A stretch of 64,000 nt of DNA from Leucoraja erinacea (taxonomy: Eukaryota). The notes beneath the pieces were generated by a model. That model saw only the letters and a program-made list of their open reading frames with translations. It did not search any database and had not been told where the DNA came from. Location of the stretch: the NCBI RefSeq assembly GCF_028641065.1, contig NC_073391.1, positions 45,508,001 to 45,572,000 of the forward strand, given 5' to 3'. Positions 1 through 64,000 of the stretch are shown here, piece by piece. A program made the position numbers and the translations under genes. Each line of letters begins with the position of its first letter. The stretch's first letter is position 1.

Positions 1-2
1 GC

Positions 3-323
3 GGGAAGTGCTTCACCCGGTCGACCAACCTGATGGCCCACCAGAGGGTCCACACCGGGGAGAGACCGTTCACCTGTACCGAATGTGGCAAGGGCTTCAT
101 CTGGTCCTCCGACCTCCTCACCCACCAGCTGGTCCACACTGGCGAGAGGCCGTTCACCTGCTCCCAGTGCGGGAAGGGATTCATCCGCTCCTCCCACCTG
201 CTGAGGCACCAACAGATCCACACCGGGAAGCGGCCGTTCTCCTGCTCCGAATGCGGCAGACGCTTCAGCCGCTCGTCCAACCTACTGAGGCATCGACATG
301 TTCACGACGGGGAGAAAGTTTAA
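3..323 (+). CDS. C2H2 zinc-finger gene ZNF-1, 3' end (5'-truncated by window edge); one partial plus 3 complete fingers
   Basis: Repeated CxxC-x12-HxxxH with TGERPF linkers; TAA at 321-323; AATAAA at 580-585. Confidence 0.9.
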
Positions 324-867
324 ACGTACACAATATTGAAGACTTGCTGCTGCTGACGTACCCGCGAGCTCATGGCTGAGAGAAATTTTCAACACAAGCA
401 GTGAACTGCGGTAAAGAGAGGGTTCACAAGCAACTGAGGGTGTTGCACTCTGCGGTTTCTGCTGATGTTCATCACTGGGCACAGTTACGGTCTGTTTTTG
501 CGGACATTACTCACGCCGAAAACTGGGCTGAACTTTAGCCGAAAACTGGGCTGAACTTTAATATTCAGAGCCTGTGAGAAATAAATCAGCTTTGCTTTAA
601 ACACTGTGTCAAGAGTCAAGTCGAGAATGTTTTATTGCCATGTCTTGAAACAGAACAACGAATCTCCTCCCAGACACAGAACAACTTAAAGCAGTACAAG
701 AGTTATGAATACAGAGTACTGTGTAAACCACAATAAACAGCAAAAATATGTGTACTATAACTCGTCCCTCAACTCCATCCAGGGAACCTGGCAGTCCTTT
801 CAGGTGAGGTAGAGGTTCACTTATTTGATGTAAACGAACATCTAGTTTCTTCCTACACAACAAAAGT

Positions 868-1070
868 NNNNNNNNNNNNNNNNNNNNNNNNNNNNNNNNN
901 NNNNNNNNNNNNNNNNNNNNNNNNNNNNNNNNNNNNNNNNNNNNNNNNNNNNNNNNNNNNNNNNNNNNNNNNNNNNNNNNNNNNNNNNNNNNNNNNNNNN
1001 NNNNNNNNNNNNNNNNNNNNNNNNNNNNNNNNNNNNNNNNNNNNNNNNNNNNNNNNNNNNNNNNNNNNNN
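868..1070. other. Assembly gap (N run)
   Basis: 203 N bases. Confidence 0.99.
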
Positions 1071-1099
1071 ATAACACTTCAAAGCCAAGGCGGTCTGAG

Positions 1100-2035
1100 C
1101 ACGTCTTCAGCAAAACATGTAATGGGATCCCACCGCTAGTCATATCTTCTCATCGCCACCCGTTCCTGCTTTCCACTCATTGGGTTCACGTATCCCTTCC
1201 CACCCAAACCATCCCCTCCCCAGGTAGTTTCTCATGCTACTGCAGGAGATGTAACATCTGTCCCTATTCTTCCACCCTCAACACCATCCTCAGACTCCAA
1301 TGTCTCTCCAAAGGCAGAGGTTCACTTGCATCTCCTCCAATCTTACCTACCATATCTGTTGTTTTTGGTGTGGGCTCCTATATATGAGGGAGACCAAGCG
1401 TAAACTGGGTGATCATTTCACTGAACATTTATGCTCAGTCTGCCTTGGCCTACGCTATCTCCAAACATTGTAACCCATTCCTGTTCCCATACTGACCTTT
1501 ATTCAAATCGTTTGCTATGTCGCTCTTCAAGGGAGATGCTAAATGCATTTCGTTGTCTCTGTACTGTACACTGACAATGACAATTAAAATTGAATCTGAA
1601 TCTGAATCTGAATCTGTCCTGTGCCTCCTCCACTGTCAGAGTGAGGCTAAATGCAAATTAGAGGAACGGGACCTCATATTTCGCTTGGGCAGCTTACAGC
1701 CCTGCGGTATAAACGTTGATTTCTCTAATTTCGTAACCCCCTGCATTCCTTCTCTCTTAACCCCCTCCCCCACCCTCGTGATCCTACGAGTTCCTCTGTT
1801 TGCATCATTGTACTCACCTTCCCCAACCAACACTGGGGCCAATATGGGCTTCACCTTTCCTTGGTTATCGGTTGCCGACCTTGATTTGTTCTTGCTTTTA
1901 TCTACCTCCAGTTTCCTCCCATTTACTTTCAGTCTGAAAAAGGCTTCTGACCGGAAACGTCACCCATCCTTTTACTCCAGCAATGCTGCCTGACCCGCTG
2001 AGTTACTTTTGTAAACCAGCATCTGCAGTTCCTGG
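1100..2035 (+). mobile_element. Decayed Penelope-like retroelement 3' part (GIY-YIG endonuclease remnant plus terminal repeat), interrupted by a LINE tail at ~1500-1616
   Basis: KLEERDLIFRLGSLQPCGINVDFSNF is homologous to the 8236-8682 ORF; (AATCTG)n tail at ~1592-1616; degenerate CTGAAAAAGG..CCGGAAACGTC at ~1934-1961. Confidence 0.75.
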
Positions 2036-2149
2036 TGTGTCTAACTGTCACCATATGCATATTACTCCCTCCCCACTGCCATGTCAACCCCCTAATCCCC
2101 GTAATTACAGGGCGTAATTGCGAACAGGGGCCAAAGTCCCAGGAGAGGG

Positions 2150-2300
2150 CTGAATCAATGGAGGCTTCTTTACCCACAATCCTCCCGCGCCTGGAATATG
2201 TTCTATGCCCGCCGTGCTAACGCCGCGCATGCGTCGCCTTGGGGTCTGCAATGCATCCTGGACTAGGCTGGAGGACAAAGTCGGAGATTGGTGCCGGAGG
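2150..2300 (+). promoter_or_regulatory. CpG-rich promoter of degenerate ZNF-2
   Basis: ATGG-N9-TACCCACAATCC at 2158-2182; NRF1-like GCGCATGCG at ~2225; second SBS-like GCAATGCATCCTGG at ~2248. Confidence 0.6.
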
Positions 2301-2303
2301 ACT

Positions 2304-2606
2304 GGAGCCCGGGGTCCCGGCAGCGGCGTCTCCTGCAACCGGGGTATGGAGCCCGGAGTCCCGGTAGCTGCGCTTCATGCAACCGGGGTATGGAGCCCGG
2401 AATCCCGGTAGCTGCGCTTCATGCAACCGGGGTTTGGAGCCCGGGGTCCCGGTAGCTGCGCTTCATGCAACCGGGGTTTGGAGCCCGGAGTCCCGGTAGC
2501 TGCGCTTCATGCAACCGGGGTTTGGAGCCCGGGGTCCCGGTAGCTGCGCTTCATGCAACCGGGGTTTGGAGCCCGGGGTCCCGGCAGCGGCGTCTCCTAC
2601 AACCGG
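2304..2606. repeat. 44-bp GC-rich minisatellite, ~7 units
   Basis: GGAGCCCGG unit starts at 2304, 2348, 2392, 2436, 2480, 2524, 2568. Confidence 0.95.
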
Positions 2607-2729
2607 TTAATCGCTCTGCAGCTCCTGGGTGTAGATTTAACCCATACATTATCCTCAACCGAACTGTCGGGAGTCTCCATCAGGCCGAGGAAGTTCCCCG
2701 ATTAACCTCCCGATCAGAGCTCTCGCCTC

Positions 2730-2905
2730 GAACCCGTCCCCATGTTCTGACTGCGGCAAAGTTCAACGGATCGAGCGATTTAATGAAACACCAACGGGTC
2801 CACTCCGAGGAGAGGCCGTTTACCTGCCCCCAATGCGGGAAGGGCTTCGCTCAGTCCTCCTCCACGTTGAAACACCAGCGTGTTCACGCTGGGCTCAGAG
2901 GTTAA
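2730..2905 (+). pseudogene. Two-finger C2H2 ZNF remnant (ZNF-2) with a frameshift in finger 1
   Basis: TGT TCT GAC TGC GGC AAA G TTC AAC..: CSDCGK is out of frame with [14 protein letters not shown]; second finger CPQC..HQRVH intact; AATAAA 2959-2964. Confidence 0.75.
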
Positions 2906-3823
2906 GTTTGTTGGATGTGGACAATTTACACACTACACTCGTTTTCGCACCAGGCTACAATAAAGCAGAACTGAACTTGGTTATTGTTCTAAAGTTGCAA
3001 GTTCTACAGGTTAGTTTATTATTATCACGTCTACCGAGGTAGAATAAATAGCTGTTTTGTTGCGCGCTATCTACGCAGTGGAAAGACTACATATGATTAC
3101 AATCAAGCCGTCCTCAGTTTAAAGATATAGGATAAAGGGATTGACTTTTAGAGCAAGATAAAGTGCATTTAAATGAGATAGATGGGCGGTCAGGACTGCA
3201 CTCAACCTGATGAGAGGACAGTTCCGTTGCCTGATAGCTCCTAAATCTGGAGGTATGTGTTTTCAAACTTCTGTACCTCTTGCCTAATGGGAGAGAGGAG
3301 AAGAAGATGGCTGAGACTGTCCTTGATTATGGCCTGTGCTGGCTGTCCTCTGGTCCCACATTCTCACCCATTCCCTGCACACCAGGGCCAATTAATCTAC
3401 AAACCCACATATCTTTGGGATGTAGGAGGAAACAGGAGCACTCGGGGGAAACCCATGAGGGTCACAAGGATATCATGCAAACCCCACACACACATACACA
3501 GCACCCGAGGTCAGGATCAAACCTGGGTCTCTGGCGCCATGAGGCAGCAACTCTACCAGTTCTCTCCTGACATCATCTGAGTGAGGGCTACATGTATATA
3601 TGTATGTAGCTTGTTTTGTTGTGCTATTCTTATAACAAATGTAAAGCACTTTGGCCAACGAGAGTTATTTTTTAAATGTGCTATATAAATAAATGTGACT
3701 TGCTGCACTGATGCAAAGAGAAGGAAATTTGAGAATAGTTTAATGAGTTCAGTTGGAAAAAAGCAGCACACAACAGAAACACTGGCGGCATTCAATGGGC
3801 TGAATGGCCTTGATTATCCAGTG

Positions 3824-3979
3824 TAGACGAAAATGCTGGAGAAACTCAGCAGGTAAGGCAGCATCTATGAAGAGAAGGAATGGCAATGTTTAGGGTTGAG
3901 ACCCTTATTCAGACTGATGTCGGTGGGAGGGGGCGGGAAAAAGAAAGGAAGAGGCAGAGAGAGTAGGCTTGTGGGAGAG
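3824..3979 (-). mobile_element. Short Penelope-derived insert with 15-bp TSD
   Basis: CTTGATTATCCAGTG at 3809-3823 and 3980-3994. Confidence 0.75.
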
Positions 3980-4994
3980 CTTGATTATCCAGTGAATTAC
4001 TCTGCATCACTCGAAGGCATCTACAACAGTCGCCGCCACAAGAAGGCAGCCAGCATCATCGGAGACCCACACCACCCTGGTCAGGCTCTCATTTCACTCC
4101 AGCCAGCGTGAAGAATGAGCCTGTTTCTTCCCTACAACCATCAGGCTATTAAACTCTACAACCCCCAAATATGCTCCAAAATATATAGATTTGGGGTCAT
4201 TATTTTTGACTTTGCATTATTATTCCCTTTCTTGTGTATCTGTACACTGGAGGGCTTGAGTGTGATCATATATAGTCATTACTTTAGACTTCAGAGACAC
4301 AGCATGGAATTAAGCCCTTCGGACGAGCGATCGCTCCGTACACGGGCACTATCCTACACAATACTGACTATTTACAGAAGCCGATTAACATAGAAAACAT
4401 AGAAAATAGTGCAGGAGGAGGCCATTCGGCCCTTCGAGCCAGCAAACCTACAAACTTTCACGTTTTTGGAGGGTGGGAGAAAACCGGAGCACCCGGAGAA
4501 AATCCACTTTGTTACAGGGAGAATGTATAAACTCCATAGTCTTACTGCTGACTGGTTAGCATGCAACAAAAGCCTTTCATTGTACCTCGGTACACTATTT
4601 ATTTGATGTGTTGTTATATATAATGAAGGATTTTTGTCATCTATTGTGGGTTTAACAGAGTATTCTGTCTACCTATCTGTTGTGCTGCTGCAAGTACGAA
4701 TTTCATTGTTCTGTTTCAGAATTTATGCCAATAAAACACTCTTGACCCCTTTGACTCTTGACACTTTTCCTTGCATTAATTAAAGACTTGAGGCTCAGTG
4801 TTTCAACCATAAAAGATTTATATGTGACAGATGCAGAACATTAAACTCCAGCCCAGTTACAGGGGCGATTAATATCAGCATAAACAGACCCCGACTGTGC
4901 CCAGTGACCAAGAATCAGTCCTGGGTGTGATGAACAGAGGCAGTAATGGCAGAATCAAACACTGGCAGTCATTCACTGGTGTCTCGGCTAATGG

Positions 4995-5789
4995 TTAAAC
5001 ATTCCCTTCAGCGTGCACTCGTCTGTGTCTCAGTAGATGGGAGGACCGGGTGAACTCTCTCCCGCATTCGCCGCAGGTGAACGGCCTCTCCCCGGTGTGG
5101 ACCCGCTGGTGCCTCAGCAGGTTGGACGACTGGGTGAAGCCCTTGCCGCACTCGGTGCAGGTGAACGGCCTCTCCCCGGTGTGGATCCGCTGGTGTATGA
5201 TCAGGTCCGACGAGCGGGTGAATCCCTTCCCGCACTCGGAGCAGGTGAACGGCCTCTCCCCGGTGTGGATGTGCTGGTGCGTCAGCAGGTTGGACGACTG
5301 GGTGAAGCCCTTCCCGCACTCGGTGCAGATGAACAGTTTTTCACCAGTGTGGACCCGCTGGTGGGTCAGCAGGTTGGCCGACCGGCTGAAGCCCTTCCCG
5401 CAGTCGGTGCAGATGAAGGGTCCCTCCTCAGTGTGGACCTGCTGGTGCCTCATCAGGCTGGAGGAGCGAGTGAATCCCCTCCCGCACTCAAAACAGGTGA
5501 AGGGTCTCTCCCCGGTGTGGACCAGCTGGTGCCTCATCAGGCTGGAGGAGCGGGTGAAGCCCCTCCCGCATTCGGTGCAGGTGTACGGCCTCTCCCCGGT
5601 GTGGACCTCCTGGTGCCTCATCAGGCTGGATGACCGAGTGAATTCCTGCCCACATTGCGGGCAGATGAAGGGGGTCTCCGCAGAGTGATATCGCTGGTGT
5701 TTCACCAGACCGGACGACTGAGCGAACCCCTTCCCACACACGGTGCAGGTAAACGGCCTCTCCACAGCGTGGACTTGCTTACGTCTCAT
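4995..5789 (-). CDS. C2H2 zinc-finger protein ZNF-3, 9 fingers, no effector domain
   Basis: 264-aa ORF of tandem fingers ending HAEGNV*; candidate acceptor TTTCCCTAG| at ~5986; candidate donor CAG|GTAGG at 7718. Confidence 0.9.
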
Positions 5790-7049
5790 CGAGCCGCTGG
5801 CGTGTTCTCACGGTGTTGGGTTATTGACGCCGGGACAATGTCGCTGTCACAGGAGAAGAAATCAGAGAATCTCCTCCCACACACAGAACAGGTAAAAATC
5901 CCTCCCGACCATGATCCACCGATTTCAATCTGGAGAGGAAATTTATTCCGACGTTCGACAACCAGGACTCATGTATTTCTTTGACCTAGGGAAATACAGT
6001 ATACCCTTGTCATGATGGACTACTCAGGGAGTGAATGGTGTCCGTTACTATCAGCTATAACCAGGTATGGAATTTGCTCCAACCACCTCGCGGTGAATTA
6101 ATTAGTTATTTTAAATAAGTTTTTTTTAACAGCCAAAAATGTATTTTTGTTACATAAAAATACTAAAGGCTGTTTGTTACATTGTTGAATAGAGTCAAGT
6201 GTTGGGATTGCTTGTCAATTCTTTCTTCATTTCAATGTCTTGTCAATTTCAATACTTTGTCAATGTCAATAGCCTCCTCAGTGTAAGTCTGTGTTCTTAA
6301 AGAGACAGTCCGCTATAACTGAAATCCGTTGCAAAGAGGTCTGTAAAGATGAGGGTTTACTGCATATGCCTACTCCTTCTGAACTTTGGATTAATGTTAA
6401 CACTTTGCTTCTCTCCACCTTGATTCATCCAATACATTCCCTCACTGGCGATAACAAGGAACTACAGATGCTAGTTCATACCAAAGAAAGACATAAAGTT
6501 CTGTAGTAACTCAGCGGGTCAGGCAGCATTCCCGGAGAACGTGGATAGGTGACGTTTCAGGTCGGGACCCTTCTTCAGTCACTCTCTCACTTAGTTGGTT
6601 AGTTTTCCTTTCTGGGCTCCGTTCAGGAAGCCATCTCTGCTGCGTAACTGGGTCAAAGCTCTTTCCAGTCGTAGATTCACGTAGTGGTTGTGACTCTAGC
6701 TGCTCTGTGTATGGTTTGTGTTATAAACGGGTTGTGAACATATCAGTGCCATCCTGGTCAACCACAGTTTGCAGTCTTCTCCCAAACATGAAATGGACAA
6801 GTGGCTCCCACTCCTTCATAGATCAATGACATTCAGTTGCTGGAGAATTACCTGACACCGCTGATCTGACAAGATGATAGGTTTGATAATCCCATACATA
6901 AACACGCTGCTTATAATATCTGCAAAATACATTTAAAATACATATATAAAATTGCACAGTAATTTGGAATAAATAATCTCCATCTTGATGGTGGGCTGTG
7001 TGTTAGTAGATTGTACTCACTCTCATCAGGAGCTTCCGTCCAGTTACAG

Positions 7050-7300
7050 ATAAACTTTAGAGATACAGCGTGGAAACAGGCCCTTCAGCCCACCGATACT
7101 GTGCTGACCAGCGATCACCCCGTACACTAGCACTATCCTACACGTCTTTAGCGTGAGAGAAAACCAGAGCACCCAGTGAAAACCCAAGCAGTCACAGGGA
7201 GAAGGTACAAACTCTGTAGACAGCATCCGTAGTCAGGATCGAATCCTGGTCTCTGGCATGGTGAGGCAGTAACTTTATCGCTGCGCCACCATGCTGCCCC
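7050..7300 (-). mobile_element. tRNA-derived V-SINE/HE1-like SINE
   Basis: Minus-strand head GGTGGCGCAGCGAT..; core GCTGTCTACAGAGTTTGTACCTTCTCCC; homologous to the 35648 copy. Confidence 0.7.
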
Positions 7301-7424
7301 TGATTAACTTTCCAACAGTATTGATCGCAACTGTTGCTAGAAGTGTCCCAGACCCGAAACATTCCTTATTTATGTTCTCCAGAGTTGCTGCCTAACCTTT
7401 TTTTTGCAGCCACAAGTCCCCAGG

Positions 7425-7875
7425 GTTGGTAATCAATGGCCGCTTTATTACCCACAATCCGCATCGCGCCTGCAACCGCTCTGCGAGTGACAGCTGCACG
7501 CAGACGCGCCTGCGCGGCCCGGGGCCCGCAATGCATCATAGGCCGCACTGGCGAGACAAAGCGGGGGGATCCCCGGGGTCACGGGTGCGGATCGCGGCGG
7601 GCGGACGGGCAGATAAACTGGCATCCACCACTCCGTTTATCCAAACCTCGCACGGACCGGCGCCGGTCGGATGGGTCCGGTGCTGATGAACGCTGCGCGC
7701 CGGCGCTCAGTTCCTACCTGCCGCCGACCTTCCGGAAGTGCCGATGTCAGAGGCGGTTGCTGCGCATGCTTCCGACGTCACTTCCGATATGTGGTCTCGA
7801 AACCTGCGTCCTCCTCCATCTATAGGGCGTATTCCAGGGCGCCGGCATTCTGGGTAACAACCACCGCCATGCATA
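7425..7875 (-). promoter_or_regulatory. CpG island, promoter and non-coding exon 1 of ZNF-3
   Basis: CTTCCGGAAGTG (ETS) ~7729; TGCGCATGC (NRF1-like) 7761; ACGTCACTTCCG (ETS-CRE composite) ~7775; composite ATGG/SBS elements at 7436(+) and 7870(-). Confidence 0.75.
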
Positions 7876-8149
7876 CGGTCAGACAACCCATGTGTCAAGA
7901 ACTGCAGATGATGGTTAATACACAAAGTGCTGGAGTAACTCAGCAGGTCAGGCAGCATCTCTGGAGAATGTGGATAGGTGACGCTGCCTGACCTGCTGAG
8001 TTACTCCAGCACTTTGTGCCGGTGCACTCCACCGACCTCTTGAACAAAACAATCTGGGATTCGATTAACGTTTTGAGATTTACTGTGACTGAACAGCCCT
8101 CGGTGTAAGAGTTTTTTCTTTCTGATCGTTGAACAAAGGACACATAAAC

Positions 8150-8880
8150 GTGATCCCACCACTTGCCACATCTTCCCATCTCCTCCCCTGTCTGCTTTCC
8201 GCAGAGACCTCTCCCTCCGTAACTCCCGGGTCAATTTGCCGCTTCCCACCCGAACCACCCCCTCTCCGGGCGCCTTCCCTTGCAACCGCAGGAAATGCTA
8301 CACTTGCCGCATTACCCCTCCCCCACTCCATTCAAGGACCGAAGCAGTCTTTCCAGGTGCGGCAGAGGTTCACCTGCACCTCCTCAAACCTCATTATTGC
8401 ATCCGCTGCTCTAGATGTCAACTGCTCTACATCGGTGAGACCAAGCATAGGCTTCGCGATCGCTTCGCCGAATACCTCCGCTCGGTTCGCAATAACCAAG
8501 CTGATCTCCCGGTGGCTCAGCACTTCAACTCCCCCTCCCATTCCAAATCCGACCTTTCTGCCCTGGGCTTCCTCCATGGCCAGAGTGCGGACCACCGTAA
8601 ATTGGAGGAGCAGCACCTCATATTTTGTTTGGGCAGTTTGCACCCCAGCGGAATGAAAATTGACTTCTCTAATTTCAGATAGTCCCTACTTTCTCCTCCC
8701 CTTCTCAGCTCACAGGCGCCACTTCTTCCTTTCTTCTTCCTTTCTTCTTCCCGTGTCCCTCCCCCCCATCCTCAGCATCAGTCTGAAGATTGGTTTTGAG
8801 CCGAAACGTTGCCTATTTCCTTCGCCCCAAAGATGCTGCCTCACCCGCTAAGTTTCTACAGCATTTTCGTCTACCTTGTG
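8150..8880 (+). mobile_element. Penelope-like retroelement 3' fragment with GIY-YIG endonuclease
   Basis: CIRCSRCQLLYIGETKHRLRDRFAEYLRSVR..PVAQHFN..KLEEQHLIFCLGSLHPSG; followed by CTGAAGA..GAAACGTT terminal repeat at ~8783-8810. Confidence 0.85.
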
Positions 8881-8974
8881 TCTTTTCTTCTTTCTTATCC
8901 AGGCTCATTCACCCCCGTAGGAGACAGAACCCGTGGCCGGATTTTGCAAAGGGAAACACTGAAAACTTATTTAG

Positions 8975-9220
8975 TTAAGTGTAGAGATACAGGGCGGAAA
9001 CAGGCCTTTCAGTCCACCGATTCCGCACCGACCAGCGATCCCGCACACACTAGGGACAATTTACGTATTTGGTGTGTGGGAGGAAACCGAAGATCTCGGA
9101 GAAAATCTACGCAGTCTCGGAAAGAACAGAAATCACCCGTAGTCGGGATCTAACCCGGTTCCCTGGTGCTGCAAGCATATAAGGCAGCAACTCTGCCACT
9201 GCGCCAGTGTGCCGCCCTGT
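8975..9220 (-). mobile_element. V-SINE/HE1-like SINE
   Basis: Same core as the other SINE copies (GGAGGAAACCGAAGATCTCGGAG on +). Confidence 0.7.
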
Positions 9221-10819
9221 GGTGTCTGATGAGGATGATGTCCGCTTCTGGTGGTGTCTTTCTAACAGTCCGCTGGACCTGCTTTCATCTTTCGGATACC
9301 CAAGGCCTTTGAAATAATCTTTCCCAATCTGTCATCACTTTAAAACGTCACATTTTCTGAGGTGTATTGACGTGGATGAGTTTGTTTTTCTCACCCACTC
9401 GCCCGGCTTGCTTGCACCCTATTGAATCCCCGTTAGATTCTGCCATTTGATGCCTCATTACACCGCCGGTTCGATCCTGACCACGGGTGCTGTCTGTATG
9501 GAGTTTGTATGCGTCCAGTTGCTTTACGTCGGGATTTGAATTGGATTGCAAACCAATTCAGACCAAACCAATAACAGACCATTGGGGGGGATGGTGTACG
9601 TTTTTACTGATGATCCACAGTAACCAAGTAAGGGGTTTGCTCCAAACACCTAGTGGTCACTGAGACAACTGGTTGTTTTCAAATACATAGATCTTTTTAA
9701 GTTAAATATACTAAAAGCTGTTTGCTACATTGTTTAAGAGATTTAAGTGCAGATCCAAGCGACACCGCGTTATAGTCATAGAGTGATACAGTGTGGAAAT
9801 GGGCCCTTCTTACCCACACCGACCAACATGTCCCAGCTACACTAATCCCACCTGCCTGAACTTGGTCCATATCCCTCCAAACCGGTCCTATCCATGTACC
9901 TGTCTAACTGTTTCTTAAATGTTGGGATAGTCCCAGCCTCAACCACCTCCTATGGCAGCTTGTTCCATACACCCACCACCCTTTGTGTGAAAAAGTTACC
10001 CCTCATATTCCTATTAAATCTTTTCCCCTTCACCTATATCAATTCCTTGTCAATTTCTATGCCTCGTCAGTATCAATGCCTCGTGAATATCTATCCTTGT
10101 CAATGTCAATGCCTTGTCAATATCAATTCCTCGTTAATTTCAATGGCCTCCGCAGTGTAACCAGCAGCCTGCGTTCTTCATCAGACAGTCCGTCGTAAGC
10201 AAAATCCATTTAAGAAATGTCTGTATTAACGAGCGGTTACCCTAAATAACAATTAAATATTCTAATGATCAACAAAATCAGTAAATCTGTTTCAGCTGCA
10301 GCATTAACAAGGCAGCAACAACCAAAAAAAAAAAATCAAAGCATTTATTCTGCTCAAATCCCTGACGTTTTATAGAATAACGGTGAGCTTATCTCTGGCC
10401 GCAATGTACCAGACGGAAACAAAGACCCTGCTCCGTCCCAGAGACGTGCTCAGTGCTGGAAGGTTGTGGTGGAGGCTGGAACACAGCAAGAGGAGGCACC
10501 GAGGCTGGGGAAGTTGGTTGGAAGGTGGGCTCTATTGTGATCAGTCAGTGCATTGTCAGCTGCCGCAGACAATCAACAGTGGAATATGTTAGGTCGTCAA
10601 TACAATGTGGCCTAGTAACTGCAGAGTCGAGACATAATGAGAATAATCCTGGAGATGAGTGGGTATTTGTTTGAAGAGTGTGTAAGAAGGAACTGCAGAT
10701 GCTGGTTTAAACCGAAGATAGACACAAAAAGCTGGAGTAACTCTGGGACAGGCAGCATCTCTGGAGAGAAGGAATGGGTGCTGTTTCAGGTCGAGACCCT
10801 TACTTCAGACTGGTTAGGG

Positions 10820-11550
10820 ATAGGTTTTGAAGAGCGCTTGATGGCTTTGGGCTTGTACTTGCTAGAGTTTGGAAAGATGAGGGGGTGATCTCAATGAAAC
10901 CCACCAAATAATAAAGAACCTAGATAGAGTGGATGTGAAGAGAATGTTTCCAGTGGTGGAGGAGTTTATTTTGTTTTGAGATACTGCGTGGAAGGCTCTT
11001 CAGCCAAAGGAGTCCATGCCTTTAATCGCCCGTCCACACTAGTACGTTATTCCATTTTCTCATTCACTCTCTATGCACTCAGAGCAATTTACAGAAGCCA
11101 AATAACCTACAAACTGGCAGGTCTTTGGAATGTGGGAGGAAACCTGCAGGAAACCCAGCCTGTGGCTGGGAGAACGTGCAAACTCAATACCGCTAGTCAG
11201 GATCGTACAAATGTCTCTGGTACTGTGAGGCAGCAGCTCTACCGGTTGTGCCACTGATCTAAGACCAGAGGGCACACTCAGAAGAAAAAGACCTGCCTTT
11301 GGAATGGAGATGAGGAGGAATTTCTTTAGCCAGAGGGTATTGAATCTGTGGAATTGATTGGGTATCTTGAAACCGGATATTGAAGGTTATTGATTACTAA
11401 GGGCATCAAGGGTTATGGGGAGAAGGCGGGAGAAGGGGGTTGAAAGGGAAAATGGATCAGCCAAGATTGAATGTCGGAGCAGACTTGAAGGGACTAAGGA
11501 AGGTGACCAATGGGCAGACTGGCCTAAATCTGCTCATATTTCCTATGGAC
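10820..11550 (+). mobile_element. CR1 LINE 3' fragment with a nested SINE (~10975-11255), in the ZNF-4 3'UTR region
   Basis: CR1-like RLMALGLYLLEF; TTCTTTAGCCAGAGGGTATTGAATCTGTGGAAT. Confidence 0.65.
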
Positions 11551-11571
11551 ACTGGCCATCTGAAGCGGAGT

Positions 11572-12447
11572 TTAAATGTTCCCAGCACTTTGTGTTAACA
11601 TGTGCTCCCTGTTGTGAATCAGCTGGTGCATGAGTCGGTCGGAAGACTGGGAAAACGCCTTCCCGCATTCGGAGCAGGTGAAGGGCTTTTCCCCGGTGTG
11701 GACCCGCTGGTGCCTCCTCAGGCTGGAGGACCACGCAAATCTCTTGCCGCACTTGGCACAGATGAATGGCTTCTCCCCGGTGTGGATGCGCTGGTGGGCC
11801 ACCAGGTGGGATGACTGGTCGAACCCGTTGCCACACTCTGGGCAGATGAACTGCCTGTGGCCGGTGTGGACTCGCAGGTGAGCCGCCAGCCGGGACGACT
11901 GAGAGAACCGCTTTGCACACTCGGGGCAGGCGAACAGCCTCTCGCTGGCGTGGATCAGCCGGTGCGTGATGAGGCTGGAAGAGCGGGTGAACCGCTTCCC
12001 ACACTCGGAGCAGGTGAACGGCCTCTCCCCAGTGTGGACCTGCTGGTGCGTCTGCAAGGACGATGACCGACTGAACCTCCTCCCGCACTCGGAGCAGGTG
12101 AACGGCCTCTCCCCAGTGTGGACCCGCTGGTGCCTCAACAGGCTGGATGACTCAGTGAATCCCTTCCCGCAGTCGGGGCAGGTGAACGGCCTCTCCCCAG
12201 TGTGGACCCTCTGGTGGGTTAGCAAGGACGATGATCGACTGAACCTCTTCCCGCACTCGGAGCAGGTGAACAGTCTGTCCCCCCTGTGGACCCGCTGGTG
12301 CGTCAGCAGAGAGGACGACTGAGTAAACCCCTTCCCGCACTCGGAGCAGGTGAACGGCTTCTCCCCTGTGTGAACCCGCTTGTGTTTTATGAGATCACTT
12401 GATTGCTTGAAGTTCTTTCCACAGTCAGAACATGGGAACGGTTTCAT
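11572..12447 (-). CDS. C2H2 zinc-finger protein ZNF-4, 10 fingers
   Basis: First in-frame ATG (MKPFPCSDC) at 12447; tandem fingers with TGE(K/R)PF linkers. Confidence 0.9.
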   Translation of the reverse strand: MKPFPCSDCGKNFKQSSDLIKHKRVHTGEKPFTCSECGKGFTQSSSLLTHQRVHRGDRLFTCSECGKRFSRSSSLLTHQRVHTGERPFTCPDCGKGFTESSSLLRHQRVHTGERPFTCSECGRRFSRSSSLQTHQQVHTGERPFTCSECGKRFTRSSSLITHRLIHASERLFACPECAKRFSQSSRLAAHLRVHTGHRQFICPECGNGFDQSSHLVAHQRIHTGEKPFICAKCGKRFAWSSSLRRHQRVHTGEKPFTCSECGKAFSQSSDRLMHQLIHNREHMLTQSAGNI

Positions 12448-13740
12448 TGGTGTAAGGGAACAGTGACCGAACAAGAGGATTTAAATCACTCCCAGCCACA
12501 AAAGTAGTAAAGTCCCTGTCTAATGTCTGAAGGATGGTTTCGACCCGAAATATCATCTGTTTCTTTTCTGAGTCTGATGCAGGGTCTCAACCCATTCCTT
12601 TTCTCCAGAGATGCTGCCTGACCCGTTGAGTTACTCCAACATTTTGTGTCTATCTTCGGTGTAAACCAGTATCTGCTGTTCCTTCCTACACGCAATGTAA
12701 TTGGGTCCTGTGATTTCTTCCTTGGAAACATCAACAACCCATTATCTGTTATCAGTAAAATATTTGCTTTGTAGAAAACTTACAAACTCTCGCGTTGGCT
12801 CAGTCAATTATCAAACCCTTTCTCATACATGTAGAACATACGGATGGTTTCGCTCTCTGTGTGTATGCCGAGATGACTTCGATGGCTGTCAAATGTTTTA
12901 AATGTCTTTCCATAATTTGCCTTTGGGACCATCTCCACCTGAGAGTGTTAAACACGCTGCCTTGCTGTCGACTCTCCAGATTGAATTTATTCCTCCATAG
13001 GCAAACATTGTTCCTCGCACGAAATTTGGACGTTGATGCACCAAATGACCCCGTCAGATTTTGATGTGGTATTTGATTTGAAGCAACCTCTCCTTTTGCA
13101 ATTTTCTGTTGAAGAATGAAAAAATATATGCATATCACAGAGTAGAGGAGAGAAATTCAGAATGGACGATAGGTTAGCTGTAATTTCAGGGTAGCTATGA
13201 TTGAGAAGCTTCCGTTTTAAGTCTAATTCATAAACCTGAGCTCAAACGTCTAGCCAATCGATCCAGTTCAATACTGAGTGCCTTCTCCCCATAACCTTTG
13301 ATGCCCTTAGAAACATAGAAAATAGGGGCAGGAGTAGGCCATTCGGCCCTTCGAGCCTGCAACACCATTCAATATGATCACGGCTGATCATCCAACTCAG
13401 TATCCTGTACCTGCCTTCTCTCCATAGCCCCTGATCCCTTTAGCCACAAGGACCACATCTAACTCCATACCAGTCTATCAATCCAGGGCTGCCAACCCTC
13501 ACGCATTGAGTGTGAGAATCAAGCATTTCATGCTCTCACGCTGATCACAGAATTTATCACGCTCAAAAAACAAAATAAATAAAGATAAAAAATAAAGAAA
13601 GTCACAAACAATTCGATTCGCCCAAGGCTTCCAGATCTCCTCCACACTCTCCAATGAGAATAGTTTTCTGTCGGCGGGTTTCCCGTAAAGAACGAGCAAT
13701 TTGATTGGCTTAAGCCCATCGCACGCTATTTAAAATGGCA

Positions 13741-13910
13741 TGGTAGACAAAAATGCAGGAGAAACTCAGCGGGTGAAGAAGTCTGAAGAAGGGTCTCGAC
13801 CCGAAACGCCGCCTATTCCTTCGCTCCATAGATGCTGCCTCACCCGCCGAGTTTCTACAGCTCTTTTGTCTACCTTCGATTTTTCCAGCATCTTCAGTTC
13901 TATCTTAAAC
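13741..13910 (+). mobile_element. Short Penelope-derived insert with inverted 5' arm, hammerhead-like core and 13-bp TSD
   Basis: ATTTAAAATGGCA at 13728-13740 and 13911-13923; CTGAAGAAGGGTCTCGACCCGAAACG at 13783. Confidence 0.8.
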
Positions 13911-14458
13911 ATTTAAAATGGCAATGTAACTGCAGTACTAATTATTCCATTTGACATTCATGGAACCAAATGTGATACACCTTACTTGGATGGCCTGAAA
14001 TTAAAGTATATAATTAGTTAATTACCTAATTAAGTAGCTAAATACAAAACTGTTGTGACGGAAATAGTAATACCCAGACTGCCTTGAAAATTCAAAAATG
14101 TGATATTCTCAAGGTCAGGACTTTAATATTAATGTAACATTAAAACAAATAGTAAATATCCAACAAAAAAATTATATTAATCATTGTCATCAAATCAATT
14201 CATCTAAATTCAATTACTAGATCTTAACATCTATCCCATGCTTAAGAAAAGGCTAATAAAATGTTTTAAATATCCAAAGTATCCAAATAACAAACTGATC
14301 CCATTCACACAAGAATTCACAATATAACATGATTTTTAAATCTCACTTTGTCATGAATTTCTATGCCAAATGGAAGGAATTGAATGTTTAATTCCCATAA
14401 ATGTTACTCTTTCTCACTGCAGCAGGCAAGGGCCGTTTTACACAGACATTTGTTCAAA

Positions 14459-14748
14459 ATTCAGAAACATCCACTCTCAAGATAATCAAAATCATTATTT
14501 TTTGCACAATCATGTCATTAAGAACATCGAAATTATCTATATTTTGTGTTACTGTCTATCCACGAATCAATATTTTCACACTAAACATCTCACTAAAACT
14601 TTACTGTGGAAGTTTTCAGATATTTAGTATGAAAATATTGATCACGGATAGACAATAACATAAAATATAGATATTTAGATGTTCTTATGACATGATTGTG
14701 CAAAAATATAATGAACTTGATTATCTTGAGAGTGGCTGTTTCTGGATT
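14459..14748. repeat. Imperfect AT-rich inverted repeat (~290 bp hairpin) inside the DNA transposon
   Basis: CCACTCTCAAGATAATCAA / TTGATTATCTTGAGAGTGG and TTGCACAATCATGTCAT / ATGACATGATTGTGCAA pair around a centre at ~14605. Confidence 0.85.
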
Positions 14749-15411
14749 CTGATCGATCGGAATGTGGCCGCAATTTTTATCATTTAAGCCCCTATCGGCA
14801 GGCAAGACATGGCCGATATTGTATTGGGGCCTAAATAACATTTTTCGCATCATCAGATTAAAATGAAACCACACCAAAAAGCAAGAAAATGTGTTAAATA
14901 TACAACATTCCTTTTGTTTTGTCCTGCACTTGCGATCCGTGATGTTGAAGGCGTTAGAAGTCACGTTTAACTTCAATCCAGCGATGCAATAGACCAGCAA
15001 TTTAAAAAAAAAAAGGGCGGGACAGCAGATCAAATATTTTTCATCAGCTTGAAGTCCGAGCAAATTCCTCTCCGACAACCAATACAGACCTGCATTTTAA
15101 TCCCCCCCCCCCCCACCAACAGCCTCCAAAATTGTACGCACAGGCGTGGGCAGATCTGGAGCGCCACTGATGGCAGGGTTTTGTGACAACGCTATACTAA
15201 GGTCATTCATGTGCTGCACCTGTTGATCAGAGCCTGGCTCTACTGTGGAATGCAATTAGGAATGTAATTTAGCCTAACCTTATTCATACCTAATCCAATT
15301 TAAAGCATAAATGTTGCATTCAAGTGTAAGTTAAAAGGCTCGCTACAGTATGCACCAGGTTGCACAATTTCAAACTAATAAAATGCAAAAACCCTACAGT
15401 AGGAGGGGAGG

Positions 15412-15444
<33 letters not shown>

Positions 15445-16029
15445 GGTCGCCAAGCTCCTTTGGGTTCGGTTGCTGCGCTCCCTCGCAATTTCTCACTCTC
15501 AACTCAACTCTCACCCAAAGTTGGCAACCCTGTCAATCTCCGTTTTAAAAATACCCAATGACTTGAGTTCCACAACTGTCTGTGGCAATGAATCAAAGAT
15601 AGACAGAAAAAGCTGGAGCAACTCACCGAGTCAGAGAGCATCTCTGGAGAAAAGAAATACGTGACGTTTCGGGTCAGGACGCTTCTTCAGACAATGACAA
15701 TGAATAATTTTCATAATGTGACTGCTGTGTTACCCGTAAAGAAATATTCACAGGCTTTTAAATATAACTGAGACAACGAAAGCAGTAATCTAGAGAAATG
15801 TCCCATCCCGGATCGTCAGCTATCCATGTTCTCCTCGGATGTATTTGTCTTTTTTTAAACATATTTAAAACCAAGCTTTCAACAGCCTGGGACATGCGTG
15901 GAACAGGCACCGCTCACAAGCACAAGAGCGTGATATCGGGGGGATGGCAATACCCTACTGGACTGTTCGTAGGATTAAGAATCTCGTTGTTTTAGCAATT
16001 CGGACGTGGTGATAAAGCCCTTGAACCAT

Positions 16030-16360
16030 TGTTTCAATGGCGACATATTTACCCAGACGGCTCGGCGCGCCGGACAGTGCCCTACCTGTGCAACGGAGAC
16101 CGGAAGTGGTCCACGGGGAGCGCGCGCGTACGGCGGATGTTACCAGAAGCTCGGCGGCGGTTGATGCTGGGACGCCGCTCTGATCAACATGGAAGCCGGC
16201 GGGCGAGACAGACAGGTGTGGGGCGGAGGAAGGCCGTGTGAGTGAGTGAGTGACCGAGCTGCGGCCCCGGCGCCACCGCCTCTTCCCCGGAGTCCGGCCG
16301 CCCAGCCGTCCCAGCATGCCGTGCGGTCCTGCGCATGCGCAACGCAGTAGCCCGTCCCAT
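16030..16360 (-). promoter_or_regulatory. CpG island, likely promoter and exon 1 of ZNF-4
   Basis: Perfect NRF1 site TGCGCATGCGCA 16330-16341; SBS-like TCCCAGCATGCC ~16309; CCGGAAGTG ~16100; minus-strand donor CAG|GTAGG at 16086; composite element at 16037. Confidence 0.7.
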
Positions 16361-16424
16361 TGTTGTACAGCGTCTGTGGAAGGAGTGGAGCCCAAAGATC
16401 CTCAGGCTGGCGATAGTCAACGGA

Positions 16425-17040
16425 CAATAGGTGCAGGAGTAGGCCATTTGGCCCTTCGAGCCAGCACCGCCACTCAATGTGATCATGGCTGATCATCCCG
16501 AATCGGTATCCCGTTCCTGCCTTCTCCGCTATTTTTAAGAGCCCTATCTAGCTCTCTCTTGAAAGCTGAAGCAAAGCAAGAATTTCATTGTCCTATACAG
16601 GGACACATGACAATAAACTCACTTGTACCTTGTACCTGCCTCCACCGCCCTCTGAGGCAGAGAATTCCACAGACTCACCACTCTCTGTGAGAAAAAGTGT
16701 TTCCTCGTCTCCGTTCTAAATGGCTTACTCCTTATTCTTAAACTGTGGCCCCTGGTTCCGGACTCTCCCAACATCGGTAACATGTTTCCTGCCTCTAGCG
16801 TGTCCAAGCCCTTAACAATCTTACATGTTTCAATGAGATACCCTCTCATGCTTCTAAACTCCAGAGTGTACAAGCCCAGCTGCTCCGTTTTCTCAGCATA
16901 TGACAGTCCCGCCATCCCGGGAATTAACCTGGTAAACCTACGCTGCACTCCCTCAATAGCAAGAATGGCCTTCCTCAAATTAGGGGACCAAAACTGCACA
17001 CAACATGGCAGGTGTGGTCTCACTAGGGTTCTGTACAACA
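16425..17040 (-). mobile_element. CR1 LINE 3' end (ORF2 C-terminus and 3'UTR)
   Basis: YRTLVRPHL..CVQFWSP..EGVQRRFTRLIPGM..TRGHSLRI..FFSQRVVSLWNSLP. Confidence 0.9.
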
Positions 17041-17151
17041 GTCAGACAGGAGGAAGCTGAAAGAGGGGAGGTTGGGGTGCAAAAGAGCCTTGTAAGTGAT
17101 AGAAACAAGGATGCTGGTTTACAAACCAAAGGACATAAAGTGCTGGAGTAA

Positions 17152-17345
17152 AGGGCCTGTCCCACTTTCGCGACCTCTGCCGGGTTTTCCCTTGACTCAT
17201 ACTCACAGCATGGGCATCAGGAAGTCGTGATGCTAGCCGTAGGTACTCGTGGCATCAAGTAGGTCGGGGCGTTTTTGTAGCCTGATGAAAAGTGTCCACG
17301 AGTAAAAAAGGTCGTGAATTCGGTTGTGAAAGTGGGACAGGCCCT
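17152..17345. mobile_element. PIF/Harbinger-type MITE, 194 bp, TAA TSD
   Basis: TIRs AGGGCCTGTCCCACTTTC / GAAAGTGGGACAGGCCCT; TAA at 17149-17151 and 17346-17348; splits a Penelope-derived repeat. Confidence 0.85.
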
Positions 17346-18689
17346 TAACGCAGCAGGTCAGAGAGCGTCTGTGGAGGGAATGCCCCCTTATTTCAGACTG
17401 ATGGTAGTACGGGTTGCAGTGGGGAGAAAGCTGTACATGGGAGATGGGGGCGGGACGAAGCCTTGAAAGTGATAGGTGGATAGAAAGACACAAAGTGTTG
17501 AAGTAACTCAGTGGGTCAGACAGCATTTGTGAAATGGCCGTTTCAGGTGTATTTCACTGTACCCTGTACATGGGAAAGAAACCATTGAAGTCAGGTGAGA
17601 GAAGGCTGAAAGAGGGTGGCAGTGATGCATCCATGTTCTCCAGAGATCTACCCGACACGCTGATTAACTCCAACTGCCTTTTTTGATGGTAAAGTAGTCA
17701 GGATCGAACCCGGGTCTCTGACGCTGTAATGGAGCAACTCTACTGCTGAGGCACCGTGTCGCTTGGTGTGGAATATTCATGACTGAGGTACCAATTAGGC
17801 TATGGTTGGTACTAATACTTGGGTTAAATTTTACTCATTTTGACCTAAGCTAAATAAAATCAGTTAATTTCAGCACTGTTTCCCGTGCACTTAATTTCTC
17901 CACAATGCAGGGAATGGTTGGTATACAAACGGACATTCAGCCCAGTCACAGAAGCAGAATTAAGCCGTTCGGTCCATCGAGTCTACTCCCTCATTCAATC
18001 ATAGCTGATCTATCTTTCCTCCTCAACTCCATTCTCAAGAACCTATCAATCTCTGCTTTAACAATACCCCATGACTAAGCCTCCATTGCTATCTGTAACA
18101 ATGAATTCCACAGATTCACCACCTCTGTCTATGTCATTATTTGGTAAGTTTCAATGCATCCCTCCTCATCTTTAAACAACCTGGGACTTTGTATTTGGGG
18201 AGAGATTCACTCAGTCCTACATGTTGAAACACCAACTAGTTCACACTGGGGATAAAGTTTTAACTTTACTGGTTGCGGACCATACTCACTAGGCTGCTTG
18301 CTTAATGCATATTTTCAAATTGCAATTTGATTCTAGAAACAAGGAACTGAAGATGCATGTTTGCAAAAAAAGACACTAAGTACCAGAGTAACTCAATGGT
18401 TCAGGCTTTGATCAACCATATGCCTATTATCCCCCCTCCCCCGTATCCATCTATCACTTGCCAGGCTTTGTCCCACCCCATCTCTTTTCGCACTTTCTTC
18501 CCTCCACCACAATCAGTCTGAAAGGTCCAGACCCAAAAGGTAGCCTATCCATATTTTCCAGAGATGTTGCATGATTTGCTGAGTTACTCCAGCATTTTGA
18601 GTCATTTTTGTCTGCCTATTCCTTGCTTTACCCCCTTCCAACTTTCTTAGGGACAGGTGTTACATCTCGTGCAGCTGCAGGGAAAATTT

Positions 18690-18982
18690 ATACCTGCATT
18701 AAGAAGGCATTTAAACACACCTGATCAATTACAAACAGCTGTGAAGCTATGTGTCCCAAACAGTATGGTGCCCTGAAATAGGACTATGTATAAACACTGC
18801 TACTGTCTATTGTAATTTCTACATGGTGAAACCAAAATGTATAGAAATGTCCTTTATTAAAATCTGACAATATGCACTTTAACCACATGTGATTTTTTTT
18901 ATTACAAATCTCAAATTGTGGAGTACAGACGGCAATAAATAAATGATGGGTCTTTGTCCCAAACATTATGGAGGGCACTCTA
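18690..18982. mobile_element. Terminal arm of the Tc1-family transposon
   Basis: TTTGTCCCAAACATTATGGAGGGCA matches the right end of the 43238-44841 element. Confidence 0.8.
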
Positions 18983-19171
18983 CTTCAGCACTCTTTGTGC
19001 TTTCCTCCAGACACTACCCAACCTACTGAGTTACTCTAGCAATGTGTACTGTATTCCCCTCCATAAATGCTGCCCGACCTGCTGAGTTACTCTAATACAG
19101 TGCGTTTCCCTCCACACACGTTGCCTGACCCAAGTTACTGCAGCGGTACCCGACTCGCTGAGCTTCCCCAA

Positions 19172-20005
19172 TAGGGAGGTTTCACGGCAGTCGGGCATGA
19201 CCCATGACCCGTACCGTTGCTACGCTACTCCAAATGGATTACATGCGATGAACTGGAGGTAGGCACTAACCATTGTTTCCAGCGTAGCGGGCCTGTTAAA
19301 ACCCGCTGAAATTGTCAATTTTTGCGCTGTAAATAATTATGGAAATCGGGATAAGCGTGAGAGACATTTAGCCTACTTCAGAATTCCAAAAGTGAGGAGA
19401 AATGACAGTAGATAGAAACAAGAGCTGAAGGGACAACAACAGCCAGAGTGCTTGGCGAACATTGGCCGTTTGCTCACTGCATTTCATCAACTAAGGCATT
19501 ATTTGTGTTTTTTCTTGATTCCTTTGGCATCTAAATAGTTTCAGAAATGAGAAATCTGGCTGTAATTTTTTTTAATCGCCAATGGTTCTCGTGGGTTTTT
19601 ACATACAAAATGAAAACGCAACTGAAGAAAAATTTACAGCCAGATTTATCACTTGAGAATTTTTAGATGCCAAAGGAATCAAGAAAAAACACAAATATTA
19701 CCTTACTTGATGAAATGCAGTGAGCAAACGCGATAATTCCCAATATTTTCAATGTTTACCAAGCACTTTAGCTGCTGTAGTCCCTTCATTTCGCTTCACG
19801 TTTGGAATTCTGAAGTTGGGTGCATGTCTCTCACACTTACCCCGACTCCCACAATTTTTTTCAGCGCAAAAATTCAACATTTTGGCGGTTTTAACAAGTA
19901 CACGTTTCTAGCATTAATAACATATATCGGAAGTGACGGATGTCTTCCAGTTGGATTTAGTTCGTCAAGCCCTATGACCCATTGACCTTTCGTGCAATCA
20001 CCCTA
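19172..20005. mobile_element. Palindromic MITE-like element (~830 bp, ~300 bp internal arms), unclassified
   Basis: Ends TAGGGAGGTTTCACG / CGTGCAATCACCCTA; inner arms ACTTCAGAATTCCAAA / TTTGGAATTCTGAAGT and TTTCTTGATTCCTTTGGCATCTAAA / TTTAGATGCCAAAGGAATCAAGAAA. Confidence 0.75.
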
Positions 20006-20169
20006 TACTGTGTTACCGTCACATACGCTGCCTGGCCCGCTGAGTTGCTCCAGCACTGTGTGTGTGTGTTACCCTCCACATTTATGCTGCCAGACCCACT
20101 GAGTTACTCCAGTAGAGTACTGTATTCCGCTCCACAGATGCTGCCCGACCCGCTGGGTTACCCCAACAG

Positions 20170-20690
20170 TGTCACTCCCGCCGTCGCGCTACCCAGACGC
20201 CCCCGCGCCGCAGAAACCCCTCTATCCCGGCGCCGGGGTCAGCAAGGCGCATGCGCCGCCCAGGATCCGGGGCCCGGCTGGCGGCGCGACCCTCGGTAAG
20301 GAGCGGGGAGCCGGAGCCCCCCGGAAGCGGGCGGAACCCCTGGGGAATCCTCGAGAGCGGGCGGGGAGATCCCTGGTAGCGGTCCGGTACCGATTACTGC
20401 CCCCGATCTCCGGCAGCTCCTCGCTGCGGTCTCAACCCGTTGCCCCGGCCCTCGGCCTCCAGCGAACTCCCGCTCTGCCTGGAGACGGACCTTTGCCCCG
20501 CTTTGTCCCGCCCTCGTCGCTCCTGGACCTTCCTTCTCCGCTCCCCGCACCAAAGCTCTTGCTCCAGTATCTTCGGTCCGCACCAAGCGTGCTCGCTTCC
20601 GGTTCTCGGCGCATGCGCCCTCGCTTCCGCTGCACCGACATGGGGCGCTTTCTCTGGCGGATGATTTGTGGTGCAACACAGGCGCCATTC
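20170..20690 (+). promoter_or_regulatory. CpG island, promoter and exon 1 of ZNF-5
   Basis: GCGCATGCGC at ~20248 and ~20609; SBS-like TACCCAGACGC at 20190; donor TCG|GTAAGG at 20295/20296. Confidence 0.7.
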
Positions 20691-20696
20691 GTAAAC

Positions 20697-20830
20697 AAAA
20701 ATGCTGGAGAAACTTTTCGGGCCGAAACGTTGCCTATTTCCTTCGCTCCATAGATGCTGCTGCACCCGCTGAGTTTCTCCAGCATTTTTGTGTACCTTCG
20801 ATTTTCCAGCATCTGCAGTTCCTTCTTAAA
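20697..20830 (+). mobile_element. Short Penelope-derived insert with 14-bp TSD
   Basis: CGCCATTCGTAAAC at 20683-20696 and 20831-20844. Confidence 0.8.
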
Positions 20831-23084
20831 CGCCATTCGTAAACCCTCGTATTACGCGCCTCTTTGGAATGGATTTGCATGATAGCGGACTGTGGCTTTT
20901 AGTTACACCGCGGAGGCCGTTGACATTTACAAGGCATTGAATTCGACAAGGAATTAACATTGACAAGCCATTGAAATTGACACCTTATTGAAATTCACAC
21001 CTTATTGAAATTGACAAGCCATTGCTTCCATGGACACAATTTTCTTAAACAATGTAACAAACAGCGTGTAGTAATTTTAACTTGCAGTAATAAAAATATG
21101 TTTACCTGTTAAAAAGTGCATTCAGCAAGTTAGGCAGGTTAGTGGAAGAAGAAATGGAGTTAACTTTTTAAGGGCAAAGTCCTTTCACCCTGAAGTCCGG
21201 GAGTGGTCATCTCACAGAGGGTTTCCTCACCTCAGCAGCAGGGCAGCAGTTATAGCCGTTCCTCAGCTGCACTCTGTGGTGAGGGAGGTCCCACTGGGCT
21301 CTCAGTGACAGGGCTTCAATGATTTTGACCTGGCGCCCGGGCAGTGAAGTCAATGGGGAAAATAAACTCTCACTTGGTTATAACGGTCAATCTGCAATAA
21401 CGGGCACCATTCCCCCCCCCCCCCCCCCCAGTCCATTATAGCGAGGGTTTACTGTAATGCCTCAAAGCTGTAAATTGGAGGTGTGACTGGCCAGCTGCTG
21501 CTGAGAGTGCACGTAAAATTGACCTGAACTGGATTTCTACCTTGCATTCAGCCAAGTCTCTAGTAAAATGTAGACTGGGAACTGCAGATGCAGATTTACT
21601 TTTTTTTTTTTTAAATAAAGTGCTAGAGTAATTCATCGGGTCAGGCAGCATCTATGCAGAACATGTAGAGACGATGTTTTGGGTTGGGATCCTTCTTCAA
21701 AAAGAAATAAAAGGTCTTTTGTAAATTTCTTTAAAGGTTAACAGAAGAGGAAGATGCCATGAATCAGAACATTTGTCGCCCTGAAAGGAGATCGTTCCGC
21801 CCAGAATAGAGGCCTCCTGGCAATGAATGCTTCAAGTATGGTTGATATGTAAAGATCTTTTTTGTTTCTATTCACTCCTTCAGCTCGTGAGTTTCTCCCA
21901 CTATCCTCTGATCCCTTCCGCCTACATCCTTTCCTCTGGCTTCACTTTTCACCCCTGGCCTTTGTACATCCATCTGTCCACCAATGCCCACCCCCCTCCC
22001 CCCCACACTTACCTGAATCCACCTATCACTCGCCTCACCTCTCTTTCCAGCTTTCTTCTCTTTTCTCTTCACACCCCCCCCCCCGACTCCAACCAGTCTG
22101 AAGAAGGGTCCTGACCTGAATCATCACCTATCCATGTCATCCAGAGCTCCTGCCTGACCCGAGTTACTCCAACATTTCAGTCTTTTTTTGTAAACCAGCA
22201 CCTGCAGTTCCATGCATCGATGTTGTCTTGATTGGATCAGTCTGAGGAAGAATCCCAATCGAAAAGTTGGCATATCCATCTCCCTCCACAGACGCTGCCT
22301 GCCCCATTGAGTTCCTCCAGCACTTTGCCATTTTCTCTGCTTAGAGATTCCAGTATCTGCAGTTCCTCGTGTCCCCTTCCCGGGTCGACGGCAGTCGCCC
22401 TGATTTAGCCGAAAGAGAGGAGAGGAAAGTGGAGACAATTTTGGATCGGGGTTCGGAAGCACCCGGGGATTTAACCGGGCAGAAAGGGCCTTTGGAGGGT
22501 CACCAGCGGGGCACCGGCTGTGGAAGGAGGCAGAGACGCAGACCCCGTCGGAGATTACAACCACACGTAAGGTCTCACACACTGGGCTGTGGTCACCACG
22601 GGTTAGACCCTGTGGTCAGAGGCCCGACACACTACAAATAATCTACAAACCGGATGCTCGTTTCCTCCCACAGTCACAGCGTGAAAACAGGCCCTTCGGC
22701 CTTCCGAGTCCATGCCGACCATCAATAACTCGTTCACACTAGTTCTGTTATCCTACTTTCTCATCCACCACCAATTTACAGAGGCCAACTCAACCTACAA
22801 ATCAGCACGTCTTTGGGATGTGGGAGGGAATGGGAATAGCGTCATAGCTGCCTAACAGCTTGGGTTTTGTCTGTGTCAAACTCAACATTGACGTGAAATG
22901 TTGATCATGTTTCTCTCTCCACAGAGGCTGCCTTACCTGGTGATTTGGGTTTGGGGACAGCTCCATCCAAGACCGCAGGACATTACAGAGTTCTAGATGT
23001 AGCCCAGAGCATCACATAAAGCGACACCCCTTCCATTGACATTGTCTACACTTCACACTGCCTTGGCATTTGACAGAGTGGGCG

Positions 23085-23678
23085 ATGGAGGATTCGGGCA
23101 GCTTGGACCAAACGATGGCTCGGGACGGGTCCGGGACGTTGGATCGGCAGGAAGAGGAGCATTGCCAGGAAGAGGATGGGTGGTTCCCATGCGGGGAAGG
23201 TGACCGGGGAGTCACGCAGGCGGACGGACTGGCCGGGCAACCGCGCAGCCCAGGCGGGGAGAAGCCGTGGAAATGCGGGGACTGCGGGAAGGGCTTCAGC
23301 TACCCGTCGCAGCTGGAGATGCACCGGCGCAGCCACACGGGCGAGAGGCCGTTCACCTGCTCCATCTGCGGCAAGGGCTTCACCCAGCTGAGCCACCTGC
23401 CCCGGCACTACCAGGTCCACTTTGTGGAGAGACTGTTCAACTGCTCCGTGTGCGGCAAGGGCTTCACCCAGTCCTCCAGCCTCCTGACCCACCAGCGGCT
23501 CCACACCGGCGAGAGGCCCTTCGTCTGCTCCACCTGCGGAAAGCGCTTCACCCGCTCCTCCCACCTGCTGGCTCACCAGCGGGTCCACACCGGCGAGCGC
23601 CCCTTCTCCTGCCCGCTCTGCGGCAAGAGCTTCCGCAGCTCCTCCAACCTCAGCAAGCACCAGCGGGTCCACAAGTGA
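23085..23678 (+). CDS. C2H2 zinc-finger protein ZNF-5, 5 fingers plus acidic N-terminus and one degenerate finger
   Basis: Acceptor TTTGACAG| at 23076; ATG in GCGATGG context at 23085; AATAAA 23862-23867. Confidence 0.9.
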
Positions 23679-25599
23679 GCGGCGGCCATGGATCCCATCC
23701 GTCCCTGACTGAAGCGAGATCACTTCACACAACGGCACCTCTACCTTAGTGGGGTGACCAGGATTAAACCTAAACGACAGCATTTAGTGCAAGATAAAGC
23801 CCGATCACTGATAAGCGATGATAGTTCACATGTCAAATGTCAGGATAACCAGGCTGTGGCAAATAAACCAGCATTGGATGCCCGCCAGGCTGTGTTTTTA
23901 ATGTGTGTGACTTTTGCAGTAAGTGGCAGGGCCTTGAGGAGTGTTTTATTTTAGTTTTGTATATTATTGTCACATGTAGCAGATACCTGATGCTGTTACC
24001 CATGATGCTACCCAGTCAACGAAAAGACTAGCGTACATATACAGGAAAAAGTGTACAGCATTTAGTGCAAGATAAAGTCCAGTATTGTGCGATTAATAGA
24101 CAATAGGTGCATGAGTGGGCCATTCGGCTCATCGAGCCAGCACGGCCATTCACTGTGATCATGGCTGATCATCCACAATCAGTACCCTGTTCCTGCCTTC
24201 TCCCCATATCCCCTGACTCCACTGTCTTTAAGACAGTTTGAAGGTCTCCAATGACAAAAGGCACAACATTTAATGCAAGGTTTAATAATGAAGTCTGATA
24301 AAATTCGATTAAAGATAGTTCAAAAGTCACCAGTGGGGTAGATGGGAGGTCAGGACTGCTCTCTGACAAGGGAGTGGACAGTTTAGTTGCCCGATAAAGG
24401 CTGGGAAGAAACAGTCCTTGAATCTGAAGTATGCATTTTGAAACTTCTAAGCCTCTTGCCTGATGGGAGAGGGGAGAAGAGGATGCGACCAAGGTGAGAG
24501 TGGTCCTTGATTATGGAGCTGGTGCTTGTTTAGCTGAGAGATACAGTGCGGAAACAGGCCATTCGGACCAATGAGTCCGCACCAACCAGCAATCCCTGCA
24601 CAATAACACTATCCACAATACTAGGCACAATTTTTCACACATACACCAAGCCAATTAACCTACATACCTGTATGTCTTTGGACTGTGGGAAGAAACTGAA
24701 GAGCTCGGAGAAAACCTACACGATCACGGGGAGAACATACAAACTCCATACAGACAGCATGTGTAACCATAGTCTTTTAGAGCAGGGAGGGTGGGGGGGG
24801 GGGCGAAATCTTGGAGTGCAGGGGCAGTTCCCTGAGGATTTCTTTCATCCAGAGGATGGTGAATCTGTGGAATACATTGACCATAAACGTCACCTATCAT
24901 TCAGGATTCAGAAATTGATAGTTGCAGAGACTTGGGAGTGCTGGTGCAGGATTCCAAAAACGATTAATTTGCAAGTTGAGACAGCATTAATGAAGACAAA
25001 TGTGATGCATTCATCTCGAGGAGTTAGAATATTAAAACAAGAGTAATCCTGAGACTTTATAAGGCACTGATGAGGCCACATTTGGAATAGACAATAGGCG
25101 CAAGAGTAGGCCATTCGTCCCTTCGAGCCAGCATGACCATGACCATGGCTGATCATCCACAATCAGTACCCAGTTCCTGCCTTCTCGCCATAACTCCTGA
25201 CTCCATTATCTTTAAGAGCTCTATCTCTCTCTTGAAAGCATCCAGAGAATTGGCCTCCACTGCCTTCTGAGGCAGAGAATATTGTGATTAGTTTTGAACC
25301 CCATGAATGAGGAACGATGTGCTATGGCCACCGAGTGGATACCGACCAGCGAACGCTCCTTACGCACTAGCACTAGCCCCACGCAATGAGGACAATTTAC
25401 AAATTTAACAAAGCAAACTGTCCTACAAATCTGCACGTCTTTGGGGTGTGGAAGGAAGCCGAAGCATCCCGAGGAAACACACGCGGTCACAGGGAGAACG
25501 TGCAAACTCCACACAGACAGCACCCGTTATCAGGATCGAACCTAGGTACATGGCGCTGGAACTGGAAGGCAGCAATTCTACCACCGCGTCGCCCCCATC

Positions 25600-25860
25600 C
25601 GATCTGATGGTCGGTAACGGGCTATAGGGGGGCGAGCGGGGGGGAAGGGCCGGGACTGTCCGGAGGGATTGTTTATCCCCGCGGCCCCAGAGCTGCCTCC
25701 TACCTGGGACCTTCCCTCACCGCGCTCACCGCGGGACACCACTTCCGGTCTCTCCACTTCCGACTTCTGCAGCTGAGATAGAGCCCATTCCGCGCCGCAA
25801 TGCATTCTGGTTACTTCTACACGCCATGGTGCTTGGCGTGAATAAGGTCGTTCATCACCC
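25600..25860 (-). promoter_or_regulatory. Orphan CpG promoter and exon 1, paralogous to the ZNF-9 promoter
   Basis: Reverse complement aligns with 37330-37570; two CACTTCCG ETS sites; TAACCAGAATGCATTGCG SBS; donor CAG|GTAGG at ~25704. Confidence 0.7.
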
Positions 25861-26013
25861 GGGATTAGAGTCATAGACTGATACAGTGCACAAACAGGCG
25901 ACATTAGTCACACCTGCCTGCGTTTGGTCCATATCCCTCCAAACCTGCCCTATCCATGTACATGTCTAACTGTTTCTTAAATGTTGGGATAGTCCCTGCC
26001 TCAACTACCTCCT

Positions 26014-26335
26014 AGAAACATAGAAAATTGGTGGAGGAAGCCATTCGAGCCAGCAGCGCCATTCATTGTGATCATGGCTGACCGTCCCCTGTTAATAACC
26101 CGTGCCTGTCTTCTCCCCATATCCCTTGACTCCACTAGCCCCTAGAGCTCTATCTAACTCTCTCTATATCCATCCAGTGATTTGGCCTCCACTGCCCTCT
26201 GTGGCAGGGAATTCCATAAATTCACAAATCTCTGAGTGAAAACGTTTTTTCTCACCTCAGTCTTAAATGACCTCCCCTTTATTCTAAGACTGTGGCCCCT
26301 GGTTCTGGTCTCACCCAACATAAGGGAACATTTTT
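26014..26335 (-). mobile_element. CR1 3' end inserted only in unit 1
   Basis: CCTCCT duplicated at 26008-26013 and 26336-26341; site empty in units 2 and 3. Confidence 0.8.
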
Positions 26336-27179
26336 CCTCCTCCGGCAGTATGTTCAATATACCCATCACCCTTTGCATGAAAAAACAGATTGTTTTCACA
26401 CCCTTCATGTGAAAAAAGTTGCTGCCTGTCCCTCTGAGTTAATCCAGCATTTTGTGCCTATCTTCGTTTAAACCAGCATCGGCAGTTCCTTCCTACACAT
26501 ACGATATGATAGAAGTTTACTTATCCCAGGGAAATCGTTCTGCCAACAGTCATAAAACACATGAAATACATATGGTCACATTACTTGCAACTGGTCAATG
26601 GAACAGATATCCAGTTTCAAGCAGGGTCCAAGGCCCCACAGCCAGGAGATAATCTGCCCATAGCTCACAGTTCACCCATTGTGACCCTTTTGCACATGGA
26701 ATGAATGGCCCTGCTTTCTGGTGTACGTTATGCAAATTATAGAGATATGAAGGCATTGGGTTTAAAGCAGAACTGATTTACTTCACACCAATCCAAAATA
26801 TTACTCCAGCAGTTACAGGGGTAACTGGCATTACAGAAACAAAGAGGCCCGACCCGCTGAGTTACTCCAACACTATTGTCACATATCTATGATATGTGTA
26901 TTAATATATGAGCAGTAACCATAGAGTCCAACACCAGTAATCACAGGATTTAACAACTAAGGCAAATTATTTTTATGTACACATACTTGGCTAATAAAAT
27001 TTACTCTAAACAAACCAGAAACGTATTTAAACTTCCTCCCCCAGTGAGAACGAGCTGGTGTATCAATTCTTCAGATATTCGAGTAAATCCCAGCCCACAC
27101 ACTAAACAGGTGAATGCTCTCTCCCCAGCATGAATTCTCTGGGGGGGGGGGTCACCTGGTTAGATTTACTGGCGAAACC

Positions 27180-28223
27180 CTACCCATGGTTGGGAGAGGC
27201 AAATGGTTTCTCCACAGCGTGAATTCGCTGGTGGGTCTTCAGGTGAGAAGATTGAGTGAATTTCCTCCCACACTCAGAGCAGGTGAACGGCCTCTCCCCG
27301 GTGTGAACTCGCTGGTGGGTCTTCAGGGTGCTTGTTTGAGCGAATCCTTTCCCACAATCGGGACAAACAAATGGTTTCTCCGCAGTGTGAACTCGCTGGT
27401 GGGTTACCAGGTGGCCAGATTGGGTGAATCCCATCCCGCACTCGGAGCAGGTGAACGGCCTCTCGCCCGTGTGATTTCTCTCATGCACCACTAATGCAGA
27501 GGATAGAGCGAATCCCTGCCCACACTCGGAGCAGGTGAACGGCCTCTCCCCCGTGTGGTTTCTCTCATGCACCACTAACGCAAAGGATTGAGTGAAACCC
27601 TGCCCACACTCGGAGCAGATGAACGGCCTCTCCCGGGTGTGAATTCGTTGGTGGGTCTTCAGGCTGCTTGCTACAGTGAATCCCTTCCCACAATCGGGAC
27701 AGTCAAATGGTTTCTCCGCAATGTGAACTCGCTGGTGGGACACCAGTTGGGAAGATTGGACAAATCCCTTCCCGCAATCGGAGCAGGTGAACGGCCTCTC
27801 TCCCGTGTGAATTCTCTGGTGTCTCAGTAAGTCAGATGAACAAGTAAATCCCTTCCCACATTCAGAGCAGTTGAACGGCCTCTCTCCAGTGTGAATTCGC
27901 TGGTGTATCTGTAATTTAGATGATTCAACGAATCTCATTCCACACTTACAGCAGGCAAACGGCTTCTCCCCTGTGTGAATTCTCTGGTGTAGCAGCAACT
28001 TAGATGATCCAATGAATCCCTTCCCACATTCAGAGCAAGTGAACGGCCTCTCCCCTGTGTGAATACGCTGGTGCCTCTTCAGTTGGTACGATTGAGTGAA
28101 TCCCTTCCCACAATCGGGACAGGTAAACGGTTTCTCCACAGTGTGAACTGGCTGTCGGGTCAACAGGGGGGAAGATTGGTTTAATCCCTGCCCACACTCA
28201 GAGCTGGCGAGTAATTTCTCCAT
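27180..28223 (-). CDS. C2H2 zinc-finger protein ZNF-6, 11 fingers
   Basis: ATG (MEKLL) at 28223; intact finger array; ends FASPNHG*. Confidence 0.88.
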   Translation of the reverse strand: MEKLLASSECGQGLNQSSPLLTRQPVHTVEKPFTCPDCGKGFTQSYQLKRHQRIHTGERPFTCSECGKGFIGSSKLLLHQRIHTGEKPFACCKCGMRFVESSKLQIHQRIHTGERPFNCSECGKGFTCSSDLLRHQRIHTGERPFTCSDCGKGFVQSSQLVSHQRVHIAEKPFDCPDCGKGFTVASSLKTHQRIHTRERPFICSECGQGFTQSFALVVHERNHTGERPFTCSECGQGFALSSALVVHERNHTGERPFTCSECGMGFTQSGHLVTHQRVHTAEKPFVCPDCGKGFAQTSTLKTHQRVHTGERPFTCSECGRKFTQSSHLKTHQRIHAVEKPFASPNHG

Positions 28224-28479
28224 ACTGTGACCTGTCTGGCGTCCGGGCGGATCAGCTGACGCAGTGAATCCTCCCACACGTTCAGGCGGCGGTGAAATAA
28301 ACGAGTTTGAGATTCCTGAACATCAATCCTATCAATCCAATCCAAACGTTGCCTATCTCCTTCGCTCCATAGATGCTGCTGCACCCGCTGAGTTTCTCCA
28401 GCATTGTTGTGTACCTTCGATTTTCCAGCATCTGTAGTTCCTTCTTAAACACAAGATCTGTCCGGGTCGGGACCCTTCC

Positions 28480-28780
28480 TCTCACCGGTCAATCCGTGCA
28501 TTCGATGCGCTCACGCCGCCGGGGACCGCACCGATTCTCCCCGCAGCCGGGGGCCGCTCCTCAGGCCGGGGCCTCGGTGCTGACTGATCCCGCGCCCGGA
28601 TCCCCGCTCCTACCCGCCGCCGCCGATCCTCCGGAGTCTTTTGTCCACGGACCGCATGCGCGCCTTGGCTGCACCACTTCCGGGGCTCTCCACACCTGCG
28701 CGCTTGGTATCGCCTGCAACATAGGGTGACTTCTGGGGCGCGGAGGTTTCTGGGTAAAAAGGGCGCCATGGACATAATCT
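28480..28780 (-). promoter_or_regulatory. CpG promoter and exon 1 of ZNF-6
   Basis: CGCATGCGCG; composite ATGG-N9-TACCCAGAA at 28769; donor CCG|GTGAG at ~28486. Confidence 0.7.
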
Positions 28781-30923
28781 GAAATCACCGGCCCAACGTT
28801 CCCCAATGGACAACAGCCATTTTTTCCTTGTCTGTGAAGAGTCTGAGGTCAATGTAACACAGCGACCTCTCTCGTCGATTACTTGTAAAAATCATTACAC
28901 ATACAAGTGCCGAATGGTGGAACTATCAGACTCACGAACCAATGAAGTTTGAGTTTGAATAAGTTCATTAGCCAAGTAATCACATACATGGAGTTTGCTG
29001 TGGTGCTCCGCCCGCTAGTGACAACATGACACACAGTAACAGTTAGGAATGACACATAAAACATTAATAATAAAACATGTGAACCATTACACATACAAGT
29101 GCTGGAAATTCCAACTATGTTACTCATGAACCAATGGCAGTTTTCACCCTCCCTCACCAGAGTAAACGGAGGAGGAAAAAATACAAGGACATTCCAGAGA
29201 AGTCATCAGAAGAGAAGGACTGGCAGTGAGTGATCAGATGGGCCGAGTGGCCTACATTGCATGCGGAGACAAGGGAACAACAGAACTCATTTATTTTTAG
29301 ACCGTGGGCCGAGATGCTTTTTTGTTTCATTTTGTGACCCAAATCACGTATCTACCTGTATTTATAACATATTATGTAAAAATATTATAGAAATCATACC
29401 CGAAACCCGTCAGAGAGCGGTGGAGGCTGGTTCTCTGGATGCTTTCAAGAGAGAGTTAGATAAAAACTCTTAGGGATAGCGGAGTTCAGGGATATGGGGA
29501 AAAGGCAGGAACGGGTTCCTGATTGTGGATGATCAGCCATGATCACATTGAATGGCGGTGTTGGCTCAAAGGGCCTAATGGCTACTCCTGCACCTATTGT
29601 TTATAAAGAACAAAATCTGCACATATTTTTAAACTTTTAAATATGAGAAAAACCTCAAATGTCCCTAGTAGAGCTCTACGGTTTTAGTTCCTGCCTAGCT
29701 AGCATGAAACATATAATGTTTGGCACTCACCGCGGGACACGACTTGCGGTCTCTCCACTTGCGACTTCTGCAGCTGAGATAGTTCTACACGCCATGGTGC
29801 TTGGCGTGCCTAAGGTCGTTCATCACCCGGGATTAGAGTCATAGGGTGATACAGTGTACAAAAAGACTACATAAGTCACACCTGCCTGCGTTTGGTCCAT
29901 ATCCCACCAAACCTGTCCTATCAATGTACATGTCTAACTGTTTCTTAAATGTTGGGATAGTCCCTGCCTCAACTACCTCCTCTGGCAGTATGTTCCATAT
30001 ACCCATCAGCCTTTGTGTGAAAAAAACGAATGTTTTCACACCCTTTGTGTGAAAAAACATACGCTGCCTGTCCCGCTGAGTTAATCCAGCATTTTGTGTC
30101 TATCTTCGTTTAAACCAGCATCGGCAGTTCCTTCCTACACATACGATATGATAGAATCCCAGGGAAATCGTTCTGCCAACAGTCATAAAACACATGAAAT
30201 ACGTACGCTCACGTTACTTGCAACTGGTCAATGGAACAGATATCCAGTTTCAAGCAGGGTCCAAGGCCCCACACCCAGGGGATGATATGTCCTTAGCTCA
30301 CAGTTCACCCATTGTGACCCTTTTGCACATGGAGTGGATGGCCCTGCTTTCGGGTGTACGTTGTGCAAATTATAGAGATATGAAGGCACTGGGTTTAAAG
30401 CAGAACTGATTTATTTTCCAAAATATTAAAGGGCAACTGGCATTTCAGAAACAAAGAGGTCCGACCCGCTGAGTTAACCCAGCACTATTGTCACATATCT
30501 ATAATATGTGTAGAAATATATCAGCAGTAACCATAGAGTCCAACACTAGCAGTCACTTGTGGACACAACAGGATTTAAGAACAAAGGCAAATTATTTTTA
30601 TGTACACATACATACATTCTCCGAGATCTTCAGTTTCCTCCCTCACTCCAAAGACGTACAAGTTTGTAGGTTAATCGGCTTGTGTAAAAATAATTGTCCC
30701 TAGTGGGTGTAGGATAGTGTTAATATGCGGGAATCGTTGGTCGGCGCGCGTACTCTAAACAAACCAGAAACTTATTTAAACTTTCTCCCTAGTGTGAACG
30801 AGCTGGTGTATCAATTGTTCAGATATTCGAGTAAATCCCAGCCCACACACTAAACAGGTGAATGCTCTCTCCCCAGCATGAATTCTCTGGGGGGATCACC
30901 CGGTTAGACTTACTTGTGAAACC

Positions 30924-32135
30924 CTACGCATGGTTGGGAGAGGCAAATGGTTTCTCCACAACGTGAATTCGCTGGTGGGTCTTCAGGCGAGAAGATTGAG
31001 TGAATTTCTTCCCACACTCAGAGCAGGTGAACGGCCGCTCTCCAGAGTGAATTCTCTGGTGTATCAGTAACGCAGATGAGTGAGAGAATCCCTTCCCACA
31101 CTCAGAGCAGGTGATCACCCTCTTCCCAGGGTGAACGTTGAGATGTTTTTGCAAATTCGATAATTGAGTGAATCCCTTCCCACACTCAGAGCAGGTGAAC
31201 GGCCTCTCCCCGGTGTGAACTCGCTTGTGGGTCTTCAGGCCGCTTGCTTGAGCGAATCCCTTCCCACAATCGGGACAAACAAATGGTTTCTCCCCAGTGT
31301 GAACTCGCTGGTGGGATACCAGTTGGGAAGATTGGCCGAATCCCTTTCCGCACTCGGAGCAGGTGAACGGCCTCTCCCCCGTGTGATTTCTCTCATGCAC
31401 CACTAACGCAAAGGATTGAGCGAATCCCTGCCCACACTCGGAGCAGATGAACGGCCTCTCGCCCGTGTGATTTCTCTCATGCACCACTAACGCAATGGAT
31501 TGAGTGAATCCCTGCCCACACTCGGGGCAGATGAACGGCCTCTCCCCAGTGTGAATTCGTTGGTGGGTCTTCAGGTTGCTTGCGACAATGAATCCCTTCC
31601 CACAATCGGGACAGTCAAATGGTTTCACCGCAGTGTGAACTCGCTGGTGGGGCACCAGTTGGGAAGATTCGACAAATCCCTTCCCGCAATCGGAGCAGGT
31701 GAACGGCCTCTCTCCCGTGTGGATTCTCTGGTGTCTCAGTAAGTTAGATGAACAAGTAAATCCCTTCCCACATTCAGAGCAGGTGAACGGCCTCTCTCCA
31801 GTGTGAATTCGCTGGTGTATCTGTAACTTAAATGATTCAACAAATCTCATTCCACACTTACAGCAGACAAACGGCTTCTCCCCTGTGTGAATTCTCTGGT
31901 GTAGCAGCAACTTAGATGATCCAATGAATCCCTTCCCACATTCAGAGCAAGTGAACGGCCTCTCCCCTGTGTGAATATACTGGTGATTCTTCAGTCGGCA
32001 CGATTGAGTGAATCCCTTCCCACAATCGGGACAGGTAAACGGTTTATCCACAGTGGGGACTGGCTGTCGGGTCAACAGATGGGAAGATTGGTTTAATCCC
32101 TGCCCACACTCAGAGCTGGCCAGTAATTTCTCCAT
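30924..32135 (-). CDS. C2H2 zinc-finger protein ZNF-7, 13 fingers (probable ZNF-6/ZNF-8 chimera)
   Basis: ATG (MEKLL) at 32135; acceptor CTTTTTACAG| at 32257 places the ORF-track start at 32276 in the intron. Confidence 0.9.
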   Translation of the reverse strand: MEKLLASSECGQGLNQSSHLLTRQPVPTVDKPFTCPDCGKGFTQSCRLKNHQYIHTGERPFTCSECGKGFIGSSKLLLHQRIHTGEKPFVCCKCGMRFVESFKLQIHQRIHTGERPFTCSECGKGFTCSSNLLRHQRIHTGERPFTCSDCGKGFVESSQLVPHQRVHTAVKPFDCPDCGKGFIVASNLKTHQRIHTGERPFICPECGQGFTQSIALVVHERNHTGERPFICSECGQGFAQSFALVVHERNHTGERPFTCSECGKGFGQSSQLVSHQRVHTGEKPFVCPDCGKGFAQASGLKTHKRVHTGERPFTCSECGKGFTQLSNLQKHLNVHPGKRVITCSECGKGFSHSSALLIHQRIHSGERPFTCSECGKKFTQSSRLKTHQRIHVVEKPFASPNHA

Positions 32136-32304
32136 GCTGTGACCTGTCTGGCGTCCGGGCGGATCAGCTGACGCAGTGAATCCTCCCAGACGTTCAGGCG
32201 CAGATGAAATAAACGAGTTTGAGATTCCTGAACATCGATCCTCTGCTTCTTCTACCCTGTAAAAAGAGTTGACCATAAATTAACAGGTAAAGATCTGTCC
32301 GGGT

Positions 32305-32486
32305 GCAGCAACATCTCAGGAGCGAAAAAGATAGGCAACGTTTCGGGCCGAAACCCTTCTTCAGACGTTTCGGCCCGAAACGTTGCCTATCTACTTCGCT
32401 CCATAGATGCTGCTGCACCCGCTGAGTTTCTCCAGCATTGTTGTGTACCTTCGATTTTCTAGCATCTACAGTTCCTTCTTAAACAC
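32305..32486 (+). mobile_element. Penelope-derived insert in ZNF-7 intron 1, 15-bp TSD
   Basis: AAGATCTGTCCGGGT at 32290-32304 and 32487-32501; empty site in unit 3 at ~36710. Confidence 0.88.
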
Positions 32487-32514
32487 AAGATCTGTCCGGG
32501 TCGGGACCCTTTCT

Positions 32515-32805
32515 CTCACCGGTCAATCCGTGCATTCGATGCGCTCACGCCGCCGGGGACCGCACCGATTCTCCCCGCAGCCGGGGGCCGCTCCTCAGGC
32601 CGGGGCCTCGGTGCTGACTGATCCCGCGCCCGGATCCCCGCTCCTACCCGCCGCCGATCCTCCGGAGTCTTTTGTCCACGGACCGCATGCGCGCCTTGGC
32701 AGCAACACTTCCTGGGCTCTCCGCGCCTGCGCGCTTGGTATCGGATGTAACATAGGGCAAGTTCTGGGGCGCGGCGGTTTCTGGGTAAAATGGGCGCCAT
32801 GGACA
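32515..32805 (-). promoter_or_regulatory. CpG promoter and exon 1 of ZNF-7
   Basis: Paralogous to 28480-28780; donor at 32520/32519; composite element at 32800. Confidence 0.7.
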
Positions 32806-32810
32806 TGATC

Positions 32811-33504
32811 TCAAGTCAAGTCATGTTTATTCGTCACATACACATACGAGATGTGCAGTGAAATGAAAAGTGGCAATGCTCGCGGACTTTGTGCAAAAAG
32901 ACAAACAAACAAACAACCAACAAACAGAATCACATATTCTTTTTCATGTTAAATATTGTGGGCGGAAGGAAAAAGGTTCAGTAAAGTTAGTCCCTGATGA
33001 GATAGGAGTTTACAGTCCGAATGGCCTCTGGGAAGAAACTCCTTCTCAATCTCTCCGTTCTCACAGCATGGCAACGGAGGCATTTGCCTGACCGTAGCAG
33101 CTGGAACAGTCCGCTGTAGGGGTGGAAGGGGTCTCCCGTGATTTTATTGGCTCTGGAGTTGCATCTCCAGATGTATAGTTCCTGCAGGGGGGCGAGTGAA
33201 GTTTCCATAGTGCGTTCGGCCGAACGCACTACTGTCTGACAGCCTTCTTGTCCTCGGCAGAGCAATTCCCAAACCAGATGGTAATATTTCCGGACAAGAT
33301 GCTTTCCACAGCCGCAGAGTAGAAGCATTGGAGGATCCTCGGAGACAATCTGAATTTCCTCAATTGCCTGAGGTGGTAAAGGCGCTGCCTTGCCTTACTC
33401 ACGAGTGCTGCGGCTTGTGATGTCCATGTCATATCCTCAGAGTTGTGGACTCCCAGATATTAAAAACAGCTCACCCTATCCACAGTATCCCCATTTATCC
33501 TCGA
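32811..33504 (-). mobile_element. Rex1/Babar-like LINE 3' fragment, specific to unit 2
   Basis: KARQRLYHLRQLRKF..FYSAAVESILSGNITIWFGNC; (TCAAG)n tail on +; unit 1 reads uninterrupted GGACATAATCTGAAATCACC. Confidence 0.75.
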
Positions 33505-34756
33505 TGAAATCACCGGCTCAACGTTCCCCAATGGACAACAGACATTTTTTCCTTGTATGTGAAGAGTCTGAAGTCAATGTAATACAGCGACCTCTCTTGT
33601 CGATTACTTGTTAAAATCATTACACTTACAAGTGCAGAATGGTGCAACTATCAGACTCACAAGCCAATTAAGTTTTAGTTTGAATAAGTTTATTGGCCAA
33701 GTAATCACATACAAGGTGTTTGCTGTGGTGCTCCGCTCGCTAGTGACAACATGACACACAGTGACAGTTAGGAAAGACAGATAAAACATTAATAATAAAA
33801 TATTATCGATTAAACATGTGAGCCATTACACAGACAAGTGCCGGAAATTCCAACTATGTTACTCATGAACCAATGGCAGTTTTCACCCTCCCTCACCAGA
33901 GTAAACAGAGGAGGAAAAAATACAAGAACATTCCAGAGAAGTCATCAGAAGAGAAAGACTGGCAGTGAGTGACCAGATTGGCCGAGTGGCCTACATTGCA
34001 CGCGGAGACAAGGGAACAACAGAACTCATTTATTTTTAGACCGTGGGCCGAGGTGCTTTTTTGTTTCATTTTGTGACCCAAATCACGTATCTACCTGTAT
34101 TTATAACATATTATGTAAAAATAATATAGAAATCATACCTGAAACTCGTCAGAGGGCGGTGGAAGCTGGTTCTCTGGATGCTTTCAAGAGAGAGTTATAT
34201 AAAACTCTTATGGATAGCCGAGAAGGGATATGGGGAGAAGGCAGGAACGGGTTCCTGATTGTGGATGATCAGTCATGATCACATTGAATGGCGGTGTTGG
34301 CTCAAAGGGCCGAATGGTTACTCCTGCACCTATTGTCTATAAAGAACAAAACCTGAACATATTTTAAAACTTTTAAATATGAGAAAAACCTCAAATGTTC
34401 CTAGTACAGCTCTATGATCTTTGCTCCTGCCTAGCTAGTATGAAACATATAATCTTTGGCGCTCACTTTGGACAGTGAGTCGGTCTCTCCACTTCCGACT
34501 TCTGCAGCTGAGATAGAGCGTATTCCGTGCCGCAATGCATTCTGGTTACTTCTACACGCCATGGTGCTTGGCGTGCATAAAGTCGTTCATCACCTGGGAT
34601 TAGAGTCATAGAGTGATACAGTGTACAAACAGACTACATTAGTCACACCTGCCTGCGTTTGGTCCATATCCCTCCAAACCTGTCCTATCTATGTTTCTTA
34701 AATGTTGGGATAGTCCCTGCCTCAACTACATCCTCCGGCAATATGTTCAATATACC

Positions 34757-34972
34757 TGTAGATGGTTATGCATGAAACCATATATGTAGTTACCTCATTA
34801 TCATATTGACCCTCCCACACTTTGTAGTATAACTGTAGTATCTGCATGCTCCCTCCCCTGTAGGTTCCAGTACGTGTGCAGACCAGTTGTGGTTAGTGCT
34901 GGAACGTGTGTGAGTAGTATCTTAATAAAGACTTAGTTAAAGGACTAAGGACGACGTCTAGTTTCCTTTACA
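34757..34972 (+). mobile_element. Solo LTR (216 bp) of the Gypsy family at 48607
   Basis: TG..CA ends; ATACC TSD at 34752-34756 and 34973-34977; near-identical to the 48607 and 51943 LTRs. Confidence 0.95.
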
Positions 34973-35647
34973 ATACCTATCACCCTTTGTGTGAAAAAAA
35001 CAAATGTTTTCACACCCTTTGTGTGAAAAAAAGATGCTGCCTGTCCCGCTTAGTTAATCCAGCATTTTGTGTCTATCTTCGTTTAAACCAGCATCGGCAG
35101 TTCCTTCCTACACATACGATATGATAGAAGTTTATTTATCCCAGGGAAATCTTTCTGCCAACAGTCATAAAACACATGAAATATGTACGGTCACGTTACT
35201 TGCAACTGGTCAATGGAACAGATATGCAGTTTCAAGCAGGGTCCAAGGCCCCACACCCAAGGGCTGATCTGCCCATAGCTCACAGTTCACCCATTGTGAC
35301 CCTTTTGCACATGGTGTAAATGGCCCTGTTTTCTGGTGTACGTTGTGCAAATTATAGAGATATGAAGGCATTGGGTTTAAAGCAGAACTGATTTATTTTA
35401 CACCAATCCAAAATATTAAACTCCAGCAGTTACAAGGGCAACTGGCATTACAGAAACAAAGAGGCCCGACCCGCTTAGTTACTCCAGCACTATTGTCACA
35501 TATCCACGATATGTGTAGTAATATATCAGCAGTAACCATAGTCCAACACCAGCAGTCACTTGTGGACGCAACAGGATTTAACAACAAAGGCAAATTATTT
35601 TTATATACACATGCTTGGCTAATAAGATCTATTCAATTCAATTAATG

Positions 35648-35905
35648 ACGGTGGCGCAGCGGTAGGGTTGCTGCCTTACAGCGAATGCATCGCCGGTGAC
35701 CCAGGTTCTATTCTGACTACGGGTGCTGTCTGTACGGAGTTTGTACGTTTTCCCCCGTGATCTGCGTGGGTTTTCCCCGAGATCTTCGGTTTCCTCCCTC
35801 ACTCCAAAGACATACAGGTTTGTAGGTTCATTGGCTTGTGTAAAAAAATTGTCCCTAGTGGGTGTAGGATAGTGTTAATATGCGGGAATCGTTGGTCGGT
35901 GCACG
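35648..35905 (+). mobile_element. V-SINE/HE1-like SINE (truncated paralogous copy at ~30615-30750)
   Basis: A-box-like GGTGGCGCAGCGGTAG head and conserved central domain. Confidence 0.8.
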
Positions 35906-36003
35906 TACTCTAAACAAACCAGAAACATATTTAAACTTTCCCACTATGCCCTCTCCCCAGCATGAATTCTCTGGGGGGGGGGGGGGGGGTCACCCGGTTA
36001 GGC

Positions 36004-36555
36004 TTACAGGTGAAACTCTACCCATGGTTGGGAGGCAAATGGTTTCACCACAGCGTGAATTCGCTCGTGGGCCTTCATGTTAGAAGATTGAGTGAATTTC
36101 TTCCCACACTCAGAGCAGGTGAACGGCCGCTCTCCAGAGTGAATTCTCTGGTGTCTCAGTAACGCAGATGAGTGAGAGAATGCCTTCCCACACTCAAAGC
36201 AGGTGAACGGCCTCTCCCCCGTGTGAATTATCTGGTGTCTCAGTAACTGAGATGAACGAGTAAATCCCTTCCCACATTCAGAGCAGGTGAATGGCCTCTC
36301 TCCAGTGTGAATTCGCTGGTGTATCTGTAACTCAGATGATTCAATGAATCTCTTCCCACACTCAGAGCAAGTGAACGGCCTCTCCCCTGTGTGAATATGC
36401 TGATGCCTCTTCAGTTGGTATGATCGAGTGAATCCCATCGCACAATCGGGACAGGTAAACGGTTTCTCCACAGTGTGAACTTGCTGTCGGGTCAACATGT
36501 GGGAAGATTGGTTTAATCCCTGCCCACACTCAGAGCTGGCCAGTAATTTCTCCAT
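36004..36555 (-). CDS. C2H2 zinc-finger protein ZNF-8, 5 fingers
   Basis: ATG at 36555; predicted 66-bp intron 36742-36677; a 2-bp deletion changes the C-terminus to SQPWVEFHL. Confidence 0.85.
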   Translation of the reverse strand: MEKLLASSECGQGLNQSSHMLTRQQVHTVEKPFTCPDCAMGFTRSYQLKRHQHIHTGERPFTCSECGKRFIESSELQIHQRIHTGERPFTCSECGKGFTRSSQLLRHQIIHTGERPFTCFECGKAFSHSSALLRHQRIHSGERPFTCSECGKKFTQSSNMKAHERIHAVVKPFASQPWVEFHL

Positions 36556-36739
36556 GCTGTGACCTGTCTGGCGTCCGGGCGGATCAGCTGACGCAGTGAA
36601 TCCTCCCACACGTTCAGGCGCCGGTGAAATAAACGAGTTGGAGATTCCTGAACATCAATCCTCTGCTTCTTCTACCCTGTAAAAAGAGTTGACCATAAAT
36701 TAACAGGTAAAGATCTGTCCGGGTCGGGACCCTTCCTCT

Positions 36740-37600
36740 CACCGGTCAATCCGTGCATTCGATGCGCTCCCGCCGCCGGGGACCGCACCGATTCTCCCCG
36801 CAGCCGGGGGCCGCTCCTCAGGCCGGGGCCTCGGTGCTGACTGATCCCGCGCCCGGATTCCCGCTCCTACCCGCCGCCGGTCCTCCGGAGTCGTTTGCCC
36901 ACTGACCGCATGCGCGCCTTGGGCTCTCCGCGCCTGCGCGCTTGGTATCGGCTGCAACATAGGGTGATTTCTGGGGCGCGGAGATTTCTGGGTAAAAAGG
37001 GCGCCATGGACATGATCTGAAATCACCGGCTCAACGTTCCTCGATAAAGTGCAAATAAACAGATAATGGGCTATTAATGGTCAGTGTTTTGTCCGAGCTG
37101 AGTTTAATAGCATGATGGCTGTGGGGAAGTGGCTATTCCTGAACCTGGTCGTTGCAGTCTTCAGGCAGTTCAAAAGTTCCACACTAACTGAACATCAAAT
37201 TAGAAAATGTTTAAAGTGTTTCGGCCCGAAACGTTTCCTATTTCCTTCGCTCCATAGATGCTGCTGCACCCGCTGAGTTTCTCCAGCTTTTTTGTTTACC
37301 ATCAAATTAGAAAAATCCCATGTGATCAACGACGTTATTCACGCCAAGCATCATGGCGTCCATTAGTGACCAGAATGCGCTGCGGCGTGGAACACGGTCT
37401 ATCTCTGCTACAGGAGCCGGAAGGCCAGGGGCAGAGAAAGGAAGTGCTGTCCCGGGCATGCGCGTTGGGGTGGGAGCGCCGCGGATGAAGGTCTGTCCTC
37501 AGCCCGAGCTCGTTTCCGGCCCCAGGTAGGAGCGCAGCGCGGGGCCGCGGGGATTACCGGCTCCCCGGGCCAGGCGTGGACGGGCAGGCCTCCGGGCTGG
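36740..37600. promoter_or_regulatory. Head-to-head CpG promoters of ZNF-8 (-) and ZNF-9 (+)
   Basis: Composite elements at 37007(-) and 37353(+); GCATGCGCG; plus-strand donor CAG|GTAGG at ~37525. Confidence 0.7.
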
Positions 37601-37654
37601 GAGAGTCCCGACCCTTCCACCCGCTCGCCCCCACCGAGCTCCGGAGATTCTCTC

Positions 37655-38550
37655 CACCCTGGACAAGCCCTAGAGACCACCCTCTCCCTCGACAAGCCCT
37701 AGAGACCACCCTCTCCCTCGACAAGCCCTAGACACACCTCACCCCCCTCCACCCTGGATAAACCCTAGACCCCCCCACCCCCCCTAGAGACCCCCGTCGA
37801 CAAGCCCTAGACCCCCCCCCCACCCTGGACAAGCCCTAGAGACACCCCCCCCCCCCCCCCCCTTCACCCTGGACAAGTCTAGCCACCCCCCCCCGCCTTC
37901 ACCCTGGACAAGCCTAGAGACCACACGCCCCCCCTCTCTACCCTCTATGACATTCTTGCCCTAGAGGGAGTACAGAGAATGTTCACCAGACTGATTCCTG
38001 GGATGGCAGGACTTTCATATGAGGAAAGACTGGATAGACTCGGCTTGTACACGTTGGAATTCAGAAGACTGAGGGGGGATCTTATAGAAACTTACAACAT
38101 TCTTAAGGGGTTGGACAGGCTAGATGCAGGATGTTGGGGAAGTCCAAATCTAGGGGTCACAGTTTAAGGAAAAGAGGGAAGACTTTTAGGACCGAGATGA
38201 GGAAATCATTTTTTACACAGAGAGTGGTGAATCTGTGGAATTCTGTGCCACAGAAGGTTGTTGAGGCCAGTTAATTGGCTATATTTAAGAGGGAGTTAGA
38301 TGTGGCCCTTGTGGCTAAAGGGATCAGGGGGTATGGAGAGAAGGCAGGGATGGGACACTGAGTTGGATGATCAGCCATGATCATATTGAATGGCGGTGCA
38401 GGCTCGAAGGGCCGAATGACCTACTCCTGCACCTGTTTTCTATGTTTCTACCCTGGACGAGCCCTAGAGACCAACCCACCCCCCTCCACCCTGGACAAAC
38501 CCTAGAGACAACCCCTTCACCCTGGACGCCCTAGAGATCCCCCCTCCCCC
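37655..38550. repeat. C-rich minisatellite (CACCCTGGACAAGCCCTAGAGA..) split by a CR1 insertion at ~37950-38450
   Basis: About 10 degenerate units on both sides of the CR1 fragment (FTRLIPGMAGLSYEERL). Confidence 0.8.
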
Positions 38551-39032
38551 ACGGATTTAGGGCAGTGTTCGTGTTGCTGGACTTTGATGTAGAGGGTTCG
38601 AGCAGTGATGATCTCATCCGATTCCGGGTGCAGGGCAGACCAAGTATTGTGATCAGGTCAGGTCTCCTTGGCTCGGGAAGAATTATTAAGTAACGTCCCA
38701 CCTCGTCCCTTCCTCTCCCTCTCTTCCATATGCCCCCCAAACTGTCCCTGATGCCCATCTTCCCGTTCCCCATCAGACAGGCACCCAGTATCATCAAAGA
38801 CTAACACGAGAAGTGGTTAACATATACATATAGATAGACGCAAAAAGCCAGCGCAACTCAGCGGGTCAGGCAGCATTTCTGGAGAGAAGGAATGAGTGAC
38901 GTTTCGTGTCGAGACCCATTCCTTCTATCCAAAGATGATGCCTGTCCTGCTGAGTTGGCTTTTGTGTCTTTCTTCGGTTTAAACCAGCATCTGCAGTTCC
39001 TTCCTAGATGTACATATACAGATATGTATATA

Positions 39033-39338
39033 CAGTGCCCTCCATAATGTTTGGGACAAAGACACATCATTTATGTATTTGCCTCTGTATTCCACAATTT
39101 GAGATTTGTAATAGAAAAAAAATCACATGTGGTTAACAATGCACATTGTCAGATTTTAATAAAGGCCATTTTAATATATTTTGGTTTCACCATGTAGAAA
39201 TTACAGCAATGTTTATACATCGTCCCCCCCATTTCAGGGCACCATAACATTTGGGACACATGGCTTCACAGATGTGTGCACTTTAACCACATGTGATTTG
39301 ATTTCTATTACAAATCTTAAATTTGTAATAGAAAAAAA
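39033..39338. mobile_element. Tc1 left-TIR fragment just upstream of the ZNF-9 acceptor
   Basis: TA|CAGTGCCCTCCATAATGTTTGGGACAAAGAC. Confidence 0.85.
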
Positions 39339-39396
39339 CAGGCCCTTCTCGCACCGCTTTGTGTTTTACAGACATTTCTCAGACAGGGTGTCTTTG

Positions 39397-40269
39397 ATGG
39401 AGGGCAACTCGAACCAGACGCCAGGCGATGATGATACTCCAGTGCCCCTCGATTCGCCCGGGCACCGTCGGCCTTTGAAGGTGGGAGGCGAGAGCTCGGT
39501 CGGCGGCAGCGGGGAGGAGCGGTTCAGGTGCTCGGAGTGCGGCCGGGGATTCAGCCGAGCGTCCGGCCTGTCCAGGCACCAGCGCTGCCACAGGGGGGAG
39601 AGGCCCTGGAAATGCGGGCACTGTGGGAAAGGCTTCAACTACGCGTCGCAGCTGGAGATCCACCGGCTGCGCCACACCAGGGAGCAGCCGTGGAAGTGCG
39701 GCGACTGCGGCAAGGGCTTCAGCTACCCGTCCCAGCTGGAGATTCACCGGCGCAGCCACACCGGCGAGAGGCCGTTCACCTGCTCCCAGTGCGGCATGGG
39801 CTTCTCCCACTCCTCCAGCCTCCTGACCCACCAGCGGGTCCACACGGCGGACAGGCCCTTCACCTGCTCCGAGTGCGGCAAGGGCTTCACCCGCTCCTGC
39901 CACCTCCTGCGGCACCGCCTGGTCCACGCCGGGGAGAGACTGTACGCCTGCTCCATGTGCGGCAAGGCCTTCAGCCAGTCCTCCTGCCTCCTCCGGCACC
40001 AGCGGGTCCACACTGGCGAGAAGCCCTTCACCTGCTTCCTGTGCGGCAAGGCCTTCAGCCAGACCTTCAACCTCCACGCCCACCAGCGGGTCCACACTGG
40101 CGAGCGGCCCTACACCTGCTTCACCTGCGGCAAAGGTTTCACCCAGTCGTCCAACCTGCTCACCCACCAGCGTGTCCACACCAGGGAACGGCCCTACACC
40201 TGCTCCGACTGTGGCAAGGGCTTCAGCGGCTTGTCTAGCCTCCGGAAACACCGGCAAATCCACGAATGA
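39397..40269 (+). CDS. C2H2 zinc-finger protein ZNF-9, 9 fingers, paralog of ZNF-5 and ZNF-10
   Basis: Acceptor GTGTTTTACAG| at 39371; ATG (MEGNSN) at 39397; [17 protein letters not shown] finger shared with ZNF-5. Confidence 0.9.
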
Positions 40270-42149
40270 ACCCCCGGGGAGGAGGAATGGTGGGGGCGGC
40301 CACAGTTGTTCAATGAAGATAGACACAAAGTGCCGGAGTAAATCAGCGAGGCAGGCCACATCTCAGGAGAGAAGGAATGGGTCACATTTTGGTTCCAACC
40401 CTTCTCAATGATTCAATTCAATAATACTGTATTATCACGTGTATCTCAGCGCAGTGGAATTCTTTGTTTTGCAAACAACCAGGATTTCCAACACGTGGAC
40501 TGGACTTTGGACTGTTTGTGTTTTATTTTTTATTTTAAACTGCGTCAAAATTGTGGCAGCTATACGTTTGTGGTTGTGCAAAAAAAAACCTGCTGATATT
40601 GTAAAAGAATGCTGTGCATAGGTGACAGTTACAAACCATTGAACCTGGGAAAGCCAGACAGCAGACCTCACCTGGGCAATATAGAAAGAGTCACCATGTG
40701 TCTGATGCTGATCAAGTCACAATACGTTCATAGGACCAAAAATCATTGAGCGGAGCAAGATGGTTCACTCTGCGAAAAAGCCATAGTAGGTGATGGGTAA
40801 TGTTCAGCGCCATTTCCGTAACCAGCTTCCGTCATGGCATCTTCATCTACAAGCGGAGCGTACCAAAGATCCTAGAGCGGTTCCAGCAATTTATAGCAGA
40901 GCAGTATGCTCTGAGCAGTAAGCAGATCATAGAACAATACGCTCTATAATATTTAGGAGCGTACTGCTCTGCTATAATTTGCTGTAATTCTCAGCCTCAG
41001 AGTGCGGTGGAGGCAGGTTCTCTGGATGCTTTCAAGAGAGAGCTAGATAGGGCTCTTAAAAATAGTAGAGTCAGGGGATATGGGGAGAGGGCAGGAACGG
41101 GGTACTGATTGAGGCCGATCAGCCATGATCATATTGAATGGCAATGCTGGCTCGAAAGGCCGAATGGCCTACACCTGCACTTATTGTCTATTGTCTATTG
41201 AATCACCAATGTAGGAGACCCGACCTGTCTTTCTTGGGCTCCCCACGAAAAACGATCTTTGGTTGGAACGACTGTTACTCAGCTGGTGCTGATATGTTGA
41301 GACTCGGAACCAGAGTGTGTTTTAACTTGTTTGGCCTGTCTAAACGACACCAAGCAATTGATGTCAAGGGCTTAAACGAGTTTCCACACTTTATTCGGCT
41401 TTATTCAGAAAATTGCAGCAACAGCGATAATTAAATTAGAGAATGGAACGAGACAGGTTGGAGTTGAATGAAGTAGGCGAAGCAGAGAGAAATCACAAGA
41501 AAAAGACTCGCTCAGCTCAATGTATCAATAATAGTATTTAAAAAACTGGCCAACCCAGTCTCACCTTCCCCAGTAAATTAACAGCGATACTGCAATAAAT
41601 TTTGTAACATTGTGTTCCTGTCATCTGTATTTGTTCTGGAGATTGATGAAACGGACCTAACCTTTGGCAGAAGTAATTGGCTGGTGTATGAAGCTATAGC
41701 TGGATTTTTTGTGTCCTCGATCCAGATTTAATACAATTTTGCTCTGTATCTAAGATTCTTGCAGAGGCAGCACAAGCTAATTCAAGGAGATTCCGCTATC
41801 TCAGGCTGAGCGATTAAAGGATAGACACAATATGCAGCGTGTCGGGCGGCACATCTGGACAAAAGGAATAGGTGACATTTCGGGTCGAGACCCATCTTCA
41901 GACTGAGTCTGGGGAAAGAGGAACAAGAGATATGGACGGTTCTAAGGACAAATGAATGGAAGATGTGCATATATCTCCCATTTTCCTTTCCCTTGACTGT
42001 CAGTCTGAAGAAGACCAGTTGACCCGAAATATCACCTATTCCTTTTCTCCAGAGATGCTGCCTGATCCGCTGATTTACTCCAGCCTTTTGTGTCTGCCTG
42101 TCTTCGGTTTAAAGCAGCATCTGCAGCTCCTCCCTGTCATACAGCACAG

Positions 42150-42245
42150 ACATATGCGCGGTGTCGAGACCGAGCATGCGCCCAGGGGCTCCCAGTCCCC
42201 GGCACGGGTTGCCATGGCAACGCCGCCTCCGCCGTTCGCGCCCTT
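42150..42245. promoter_or_regulatory. Small CpG patch with a perfect palindromic X-box (RFX-type)
   Basis: GTTGCCATGGCAAC at 42208-42221; GCATGCGC at ~42174. Confidence 0.5.
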
Positions 42246-42371
42246 CCTCTTGCAGAGAGCACTGGTAAAACAAAAGCAAGAGCAACGCGGCATCGAATTT
42301 GTCAAGGGCATTTAATTCCAGCCCAGTAACAGGAGATTCATCACCAAGCTCCCACTTACAACAATGAGAAG

Positions 42372-42588
42372 TGGGTAGGAAGGAACTGCAGATGCTGGTT
42401 TAATCCAAAGATAGACACAAAAAGCTGGAGTAACTCAGCAGGACAGGCAGCATCTCTGGAGAGAAGGAATGGGTGACGTTTCGGATCGAGACCCTTCTTC
42501 AGACGTCTCGACCAGAAACGTTACCCATTCCTTTTCTCCAGAGATGCTGCCAATCTCACTGAGTTACTCCAGCTTTTTGTGTCTATCG
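42372..42588. mobile_element. Palindromic Penelope-derived insert, 14-bp TSD
   Basis: ACAACAATGAGAAG at 42358-42371 and 42589-42602; GATAGACACAAAAAGCTGGAGTAACTCAG inverted at both ends. Confidence 0.85.
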
Positions 42589-43237
42589 ACAACAATGAGA
42601 AGCTAGCAACTGCCGATGCTGGGATCATGTGCAGGGTATAATATGCAGGAGGAACTCAAAGGGTCAGGCAGCATCTGCGGACGGAATGGTCAGATCATAA
42701 TTCGGGTCTAGACCCTTAGGCGGGCTGATGTGGGGGGGGGGGGGGGGGGGAGCGGAGAATGCTGGAAGATGGGTGGAAACAGGAGAAAGCCTGATGAGTG
42801 ATGGGTGGATGCAGGTGAGGGGGTGGGGGTCGATTGGCAGACGGATGGGCAAAGGCTAGAGAAGAAGATACAAAACAATGCAATTGGAATTCATGATGCA
42901 ACACTAGACACACTGGCGACAATTTTCAATTTAAGCTAATTAGCCTACCTGTACGTCTTTGGAGAGCGGTTGGAAACCGGAGCACCCGGAGAAAACACAC
43001 GCAGGTCACAGGGAAAACGTACAAACTCCATGCAGACAAGCACCAGTAGTCAGCATCAAACCCGGAGTTTCAGACTCTGTAAAGCAGTAACTCCACCGCT
43101 GCAGTACAAACTGATCCTCTTAATTCCTTCTAAACATGTCAGGAGTACCACCCTCCCACACTCCCCATTGTTAAACAGACAACTGACCGGGTATTTCAAA
43201 GGGTGGCGATTTATTCGGCATTTGTCAAGAGCATTTA

Positions 43238-44841
43238 CAGCGCCCCCCATCATTGTTTGGGACAAAGACCCATCATTTATTTATTTGCCTGTGTACCCTG
43301 CAATTTGAGATTTGTAATAGAAAATAAAATCACATGTGGTTAAAGTGCACATTGTCAGATTTTATTATATGGTATATTTATACATATTGGTTTCACCATG
43401 TAGAAATTACAGCTGTGTTTATACATAGCCCCCCCATTTCAGGGCACCATAATGTTTGGGACACATGGCTTCACAGGCGTTTGTAGTTGCTCGGGTGTGT
43501 TTAAATGCCTCCCTAATGCAGGTATAAGAGAGCTCTCAGCTCCTAGTCTTTCCTCCAGTCTTTCCACCGCCTTTGGAAACTTTTATTGCTGTTTATCAAC
43601 ATGAGGACCAAAGTTGTGCCAATGAAAGTCAAAGAAGCCATTATGAGACTGAGAAACAAGAATAGACTGTTAGGGACATCAGCCAAACCTTAGGCTTACT
43701 AAAATCAACTGTTTGGAACATCATTAAGGAGAAAGAGCACTGGTGAGTTTACTAATTGGAAAGGGATTGGCAGTTCATTGAAGACTTCCACAGTGGATGA
43801 CAGAATAATTATCTCCATAATAAAGAAAAATCCCCAAACACCTGTTCGACAGGTCAGAAACACTCTTCAGAAGTCAGGTGTGGATTTGTCAATGACCACT
43901 GTCCGCAGAAGACTTCATTGAATAGAAATACAGAGGCCACACTGCAAGATGCAAACCACTGGTTAGCTGCAAAAATAGGATTACCAGGTTACAGTTTGCC
44001 AAGAAGTACTTAAAAGAGCAACCACAGTTCTGGAAAAAGGTATTGTGGACAGATGAGACGACGATGAACATATCAGAGCAAAGTATGGAGGAGAGTAAGC
44101 ACTGCCCAAGATCCAAAGCATACCACCTCATCTGTGAAACACGGTGGTGGGGGTGTTATGGCCTGGGCATGTATGGCTGCTGAAGGAACTGGCTCACTTA
44201 TCTTCATTGAGGATACAACTGCTGACGGTAGTAGCATAATGAATTCTGAAGTGTATAGACACATCCTATCTGCTCAAGTTCAAACAAATGCCTCAAAATT
44301 CATTGTAGAGCAAGCCAATGATCCCAAACATACCGCAAAAGCAACAGAGGAGTTTTTCAAAAGTGGTCAATTCTTGAGTGGCCAAGTCAATCACCCGATC
44401 TGAACCCAATTGAGCATACCTTTTATAAGCCCTCAAAACAAGCATAAGATAAAGATGGCTGCAATACAGGCCTGGAAGAGCATCATCAGAGTAGACACCC
44501 AGCAACTGGTGATGTCCATGAATCGCAGACTTCAAGCAGTATTGCATGCAAAGGATATGCAACAAAATACTAAACATAACTGCTATCATTTGTTTCCATT
44601 GCTGTTCCAAACATTATGGTGCCCTGAAATTGGGGGGGGGGGGGGGGGGGGGCTATGTATAAACATTGCTATAATTTCTACATGCTGAAACCAAAACGTA
44701 TAAAAATGGCCTTTATTAAAATCTGACAATGTGCACTTTGAACCACATGTGATTTTTTTCTATTACAAATCTCAAATTGTGGAGTACAGAGGCAAATAAA
44801 TAAATGGTGGGTCTTTGTCCCAAACATTATGGAGGGCAGTG
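43238..44841 (+). mobile_element. Full-length but decayed Tc1-family transposon (~1.6 kb, long TIRs)
   Basis: TIRs of ~200 bp; transposase remnants from ATG 43601: VLWTDET, KHGGGGVMAW, NDPKHT, SPDLNPIE, with stops and frameshifts; TA on the left, TG on the right. Confidence 0.9.
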
Positions 44842-44952
44842 TGATTCCAGTCCAGTTACAGGTGATTTACCATCAGCAGAATGAGCCCAACCTGGGGCGT
44901 GAAAGTGGTCCATTCGTGGATATAATTACAGTTCTAATGGAGTAACAACGAG

Positions 44953-45838
44953 TCACTTGTGAATCCGCTGGTGAGTGCGCAGGTTGGAGGAATGGCTGAA
45001 GGCTCTGCCGCACTCCGGGCACACGTAGGGCCTCTCCCCAGTGTGGACCCGCCGGTGGGTAAGCAAAGAGGAGGAGCGGGTGAACCTCTTCCCGCACTCG
45101 GTGCAGGAGTAGGGCCGCTCCCCGGTGTGGACCTTCAGGTGCTTCCTCAGGTTGGTCGACTGCCCGAACTCCTTGCCGCACTCGAGGCAGGTGAAGGGCC
45201 TCTCTCCCGAGTGGACCCTCTGGTGCTTCCTCAGGTTGGTCGACTGGCTGAAGTCCTTGCCGCACTCGGGGCACGTGAAGGGCTTCTCCCCGGTGTGGAC
45301 CCGCTGGTGCGTCAGGAGGCTGGACGAGCGGCTGAACCTCTTGCCGCACTCGGCGCAGGCGAAGGGTCTCTCGCCGGTGTGGCTGCGCTGGTGCATGTGC
45401 AGCGAGGAGGAGCGGGTGAAACCCTTCCCGCACACGGGGCAGTTGACGGGCTTGTCCCTGCTGTGGGCCCCGCTGGTGCTCCTGCAGCTCGGACGACAGC
45501 GCGAACCCCTCGCCGCACGTTGGGCAGGGGAAGAGCCTCTCCCTGGCATGGCCGCGCCGGTGGATCCCCAACTGAGTCAGGTAGTTGAAGCCCTTCCCGC
45601 AGTCCGCGCACTTCCACAGCTTCTCGCCGCTGTGGCTGCGCTGGTGCCTCAGCAGCTGCGACGCCCGACCGAAGCCCTGCCCGCACTCCGAACACGGGAA
45701 CCACTTCCCCCCGTCGTCCGCCGGGCCCTTGGCCTCCGCGTCCGAAAGCCGGCCCGGCTGAGATCCCGAAGGGAGCAGCGACTCCGGCAGGTCTTCGCCT
45801 GAGCTTCGGTTCGAGTCTCCCGTTTGTGAATCCTCCAT
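44953..45838 (-). pseudogene. C2H2 ZNF-10, 9 fingers, interrupted by a +1 G at 45468-45471 (pseudogene or sequence error)
   Basis: CAG CGG GGCC CAC: removing one G restores HQRAH and joins the two ORFs (886 = 885+1 nt); acceptor at 45842. Confidence 0.8.
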
Positions 45839-46384
45839 CACCTTGGGGGGGAAAGACAGCAGTCATCAGTCACACCCTTCCATCGACAGCATCCACACCT
45901 CACGCTGTCTCGGCAAGGCCACCAGCACAAACAAAGTTACCAGTCTCACCCCAGTCTCACCTCTTCTCCCCTCCCCCATCGGACAAAAGGTACAGAAGTT
46001 TGAAAACGCAAAGATGGACGCAAAATGCTGGAGTAACACAACGGATCAGGCAGCATATCTGGAGAAAAGAGATGGGTTATGTTACAGGGTGAGACCCTTC
46101 AGACTTCTGAGCAGTAGCTCTTCCGCTGCGCCACATTTCTACCTTTCGGATCAAGGATCCTCTTCAAGCAAGACGATTCGCGGGTTAGATAAACAAATGT
46201 AAAAATATTACCGACTATTTAAATGAATGGATGATTGAATGGATAAACGAACTGATCAATGAAAGGTGAAGGTAGACAAAAGTGCTGGAGAAACTCAGCG
46301 GGTAAGGCAGGATCTATGGAGCGAAGGCAACGTTTCGGGCCGAAACCCTTCTTCAGACTGATGTGAATGAAAAGGTGAAATTAA

Positions 46385-46860
46385 CTCACTTTTTCCATGC
46401 CGAGCTTGGCTCGATCTTCTGCCGTTGCTTCCATCAACTTGAATATCGGGTGCTGGGCGGAGTCAGACCATGGGGCATATTTACCAGGCACGGTCTGTAA
46501 TCTGAGCCCCGCCGCTGGTCCCGGTGGATCAATGGCCGCCGTCTTACCCAGAAGCACCCGCGTGCCAGAAACCGCTGTATCTGCGGCAGCGGCAGCGGCG
46601 GAGACGCGCCCCTCCCCCACTCGCCGCGCTCTTCCACTCTGCTCCTCCTCCGGCTTCACCCTCCCGTCCACCGCACCGGGATCCCGGTCGGCTCTCAAGG
46701 CTCCTGGATCGGTAGCTTGTGTCCCGAGCAGATGGAAGGCGACGCCGGCAACGCAGCCTCCCCCCCCCCCCGTCGCCGCTGTCCTCCTGTGCAACCGGCG
46801 AACATCCGGATCCTGTGGCGGCGCTGCGCATGCGCGGCATTCAGCAGCCCGCCCTCGCCT
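46385..46860 (-). promoter_or_regulatory. CpG island, promoter and exon 1 of ZNF-10
   Basis: TGCGCATGCGCG at ~46825; composite element at 46532; donor AAA|GTGAGT at 46390/46389. Confidence 0.7.
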
Positions 46861-47092
46861 TCTGTCAGCTGCAAAGAAAGACAACAAATGCTGGAGGAAC
46901 CAGCGCCCGGGGCAGCATCTCTGGACAACATGGAGAGGCCACCGTTCTGGTCGGGACCATTCTTCAGATTCACTGGGGCTGGGAGAGGAAGCTGGAAAAA
47001 TGTGTGCCCTGCAAAGTTACTTTAAAGTTAGAATGTCGAAACAAGGAACTGCGGATGCTGGCTTTGCAGAAAAATAATAAAAGTACTGGTGT

Positions 47093-47465
47093 AGATTCAG
47101 ATTCAGATTCAGATTCAGATTCAGATTCAGATTCAGATTCAAACTTTATTGTCATTGTGCAGTGTGCAGTACAGAGACAACGAAATGCAGTTCGCATCTC
47201 CCTAGAAGAGCGACATAGAATATGAGCAATAAATAAATATATTTACGTGCATACATAGTAGTGCAATTATTATTTTTTCCTGGTGGGAGGAGTGTCGCGG
47301 GGGGGGAAGGATTGGCAGTCACCGAAGTACAGTGTTGAGTAGTGTAGCCGCAGGGAAGAACGGCAACGGAGAGACCTGTAGCGCCTCCTGGATGGTCGGA
47401 GGGTAAACAGTCTGTGGTTGGGGTGAGAGCAGTCCTTGGCGATGCTGAGCGCCCTTCGCAGACAA
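47093..47465 (-). mobile_element. LINE 3' end (Rex1-like) with (GATTCA)n microsatellite tail
   Basis: About 8 GATTCA units at 47093-47141 followed by TTTATTGTCATTGTG. Confidence 0.65.
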
Positions 47466-48606
47466 TGTAGCTCAATGGATCAGGCAGCATCGGGTTGGGA
47501 CCCTTTTTTAAATAGATGGGGGGAGGGGTGGGGGGGAGGGGGGTGTGGAGAGAACGTTTGCGTGCAAACTTGCTTTTTCACATTGAATGGCGGTGCTGGC
47601 TCGAAGGGCCGAATGGCCCCCTCCTGCACCTATTTTTCTATCTTGGATGTAGAAACACGGAACTGCAGATGCTGGGTTTACAGAAAAAAAAGACACAGAG
47701 TGTTGGAATAACTCAACGGGTCCGGCAGCATTCGGAAAGGTCCCGACCCGAAACGTTGCCCATCCACGTTCTCCGGACACGCTGAGTTACTTCGGCACTT
47801 TGTTTTTTTTAAATTTGTGAACCAGCATCTGCAGTTCCTTGTTACTGCATTGTTTTATAGTTGCTTGTTTTAAGTAGCTCTTTGCCCGGCCACGGGATCT
47901 CCTAAAATAATCCACAGACAGTGACTCAAAACGGCGCATATTCCTTCGCTCCATAGATGCTGCCTCCTCCGCTGAGTTTCTCCAGCATTTGTGTCTACCG
48001 CAGACAGTGACTGTTAAGCGTCGGAGAAGGTACAGCCGGGAATAGCACGGTGACAAACACGAGATGTGGGCGGTGTGGCAGCTGGGACGTGGATTACAAA
48101 ACAACAGGGATCACCAAAATAAAATAGGGAGAGTTTAAGAAATAGCGAAGTATGACAACAAGATACAAGGGAGGAGGGTGGGGTTGGTGAAACCGCACTT
48201 GGAATACTGCCCACTGTTTATGCCCCTTTATTTTTAGAAAAGATACTGGGACTGAAGGAAGTCTATGTTAATGTTTTTAATGTAATGCATCTGACACAAA
48301 AGATCGCTTGACTACACAAATTATTCCCTGACGTCTGAAGAAGGGTCTCGACCCGAAACGTCTCCTACCCACGATCTGCAGCCTCACAGCACGAGAGATC
48401 ATTCTTCAGACACACCGACGGTAGACACAAAAATGCTGGAGAAATTCCGCGGATCAGGCAACATCTCTCGAGAAAAGGAATAGGTGACGTTCTTCAGAAC
48501 CCTGAGGAATGGTCGACCGGAAACGTCATCTATGGTGCCTGACACAATGAGTTACTCCAGCATTTTGTGTCTATAGTGGGTGTAAACCAGCATCTGAAAG
48601 TCCTCC

Positions 48607-51600
48607 TGTAGATGGTTATGCATGAAACCATATATGTAGTTACCTCATTATCATATTGACCCTCCCACACTTTGTAGTATAACTGTAGTATCTGCATGTT
48701 CCCTCCCTGTTAGGTTCCAGTACGTGTGCAGACCAGTTGTGGTTAGTGCTGGAACGTGTGTGAGTAGTATCTGAATAAAGACTTAGTTAAAGGACTAAGG
48801 ACGACGTCTAGTTTCCTTTACGTGGTGTCAGAACCTGTAAATCTGCGCCTCTGTACATCGGGTTTTATTTTGTTTATTGGGTGAGTGTGTATAAGGATGG
48901 CTTCGTCTTGTTGCAAGCCTTCCCCGTTAGTTTTTGATGCCGACATCGCGGAGCGATGGGATACGTTTGTAATCGACTACAATCGCTATGTCAACATTGC
49001 ACACCGCAATGATCCTCCTGCTCTCAGGGCATCTTTGCTGCTGAATCTCGCTGGACCAGATGCCATGAGGAGGGCTAATTCGTTTGAATACCGTCCAGCG
49101 GTCCCGGATGTGGATGGCCAGGTTGTTGAGCCAGCAGAATCTCCGGACGACCCAGCTTGTCTATTGAGGAAGTTCACAGAGATCTGCGACCTTCCTTCCA
49201 ATCGCATTTTGGAGCGAACTCGTTTGTTTTCACGCAAGCAACAGCCTGGGGAGCCGGTGGAATGTTTCATTGCCGACCTCCGCCACCTGTCGCAGCGCTG
49301 TCGTTTTGGTGAGTTGCGTGACGAGCTCACGCGGGATATATTGGTTAATGGCATGCTTGACCAGAAGCTGCGGTCTGATTTATTAAGGAGGCCTGACCTC
49401 ACGTTAAACGAAGCTATGCATGCCTGCCGCTTAGCTGAGGTCGTGTAGTTACTCCGTTCAGTGGGGAGAGAGGTTCTGGGAACCGTGCCGTCGGTGTGGC
49501 TGCTCTGTCTGTGCCGCGGCGGGCACCTAACAATTTTAAACCACAGCCTCGCCCAGCTCCTGCCCCCCGCCCTCAGAGTGCCAGAAAGTGCCCCAATTGT
49601 GGGTATGGACATTTGCCTCGATCTCCTTGTCCCGCTATCGGAAAAGCCTGCAACTATTGCAGAATGCAAAATCATTTTTCGTCGGTCTGCCGTTCCCGTG
49701 GGAACGCTGCTCAGCCACCTCGCCAGGTGTTCAGCAATCTCCAGAGGATTGAAAGTGTCCTTGATCCACAGCTCGACGAGGAGTCAGCCCCCGAGTCCGA
49801 CTCCAGCATCTCTATGGGGGATGCCAGTGTTTACGCTCTGCTGCACAACCAGTCTCGACTCCCCGATCCATCGGTGCTAGTCACTGTCAATAACAAGACC
49901 TTCACTGCGAAGTTGGATACGGGTGCGAAGGTCAGCGTAATTTCAACAACGCTCTTCCACCAGATAAGGTCTAATGAACAACTGACTGCGGATCGCTCTG
50001 TGCTGCGAGCATACGGTGGGGAGGAACTGACACCTGTGGGGAGGGTAACTTTCCACTGCAAGCTACAGAAGACATCTCGTGACTTATCGTTTTTTGTCTT
50101 GGATTGCGATTGTGTGCCTCTACTGAGTAATCAGGCTTGCCAAGATCTGGGCCTGGTTGCTTTCGACAGTACAGTCCATGAGGTACGGGTGGTGTTGGAC
50201 CCTGTCTCCGAATACCCTGACCTTTTTGATGATCAGCTGGGGAAGCTGCCGCTCGTTTATAAAATTGCCACAGACTCCTCCATTACTCCAGTGTGCCGTC
50301 CGTCACATAGGGTTTCTTTCGCGATGAAAGACAAAGTCAAAGCTATGCTGGACAAAATGGTGAACTTGGGGGTACTGGAAGCTATCAGCGAGCCCACTAG
50401 CTGGGTGTCCACGATGGTCGCCACACTAAAAAAAGGCAAGAACGAAATCCGGGTCTGTACCAACCCGAAGGACTTGAACACTGCCATTAAAAGGCCCCAC
50501 TACCCTATGAGGACTGTCGAGGACGTTGCTGCCCAGGTTGGTCAAGCCACCGTATTTTCTGTTCTGGATGCCTATTATTCTGCTGCTCACTCAGGGCATC
50601 CGGGTGCTGACGCTACCGTTGCCCAAGCTCAAGGGCAGTACTACTGGCCTGCCATGGCCAAGTACATTAAGGCTCGAGTTGCAGCGTGTGCTGAGTGCAA
50701 CTCCATGGCCCCTCACCATCAACGCCAGCCCCTGCTGCAGCAGCCGGCCCCTGACATGCCCTGGTCTTCACTGGCTGCAGATATATTTGAATGGCGTGGG
50801 AAGAACTACCTGGTGCTAGTTGACTCATATTCGTCTTGGTTTGATGTGGACCTTCTTCCCACCATCACCTCGGAGATGGTCATCGGGAAGCTGCGACGTC
50901 ACTTCGCTACCTTTGGCTCCCCGGTCAAGCTTCAGACTGACAACGGCCGGCAGTTTACCAGCGCCGAATTTGCTGCCTTCGCTGCTAAGTGGAACTTTGC
51001 TCACTATACTAGCAGCCCTGAGTTCCCTCAAAGTAACGGACTGGCTGAACGTGCTGTGCGCAGCGCAAAGACATTGTTGGAGCAGTCTCGTTTGTCTAAC
51101 TGCGATTTCTATCAGGGACTGTTAAATTTGCGTAATGTTTCTAGAGATGGGGGTTTGGGTTCTCCTGCTCAACGGCTCATGTCTCGTGTCCTCCGCCCAC
51201 CTATGCCAATCTCTCAGCAATCGCTGATCCCGGTGGTTCGCCCCCCTGATGCGGTCCACCGCCGTATTTCTCAACGCCATGAGATCCAGCGTCGGTCCCA
51301 TGACCAGTCTTGCCGCCCCTTGCCTTCCCTTTCCACGGGTCAGGTTGTCCGTATGCAGACACCCACCGGGGTTTCCAAGCTTGCTACTGTAGTAGGAATT
51401 GCTGACTCGCCCCGTTCCTATTTGGTGGATTACGAGGGCACTGTGTACCGTCGCAGTCGCCAACATCTGTTAGCTGTCCGTGAGCCTGCTCCCCCGATTC
51501 CTTTCCCGGAGACATCCTCTCCGTGGCCCGTCTCTCCTCCTCGGGTTGTGCCGCCTATCCCTGCTGTAGTTCGTGACCCTACTCTGCCTACTTCTGTGCC

Positions 51601-52158
51601 TACTGGTTTCTGTTCTCCTGCCGGTGCATCTCCTCCCCGTTTTTCACCTGTCAGTTCTATTCCTTCTCCTTCTCCCTCTCCTTCTCGTTCGTCTCTCAGT
51701 CCACCGGTTTCTAGTCACCCACCTGTTTTGGTGCCTGATCCGCCCCTCCGTTTTTCTCTGCCCCTGCCTTCATCTTTGGGGGAGGGGAGTGAGGGTGCTG
51801 TACGGACCCGCTCTGGTAGAGTTGTTCGGGCCCCAGATCGGTATGGCGATTATGCTTAGTTTTAGGATGTTTGGTAACTGATATTGTCATTATGTGCAGG
51901 TCTGTATAATCACCCTGCTGCTGTTTATCTTACGGGAACGGATGTAGATGGTTATGCATGAAACCATATATGTAGTTACCTCATTATCATATTGACCCTC
52001 CCACACTTTGTAGTATAACTGTAGTATCTGCATGTTCCCTCCCTGTTAGGTTCCAGTACGTGTGTAGACCAGTTGTGGTTAGTGCTGGAACGTGTGTGAG
52101 TAGTATCTGAATAAAGACTTAGTTAAAGGACTAAGGACGACGTCTAGTTTCCTTTACA
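48607..52158 (+). mobile_element. Gypsy/Ty3 LTR retrotransposon (Mag-like), non-autonomous; LTRs 48607-48822 and 51943-52158
   Basis: 216-bp LTRs differing at 2 positions; CCTCC TSD at 48602-48606 and 52159-52163; PBS TGGTGTCAGAA at 48823 (tRNA-Leu-like); purine-rich tract before the 3' LTR. Confidence 0.95.
48897..51859 (+). pseudogene. gag-pol with a 2-nt frameshift at ~49443 and in-frame loss of most RT and RNase H; protease and integrase motifs intact
   Basis: Two CCHC knuckles; LDTGA; RT N-terminus ending VFSVLDA fused to the integrase HHCC region; DDE core (AADIF, TDNG, SNGLAERAV). Confidence 0.9.
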
Positions 52159-53119
52159 CCTCCCTACACAACCTTCAAAGCCGTAAGTCTTTCGGATGGT
52201 AGATGACCCAGAGGAGATCCACGCGGTCACAGGGAGACCGCACATACAGCATCCGCGGCCAGGATCGAACCGGGGTCTCTAGCGCTGTGGAAAAAGAGAT
52301 AATAAACATTTCTGGCCACGGCCCCCGGCGGGGAGGCAGTTGTAACTCAATTGAAATCTTGGATCAGCCCTAGTGAGGCCCCTCAATAGCAAAAATGTTA
52401 CTTCCTCAAATTTGGTGACCAAAACCGCACACAATACTCCAGGTGTGTGGTCTCACTAGGGGCTAGTACAACGACAGAAGGGCCTCTTTGCTCGTATACT
52501 TATGAAAGCCAACATGCCATTTGCTTTCTTTACGCCTGCTGTGGCTGCATGCTTACTTTTAGTGAGTGATGAACAAGGACCCCCAGATAATTTTGTGCTT
52601 CCCCTTTTCCCAACTTGACACCATTCAGATAATAATCTGCCTTCCTGTTTTTGCCACCAAAGTGGATAACCTCACATTTATCTACACTATCTGCAAAACC
52701 ACCCACTTTTGTATCATCAGCAAACTTGCTAATCTTGTTTTGCTGATATGTTCTCATCCAAATAATTGATGTACATTGATCTGCATTCATGTAGATTGAT
52801 GTAGATGACAAACGGTAACGGGCCCAGCACCGAACGATGAGGCACACCACTAGTCACATACACTGAGCGGGTGTATATGGTTAACAGGAAGCAACTCCTC
52901 TGGGGACTTTTGTAACTGTGTTGGAGTAACTCATCGGGTCAAGCAGCATCACTGCAGAGAATGGGTAGATGACGTTTCGGGTCTGGACCCTTCTTCAGAC
53001 TGGACTTACTTTGTGCTGACCCGCTGCTTTACTCCAGCACTTTATGCATTTTAGTGCAAACCAACAGCAGTTCCTTGTTTCTACATTGTGAACAACTCCT
53101 TGAACACAGCTTCTCCCGG

Positions 53120-53460
53120 CATCGTTCCAGCGCAGCCGTCGCTCGCTGTTCGGTCAGGTAGGCACAGCCCTCTCTCAGCTGATCAATGGCCGCCGCGAGT
53201 ACCCAGAACACCCCGCGCTCCAGCAAGCGGTCCGCCGGCCCCAGTGTCGGCAGATACGCATGCGCTCTGCCGGACGCGCGGTGCACCCTGGGTGAGCCTG
53301 GTGGGACAGGACAAAGCGGGAGATTCCCCTCCCCGGGTCACCGGAGTGGAGCCGGACGTTCCGGGGCTGAACGGGGCTGGCCCGGGGCTGAACGGGGCTG
53401 GCCCAGGGCGGGCCCAGCGGTGCATCTGGAAATCTCATCATCGCTGCATCCGCGGCCAGG
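53120..53460 (+). promoter_or_regulatory. CpG promoter and exon 1 of ZNF-11
   Basis: Composite element at 53186; CGCATGCGC at ~53257; donor TGG|GTGAGC at 53291/53292. Confidence 0.7.
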
Positions 53461-53713
53461 GTTTTGAAATAGGAAACGTGACCCGTTCCTTCTCTCCAGA
53501 GATACTGCCCACTGAATTGCTTCAGCTTTTTGTGTCTATCTTCTATTTAAACCATCACCTGCAGTTCCTTCCTGCACTGCTTCTCCTTGGGTCCAGGCCC
53601 CGTGTCCAGATTTAATCTGAGCTCCGGACGGGGTGGCACATTCATCTGCTGTGGGACCTGGTAGGAAGTCATTGATTGACCCTCCTGTCTAACAAACCTG
53701 AGTGTCCGCGGCG

Positions 53714-54556
53714 ATGGAAGCTTCCCAGTGCCCTGACTATGGGAAGGCCATTCGCCAGCCCAGTGACCCGTCAACACACCACACCGGCGAGAGGCTGTTA
53801 ACCTGCTCCGAGTGCGGGAAAGGATTCAGCTGGTTATCCTCCTTTCTGAGACACCAGCGGGTCCACACTGGCAACAGGCCCTTCACCTGCTCCCAATGCG
53901 GGAAGGGCTTCGCCGAATCCTCTCACCTACTGAGGCACCAGCCGGTTCACACGGGCGAGAGGCCGTTCCCCTGCTCCGAGTGCGGGAGGCGATTCAACTG
54001 GTCGTCCTCGCTGCTGACCCACCGGCGGGTCCACACCGGGGAGAGGCCCTTCACCTGCCTGGAGTGCGGGAAGGGGTTCACCGATTCGTCCGCCTTGAGA
54101 AGCCACCAGCGGCTTCACACCGGGGAGAGGCCATTCGTATGCGCGACGTGCGGGAAGAAATTCAGCCTGTCGTCCAGCCTGCTGTCCCACCAGAGGGTCC
54201 ACACCGGGGAGAGGCCGTTCACCTGCCCAGAGTGCGGGAAGGGATTTACCCGACCATCAGATCTGGTGACTCACCAGCGCGTTCACACCGGGGAGAGGCC
54301 GTTCACCTGCTCCGATTGCGGGAAGGGCTTCACTCAGTCGTCCAGCCTGGTGACCCACCAACGAGTTCACACAGGGGAGAGGCCGTTCATCTGTTCAGAA
54401 TGTGGGAAGGGATTCATTCGCGCACCTGATCTGGTCAAACACCAGCGAGTTCACACCGGGGAGAGACCGTTCACCTGCACTGAGTGCGGGAAGGGGTTCA
54501 CTCAGTCATTATATCTGCGGAGACACCAACGTGTGCACACCAAAGGAAATGTTTAA
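53714..54556 (+). CDS. C2H2 zinc-finger protein ZNF-11, 9 fingers plus a degenerate first finger
   Basis: Acceptor CCAG| at 53596; ATG in GCGATGG context at 53714; ends HTKGNV* like ZNF-3. Confidence 0.9.
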
Positions 54557-55874
54557 ATGTTTGTGTTGTTTAAATACCTCAGCCTCCCAGACATTGCATC
54601 CTACAGTTATTGAGTGGTTGTTTGAAAGTCTACATAAACCGCGCCCACCATCGATCATGTTCAGTATCAGTATCAGTATATCTTTATTGTTATTTCCTGA
54701 GTACTCACATACCCAGAGGAAACAAAAACACGTTGCTCAACCAGTGTCCGTTCAGTGTGCAGTACAAATAACAACAAGTAAATAGAAATAAAAAAGCATA
54801 TATCATGAACAAATTAGATTAAACACTCTACTCTCATGTTCACGTTTTTAAGAAGGAACTGCAGATGCTGGAAAATCGAAGGTAGACAAAAGTGCTGGAG
54901 AAACTCAGTGGGTAAGGCAGCATCTATGGAGCGAACTTTCATAGGCGACGTTTCGGGTCGAGGTCTGAAGAAGGGTCTCCACCCGAAACGTCGCCTTTTC
55001 CTTCGCACCTGAGAGATCTTCTCTCGTCACTTCAGAGATCGTCACACGACAATTTGAATACCTTGAGTAGGCAAGCAAAGAATTTCGCATGTGACTTCTC
55101 ACATGTCACAATAAAGTATTCATTCATTCACTTGTCACTTCCTGGCTTTTGGGGGTTCTCTTATGTTGCTTTTGCTGACGTTATTCATTGGATTGCGGTT
55201 TACTATGCTGAATCTGTTGCCAATAAATCCGTTTTATGTTAAATGCTCTGCCTCAGGCCTCAATATCTCTGCTGTGGGAAGAATCCAGTTGGGCCAGCTG
55301 GTGCCTGCCAGCATATCCGCCCCTCTACACCCCGCCTGTCGAATGGCGTTATATGTATAGTTCCTCACATGCATGCGGCCGCTGGAGGATAGGGCCTTGC
55401 TCTAGTTGGTGTGAAGCCTGGGAGCGGAAATCTAAGTAGGAGTTGGTCATGTGGCCCCTTGAGCCGGCTCTGCCATTCACTAAGTCCCCGACTGATCCCG
55501 CGATTCACCCACTCCACCAGCTTACCCGTGCATCCCCCGATTTATAATCTCCCAACGTGCATCCGTTTTAGCCGACTGTCACCTCTGCAGAGAAACGTTG
55601 ACTCCTCTCAGTCCTAAATGGCCAATCTCTTTACCCGAGACTGTGATCCTAGTTCTCGATTCTTGAATTTGATCCACCGAATGTTTGCTTTAAAATGTAA
55701 TCTGCTTCCATTGCCCCTTCAGAAAGGGCAACCCAAACACAATAACTAGCTGCTCGCTTCTCCTGACTGAAGGGCCTGCACCCACACTGTTCATTCTGAC
55801 TCTACATTCCCCCCCCCCCCCCCCCCCCCCCCCCCAGATTCTGTCACTCACCAAAACACTTGGGAAAATCGCTG

Positions 55875-56510
55875 TAGAAACAGAAACATATAAAATAGGT
55901 GCAGAACTAGGCCATTCGGCCCTACGAGCCAGCACCGCCATTCAATATGATCATAGCTGATCAACCAAAATCAGTACCCCGTTCCTGCTTTCCCCCCATA
56001 TCCCTTGATTCTGTTAGCACTATGAGCTATATCCAACTCTCTCTTGAAAACATCCGGTGAATTGGCCTCCACTGACTTCTGTGACAGAGAATTTCACAGA
56101 TTCACAACTCTCTTGGTGAAAACGCTTTTCCTCATCTCAGTCCCAAATGGCCTATCCCCATTCTTAAAGTGTGACCTCTGGTTCTGGACTCCCCCAACAT
56201 CAGGAACATTTTTCCTGCATCTAGCCTGTCCAATTCCTTCAGAGTTTTATATGTTTTTATAAGGTTTCCCTCTCATCCTTCTAAATTCCAGTGAGTACAA
56301 GCCCAGTCGACCCATTCTTTCATCATATGTCAGTCCCGCCATTCCGGGAATTAACCTGGGGAACCTACGCTGCACTCCCTCAATAATAAGAATGTCCTTA
56401 CTCAAATTAGGAGACCAAAACTGCACACAATACTCCAGGTGTGGTCTCACCAGGGCCCCGGACAACTGCAGAAGGATCTCCTTGCTCCGAAACACAAATC
56501 CTCTCGAAAT
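55875..56510 (-). mobile_element. CR1 LINE 3' end
   Basis: LVRPHLEYCVQFWSP..EGVQRRFPRLIPGM. Confidence 0.9.
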
Positions 56511-56994
56511 GCTGTTGGAAGTTAACCTACCGACCAGCATGAATTTTCGGTTTGTGAGGAAACTGGTCTACCCAGAATTATCCCGGGTGATCACAAGAAG
56601 AACATAAAAAAAATCACACAGAGCTCTGGAGCCCAACACTGAACCAGAGGAGCTGGAGATCTGAGGCAAAAGCAAATGTACGAAAAGTTCGAACACGCAT
56701 CATCAGTATGTTCAGAGGAAATGTTCTCTTGTGAGCGACTTCCATTTATACGTCCAAGCAGTGAGTATACAAGATGCAGTTGTGTACATTCAAAGAGGCA
56801 CTCTCTATCAGAAATTAAGTTATTTAAAAAGGGGATTGAGCAACTAGATCTTCTCAGCTTGGTCAAAAAGGCCCACTTCAAAATTTAATCGCTACTCTAC
56901 TCACTCCGACCTACGCGAGATAACCACTGATGAGGTGTTTGCCCAGTAATCAACCAGAAGAGAGCGCTGCAAGACGGTGAACACATGTGAGTTT

Positions 56995-57295
56995 TAGTTT
57001 TAGAGATACAGCGAGGAAACAGGCCCTTCGGCCCACCGAGTCCGCACTGACCAGCAATCCCCGCACACTAATGTTATCCTACACACACTAGGGCCAATTT
57101 ACATTTATACCAAGCCAATTAATCTGCAAACATGTACGTCTTTGGAGTGTGGAAGGAAACCGAAGATCTCGGAGAAAATCCACGCGGTCACGGGGAGAAC
57201 GGACAAACTCCGTACGTACACTACCGCAGTCGGCATTGAACCCGGATCTCTGGCGCAGTTAGTGCTCTAAGGCATCTATCGCTGCACCACCGTGG
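56995..57295 (-). mobile_element. V-SINE/HE1-like SINE
   Basis: Near full-length match to the 35648 copy in reverse orientation. Confidence 0.8.
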
Positions 57296-57819
57296 TCTGA
57301 AAAGCATTCACCTCTAAATTACCCCGAATGCGAAAGTGGCATAACATGGAACTAGAGGGTAGACAAAAGAGCTGGGGAAACTCAGCGGGTGAGTATCTAT
57401 GGGGCGAAGGAAATAGGCAACGTCTGAAGAAGGGTTTCAGCTCGAAACGTTGCCTATTTCCTTCGCTCCATAGATGCTGCCGCACCCGCTGAGTTTCTCC
57501 AGCAATTTTATCTACCTCCTAAGCAAATATACTATCTTTGGTCCGAAGAAGGGTGCCGACTCGAAACGACATCTGAAGAAGGGTCTCGACCCGAAACGTC
57601 ACCCATCCCTTCTCTCCAGAGATGTGCCTGTCCCGCTGAGTTACTCCAGCTTTTTGTGTCTATCCATGTTCTTCAGAAATGCTGCCTGATCCGCTCATTT
57701 ACTCCAGCACCTTGTGTCTTTTTTATTGGAAAACGGCACCTGTAGTGTCTGCTGTTCTACAGTCGTTCCATTTGGGAGTATTTTTGAGGGACGTGAGACG
57801 TAAAGCCAACAGCTAAATT

Positions 57820-58170
57820 CCTATCAATGGAGGACACCATTGACCAGAAGCCTCTGCGGCTAAGTAAGTGCTCTATCAACACTAAAGGAAGAGTGCAGCG
57901 TATGTGCACAGCGGAAGGGACGTGACCTGGGCAGCGACGGTGGTGTGGAGGTAGGAGCTGGGGACTGGGGTGTGGGTTCAATTGGTGCGGGCGGGCGGGC
58001 GGGCGAGCTGGAGGCGCAGCCATCGTCCATGGGAGGAGATCTGCAGAAACACAGCGGGCAGCCATGCTGGCTCAGACCTGACCATTATCCCCCGTGCGAG
58101 TTCCTTGCGTTTTCCACAGGCCCGGTTCAAGAAACGCGTCGCTCGCTGGGACGCGGGGAGTCATAGTCAC
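57820..58170 (+). promoter_or_regulatory. Putative ZNF-type promoter and exon 1 (second copy ~60210-60560); coding exon not in window
   Basis: ATGG-N10-TGACCAGAAGCCTCTGCG at 57827; CGGAAG; donor GAG|GTAGG at ~57951. Confidence 0.55.
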
Positions 58171-59624
58171 ACAGCGTGGAAACAGGCAAAGTCAGCCCAT
58201 TTGTCCCCGCCGCTCATATCCTTCCAAATCCTTCTGTCTCACGACTTCGGTTTAAATCTCTAGTCTTTGTTTTATCCATACGCCTATCAAAAGAAAACCC
58301 TCCCCCTTGTCCATCCTCCGGGCTGTGTCATGCCTCATCTCCCCTACACTCTTCCCCCCCCCCGCACCCCCCCCCCCCCCCCCCCCCCCCGGTCTGCAGA
58401 AGGGACCCGAACCGAAACTTGACATGCATATTCTCCATCTCTAGATGATGCCTGGCCCGATGAGTTATTGCAGCATTTTGAGTCCCTTTAAACATTTCCT
58501 ACCCATGTGCCACTCCGAATGTCTTTTAAATGTTGTAAAAGGTACTTGCTTCAAGTTCAAGTGAGTTTATTGTCATGTGTCCCAGATAGGACAATGAAAT
58601 TCTTGCTTTGCTTCAGCATACAGAACATAGTAGGCATTGACTACAAAACACATGAATAAACAAACTGTTAAAGTGCAAATAACAGATAATGGGTTATTAA
58701 TGTTCAGAGTTTTGTCTGAACATTAATAACCCATTATCTGTTATTCAGAGCCAGGTTTAATAGCCTGATGGCTGTGGGGAAGTAGCTATTCCTGTCAAGT
58801 CAAGTCAAGTTTATTTGTCACATACACTTACGAGATGTGCAGTGAAATGAAAGTGGCATCACCTGAACCTTGTCATTGCAGTCCTGTACCTCCTACCTGA
58901 AGGTAGCAGGGAGGTTAGTGTGTGGCCAGGATGGTGTGGGTCATTGATGATACTGCCAGCCTTTTTGAGGCAGCGACTTCGATAAATCCCCTCGATGGAA
59001 GGAAGGTCAGAGCCGGTGATGGACTGGGCAGTGGACTACTACTTCCTCTGCACGAAAGGACACAAAGTCTCAGCAGGTCAGGCAACATCTCTGGAGAACA
59101 TTTCAGGTCGAGGCCCTTCTAAGGACTGATCGTCCGGAGAGGGGGGCGGGGCTGAGAAAGGATCTTGACCCAAAGTAATTTATCCACATTCTTCGGAGAT
59201 GCTGCCTGACGTGCTGAATTATGCCAGCACTTTGTGTCCATTTGAATATTAACCCGCTGAGTTACTCCAGCTTTTTGTGCCTGACAAGCATCTGTAGTTC
59301 TTTCTTTCCACCTCTTCTGCCAGATTGTTCCAGATACCCACCACTGTCTGAGTGAAAATATTGCCCCTCAGGATCCTATTAAATCTTTTCCCTCTCACCT
59401 TAATCCTATGTCCTGTGGTTTTGATGTCTGTCCTCTGGGTAAATTCACCTTATCTATCCCCCTCATACACCTCTATAAGATCACCCCTCATCCTCCTGCG
59501 CTGAAAGAAATAAAGTTCAACACAGCCTAACCTCCATTGCTCAGGCCCTCAAGTCCAGGCAACAGCCTCGTAAATCTTCAATACACTCTTGTACAGGAAG
59601 GAACTGCATAAATACACTCTTTCC

Positions 59625-60157
59625 ATAGAAACATAGAAAATAGGTGCAGGAATAGGACATTCGGCCCTTCGAGCCTGCACCGCCATTCAATATGATCATG
59701 GCTGTTCATCCAACTCAGTATCCTGTACCTGCCTTCTCTCCATACCCCCTGATCCCATTAGCCACAAGGGCCACATCTAACTCCCTCTTAAATATAGCCA
59801 ATGAACTGACCTCAACTACCTTCTGTGACAGAGAATTCCAGAGATTCACCACTCTCTGTGTGAAAAATGTTTTCCTCATCTCAGTCCTAAAAGATTTCCC
59901 CCTTATCCTTAAACTGTGACCCCTTGTTCTGGACTTGCCCAACATCGAGAACAATCTTCCTGCATCCAGCCTGTCCAATCCCTTAAGAACTTTGTAAGTT
60001 TCTATAAGATCCCCCCTCAATCTTCTAAATTCTAGCGAGTACAAACCGAGTCTATCCAATCTTTCTTCATATGAAAATCCTGACATCCCAGGAATCAGTC
60101 TGGTGAACCTTCTCTGCACTCCCTCTATGGCAAGAATGTCTTTCCTCAGATTAGGAT
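59625..60157 (-). mobile_element. CR1 LINE 3' end (copy 1)
   Basis: ORF 59715-60119 is the CR1 ORF2 C-terminus. Confidence 0.9.
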
Positions 60158-62009
60158 CACCATTTGGGAGTATTTTTGAGGGACGTGAGACGTAAAGCCA
60201 ACAGCTAAATTCCTATCAATGGAGGACACCATTGACCAGAAGCCTCTGCGGCTAAGTAAGTGCTCTATCAACACTAAAGGAAGAGTGCAGCGTATGTGCA
60301 CAGCGGAAGGGACGTGACCTGGGCAGCGACGGTGGTGTGGAGGTAGGAGCTGGGGACTGGGTGTGGGTTCAATTGGTGCGGGCGGGCGGCGGGCGGGGCG
60401 AGCTGGAGGCGCAGCCATCGTCCATGGGAGGAGATCTGCAGAAACACAGCGGGCAGCCAGGCTGGCTCAGACCTGACCATTATCCCCCGGGTGAGTTCCT
60501 TGCGTTTTCCACAGGCCCGGTTCAAGAAACGCGTCGCTCGCTGGGACGCGGGGAGTCATAGTCACACAGCGTGGAAACAGGCAAAGTCAGCCCATTTGTC
60601 CCCGCCGCTCATATCCTTCCAAATCCTTCTGTCTCACGACTTCGGTTTAAATCTCTAGTCTTTGTTTTATCCATACGCCTATCAAAAGAAAACCCTCCCC
60701 CTTGTCCATCCACCGGGCTGTGTCATGCCTCATCTCCCTACACTCTTCCCTTCCCCGCACCCCCCCCCCCCCCCCGTGTCTGCAGAAGGGACCCGAACCG
60801 AAACTTGACATGCATATTCTCCATCTCTAGATGATGCCTGGCCCGATGAGTTATTGCAGCATTTTGAGTCCCTTTAAACATTTCCTACCCATGTGCCACT
60901 CCGAATGTCTTTTAAATGTTGTAAAAGGTACTTGCTTCAAGTTCAAGTGAGTTTATTGTCATGTGTCCCAGATAGGACAATGAAATTCTTGCTTTGCTTC
61001 AGCATACAGAACATAGTAGGCATTGACTACAAAACACATGAATAAACAAACTGTTAAAGTGCAAATAACAGATAATGGGTTATTAATGTTCAGAGTTTTG
61101 TCTGAACATTAATAACCCATTATCTGTTATTCAGAGCCAGGTTTAATAGCCTGATGGCTGTGGGGAAGTAGCTATTCCTGTCAAGTCAAGTCAAGTTTAT
61201 TTGTCACATACACTTACGAGATGTGCAGTGAAATGAAAGTGGCATCACCTGAACCTTGTCATTGCAGTCCTGTACCTCCTACCTGAAGGTAGCAGGGAGG
61301 TGAGTGTGTGGCCAGGATGGTGTGGGTCTTTGATGATACTGCCAGCCTTTTTGAGGCAGCGACTTCGATAAATCCCCTCGATGGAAGGAAGGTCAGAGCC
61401 GGTGATGGACTGGGCAGTGGACTACTACTTCCTCTGCACGAAAGGACACAAAGTCTCAGCAGGTCAGGCAACATCTCTGGAGAACATTTCAGGTCGAGGC
61501 CCTTCTAAGGACTGATCGTCCGGAGAGGGGGGCGGGGCTGAGAAAGGATCTTGACCCAAAGTAATTTATCCACATTCTTCGGAGATGCTGCCTGACGTGC
61601 TGAATTATGCCAGCACTTTGTGTCCATTTGAATATTAACCCGCTGAGTTACTCCAGCTTTTTGTGCCTGACAAGCATCTGTAGTTCTTTCTTTCCACCTC
61701 TTCTGCCAGATTGTTCCAGATACCCACCACTGTCTGAGTGAAAATATTGCCCCTCAGGATCCTATTAAATCTTTTCCCTCTCACCTTAATCCTATGTCCT
61801 GTGGTTTTGATGTCTGTCCTCTGGGTAAATTCACCTTATCTATCCCCCTCATACACCTCTATAAGATCACCCCTCATCCTCCTGCGCTGAAAGAAATAAA
61901 GTTCAACACTGCCTAACCTCCATTGCTCAGGCCCTCAAGTCCAGGCAACAGCCTCGTAAATCTTCAATACACTCTTGTACAGGAAGGAACTGCATAAATA
62001 CACTCTTTC

Positions 62010-63100
62010 CATAGAAACATAGAAAATAGGTGCAGGAATAGGACATTCGGCCCTTCGAGCCTGCACCGCCATTCAATATGATCATGGCTGTTCATCCAAC
62101 TCAGTATCCTGTACCTGCCTTCTCTCCATACCCCCTGATCCCATTAGCCACAAGGGCCACATCTAACTCCCTCTTAAATATAGCCAATGAACTGACCTCA
62201 ACTACCTTCTGTGACAGAGAATTCCAGAGATTCACCACTCTCTGTGTGAAAAATGTTTTCCTCATCTCAGTCCTAAAAGATTTCCCCCTTATCCTTAAAC
62301 TGTGACCCCTTGTTCTGGACTTGCCCAACATCGAGAACAATCTTCCTGCATCCAGCCTGTCCAATCCCTTAAGAACTTTGTAAGTTTCTATAAGATCCCC
62401 CCTGAATCTTCTAAATTCTAGCGAGTACAAACCGAGTCTATCCAATCTTTCTTCATATGAAAATCCTGACATCCCAGGAATCAGTCTGGTGAACCTTCTC
62501 TGCACTCCCTCTATGGCAAGAATGTCTTTCCTCAGATTAGGATCACCAATGCATCCACGATTTTCAGAGCCACCTCCTGGGTTGCAGACCATCAGGCCCT
62601 GGGGATTTATCAGCCTTCAGTCCCATCAGTCTACCCAACATAATTTCCTGCCTAATGTGGATTTCCTTCAGTTCCTCCATCACCCCAGATCCTCTGGCCA
62701 CTAGTATACTAGGGAGATTGTTTGTGTCCTCATTGGTGAAGACAGATCCAAAGTACCTGTTCAACTCATCTGCCATTTCCTTGTTCCCCGTAATAAATTC
62801 ACCTTTTTTCAGTCTTCAGTTGTTCAACTTTGTTCTTAACTAATTTTTTCCCCTTCACGTACCTAAAGAAGCTTTTAGTATCCTCCTTTATATTCTTGGC
62901 TGGTTTACCATCGTACCTCATCTTTTTTCCCCGTATTTTATTTTTAGTTCTCCCTTCTCTCTCTTAAATTGTAGATTAAAACATCATATTATGGTCACTA
63001 CCTACTAATGGCTCCTTTACCTCGAGTTCCCTTATCAAATCCGGTTCATTACACAACACTAAATCCAGAATTGCCTTCTCCCTGGTAGGCTCCAGTACAC
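62010..63100 (-). mobile_element. CR1 LINE (copy 2) with additional internal ORF2 fragments
   Basis: ORFs 62101-62592 and 62564-62776 (LNRYFGSVFT..KSPGPDG). Confidence 0.9.
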
Positions 63101-63432
63101 TAGCACCATCTCGAAGGGTTCTTCATGATATATGATTGTAAAAACCACCCAGATACACCACAACAATTAACGTTGTAAAGAACTGTTTTCATCTTCTTAC
63201 TTTTGGTTCTCCTGTTATCTCCATTTCTGAATCCAAAGAAAGGCCCCGACACAAAATGTCACCTGTCCTTTTCCCTGCCTTGGCGTTGGGTTGTTCCAGC
63301 ACTTTGTGTTTTGCTCAAGATTGCAACATCTGTAGTTCCTTGCATGTACTTTATCTTCATTTCTTATCCTTTGCCTCTAGCCCTTAATTTACTCCCTCCA
63401 GGCACAATGATATTTAGCACTATGTCAGATTG

Positions 63433-63905
63433 ATCCCTGGGATGGCAGGACTGTCATATGAGGAAAGATTGAAAAGACTAGGCTTGTATTCACTGGAGTT
63501 TAGAAGGATGAGGGGATATCTTATAGAAACATATAAAATTATAAAATGACTGGACAAGCTAGATGCAGGAAAAATGTTCCCAATGTTGGGTGAGTCCAGA
63601 ACCAGGGGCCACAGTCTTAGAATAAAGGGGAGGTCATTTAAGACTGAGGTGAGAAAAACGTTTTCACCCAGAGAGTTGTGAATTTATGGAATTCCCTGCC
63701 ACAGAGGGTAGTGGAGGCCAAGTCACTGGATGGATTTAAGAAAGAGTTAGATAGAGCTCTAGGGACTAGTTGAGTCAAGGGATATGGGTAGAAGGCAGGC
63801 ACGGGTTATTGATAGGGGACAATCAGCCATGATCACAATGAATGTCGGTGCTGGCTCAAAGGGCCGAATGGGCTCCTCCTGCACCTATTTTCTATGTTTC
63901 TATTT
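63433..63905 (+). mobile_element. CR1 LINE 3' end
   Basis: IPGMAGLSYEERL..; TTTCTATG tail. Confidence 0.9.
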
Positions 63906-64000
63906 CTTGAGGTTCCTCTGTTGTGCCGAGAATTACGTATCTCACCAAAGCTCTTCATCTCTTACATTTATTCTGAGATCCTGGCAATAAAAACACAATT

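Follow-up and report, generated by a model that had tools for sequence, protein, structure and literature searches.

Introduction

Zinc-finger clusters expand fast, and to our knowledge the expression of new zinc-finger copies outside mammals and zebrafish has been little studied. The 64,000-nucleotide stretch of Leucoraja erinacea DNA analysed here (the window; NC_073391.1, positions 45,508,001 to 45,572,000) holds such a cluster, and raises the question of what its promoters share and what may read it. A preliminary description had proposed that a composite element, ATGG-N9/10-T(A/G)(C/A)CCA(G/C)A, recurs in 14 promoter-like segments as a dedicated YY1-ZNF143 module.

Results

A three-part cassette recurs at the edges of CpG islands

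Scanning the window with this pattern returned exactly the 14 positions and strands previously listed; 200 block-wise dinucleotide shuffles of the window gave a mean of 0.15 matches and a maximum of 2. ATGG stands 9 or 10 nucleotides (seven cases each) from 14 of the 44 box-2 words in the window, and every other spacer from 0 to 30 occurs at most once. Two extra copies, 20190+ and 20674-, bring the total to 16; a copy decayed by a 33-nt deletion, 29795-, is kept separate (Table 1; copies are numbered by the T of TACCCA). An exact-pattern scan of a bacterial and archaeal genome collection gave no matches, a result uninformative on vertebrates.

At the outer edge of nearly every putative promoter of the cluster lies a cassette of about 53-55 bases, in which a predicted ZNF143 site is held between two conserved boxes. 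Its parts are, in order, box A (ATGG), an 18-bp Staf/ZNF143-type site (SBS1) and box C, usually with an NRF1 or ETS word 51-58 bp downstream, and conservation runs from about -17 to +36 relative to the T of TACCCA. Among ten lineage representatives, mean pairwise identity is 0.89 for SBS positions 1-8 (which the pattern selects), 0.50 for positions 9-18 and 0.59 for box C; the spacer gives 0.32 and the flanks 0.30 (downstream) and 0.25 (upstream), and the values for the spacer and for the 14 bases past box C are at the level of base composition. Box C (0.51 if its one-base shift is disallowed) lies above the highest of 20000 random-offset draws (0.39) and above the best other fixed window outside -30..+36 (0.37), the windows for box C and NRF1 having been picked after the alignment had been viewed. 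The earlier observation that two boxes and their 9-10 nt spacing are kept while the flanks diverge is borne out by the paralog alignment for the boxes, but it missed the third. NRF1 and ETS words do adjoin the second box, as previously noted: 8 of 11 lineages have one within +48..+61, the background rate being 0.108.

Table 1. Cassette copies and C2H2 zinc-finger genes of the window
Feature	Position	Strand	Remarks
Copy with box A, SBS1, box C	2154..2207	+	NRF1 word +54; weak inverted SBS +76
Copy	7432..7485	+	NRF1 word +57; weak inverted SBS +78; faces 7856- across one CpG island; no finger exon nearby on same strand
Copy 7856-	7820..7873	-	box C one base closer; ETS/CRE/NRF1 words +70..+87; donor +139; G2 2.0 kb on
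Copy	16033..16086	+	ETS word +51; downstream sequence akin to 25813 family
Copy 20190+ (added)	20173..20226	+	SBS1 and box C intact, no box A; repeated sequence up to -19; NRF1 +57; donor +106; finger exon G4 2.9 kb downstream
Degenerate copy 20674- (added)	20638..20691	-	ATGG spacer 10; SBS 8 mismatches; box C; ETS +45; NRF1 +56; nhmmer profile E = 0.089; faces 20190+ across one island
Copy 25813	25777..25830	-	ACCA variant; perfect 3' half of SBS; ETS +51, +66; donor-like sites +84..+110
Copy 28756	28720..28773	-	NRF1-like +55; ETS +74; NRF1 +95; donor +143; G5 434 bp on
Decayed 25813 paralog 29795-	29749..29800	-	retains box A; SBS and most of box C lost to a 33-nt deletion; changes in both ETS words
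Copy	32751..32804	-	recent duplicate of 28756; G6 508 bp downstream
Copy	34512..34565	-	truncated duplicate of 25813 promoter; neither CpG island nor donor follows
Copy	36958..37011	-	recent duplicate of 28756; G7 340 bp downstream; back to back with 37367+
Copy 37367+	37350..37403	+	25813 family; ETS +51; NRF1 +89; donor +159; G8 1.8 kb downstream
Copy	46528..46581	+	points away from G9; no NRF1/ETS word at +51..+58
Copy	53183..53236	+	weakest box C; NRF1 +58; inverted SBS +77 (2 mismatches); donor +92; G10 502 bp on
Copy 57841	57824..57877	+	ACCA variant; degenerate NRF1 +57; ETS +71; donor +110; finger exon outside window
Copy	60216..60269	+	in 2.4-kb tandem duplicate of 57841 region, 98.9% identical
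G1, one-finger remnant	~2730-2900		559 bp downstream of 2154..2207 copy
G2, C2H2 finger ORF	4995..5807	-	9 fingers
G3, C2H2 finger ORF	11572..12480	-	10 fingers
G4, C2H2 finger ORF	23040..23678	+	5 fingers
G5, C2H2 finger ORF	27180..28322	-	11 fingers
G6, C2H2 finger ORF	30924..32279	-	13 fingers
G7, C2H2 finger ORF	36004..36654	-	5 fingers
G8, C2H2 finger ORF	39175..40269	+	9 fingers
G9, C2H2 finger gene	44873..45862	-	8 fingers fit the pattern, in two frames; upstream cassette on same strand not found
G10, C2H2 finger ORF	53702..54556	+	9 fingers

A cassette copy occurs in 13 of the 18 non-coding CpG islands of the window. Fifteen of the 16 copies sit at island edges; all 15 point inwards, 12 of them within 70 bp of the edge, and a donor-like site follows at +84..+159 in 10 of 16. 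The SBS would thus be placed upstream in a proximal CpG-island promoter, relative to predicted start sites. The earlier statement that all copies are promoter-like holds for 13 of the 14 then listed; the remaining one, with its ATGG at 34562, has only 5 CpG in +50..+300. A same-strand copy lies 0.3-2.9 kb upstream of 8 of the 10 finger exons, and the degenerate copy 20674- is a candidate promoter for G3; for eight of the 16, no finger exon on their strand lies within 2.9 kb and has them as its nearest promoter. Most copies precede a donor and a C2H2 exon, in agreement with the proposal that the element marks promoters of KRAB-less C2H2 genes. KRAB was absent among the best 25 Pfam families of each of nine finger ORFs, and a KRAB-A profile built from three sequences gave a best E of 1.5 in six-frame translation, control N-termini being found in 15 of 20 cases. 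Matches in protein searches were dominated by finger repeats.

The core resembles a ZNF143 site and is part of a longer conserved unit

Assignment of the second box to Staf/ZNF143 was upheld at the level of sequence. SBS positions 9-18, which the pattern leaves free, match the consensus (the 12 letters given previously, extended by six) at 74 of 100 positions, compared with 41 +/- 4.6 for local background, and none of 20000 draws reached 74. SBS1 is defined by CCCR at positions 3-6 and C at position 12 (PMC3082894). All copies but one (15 of 16) have C12, and 15 of 16 carry 1-5 mismatches over the 18 bp; CCCR occurs in 10 of 16, the other six having ACCA. Since ZNF143 base preferences derived from ChIP end outside a 29-mer, the 53-bp conserved span exceeds the footprint of this factor. 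The accessory ACTAYRNNNCCCR of SBS2/M4 has no match on either strand of the whole window.

Several other identities were considered and set aside. Box A is poorly placed for a start codon, since it occupies the outer margin of the island and both the NRF1/ETS words and the first donor come after it. An NF-Y site fails because none of the 16 copies has CCAAT on the element strand within the 25 bp preceding the SBS. By eye, the motifs of GATA, TEAD, CTCF or a second tandem SBS each fit box C in some copies only. A non-coding RNA gene or SINE-type internal promoter was rejected, Rfam (at gathering threshold) and ARAGORN being empty over the window. The SOX/HMG consensus WWCAAWG fits box A in only 7 of 15 copies and is kept as a lead.

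Copies descend from common promoters, and the boxes appear to be selectively retained

Sequence, position, orientation, conservation pattern and paralogy are direct observations here. The 14 copies had been taken to include about ten independent ones. They collapse to nine lineages once recent duplicates are grouped (by ATGG position, 25827/34562/37353, 28769/32800/37007 and 57827/60219), but several of these lineages share exon-1 or donor sequence and are therefore not independent origins. On sequence grounds the copies are paralogous, presumptive promoters of about nine to eleven lineages, and their shared spacing is accordingly inherited. An interspersed repeat or transposon end does not account for them: upstream flanks show 0.25 identity, self-BLAST across the cassettes finds segmental duplicates only, and repeated sequences reach -19, -24, -30 and -40, with no non-paralog repeat match overlapping a cassette.

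Common descent underlies one competing explanation, namely that only the ZNF143 site (with NRF1/ETS) is functional and that boxes A and C and their spacing are its residue. The paralogy of the promoters favours this, as does copy 20190+, where box A is missing. Similar patterns have misled before: the 37-bp ZNF143-CTCF spacing is an artefact of unbound SINE B2 (PMC11687419), the 36-bp NF-Y-ZNF143 spacing is frequently located within LTR12/ERV9 repeats (PMC4889920), and near-identical human ZNF promoters yield family-specific motifs (PMC8415372). A neutral residue should, however, decay evenly, whereas box C stands at 0.59 beside a spacer and following bases near 0.3. We consider this explanation unlikely, and the boxes and spacing seem to be selectively kept. 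An indel simulation of spacer-length constancy, whose star tree overstates independence and whose indel rate comes from 17 events, gave P of about 0.001-0.013 per spacer at a pairwise divergence of 2 and marginal values (0.045-0.12) at a divergence of 1.

A dedicated two-factor module of YY1 on box A and ZNF143 is improbable. Fifteen of the 16 copies have ATGG at a spacer of 9 or 10, with CGCCAT on the reverse strand in 9 of the 15; this resembles the CCAT core of the YY1 site (CGCCATNTT), a core that was itself a selection criterion of the pattern. Furthermore, YY1, ZNF143, THAP11 and GABP share HCFC1-bound CpG promoters (Michaud 2013, as cited in PMC7154149 and PMC4889920). In YY1 gel shifts, however, A at position 8 of CGCCATNTT cuts binding dramatically and T at position 9 is required (PMC1904287). 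None of the 15 boxes has T at position 8, only three have it at position 9 (the other 12 lack it) and none has both; other bases are conserved there instead (identity 0.61). YY1 motifs also commonly lie downstream of start sites, whereas box A is the outermost part of the cassette, upstream of the presumed activator site. Box A is probably not a YY1 site. The module also leaves box C unexplained and is incomplete as a reading, because box C is better kept than box A, outlasting it in 20190+; the spacing advanced in its favour reflects descent of whole promoters.

It is very unlikely that the whole cassette is one long autoregulatory site for a multi-finger protein of the cluster, its likeness to ZNF143 being partly incidental. 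Conservation over about 53 bp with near-fixed spacing would suit such a protein, as would the 5-13 fingers of the neighbouring products and the breaking of CCCR in six copies. Against it, the central 18 bp track the SBS pattern position by position and the NRF1/ETS neighbours fit an ordinary CpG-island promoter; finger arrays differ between paralogs, so a stable long target would be less expected. That the SBS and box C, the latter taken as PSE-like, form an snRNA-type promoter of the compact H1 RNA kind is scarcely credible: each of the 56 ZNF143 events at snRNA-type genes has a single SBS1 (PMC3627581) and box C of the 28756 family has 3 mismatches to a 16-nt PSE consensus, but the other nine of ten lineages have 5-8, the three octamer words of the window (1651, 20873, 26730) keep no constant offset, no Rfam family at gathering threshold or tRNA was found in the window, and splice donors follow.

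Discussion

We are now able to propose that the element is probably the upstream activating cassette of a single ancestral zinc-finger promoter, built around a ZNF143-type SBS1 core, duplicated with its genes and held under purifying selection. The cassette would be copied at each gene duplication and then retained. Its core would be read by ZNF143/Staf or the paralog ZNF76, sitting about 90-160 bp upstream of the first splice donor with NRF1 or GABP/ETS 51-58 bp further in; together these factors may open the CpG-island edge and drive initiation into the island, and each new gene would thereby receive a housekeeping-type promoter. Boxes A and C would add two sequence-specific contacts whose distances are constrained. 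In this scheme, binding by proteins, the position of start sites, activation and co-regulation are what we infer from sequence; it is consistent with reports that ZNF143 activates initiation from sites upstream in promoters (10.1101/2024.05.13.594008).

Parts of this arrangement have precedents. As with the SBS1 (SPH motif), an 18-bp site lies upstream in CpG-island promoters with NRF1 and GABP/ETS, but here it sits inside a cassette with two added conserved boxes at near-fixed distances, and ACCA replaces CCCR in some copies. SBS2/M4 (ACTACAN plus SBS; THAP11-HCFC1) likewise has a conserved accessory box at fixed spacing upstream of the SBS, thought to serve a second factor; the place of ACTACA next to the SBS is, however, unconserved spacer in the skate, box A being more distant. 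Mammalian KRAB-ZNF clusters (human chr19, mouse chr7) are also tandem C2H2 families with promoters enriched in ZNF143 sites, and 114 of the KRAB-ZNF promoters of human chromosome 19 are occupied by ZNF143 (PMC3627581), whereas the skate genes show no KRAB domain and their SBS1 has other flanks. A promoter architecture common to a zinc-finger family through duplication is known from 37 human ZNF promoters in cisDIVERSITY (PMC8415372), which are near-identical; in the skate the flanks have diverged to background and the boxes alone remain. The sharp and broad znf promoter classes of zebrafish chr4 are another family architecture of this kind, described, in the part of the work available to us, by the TATA box and the shape of the start site.

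The presence of ZNF143 at promoters of zinc-finger clusters is thus known in mammals, and in the portions of the literature available to us the variant with flanking boxes was not found in print. Searches on YY1-ZNF143 fixed spacing and on chondrichthyan zinc-finger clusters or promoters, and on ZNF143 at zebrafish znf promoters and paralogous or paired SBS promoters, returned no description of the cassette among the records listed.

A bolder reading, which we regard as speculative and rather doubtful, is that boxes A and C define a third class of composite ZNF143 element, with partners that are neither THAP11 nor YY1, licensing an entire, fast-evolving KRAB-less zinc-finger family of cartilaginous fishes and marking the island border against adjoining repeats. 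If so, the mammalian KRAB-ZNF data would further imply that zinc-finger clusters came under ZNF143 in the ancestry of jawed vertebrates, before KRAB-ZNF clusters arose. Were neither box A nor box C to have a function, the paralogs would still share an ordinary promoter of the ZNF143/NRF1/ETS CpG-island type. For the genomes of sharks and rays the cassette offers a search profile for promoters of the family; boxes A and C could serve as pull-down baits, and the tie of ZNF143 to zinc-finger clusters can now be tested throughout the jawed vertebrates. More generally, a promoter cassette that travels with each duplicate would be a simple mechanism by which new zinc-finger copies come to be expressed.

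Results

The pattern of the preliminary description, an ATGG (box A) 9 or 10 bases ahead of the word T(A/G)(C/A)CCA(G/C)A (box 2), recovers exactly the 14 claimed sites in the window, against a mean of 0.15 and a maximum of 2 matches in 200 shuffles that kept dinucleotides within 500-bp blocks. Among all 44 box-2 words in the window the ATGG spacer is 9 in seven cases and 10 in seven, and any other spacer within 0-30 occurs at most once. The pattern was picked post hoc, from the sequence itself, so tests on positions that it does not fix are the stronger ones. All offsets take the T of TACCCA as their origin, and the window position of that T also names each copy. A profile search with the whole cassette (box A, an 18-bp Staf/ZNF143 site or SBS, and box C) returned 20190+ together with the 14 copies, none with E above 2e-8 (11 of these 15 had served as training sequences), and the degenerate copy 20674- at E 0.089, giving 16 copies; everything else in the window had E of at least 2.9. 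A paralog at 29795 (-) has lost its SBS and most of box C through a 33-nt deletion.

Both boxes of the originally proposed two-box element are present, but conservation among the aligned copies extends further, from about -17 to +36, and takes in box C. Ten lineage representatives were compared: 20190+ and nine of the 14, leaving aside recent duplicates and 20674-. Their mean pairwise identity is 0.25 upstream of the cassette, 0.61 in the three bases 5' of ATGG, 0.32 within the spacer, 0.89 in SBS 1-8 (positions selected on), 0.50 in SBS 9-18, 0.44 in the 4-base linker that follows, 0.59 in box C and 0.30 directly past it; boxes thus exceed flanks in the paralog alignment. Box C was not part of the selection. 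Its identity, which is 0.51 without a one-base shift of the 7856 copy, is higher than in any of 20000 random-offset draws, which peak at 0.39, and than in any other fixed 14-base window outside -30..+36, where the highest value is 0.37. In leave-one-out scoring, box C reaches 3.8-13.8 in nine lineages. Of 29 control box-2 words, 26 stay at 0.7 or below; the other three, at 8.3, are one stretch repeated in the related finger genes G5-G7. Further in, 8 of 11 lineages have an NRF1-like or ETS word that starts within +48..+61, compared with a background rate of 0.108 per window; the nominal P is 2e-6, for a window chosen after viewing the alignment.

Features of the cassette and its surroundings (window positions; box C as an offset)
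Position	Strand	Feature	Detail
+22..+35		Box C	roughly RGAA-N3-GCYCTAT; 10 lineage representatives
1-323		End of one gene	
2303-2606		Tandem array	88-bp period (44-bp sub-unit); in CpG island past 2171 copy
7770-7790	-	Overlapping ETS and CRE words, then second ETS, NRF1 word	downstream of 7856 copy
16300-16400	-	NRF1-bearing promoter-like segment facing finger exon G3, without recognisable cassette	inverted SBS (2 mismatches) and faint box C-like word retained
19294-19896		Imperfect inverted repeat, about 600 bp	71% identity; directly upstream of 20190 promoter
34755-34972		Solo LTR	about 97% identical to retroelement LTR
42150-42250		Small cassette-less island	NRF1 and RFX words
44873-45862	-	Finger gene G9	frame change near 45500; frameshift or sequencing error
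46800-46890	-	NRF1-bearing promoter-like segment facing G9, without recognisable cassette	by eye resembles 20190+ promoter
48605-52158		LTR retroelement	215-bp LTRs 99.5% identical; gag-like ORF; protease/integrase domains
57768-62548		2.4 kb tandem duplication	98.9% identity; two cassette copies inside

The C2H2 finger exons of the window comprise one gene end, a remnant with a single finger and nine arrays that number 5-13 fingers each, interspersed with LINE-like pieces, short repeats and the LTR element, in which a Pfam search found no reverse transcriptase family. The tandem duplication may reflect a very recent event or an error of assembly. Searches of the window gave no KRAB-A box and no Rfam or tRNA match. 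For one finger array the sawshark Pristiophorus japonicus supplies the top-scoring relative, and the stingray Hemitrygon akajei the highest identities listed, 60-61%; these relatives fit a cartilaginous fish, as weak evidence in which finger repeats dominate the score.

The 14 copies first listed had all been placed in promoter-like DNA. Of the 16 copies, 15 lie in CpG islands, but the 34548 copy is an orphan within a truncated duplicate. Thirteen of the 18 non-coding islands carry a copy; the other five are two in the LTR element, two small ones, and one that overlaps an ORF of 176 aa without a Pfam match. One of the small ones (42150-42250) holds a near-palindromic RFX X-box-like word at about 42207-42221 and may be another type of promoter. 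Every one of the 15 island copies points inward, 12 of them within 70 bp of the edge at the 200-bp window resolution. Two islands (7449-7856 and 20190-20674) have facing copies at both ends, which would imply overlapping head-to-head transcription units 400-500 bp apart. A donor-like site lies at +84..+159 in 10 of 16 copies, and a same-strand copy stands 0.3-2.9 kb upstream of eight of the ten finger exons; the nearest such copy to G3 is 8.2 kb off and G9 has none. For eight copies there is no close exon to which they are the nearest promoter. Repeats approach to -19 to -40, and no non-paralog repeat match overlaps a cassette.

By its sequence, the cassette centre is a Staf/ZNF143 site, as box 2 had been read. 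PMC3082894 defines the SBS by two features, CCCR at positions 3-6 and a C at position 12. Of the 16 copies, 15 have C12 and 10 have CCCR; the remaining six have ACCA, and two of these match the SBS perfectly elsewhere. Over SBS 9-18, 74 of 100 positions agree with the consensus, compared with 41 +/- 4.6 in island background. The mammalian accessory motif ACTACA is absent from the window, which makes the SBS one of type SBS1. At +76..+78, the related copies 2171, 7449 and 53200 each carry a word like an inverted SBS (4, 4 and 2 mismatches respectively), only that of 53200 being strong by itself. The gap of 58-60 bp appears to resemble the roughly 61 bp that separate THAP11 and ZNF143 motifs paired on opposite strands in human cells, as described with TF-COMB (PMC9358416).

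The reading of box A as a YY1 site fared less well. In PMC1904287 the YY1 consensus is CGCCATNTT, T at position 9 is required and a T-to-A change at position 8 cut binding dramatically; among the 15 ATGG-bearing copies T8 occurs in none and T9 in three. That position-8 effect was measured for A, and G or C at this position falls outside it. In the cassettes both positions are conserved with bases other than T, which suggests another factor; a YY1 site at box A is improbable. It is common for YY1 motifs to lie downstream of start sites (10.1101/2024.05.13.594008); in contrast, box A is the outermost part of the cassette. No CCAAT stands on the cassette strand within the 25 bp 5' of the SBS in any of the 16 copies. 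A SOX/HMG consensus fits 7 of the 15 copies. In 20190+, which has no box A, repeated sequence reaches -19 and the SBS, box C, NRF1 word and donor are retained.

About ten copies had been thought independent of the recent duplications. The 14 do collapse into nine lineages beyond these, but several are linked by shared sequence outside the boxes: 7856 to the 28756 family across exon 1 and donor (E 4e-6), 16050 to 25813 (E 2e-4), and 2171, 7449, 53200 and 20674 by one common word, with a GTAGGA-type donor in five lineages; for 46545 no such link outside the boxes was shown. The copies are paralogs, so the spacing they have in common is inherited; repeats have turned out to be the source of published fixed spacings that involve ZNF143 (PMC11687419, PMC4889920). 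The uneven decay is poorly explained by inheritance alone. A star-tree simulation took its indel rate from recent duplicates (17 indels to 148 substitutions). For the constant length of the three spacers it gave P = 0.001, 0.013 and 0.003 at pairwise divergence 2 (a Jukes-Cantor identity of 0.30, near the observed spacer value) and 0.045, 0.12 and 0.06 at divergence 1, the third spacer counting only six NRF1-bearing lineages. Given these few lineages and a star tree that overstates independence, a constraint on spacing is likely, short of proof.

Discussion

The sequence, position and paralogy of the cassettes are direct observations, made in one 64-kb window of one genome. On this evidence, the composite element first described is real and non-random, and was partly misread: it reads as a ZNF143-centred cassette of three boxes that members of a zinc-finger family share by inheritance, and YY1 is an unlikely partner. 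An SBS common to zinc-finger promoters is of an already known kind. The literature searched, which covered few subscription papers, showed neither the flanking boxes nor the placement at island edges nor the occurrence of such a cassette in a KRAB-less chondrichthyan family; the supplements of PMC3627581 list human ZNF143 sites and may bear on similar flanks there. Zebrafish znf genes have been assigned to TATA/sharp and broad promoter classes (10.1101/2021.08.09.455629, 10.1101/2022.11.29.518450). A pattern scan of prokaryotic genomes came back empty and is uninformative.

We are now able to propose a mechanism, in which protein assignments and transcriptional effects are inferred on mammalian work. 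The SBS is most likely bound by ZNF143 or ZNF76. ZNF143 is conserved across metazoans and active in zebrafish (PMC6977252), and it stimulates initiation from upstream promoter sites and has a reported sequence span of 29 bases (10.1101/2024.05.13.594008). Boxes A and C lie partly outside this span and probably bind other proteins. Furthermore, a lone SBS drives transcription both ways (PMC3082894), and NRF1, ETS and THAP11/ZNF143 motifs are among the predicted drivers of island accessibility (10.64898/2026.05.04.722487). Together with NRF1 or GABP further in, ZNF143 or ZNF76 would most likely open the island edge and drive initiation before the first donor of these zinc-finger genes.

Follow-up and report, generated by a model that had tools for sequence, protein, structure and literature searches.

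The window analyzed here is a 64,000-nucleotide stretch of the Leucoraja erinacea genome (NCBI RefSeq assembly GCF_028641065.1, contig NC_073391.1, positions 45,508,001 to 45,572,000). Self-comparison and three-way alignment delineate unit 1 (25722..28802; 3' flank, ZNF-6, intron and first exon/promoter region) and unit 2 (29723..32818; the unit of ZNF-7), followed by unit 3 (34481..37040; the unit of ZNF-8), where the spacer homology stops at 37040; all three are on the minus strand, as are the reading frames of ZNF-6 (27180..28223; 347 aa, 11 C2H2 fingers), ZNF-7 (30924..32135; 403 aa, 13 C2H2 fingers), and ZNF-8 (36004..36555; 183 aa, five fingers). Poly-zinc-finger proteins of the C2H2 type have several C-x2-C-x12-H-x3-H fingers and TGE(K/R)P-type linkers in one frame; ZNF-6, ZNF-7, and ZNF-8 all have this Kruppel-type organization, and their matches to the Pfam families zf-C2H2 and zf-H2C2_2 are far over the cut-off. 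The Pfam search covered the three ATG-to-stop frames, leaving room for an upstream coding exon; in these frames, no N-terminal effector domain (KRAB, SCAN, or BTB) is found among the best 25 Pfam families per protein, out of totals of 31, 33, and 28 (31 for ZNF-7).

The units are arranged head-to-tail with two spacer copies, confirming the tandem trio of the original prediction. Spacer 1 (28782..29722) is the upstream flank of this zinc-finger subfamily and also adjoins the paralogs O1, O2, and O3; it differs from spacer 2 (33497..34480) at 59 of 942 columns, and the spacer-to-unit junction is one junction that occurs twice in the array. The divergence among the three units is about equal (4–10%). 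In unit 2 only, a LINE-like fragment (32812..33496) is inserted where spacer 2 starts; in unit 3 only, a solo LTR (34757..34972) is flanked by ATACC and shares 97% identity with two further LTRs, at 48605-48821 and 51943-52158. Such unit-specific inserts were taken out of the three-way alignments. About 40 related promoter/first-exon copies of the subfamily are located within 0.5 Mb.

The original prediction was that ZNF-7 is a chimera, with the left half of unit 2 derived from unit 3 and the right half from unit 1, and it relied on insertion markers, whose family labels (CR1, SINE, and Penelope) are presumptive. On the right, the Penelope-like insert in intron 1 of unit 2 (32305..32486, between 15-base direct repeats at 32290-32304 and 32487-32501) is indeed common to units 1 and 2, and its site is empty in unit 3 and in all three aligned paralogs (O1, O2, and O3); judged from these alignments, it is the sole true shared-derived mark among the markers named, and it ties the right part of unit 2 to unit 1. 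In unit 1, 13 filler bases and half of the insert (28331..28452) replace 135 bases that include the probable splice acceptor of the coding exon (splice sites in the array were assigned from sequence alone).

On the left, the three markers are real, but they are ancestral states that changed only in unit 1. The CR1-like insert (26014..26335, flanked by CCTCCT) is present in unit 1 only, and its site is empty in units 2 and 3; 13 bases containing CACTTGTGGAC are lost in unit 1 only. The SINE is whole in unit 3 (35648..35921, plus strand), is represented by its 3' half in unit 2 (30617..30750, plus strand), and appears to have lost its body by deletion in unit 1, in which a remnant of the site (27002..27016, plus strand) equals the bases at the SINE 3' end in units 2 and 3, O1, and O2; this 3' end also adjoins the same 3' UTR in O2 and O4. 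Because paralog O1, 440 kb away (G000:C15:45983610), has both the SINE at the same site and CACTTGTGGAC, their absence from unit 1 is a loss; being ancestral, the three left-half markers are uninformative on the parentage of unit 2. Thus, no shared-derived markers point to a different parent on each side of unit 2: the right has the intron insert, and the left markers are ancestral. As a general caution, an insert found in two copies can be taken as a sign of common descent only after its empty site has been seen in an outgroup.

The substitutions are a second source of evidence. We left out of the counts the columns within 2 of a gap (within 1 in one polarizing count), three-state columns, the first two ragged flank columns (in the switch test), and the fingers not common to all three genes. 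Over 795 columns of the left half, units 2 and 3 differ by 5.9%, units 2 and 1 by 7.3%, and units 1 and 3 by 6.8%, so the claimed match of the left half to unit 3 is weak in substitutions. A single switch near 31.1–31.3 kb had been predicted; the best single switch in unit 2 is modest and is located at 30583..30602, outside the gene and about 330 bases past the ZNF-7 stop codon, with the left leaning to unit 3 (32:18) and the right to unit 1 (15:35). With unit 2 as the child, MaxChi found this same switch under three filters (permutation p 0.011, 0.028 after merging adjacent sites, and 0.0046 after dropping CpG sites), one of nine tests and made on unpolarized sites; with unit 1 or unit 3 as the child, p was 0.08–0.84. 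For the unit 2 switch, p = 0.051 on non-coding sites alone and 0.021 with silent sites added; a break fixed at 31.2 kb gave p 0.06. The original prediction gave the interval 30,602-31,001 to unit 3, but of its 17 informative sites, 13 place unit 2 with unit 1 (p 0.004 under the left-flank odds, and 0.049 when non-coding sites are taken alone); the likelihood ratio for a switch to the left of this interval is about 50 (about 6 on its 12 non-coding sites). Unit 2 may thus have formed by recombination between two copies that were almost identical, its coding region deriving entirely from the ZNF-6 side.

A lesser but substantial possibility is that ZNF-7 is ancestral and its neighbors lost fingers, but that the switch is not real, that is, unit 2 is the sister of unit 1, or the copies are near-simultaneous, with uneven rates, repeated mutation, and short conversion tracts accounting for the pattern. 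Faster change in the unit 1 flank or in ZNF-8 could mimic the switch; amino-acid-changing codons number 11 on the ZNF-8 branch vs one on the ZNF-6 branch. When the left flank is polarized with outgroups (39 of 79 variable columns are without one), three shared-derived sites favor units 2+3, two favor 1+2, and two favor 1+3. The polarized sites are scattered (1+2 at 29828, 30500, and 32062; 2+3 at 29809, 29866, 30583, and 31978; 1+3 at 29983 and 29996), and the trees of units 1–3 are star-like and unresolved; neither backs the unit 2 switch. Site 30989, which with two outgroups had counted as shared-derived for 1+2, was dropped as ambiguous once O4 was added. AU tests rejected no pairing in either segment (p 0.16–0.46) and did not even establish that the three units form a clade. 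As a share of their age, the time between the two duplications is estimated at −5 to 38% on the left and −1 to 41% on the right, so both ranges include zero. Against these observations, all three filters recovered one and the same breakpoint, and did so only when unit 2 was treated as the child; a junction found twice also demands an unequal exchange somewhere in the unit.

Searches with ZNF-7 protein yielded no ortholog usable for polarizing: the whole protein retrieved generic zinc-finger proteins only, at ≤58% identity among the best 120 of 5497; residues 1–48 gave one match of two candidates (58%, in the electric ray Narcine bancroftii); and residues 320–362 gave 13 matches, all unrelated. 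None of the exact ZNF-6, ZNF-7, and ZNF-8 proteins is in the protein collection searched (0/3).

The finger arrays show which parts of ZNF-7 have counterparts in the putative parents. As claimed, ZNF-7 fingers 1–10 parallel those of ZNF-6 (47 differences in 840 bases). The claim that the last two fingers match ZNF-8 is correct for the helix of finger 12 (1/39 bases different) and for finger 13 in its linker/beta part (the opening 45 bases of this finger are the same in ZNF-7 as in ZNF-8); it fails for the PGKRVI linker of finger 12, which is absent from ZNF-8, and for the finger 13 helix, which is 1/39 bases off the last helix of ZNF-6 and 5/39 off that of ZNF-8. The earlier tally also sums to 12 fingers (10 + 2), not 13, leaving finger 11 unaccounted for; the helix of this finger is at least 16/39 bases off every finger in ZNF-6 and ZNF-8 (16 in all). 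The segment with the finger 11 helix and the PGKRVI linker (31101..31170, minus strand) is thus in neither putative parent. The HLN-PGKR motif occurs in five places genome-wide: in ZNF-7 and in three distant paralogs, namely, twice in O1, in O2, and in a copy on contig C7 (which shares with O2 a terminal SGER-KKF finger). The segment is also found in organism D, a contig of which spans 31085-31192 with two differences in 108 bases. The one-step origin of a new 13-finger specificity is not supported.

The shorter arrays look like derivatives of the ZNF-7 order in which in-frame deletions fused parts of different fingers. The ZNF-6 last finger (finger 11; 27219..27302, minus strand) equals ZNF-7 finger 11 in its first 37 bases and has a helix 1/39 off that of ZNF-7 finger 13; the two source parts join within a 22-base stretch common to both, as expected if a 168-base in-frame deletion produced this finger. 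ZNF-8 fingers correspond to ZNF-7 finger 1, a 2/3 hybrid, finger 4, a 5/12 hybrid, and finger 13, and the C-terminal tail is frameshifted; the two hybrids would have arisen in the same way. Finger 10 of ZNF-7 duplicates finger 6 in full; its helix, with 7/39 differences, is older than the split from O2 (3/39), which fits an ancestor in which finger 11 came directly after an intact finger 10.

An unlikely history, nearer to the original prediction, is that an out-of-register crossover near 31,177, within finger 11, fused a ZNF-6-like front with the tail of a ZNF-8 ancestor that was then longer; ZNF-8 would have lost this tail region later. The front would consist of fingers 1–10 and the start of the ZNF-6 last finger, and the tail of the HLNVH-PGKR, SALL, and SGER fingers. 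Across 223 kb of the related cluster, ZNF-7 is the only gene with an intact finger 10 ahead of the HLNVH finger 11 (O1, O2, and the C7 copy have a fused 10/11), and the terminal finger of O4 (TGER...KKF-TQSSH) is like that of ZNF-6, so the latter could be an old terminal type. The close match of ZNF-7 to ZNF-8 in fingers 12 and 13, the p value for a break fixed at 31.2 kb, and the AU test, which does not reject the 2+3 pairing for the segment with the 3' UTR (p 0.40), also agree with it. However, under this crossover unit 2 should resemble unit 3 in its 3' UTR and last helix, where 13 of the 17 sites agree with unit 1; the three left markers cited for it are ancestral; and it calls for a ZNF-8 ancestor that has since vanished and for additional substitutions in finger 11 (ACT vs GCT/GCA in the fused finger). 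We regard as equally doubtful the broader proposal that ZNF-7 was built in one step by such a crossover from two already different paralogs, gaining a finger and a 13-finger array absent from both parents, and that it then spread, was kept in at least two lineages, and was tuned by positive selection at DNA-contact residues. Such a finger 11 crossover, if it took place, would be a case, in a cartilaginous fish, of a new DNA-binding array and with it a chimeric transcription factor arising in one step and at a datable point.

It is very improbable that the trio results from misassembly, with haplotypes or repeats placed one after another. Nothing speaks for it directly; one run X2 contig is a unit-2/unit-1 mosaic, which shows that short-read assembly of the region is hard. 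The units are 4–10% apart, each with its own insertions, and contigs of two organisms bridge array-specific features: in organism B, which has marks of all three unit types (presence only, in short contigs), the spacer junction (29569-29776), deletions in unit 2 (30303-30512), and the one in unit 3 (35864-36077), and in organism D, the unit-1 13-base deletion (26826-27031). This contig evidence rests on at least 32 pieces, and the mapping of four DNA runs onto the whole array was swamped by repeats.

On balance, we favor a history in which a single 13-finger C2H2 gene was duplicated in tandem twice, in close succession; ZNF-6 and ZNF-8 would then have lost fingers through internal in-frame deletions, and ZNF-7, which most likely kept the ancestral order, is probably not a newly spliced hybrid. 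First, the unit would have been duplicated, making the spacer-to-flank junction, and the Penelope-like element would then have inserted into the left copy. A second step, unequal crossover between the still nearly identical copies, probably took place on the 3' side of the gene, near 30.6 kb; all of the ZNF-7 coding sequence would then descend from the ZNF-6 side. The A-(B/A)-B geometry of the original prediction is that expected for two units becoming three with one junction; its placement of the crossover within the fingers is not retained. Later slippage or recombination between finger repeats would have removed two fingers from ZNF-6 (11 to 13) and one and seven from ZNF-8, and binding specificity would then have diverged, mostly by substitutions at base-contacting residues.

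Comparison of fingers 1–10 of ZNF-6 and ZNF-7 suggests that any new specificity arose mainly from such substitutions: 15 of 30 amino-acid changes are at the four of 28 positions that contact bases (binomial p 4e-6), and pN is 0.19 at the contact positions vs 0.03 elsewhere, with pS 0.064 overall. This excess suggests that the genes have had a function in the past. An initial search for sequencing runs listed no RNA run. In RNA run X24 (about 1% read), 27 reads were placed, none at 99% identity and six with the ZNF-8-type base at 31063; in run X22 (about 6% read), 93 were placed, two at ≥95%. ZNF-6, ZNF-7, and ZNF-8 are likely sequence-specific DNA-binding factors of a fast-turnover cluster; transposon targeting would be a guess drawn from other animals.

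The history of the trio is ordinary zinc-finger cluster turnover. Chimeras that arise in tandem arrays by unequal crossover, for example, Lepore haemoglobin and the red-green opsin hybrids, have a crossover in the coding region and clearly diverged parents. The trio shares their A-(B/A)-B geometry; in contrast, its best switch falls outside the gene, and its parents probably differed by about 1%. A literature search with partial coverage found no report of such zinc-finger clusters in skates or rays, and the text of the zebrafish FiNZ-ZNF study does not mention cartilaginous fish ('cartilaginous', 'chondrichthy') (PMC10547256). As described there, FiNZ-ZNFs are clustered non-tetrapod ZNFs with positive selection at base-contacting residues; the skate trio is similar in all three respects, although FiNZ is reported to be unique to cyprinids. 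In lineage-specific poly-zinc-finger expansions, young paralogs vary in finger number by whole-finger deletion or duplication, with equal finger counts in only one group among 24 expansions and with short gene conversions (Emerson and Thomas, 2009; PMC2604467); finger number likewise varies in the skate trio, but those expansions are mostly mammalian, many with KRAB, SCAN, or BTB domains, none of which was found here. In mouse KRAB-ZFP clusters, paralogs arise from unequal crossing over or conversion, with finger gain and loss, drift of contact residues, and seeding of new sites (PMC5363842); the skate trio shares this type of turnover, with no KRAB domain found in its frames. A cartilaginous fish thus has a young zinc-finger subfamily that appears to evolve like the mammalian KRAB and zebrafish FiNZ clusters, by finger loss, fusion, and selection at contact residues.

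The array reads D1 C1 P1 S1 D2 C2 P2 S2 D3 C3 P3, where D is a flank, C the coding exon, P the intron with the first-exon/promoter region and S the spacer that follows; the three units all lie on the minus strand (unit 1, ZNF-6, 25722-28802; unit 2, ZNF-7, 29723-32818; unit 3, ZNF-8, 34481-37040). Pairwise differences between units are 5.9-7.3% in flank D (795 columns), 5.6% in fingers 1-10, 4-5% in region P and 6-10% at the 3' end, and spacers 1 and 2 differ by 6.3%; no two units are markedly closer to each other than to the third, so unit 2 is not the product of a recent recombination between parents that had diverged long before. At its left end the repeat unit breaks off within GC-rich, promoter-like sequence (25600-25870), which leaves partial promoter copies where units 2 and 3 begin; an inverted relative of this sequence lies just right of unit 3 (37310-37640).

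The insertion markers on which the original prediction drew are all real, but comparison with paralogs and empty sites leaves three of them uninformative on descent. The CR1-like insert has a 6-base flanking repeat in unit 1, units 2 and 3 show the empty site, and it is a gain in unit 1. A search of the same genome found a paralog ~440 kb away, O1, that carries CACTTGTGGAC and has the SINE of units 2 and 3 at the corresponding position; in two further paralogs, O2 and O4, the 3' end of the SINE adjoins the same 3' UTR, and in the flank left of the SINE O1 differs from the three units by 8.7-12.5%, the units among themselves by 7.9-8.7%. These observations indicate that the SINE predates the trio and was lost from unit 1. 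Because the spacer is the normal upstream flank of the subfamily, its absence after unit 3 is likewise a loss. The intron insert, with a 15-base direct repeat in unit 2 and half of the insert left in unit 1, has an empty site in unit 3, O1, O2 and a further paralog, O3; it is the sole shared-derived marker (units 1 and 2).

With unit 2 as the child, MaxChi on the 100 sites at which unit 2 agrees with one neighbour and not the other places a single break at 30,583-30,602 (32:18 to its left, 15:35 to its right; permutation p 0.011, falling to 0.0046 with CpG sites removed and rising to 0.028 once adjacent sites are merged, all uncorrected among nine tests); with unit 1 or 3 as the child, p is 0.08-0.84. 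With the break fixed, p is 0.003 at 30.7 kb and 0.06 at 31.2 kb; from 30,602 to 31,001, unit 2 sides with unit 1 at 13 of the 17 informative sites, and the likelihood ratio for a break left of this stretch is ~50 (~6 on the 12 non-coding sites). The original observation is partly confirmed, and its interpretation is partly supported, in the geometry of an unequal crossover and not in its location within the finger arrays or its consequence. Most likely, and with slightly better than even confidence, two nearly identical copies would have crossed over unequally at a point shortly 3' of the gene, and ZNF-7 would have retained the ancestral array. If the switch is real, the two duplications would be separated by ~1/5 of their age (the intervals include zero), and we infer that the parents were then ~1% apart. 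A distinctly less probable reading accepts this finger history but takes the switch not to be real; the switch is not confirmed by polarised left-flank sites (3:2:2 for 2+3, 1+2 and 1+3, with 39 of 79 columns lacking an outgroup), by non-coding sites alone (p 0.051) or by AU tests.

The three frames share a 27-residue start and encode 11 (ZNF-6), 13 (ZNF-7) and 5 (ZNF-8) C2H2 fingers. Finger by finger, ZNF-7 holds all that its neighbours have, plus a finger 11 helix and PGKRVI linker found in neither; in the last finger of ZNF-6 the first 37 bases correspond to finger 11 and the remainder to finger 13, with the join inside a common 22-base stretch, and ZNF-8 has the order 1, 2/3, 4, 5/12, 13. 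The HLN-PGKR motif occurs at five places in the genome (reversed control, 0), and a contig from organism D, one of the coded sequencing-run sources, matches 31085-31192 at 106 of 108 bases. The simplest history would be a 13-finger ancestor followed by three in-frame deletions. That ZNF-7 is a new chimeric array, as originally predicted, we consider improbable. Fingers 10 and 11 are fused in copies outside the trio and the terminal finger of O4 is ZNF-6-like, so an out-of-register crossover within finger 11 stays compatible with the finger order; the finger 10 helix is an old copy of the finger 6 helix (7/39 differences, against 3/39 between the orthologous fingers 6 of ZNF-6 and O2), and this age favours the fused 10/11 finger as the derived state.

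ZNF-7 finger 9 (KGFGQSSQLVSH; 31299-31382) resembles finger 5 and not finger 9 of ZNF-6, O1 and O2, which is of the MGF.QS..LV type; this suggests that a short tract was converted from finger 5, with a change of contact residues. In ZNF-6 a loss of 135 bases has taken away the inferred splice acceptor of the coding exon (28331-28343), yet its frame is intact, with the fewest changes among the three genes.

Part of the stretch is present in 20 of the 24 runs listed, from six coded organisms. In organism B, contigs run across the spacer junction and across deletions specific to units 2 and 3, and agree with the fingers of unit 1 at 152 of 153 bases; organism D, ~4-5% different in the flank pieces shown, has a contig that bridges a deletion specific to unit 1. 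These bridging contigs argue that the array is genuine and older than the splits among these organisms, and we give almost no weight to an artefact; on two-unit haplotypes they are mute. One 381-base contig from organism A (run X2), which resembles unit 2 in its left part (30209-30417) and unit 1 in its right part (26803-26954), may be a conversion tract, a recombinant haplotype or an assembler-made mosaic.

A dense cluster of related zinc fingers at G000:C15:45.80-46.01 Mb contains 424 fingers and 34 frames with at least three fingers in 223 kb, and the same promoter/first-exon sequence recurs ~40 times; at 260-470 kb from this cluster, the trio has the look of an outlying seed. O1 (G000:C15:45984649-45986712) has reached 22 fingers with a recent internal tandem duplication of 756 bases (9 fingers). 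The last fingers of the subfamily also occur as a short, isolated copy on another contig (G000:C7:16236400-16236900), followed by promoter-region-like sequence; this copy is probably a dispersed, rearranged pseudogene. Within the window, an LTR retrotransposon (48605-52158; LTRs 99.5% identical) has a long frame with Pfam protease and integrase matches and no Pfam reverse-transcriptase match; a solo LTR in unit 3 is 97% identical to its LTRs. A much younger 2.4-kb tandem duplication (57768-62548; 98.9% identical) could alternatively be an assembly duplication.

The DNA-contacting positions of C2H2 fingers are helix positions -1, 2, 3 and 6. Between ZNF-6 and ZNF-7, these four positions, of 28 per finger, take 15 of the 30 amino-acid changes in fingers 1-10 (p 4e-6), and 12 of 25 when finger 9 is left out; pN at contact positions is 0.19, against an overall pS of 0.064 (Fisher p 0.002), and pN elsewhere is 0.03. 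Binding specificity would have changed mainly through substitutions at these residues. Our literature search, partial in coverage, found no description of such a cluster in skates or rays. The trio is consistent with ordinary cluster turnover: its contact-residue pattern is the one described for mammalian and zebrafish ZNF clusters (PMC10547256), and its differences in finger number are like those reported among young ZNF paralogs (PMC2604467; PMC5363842).
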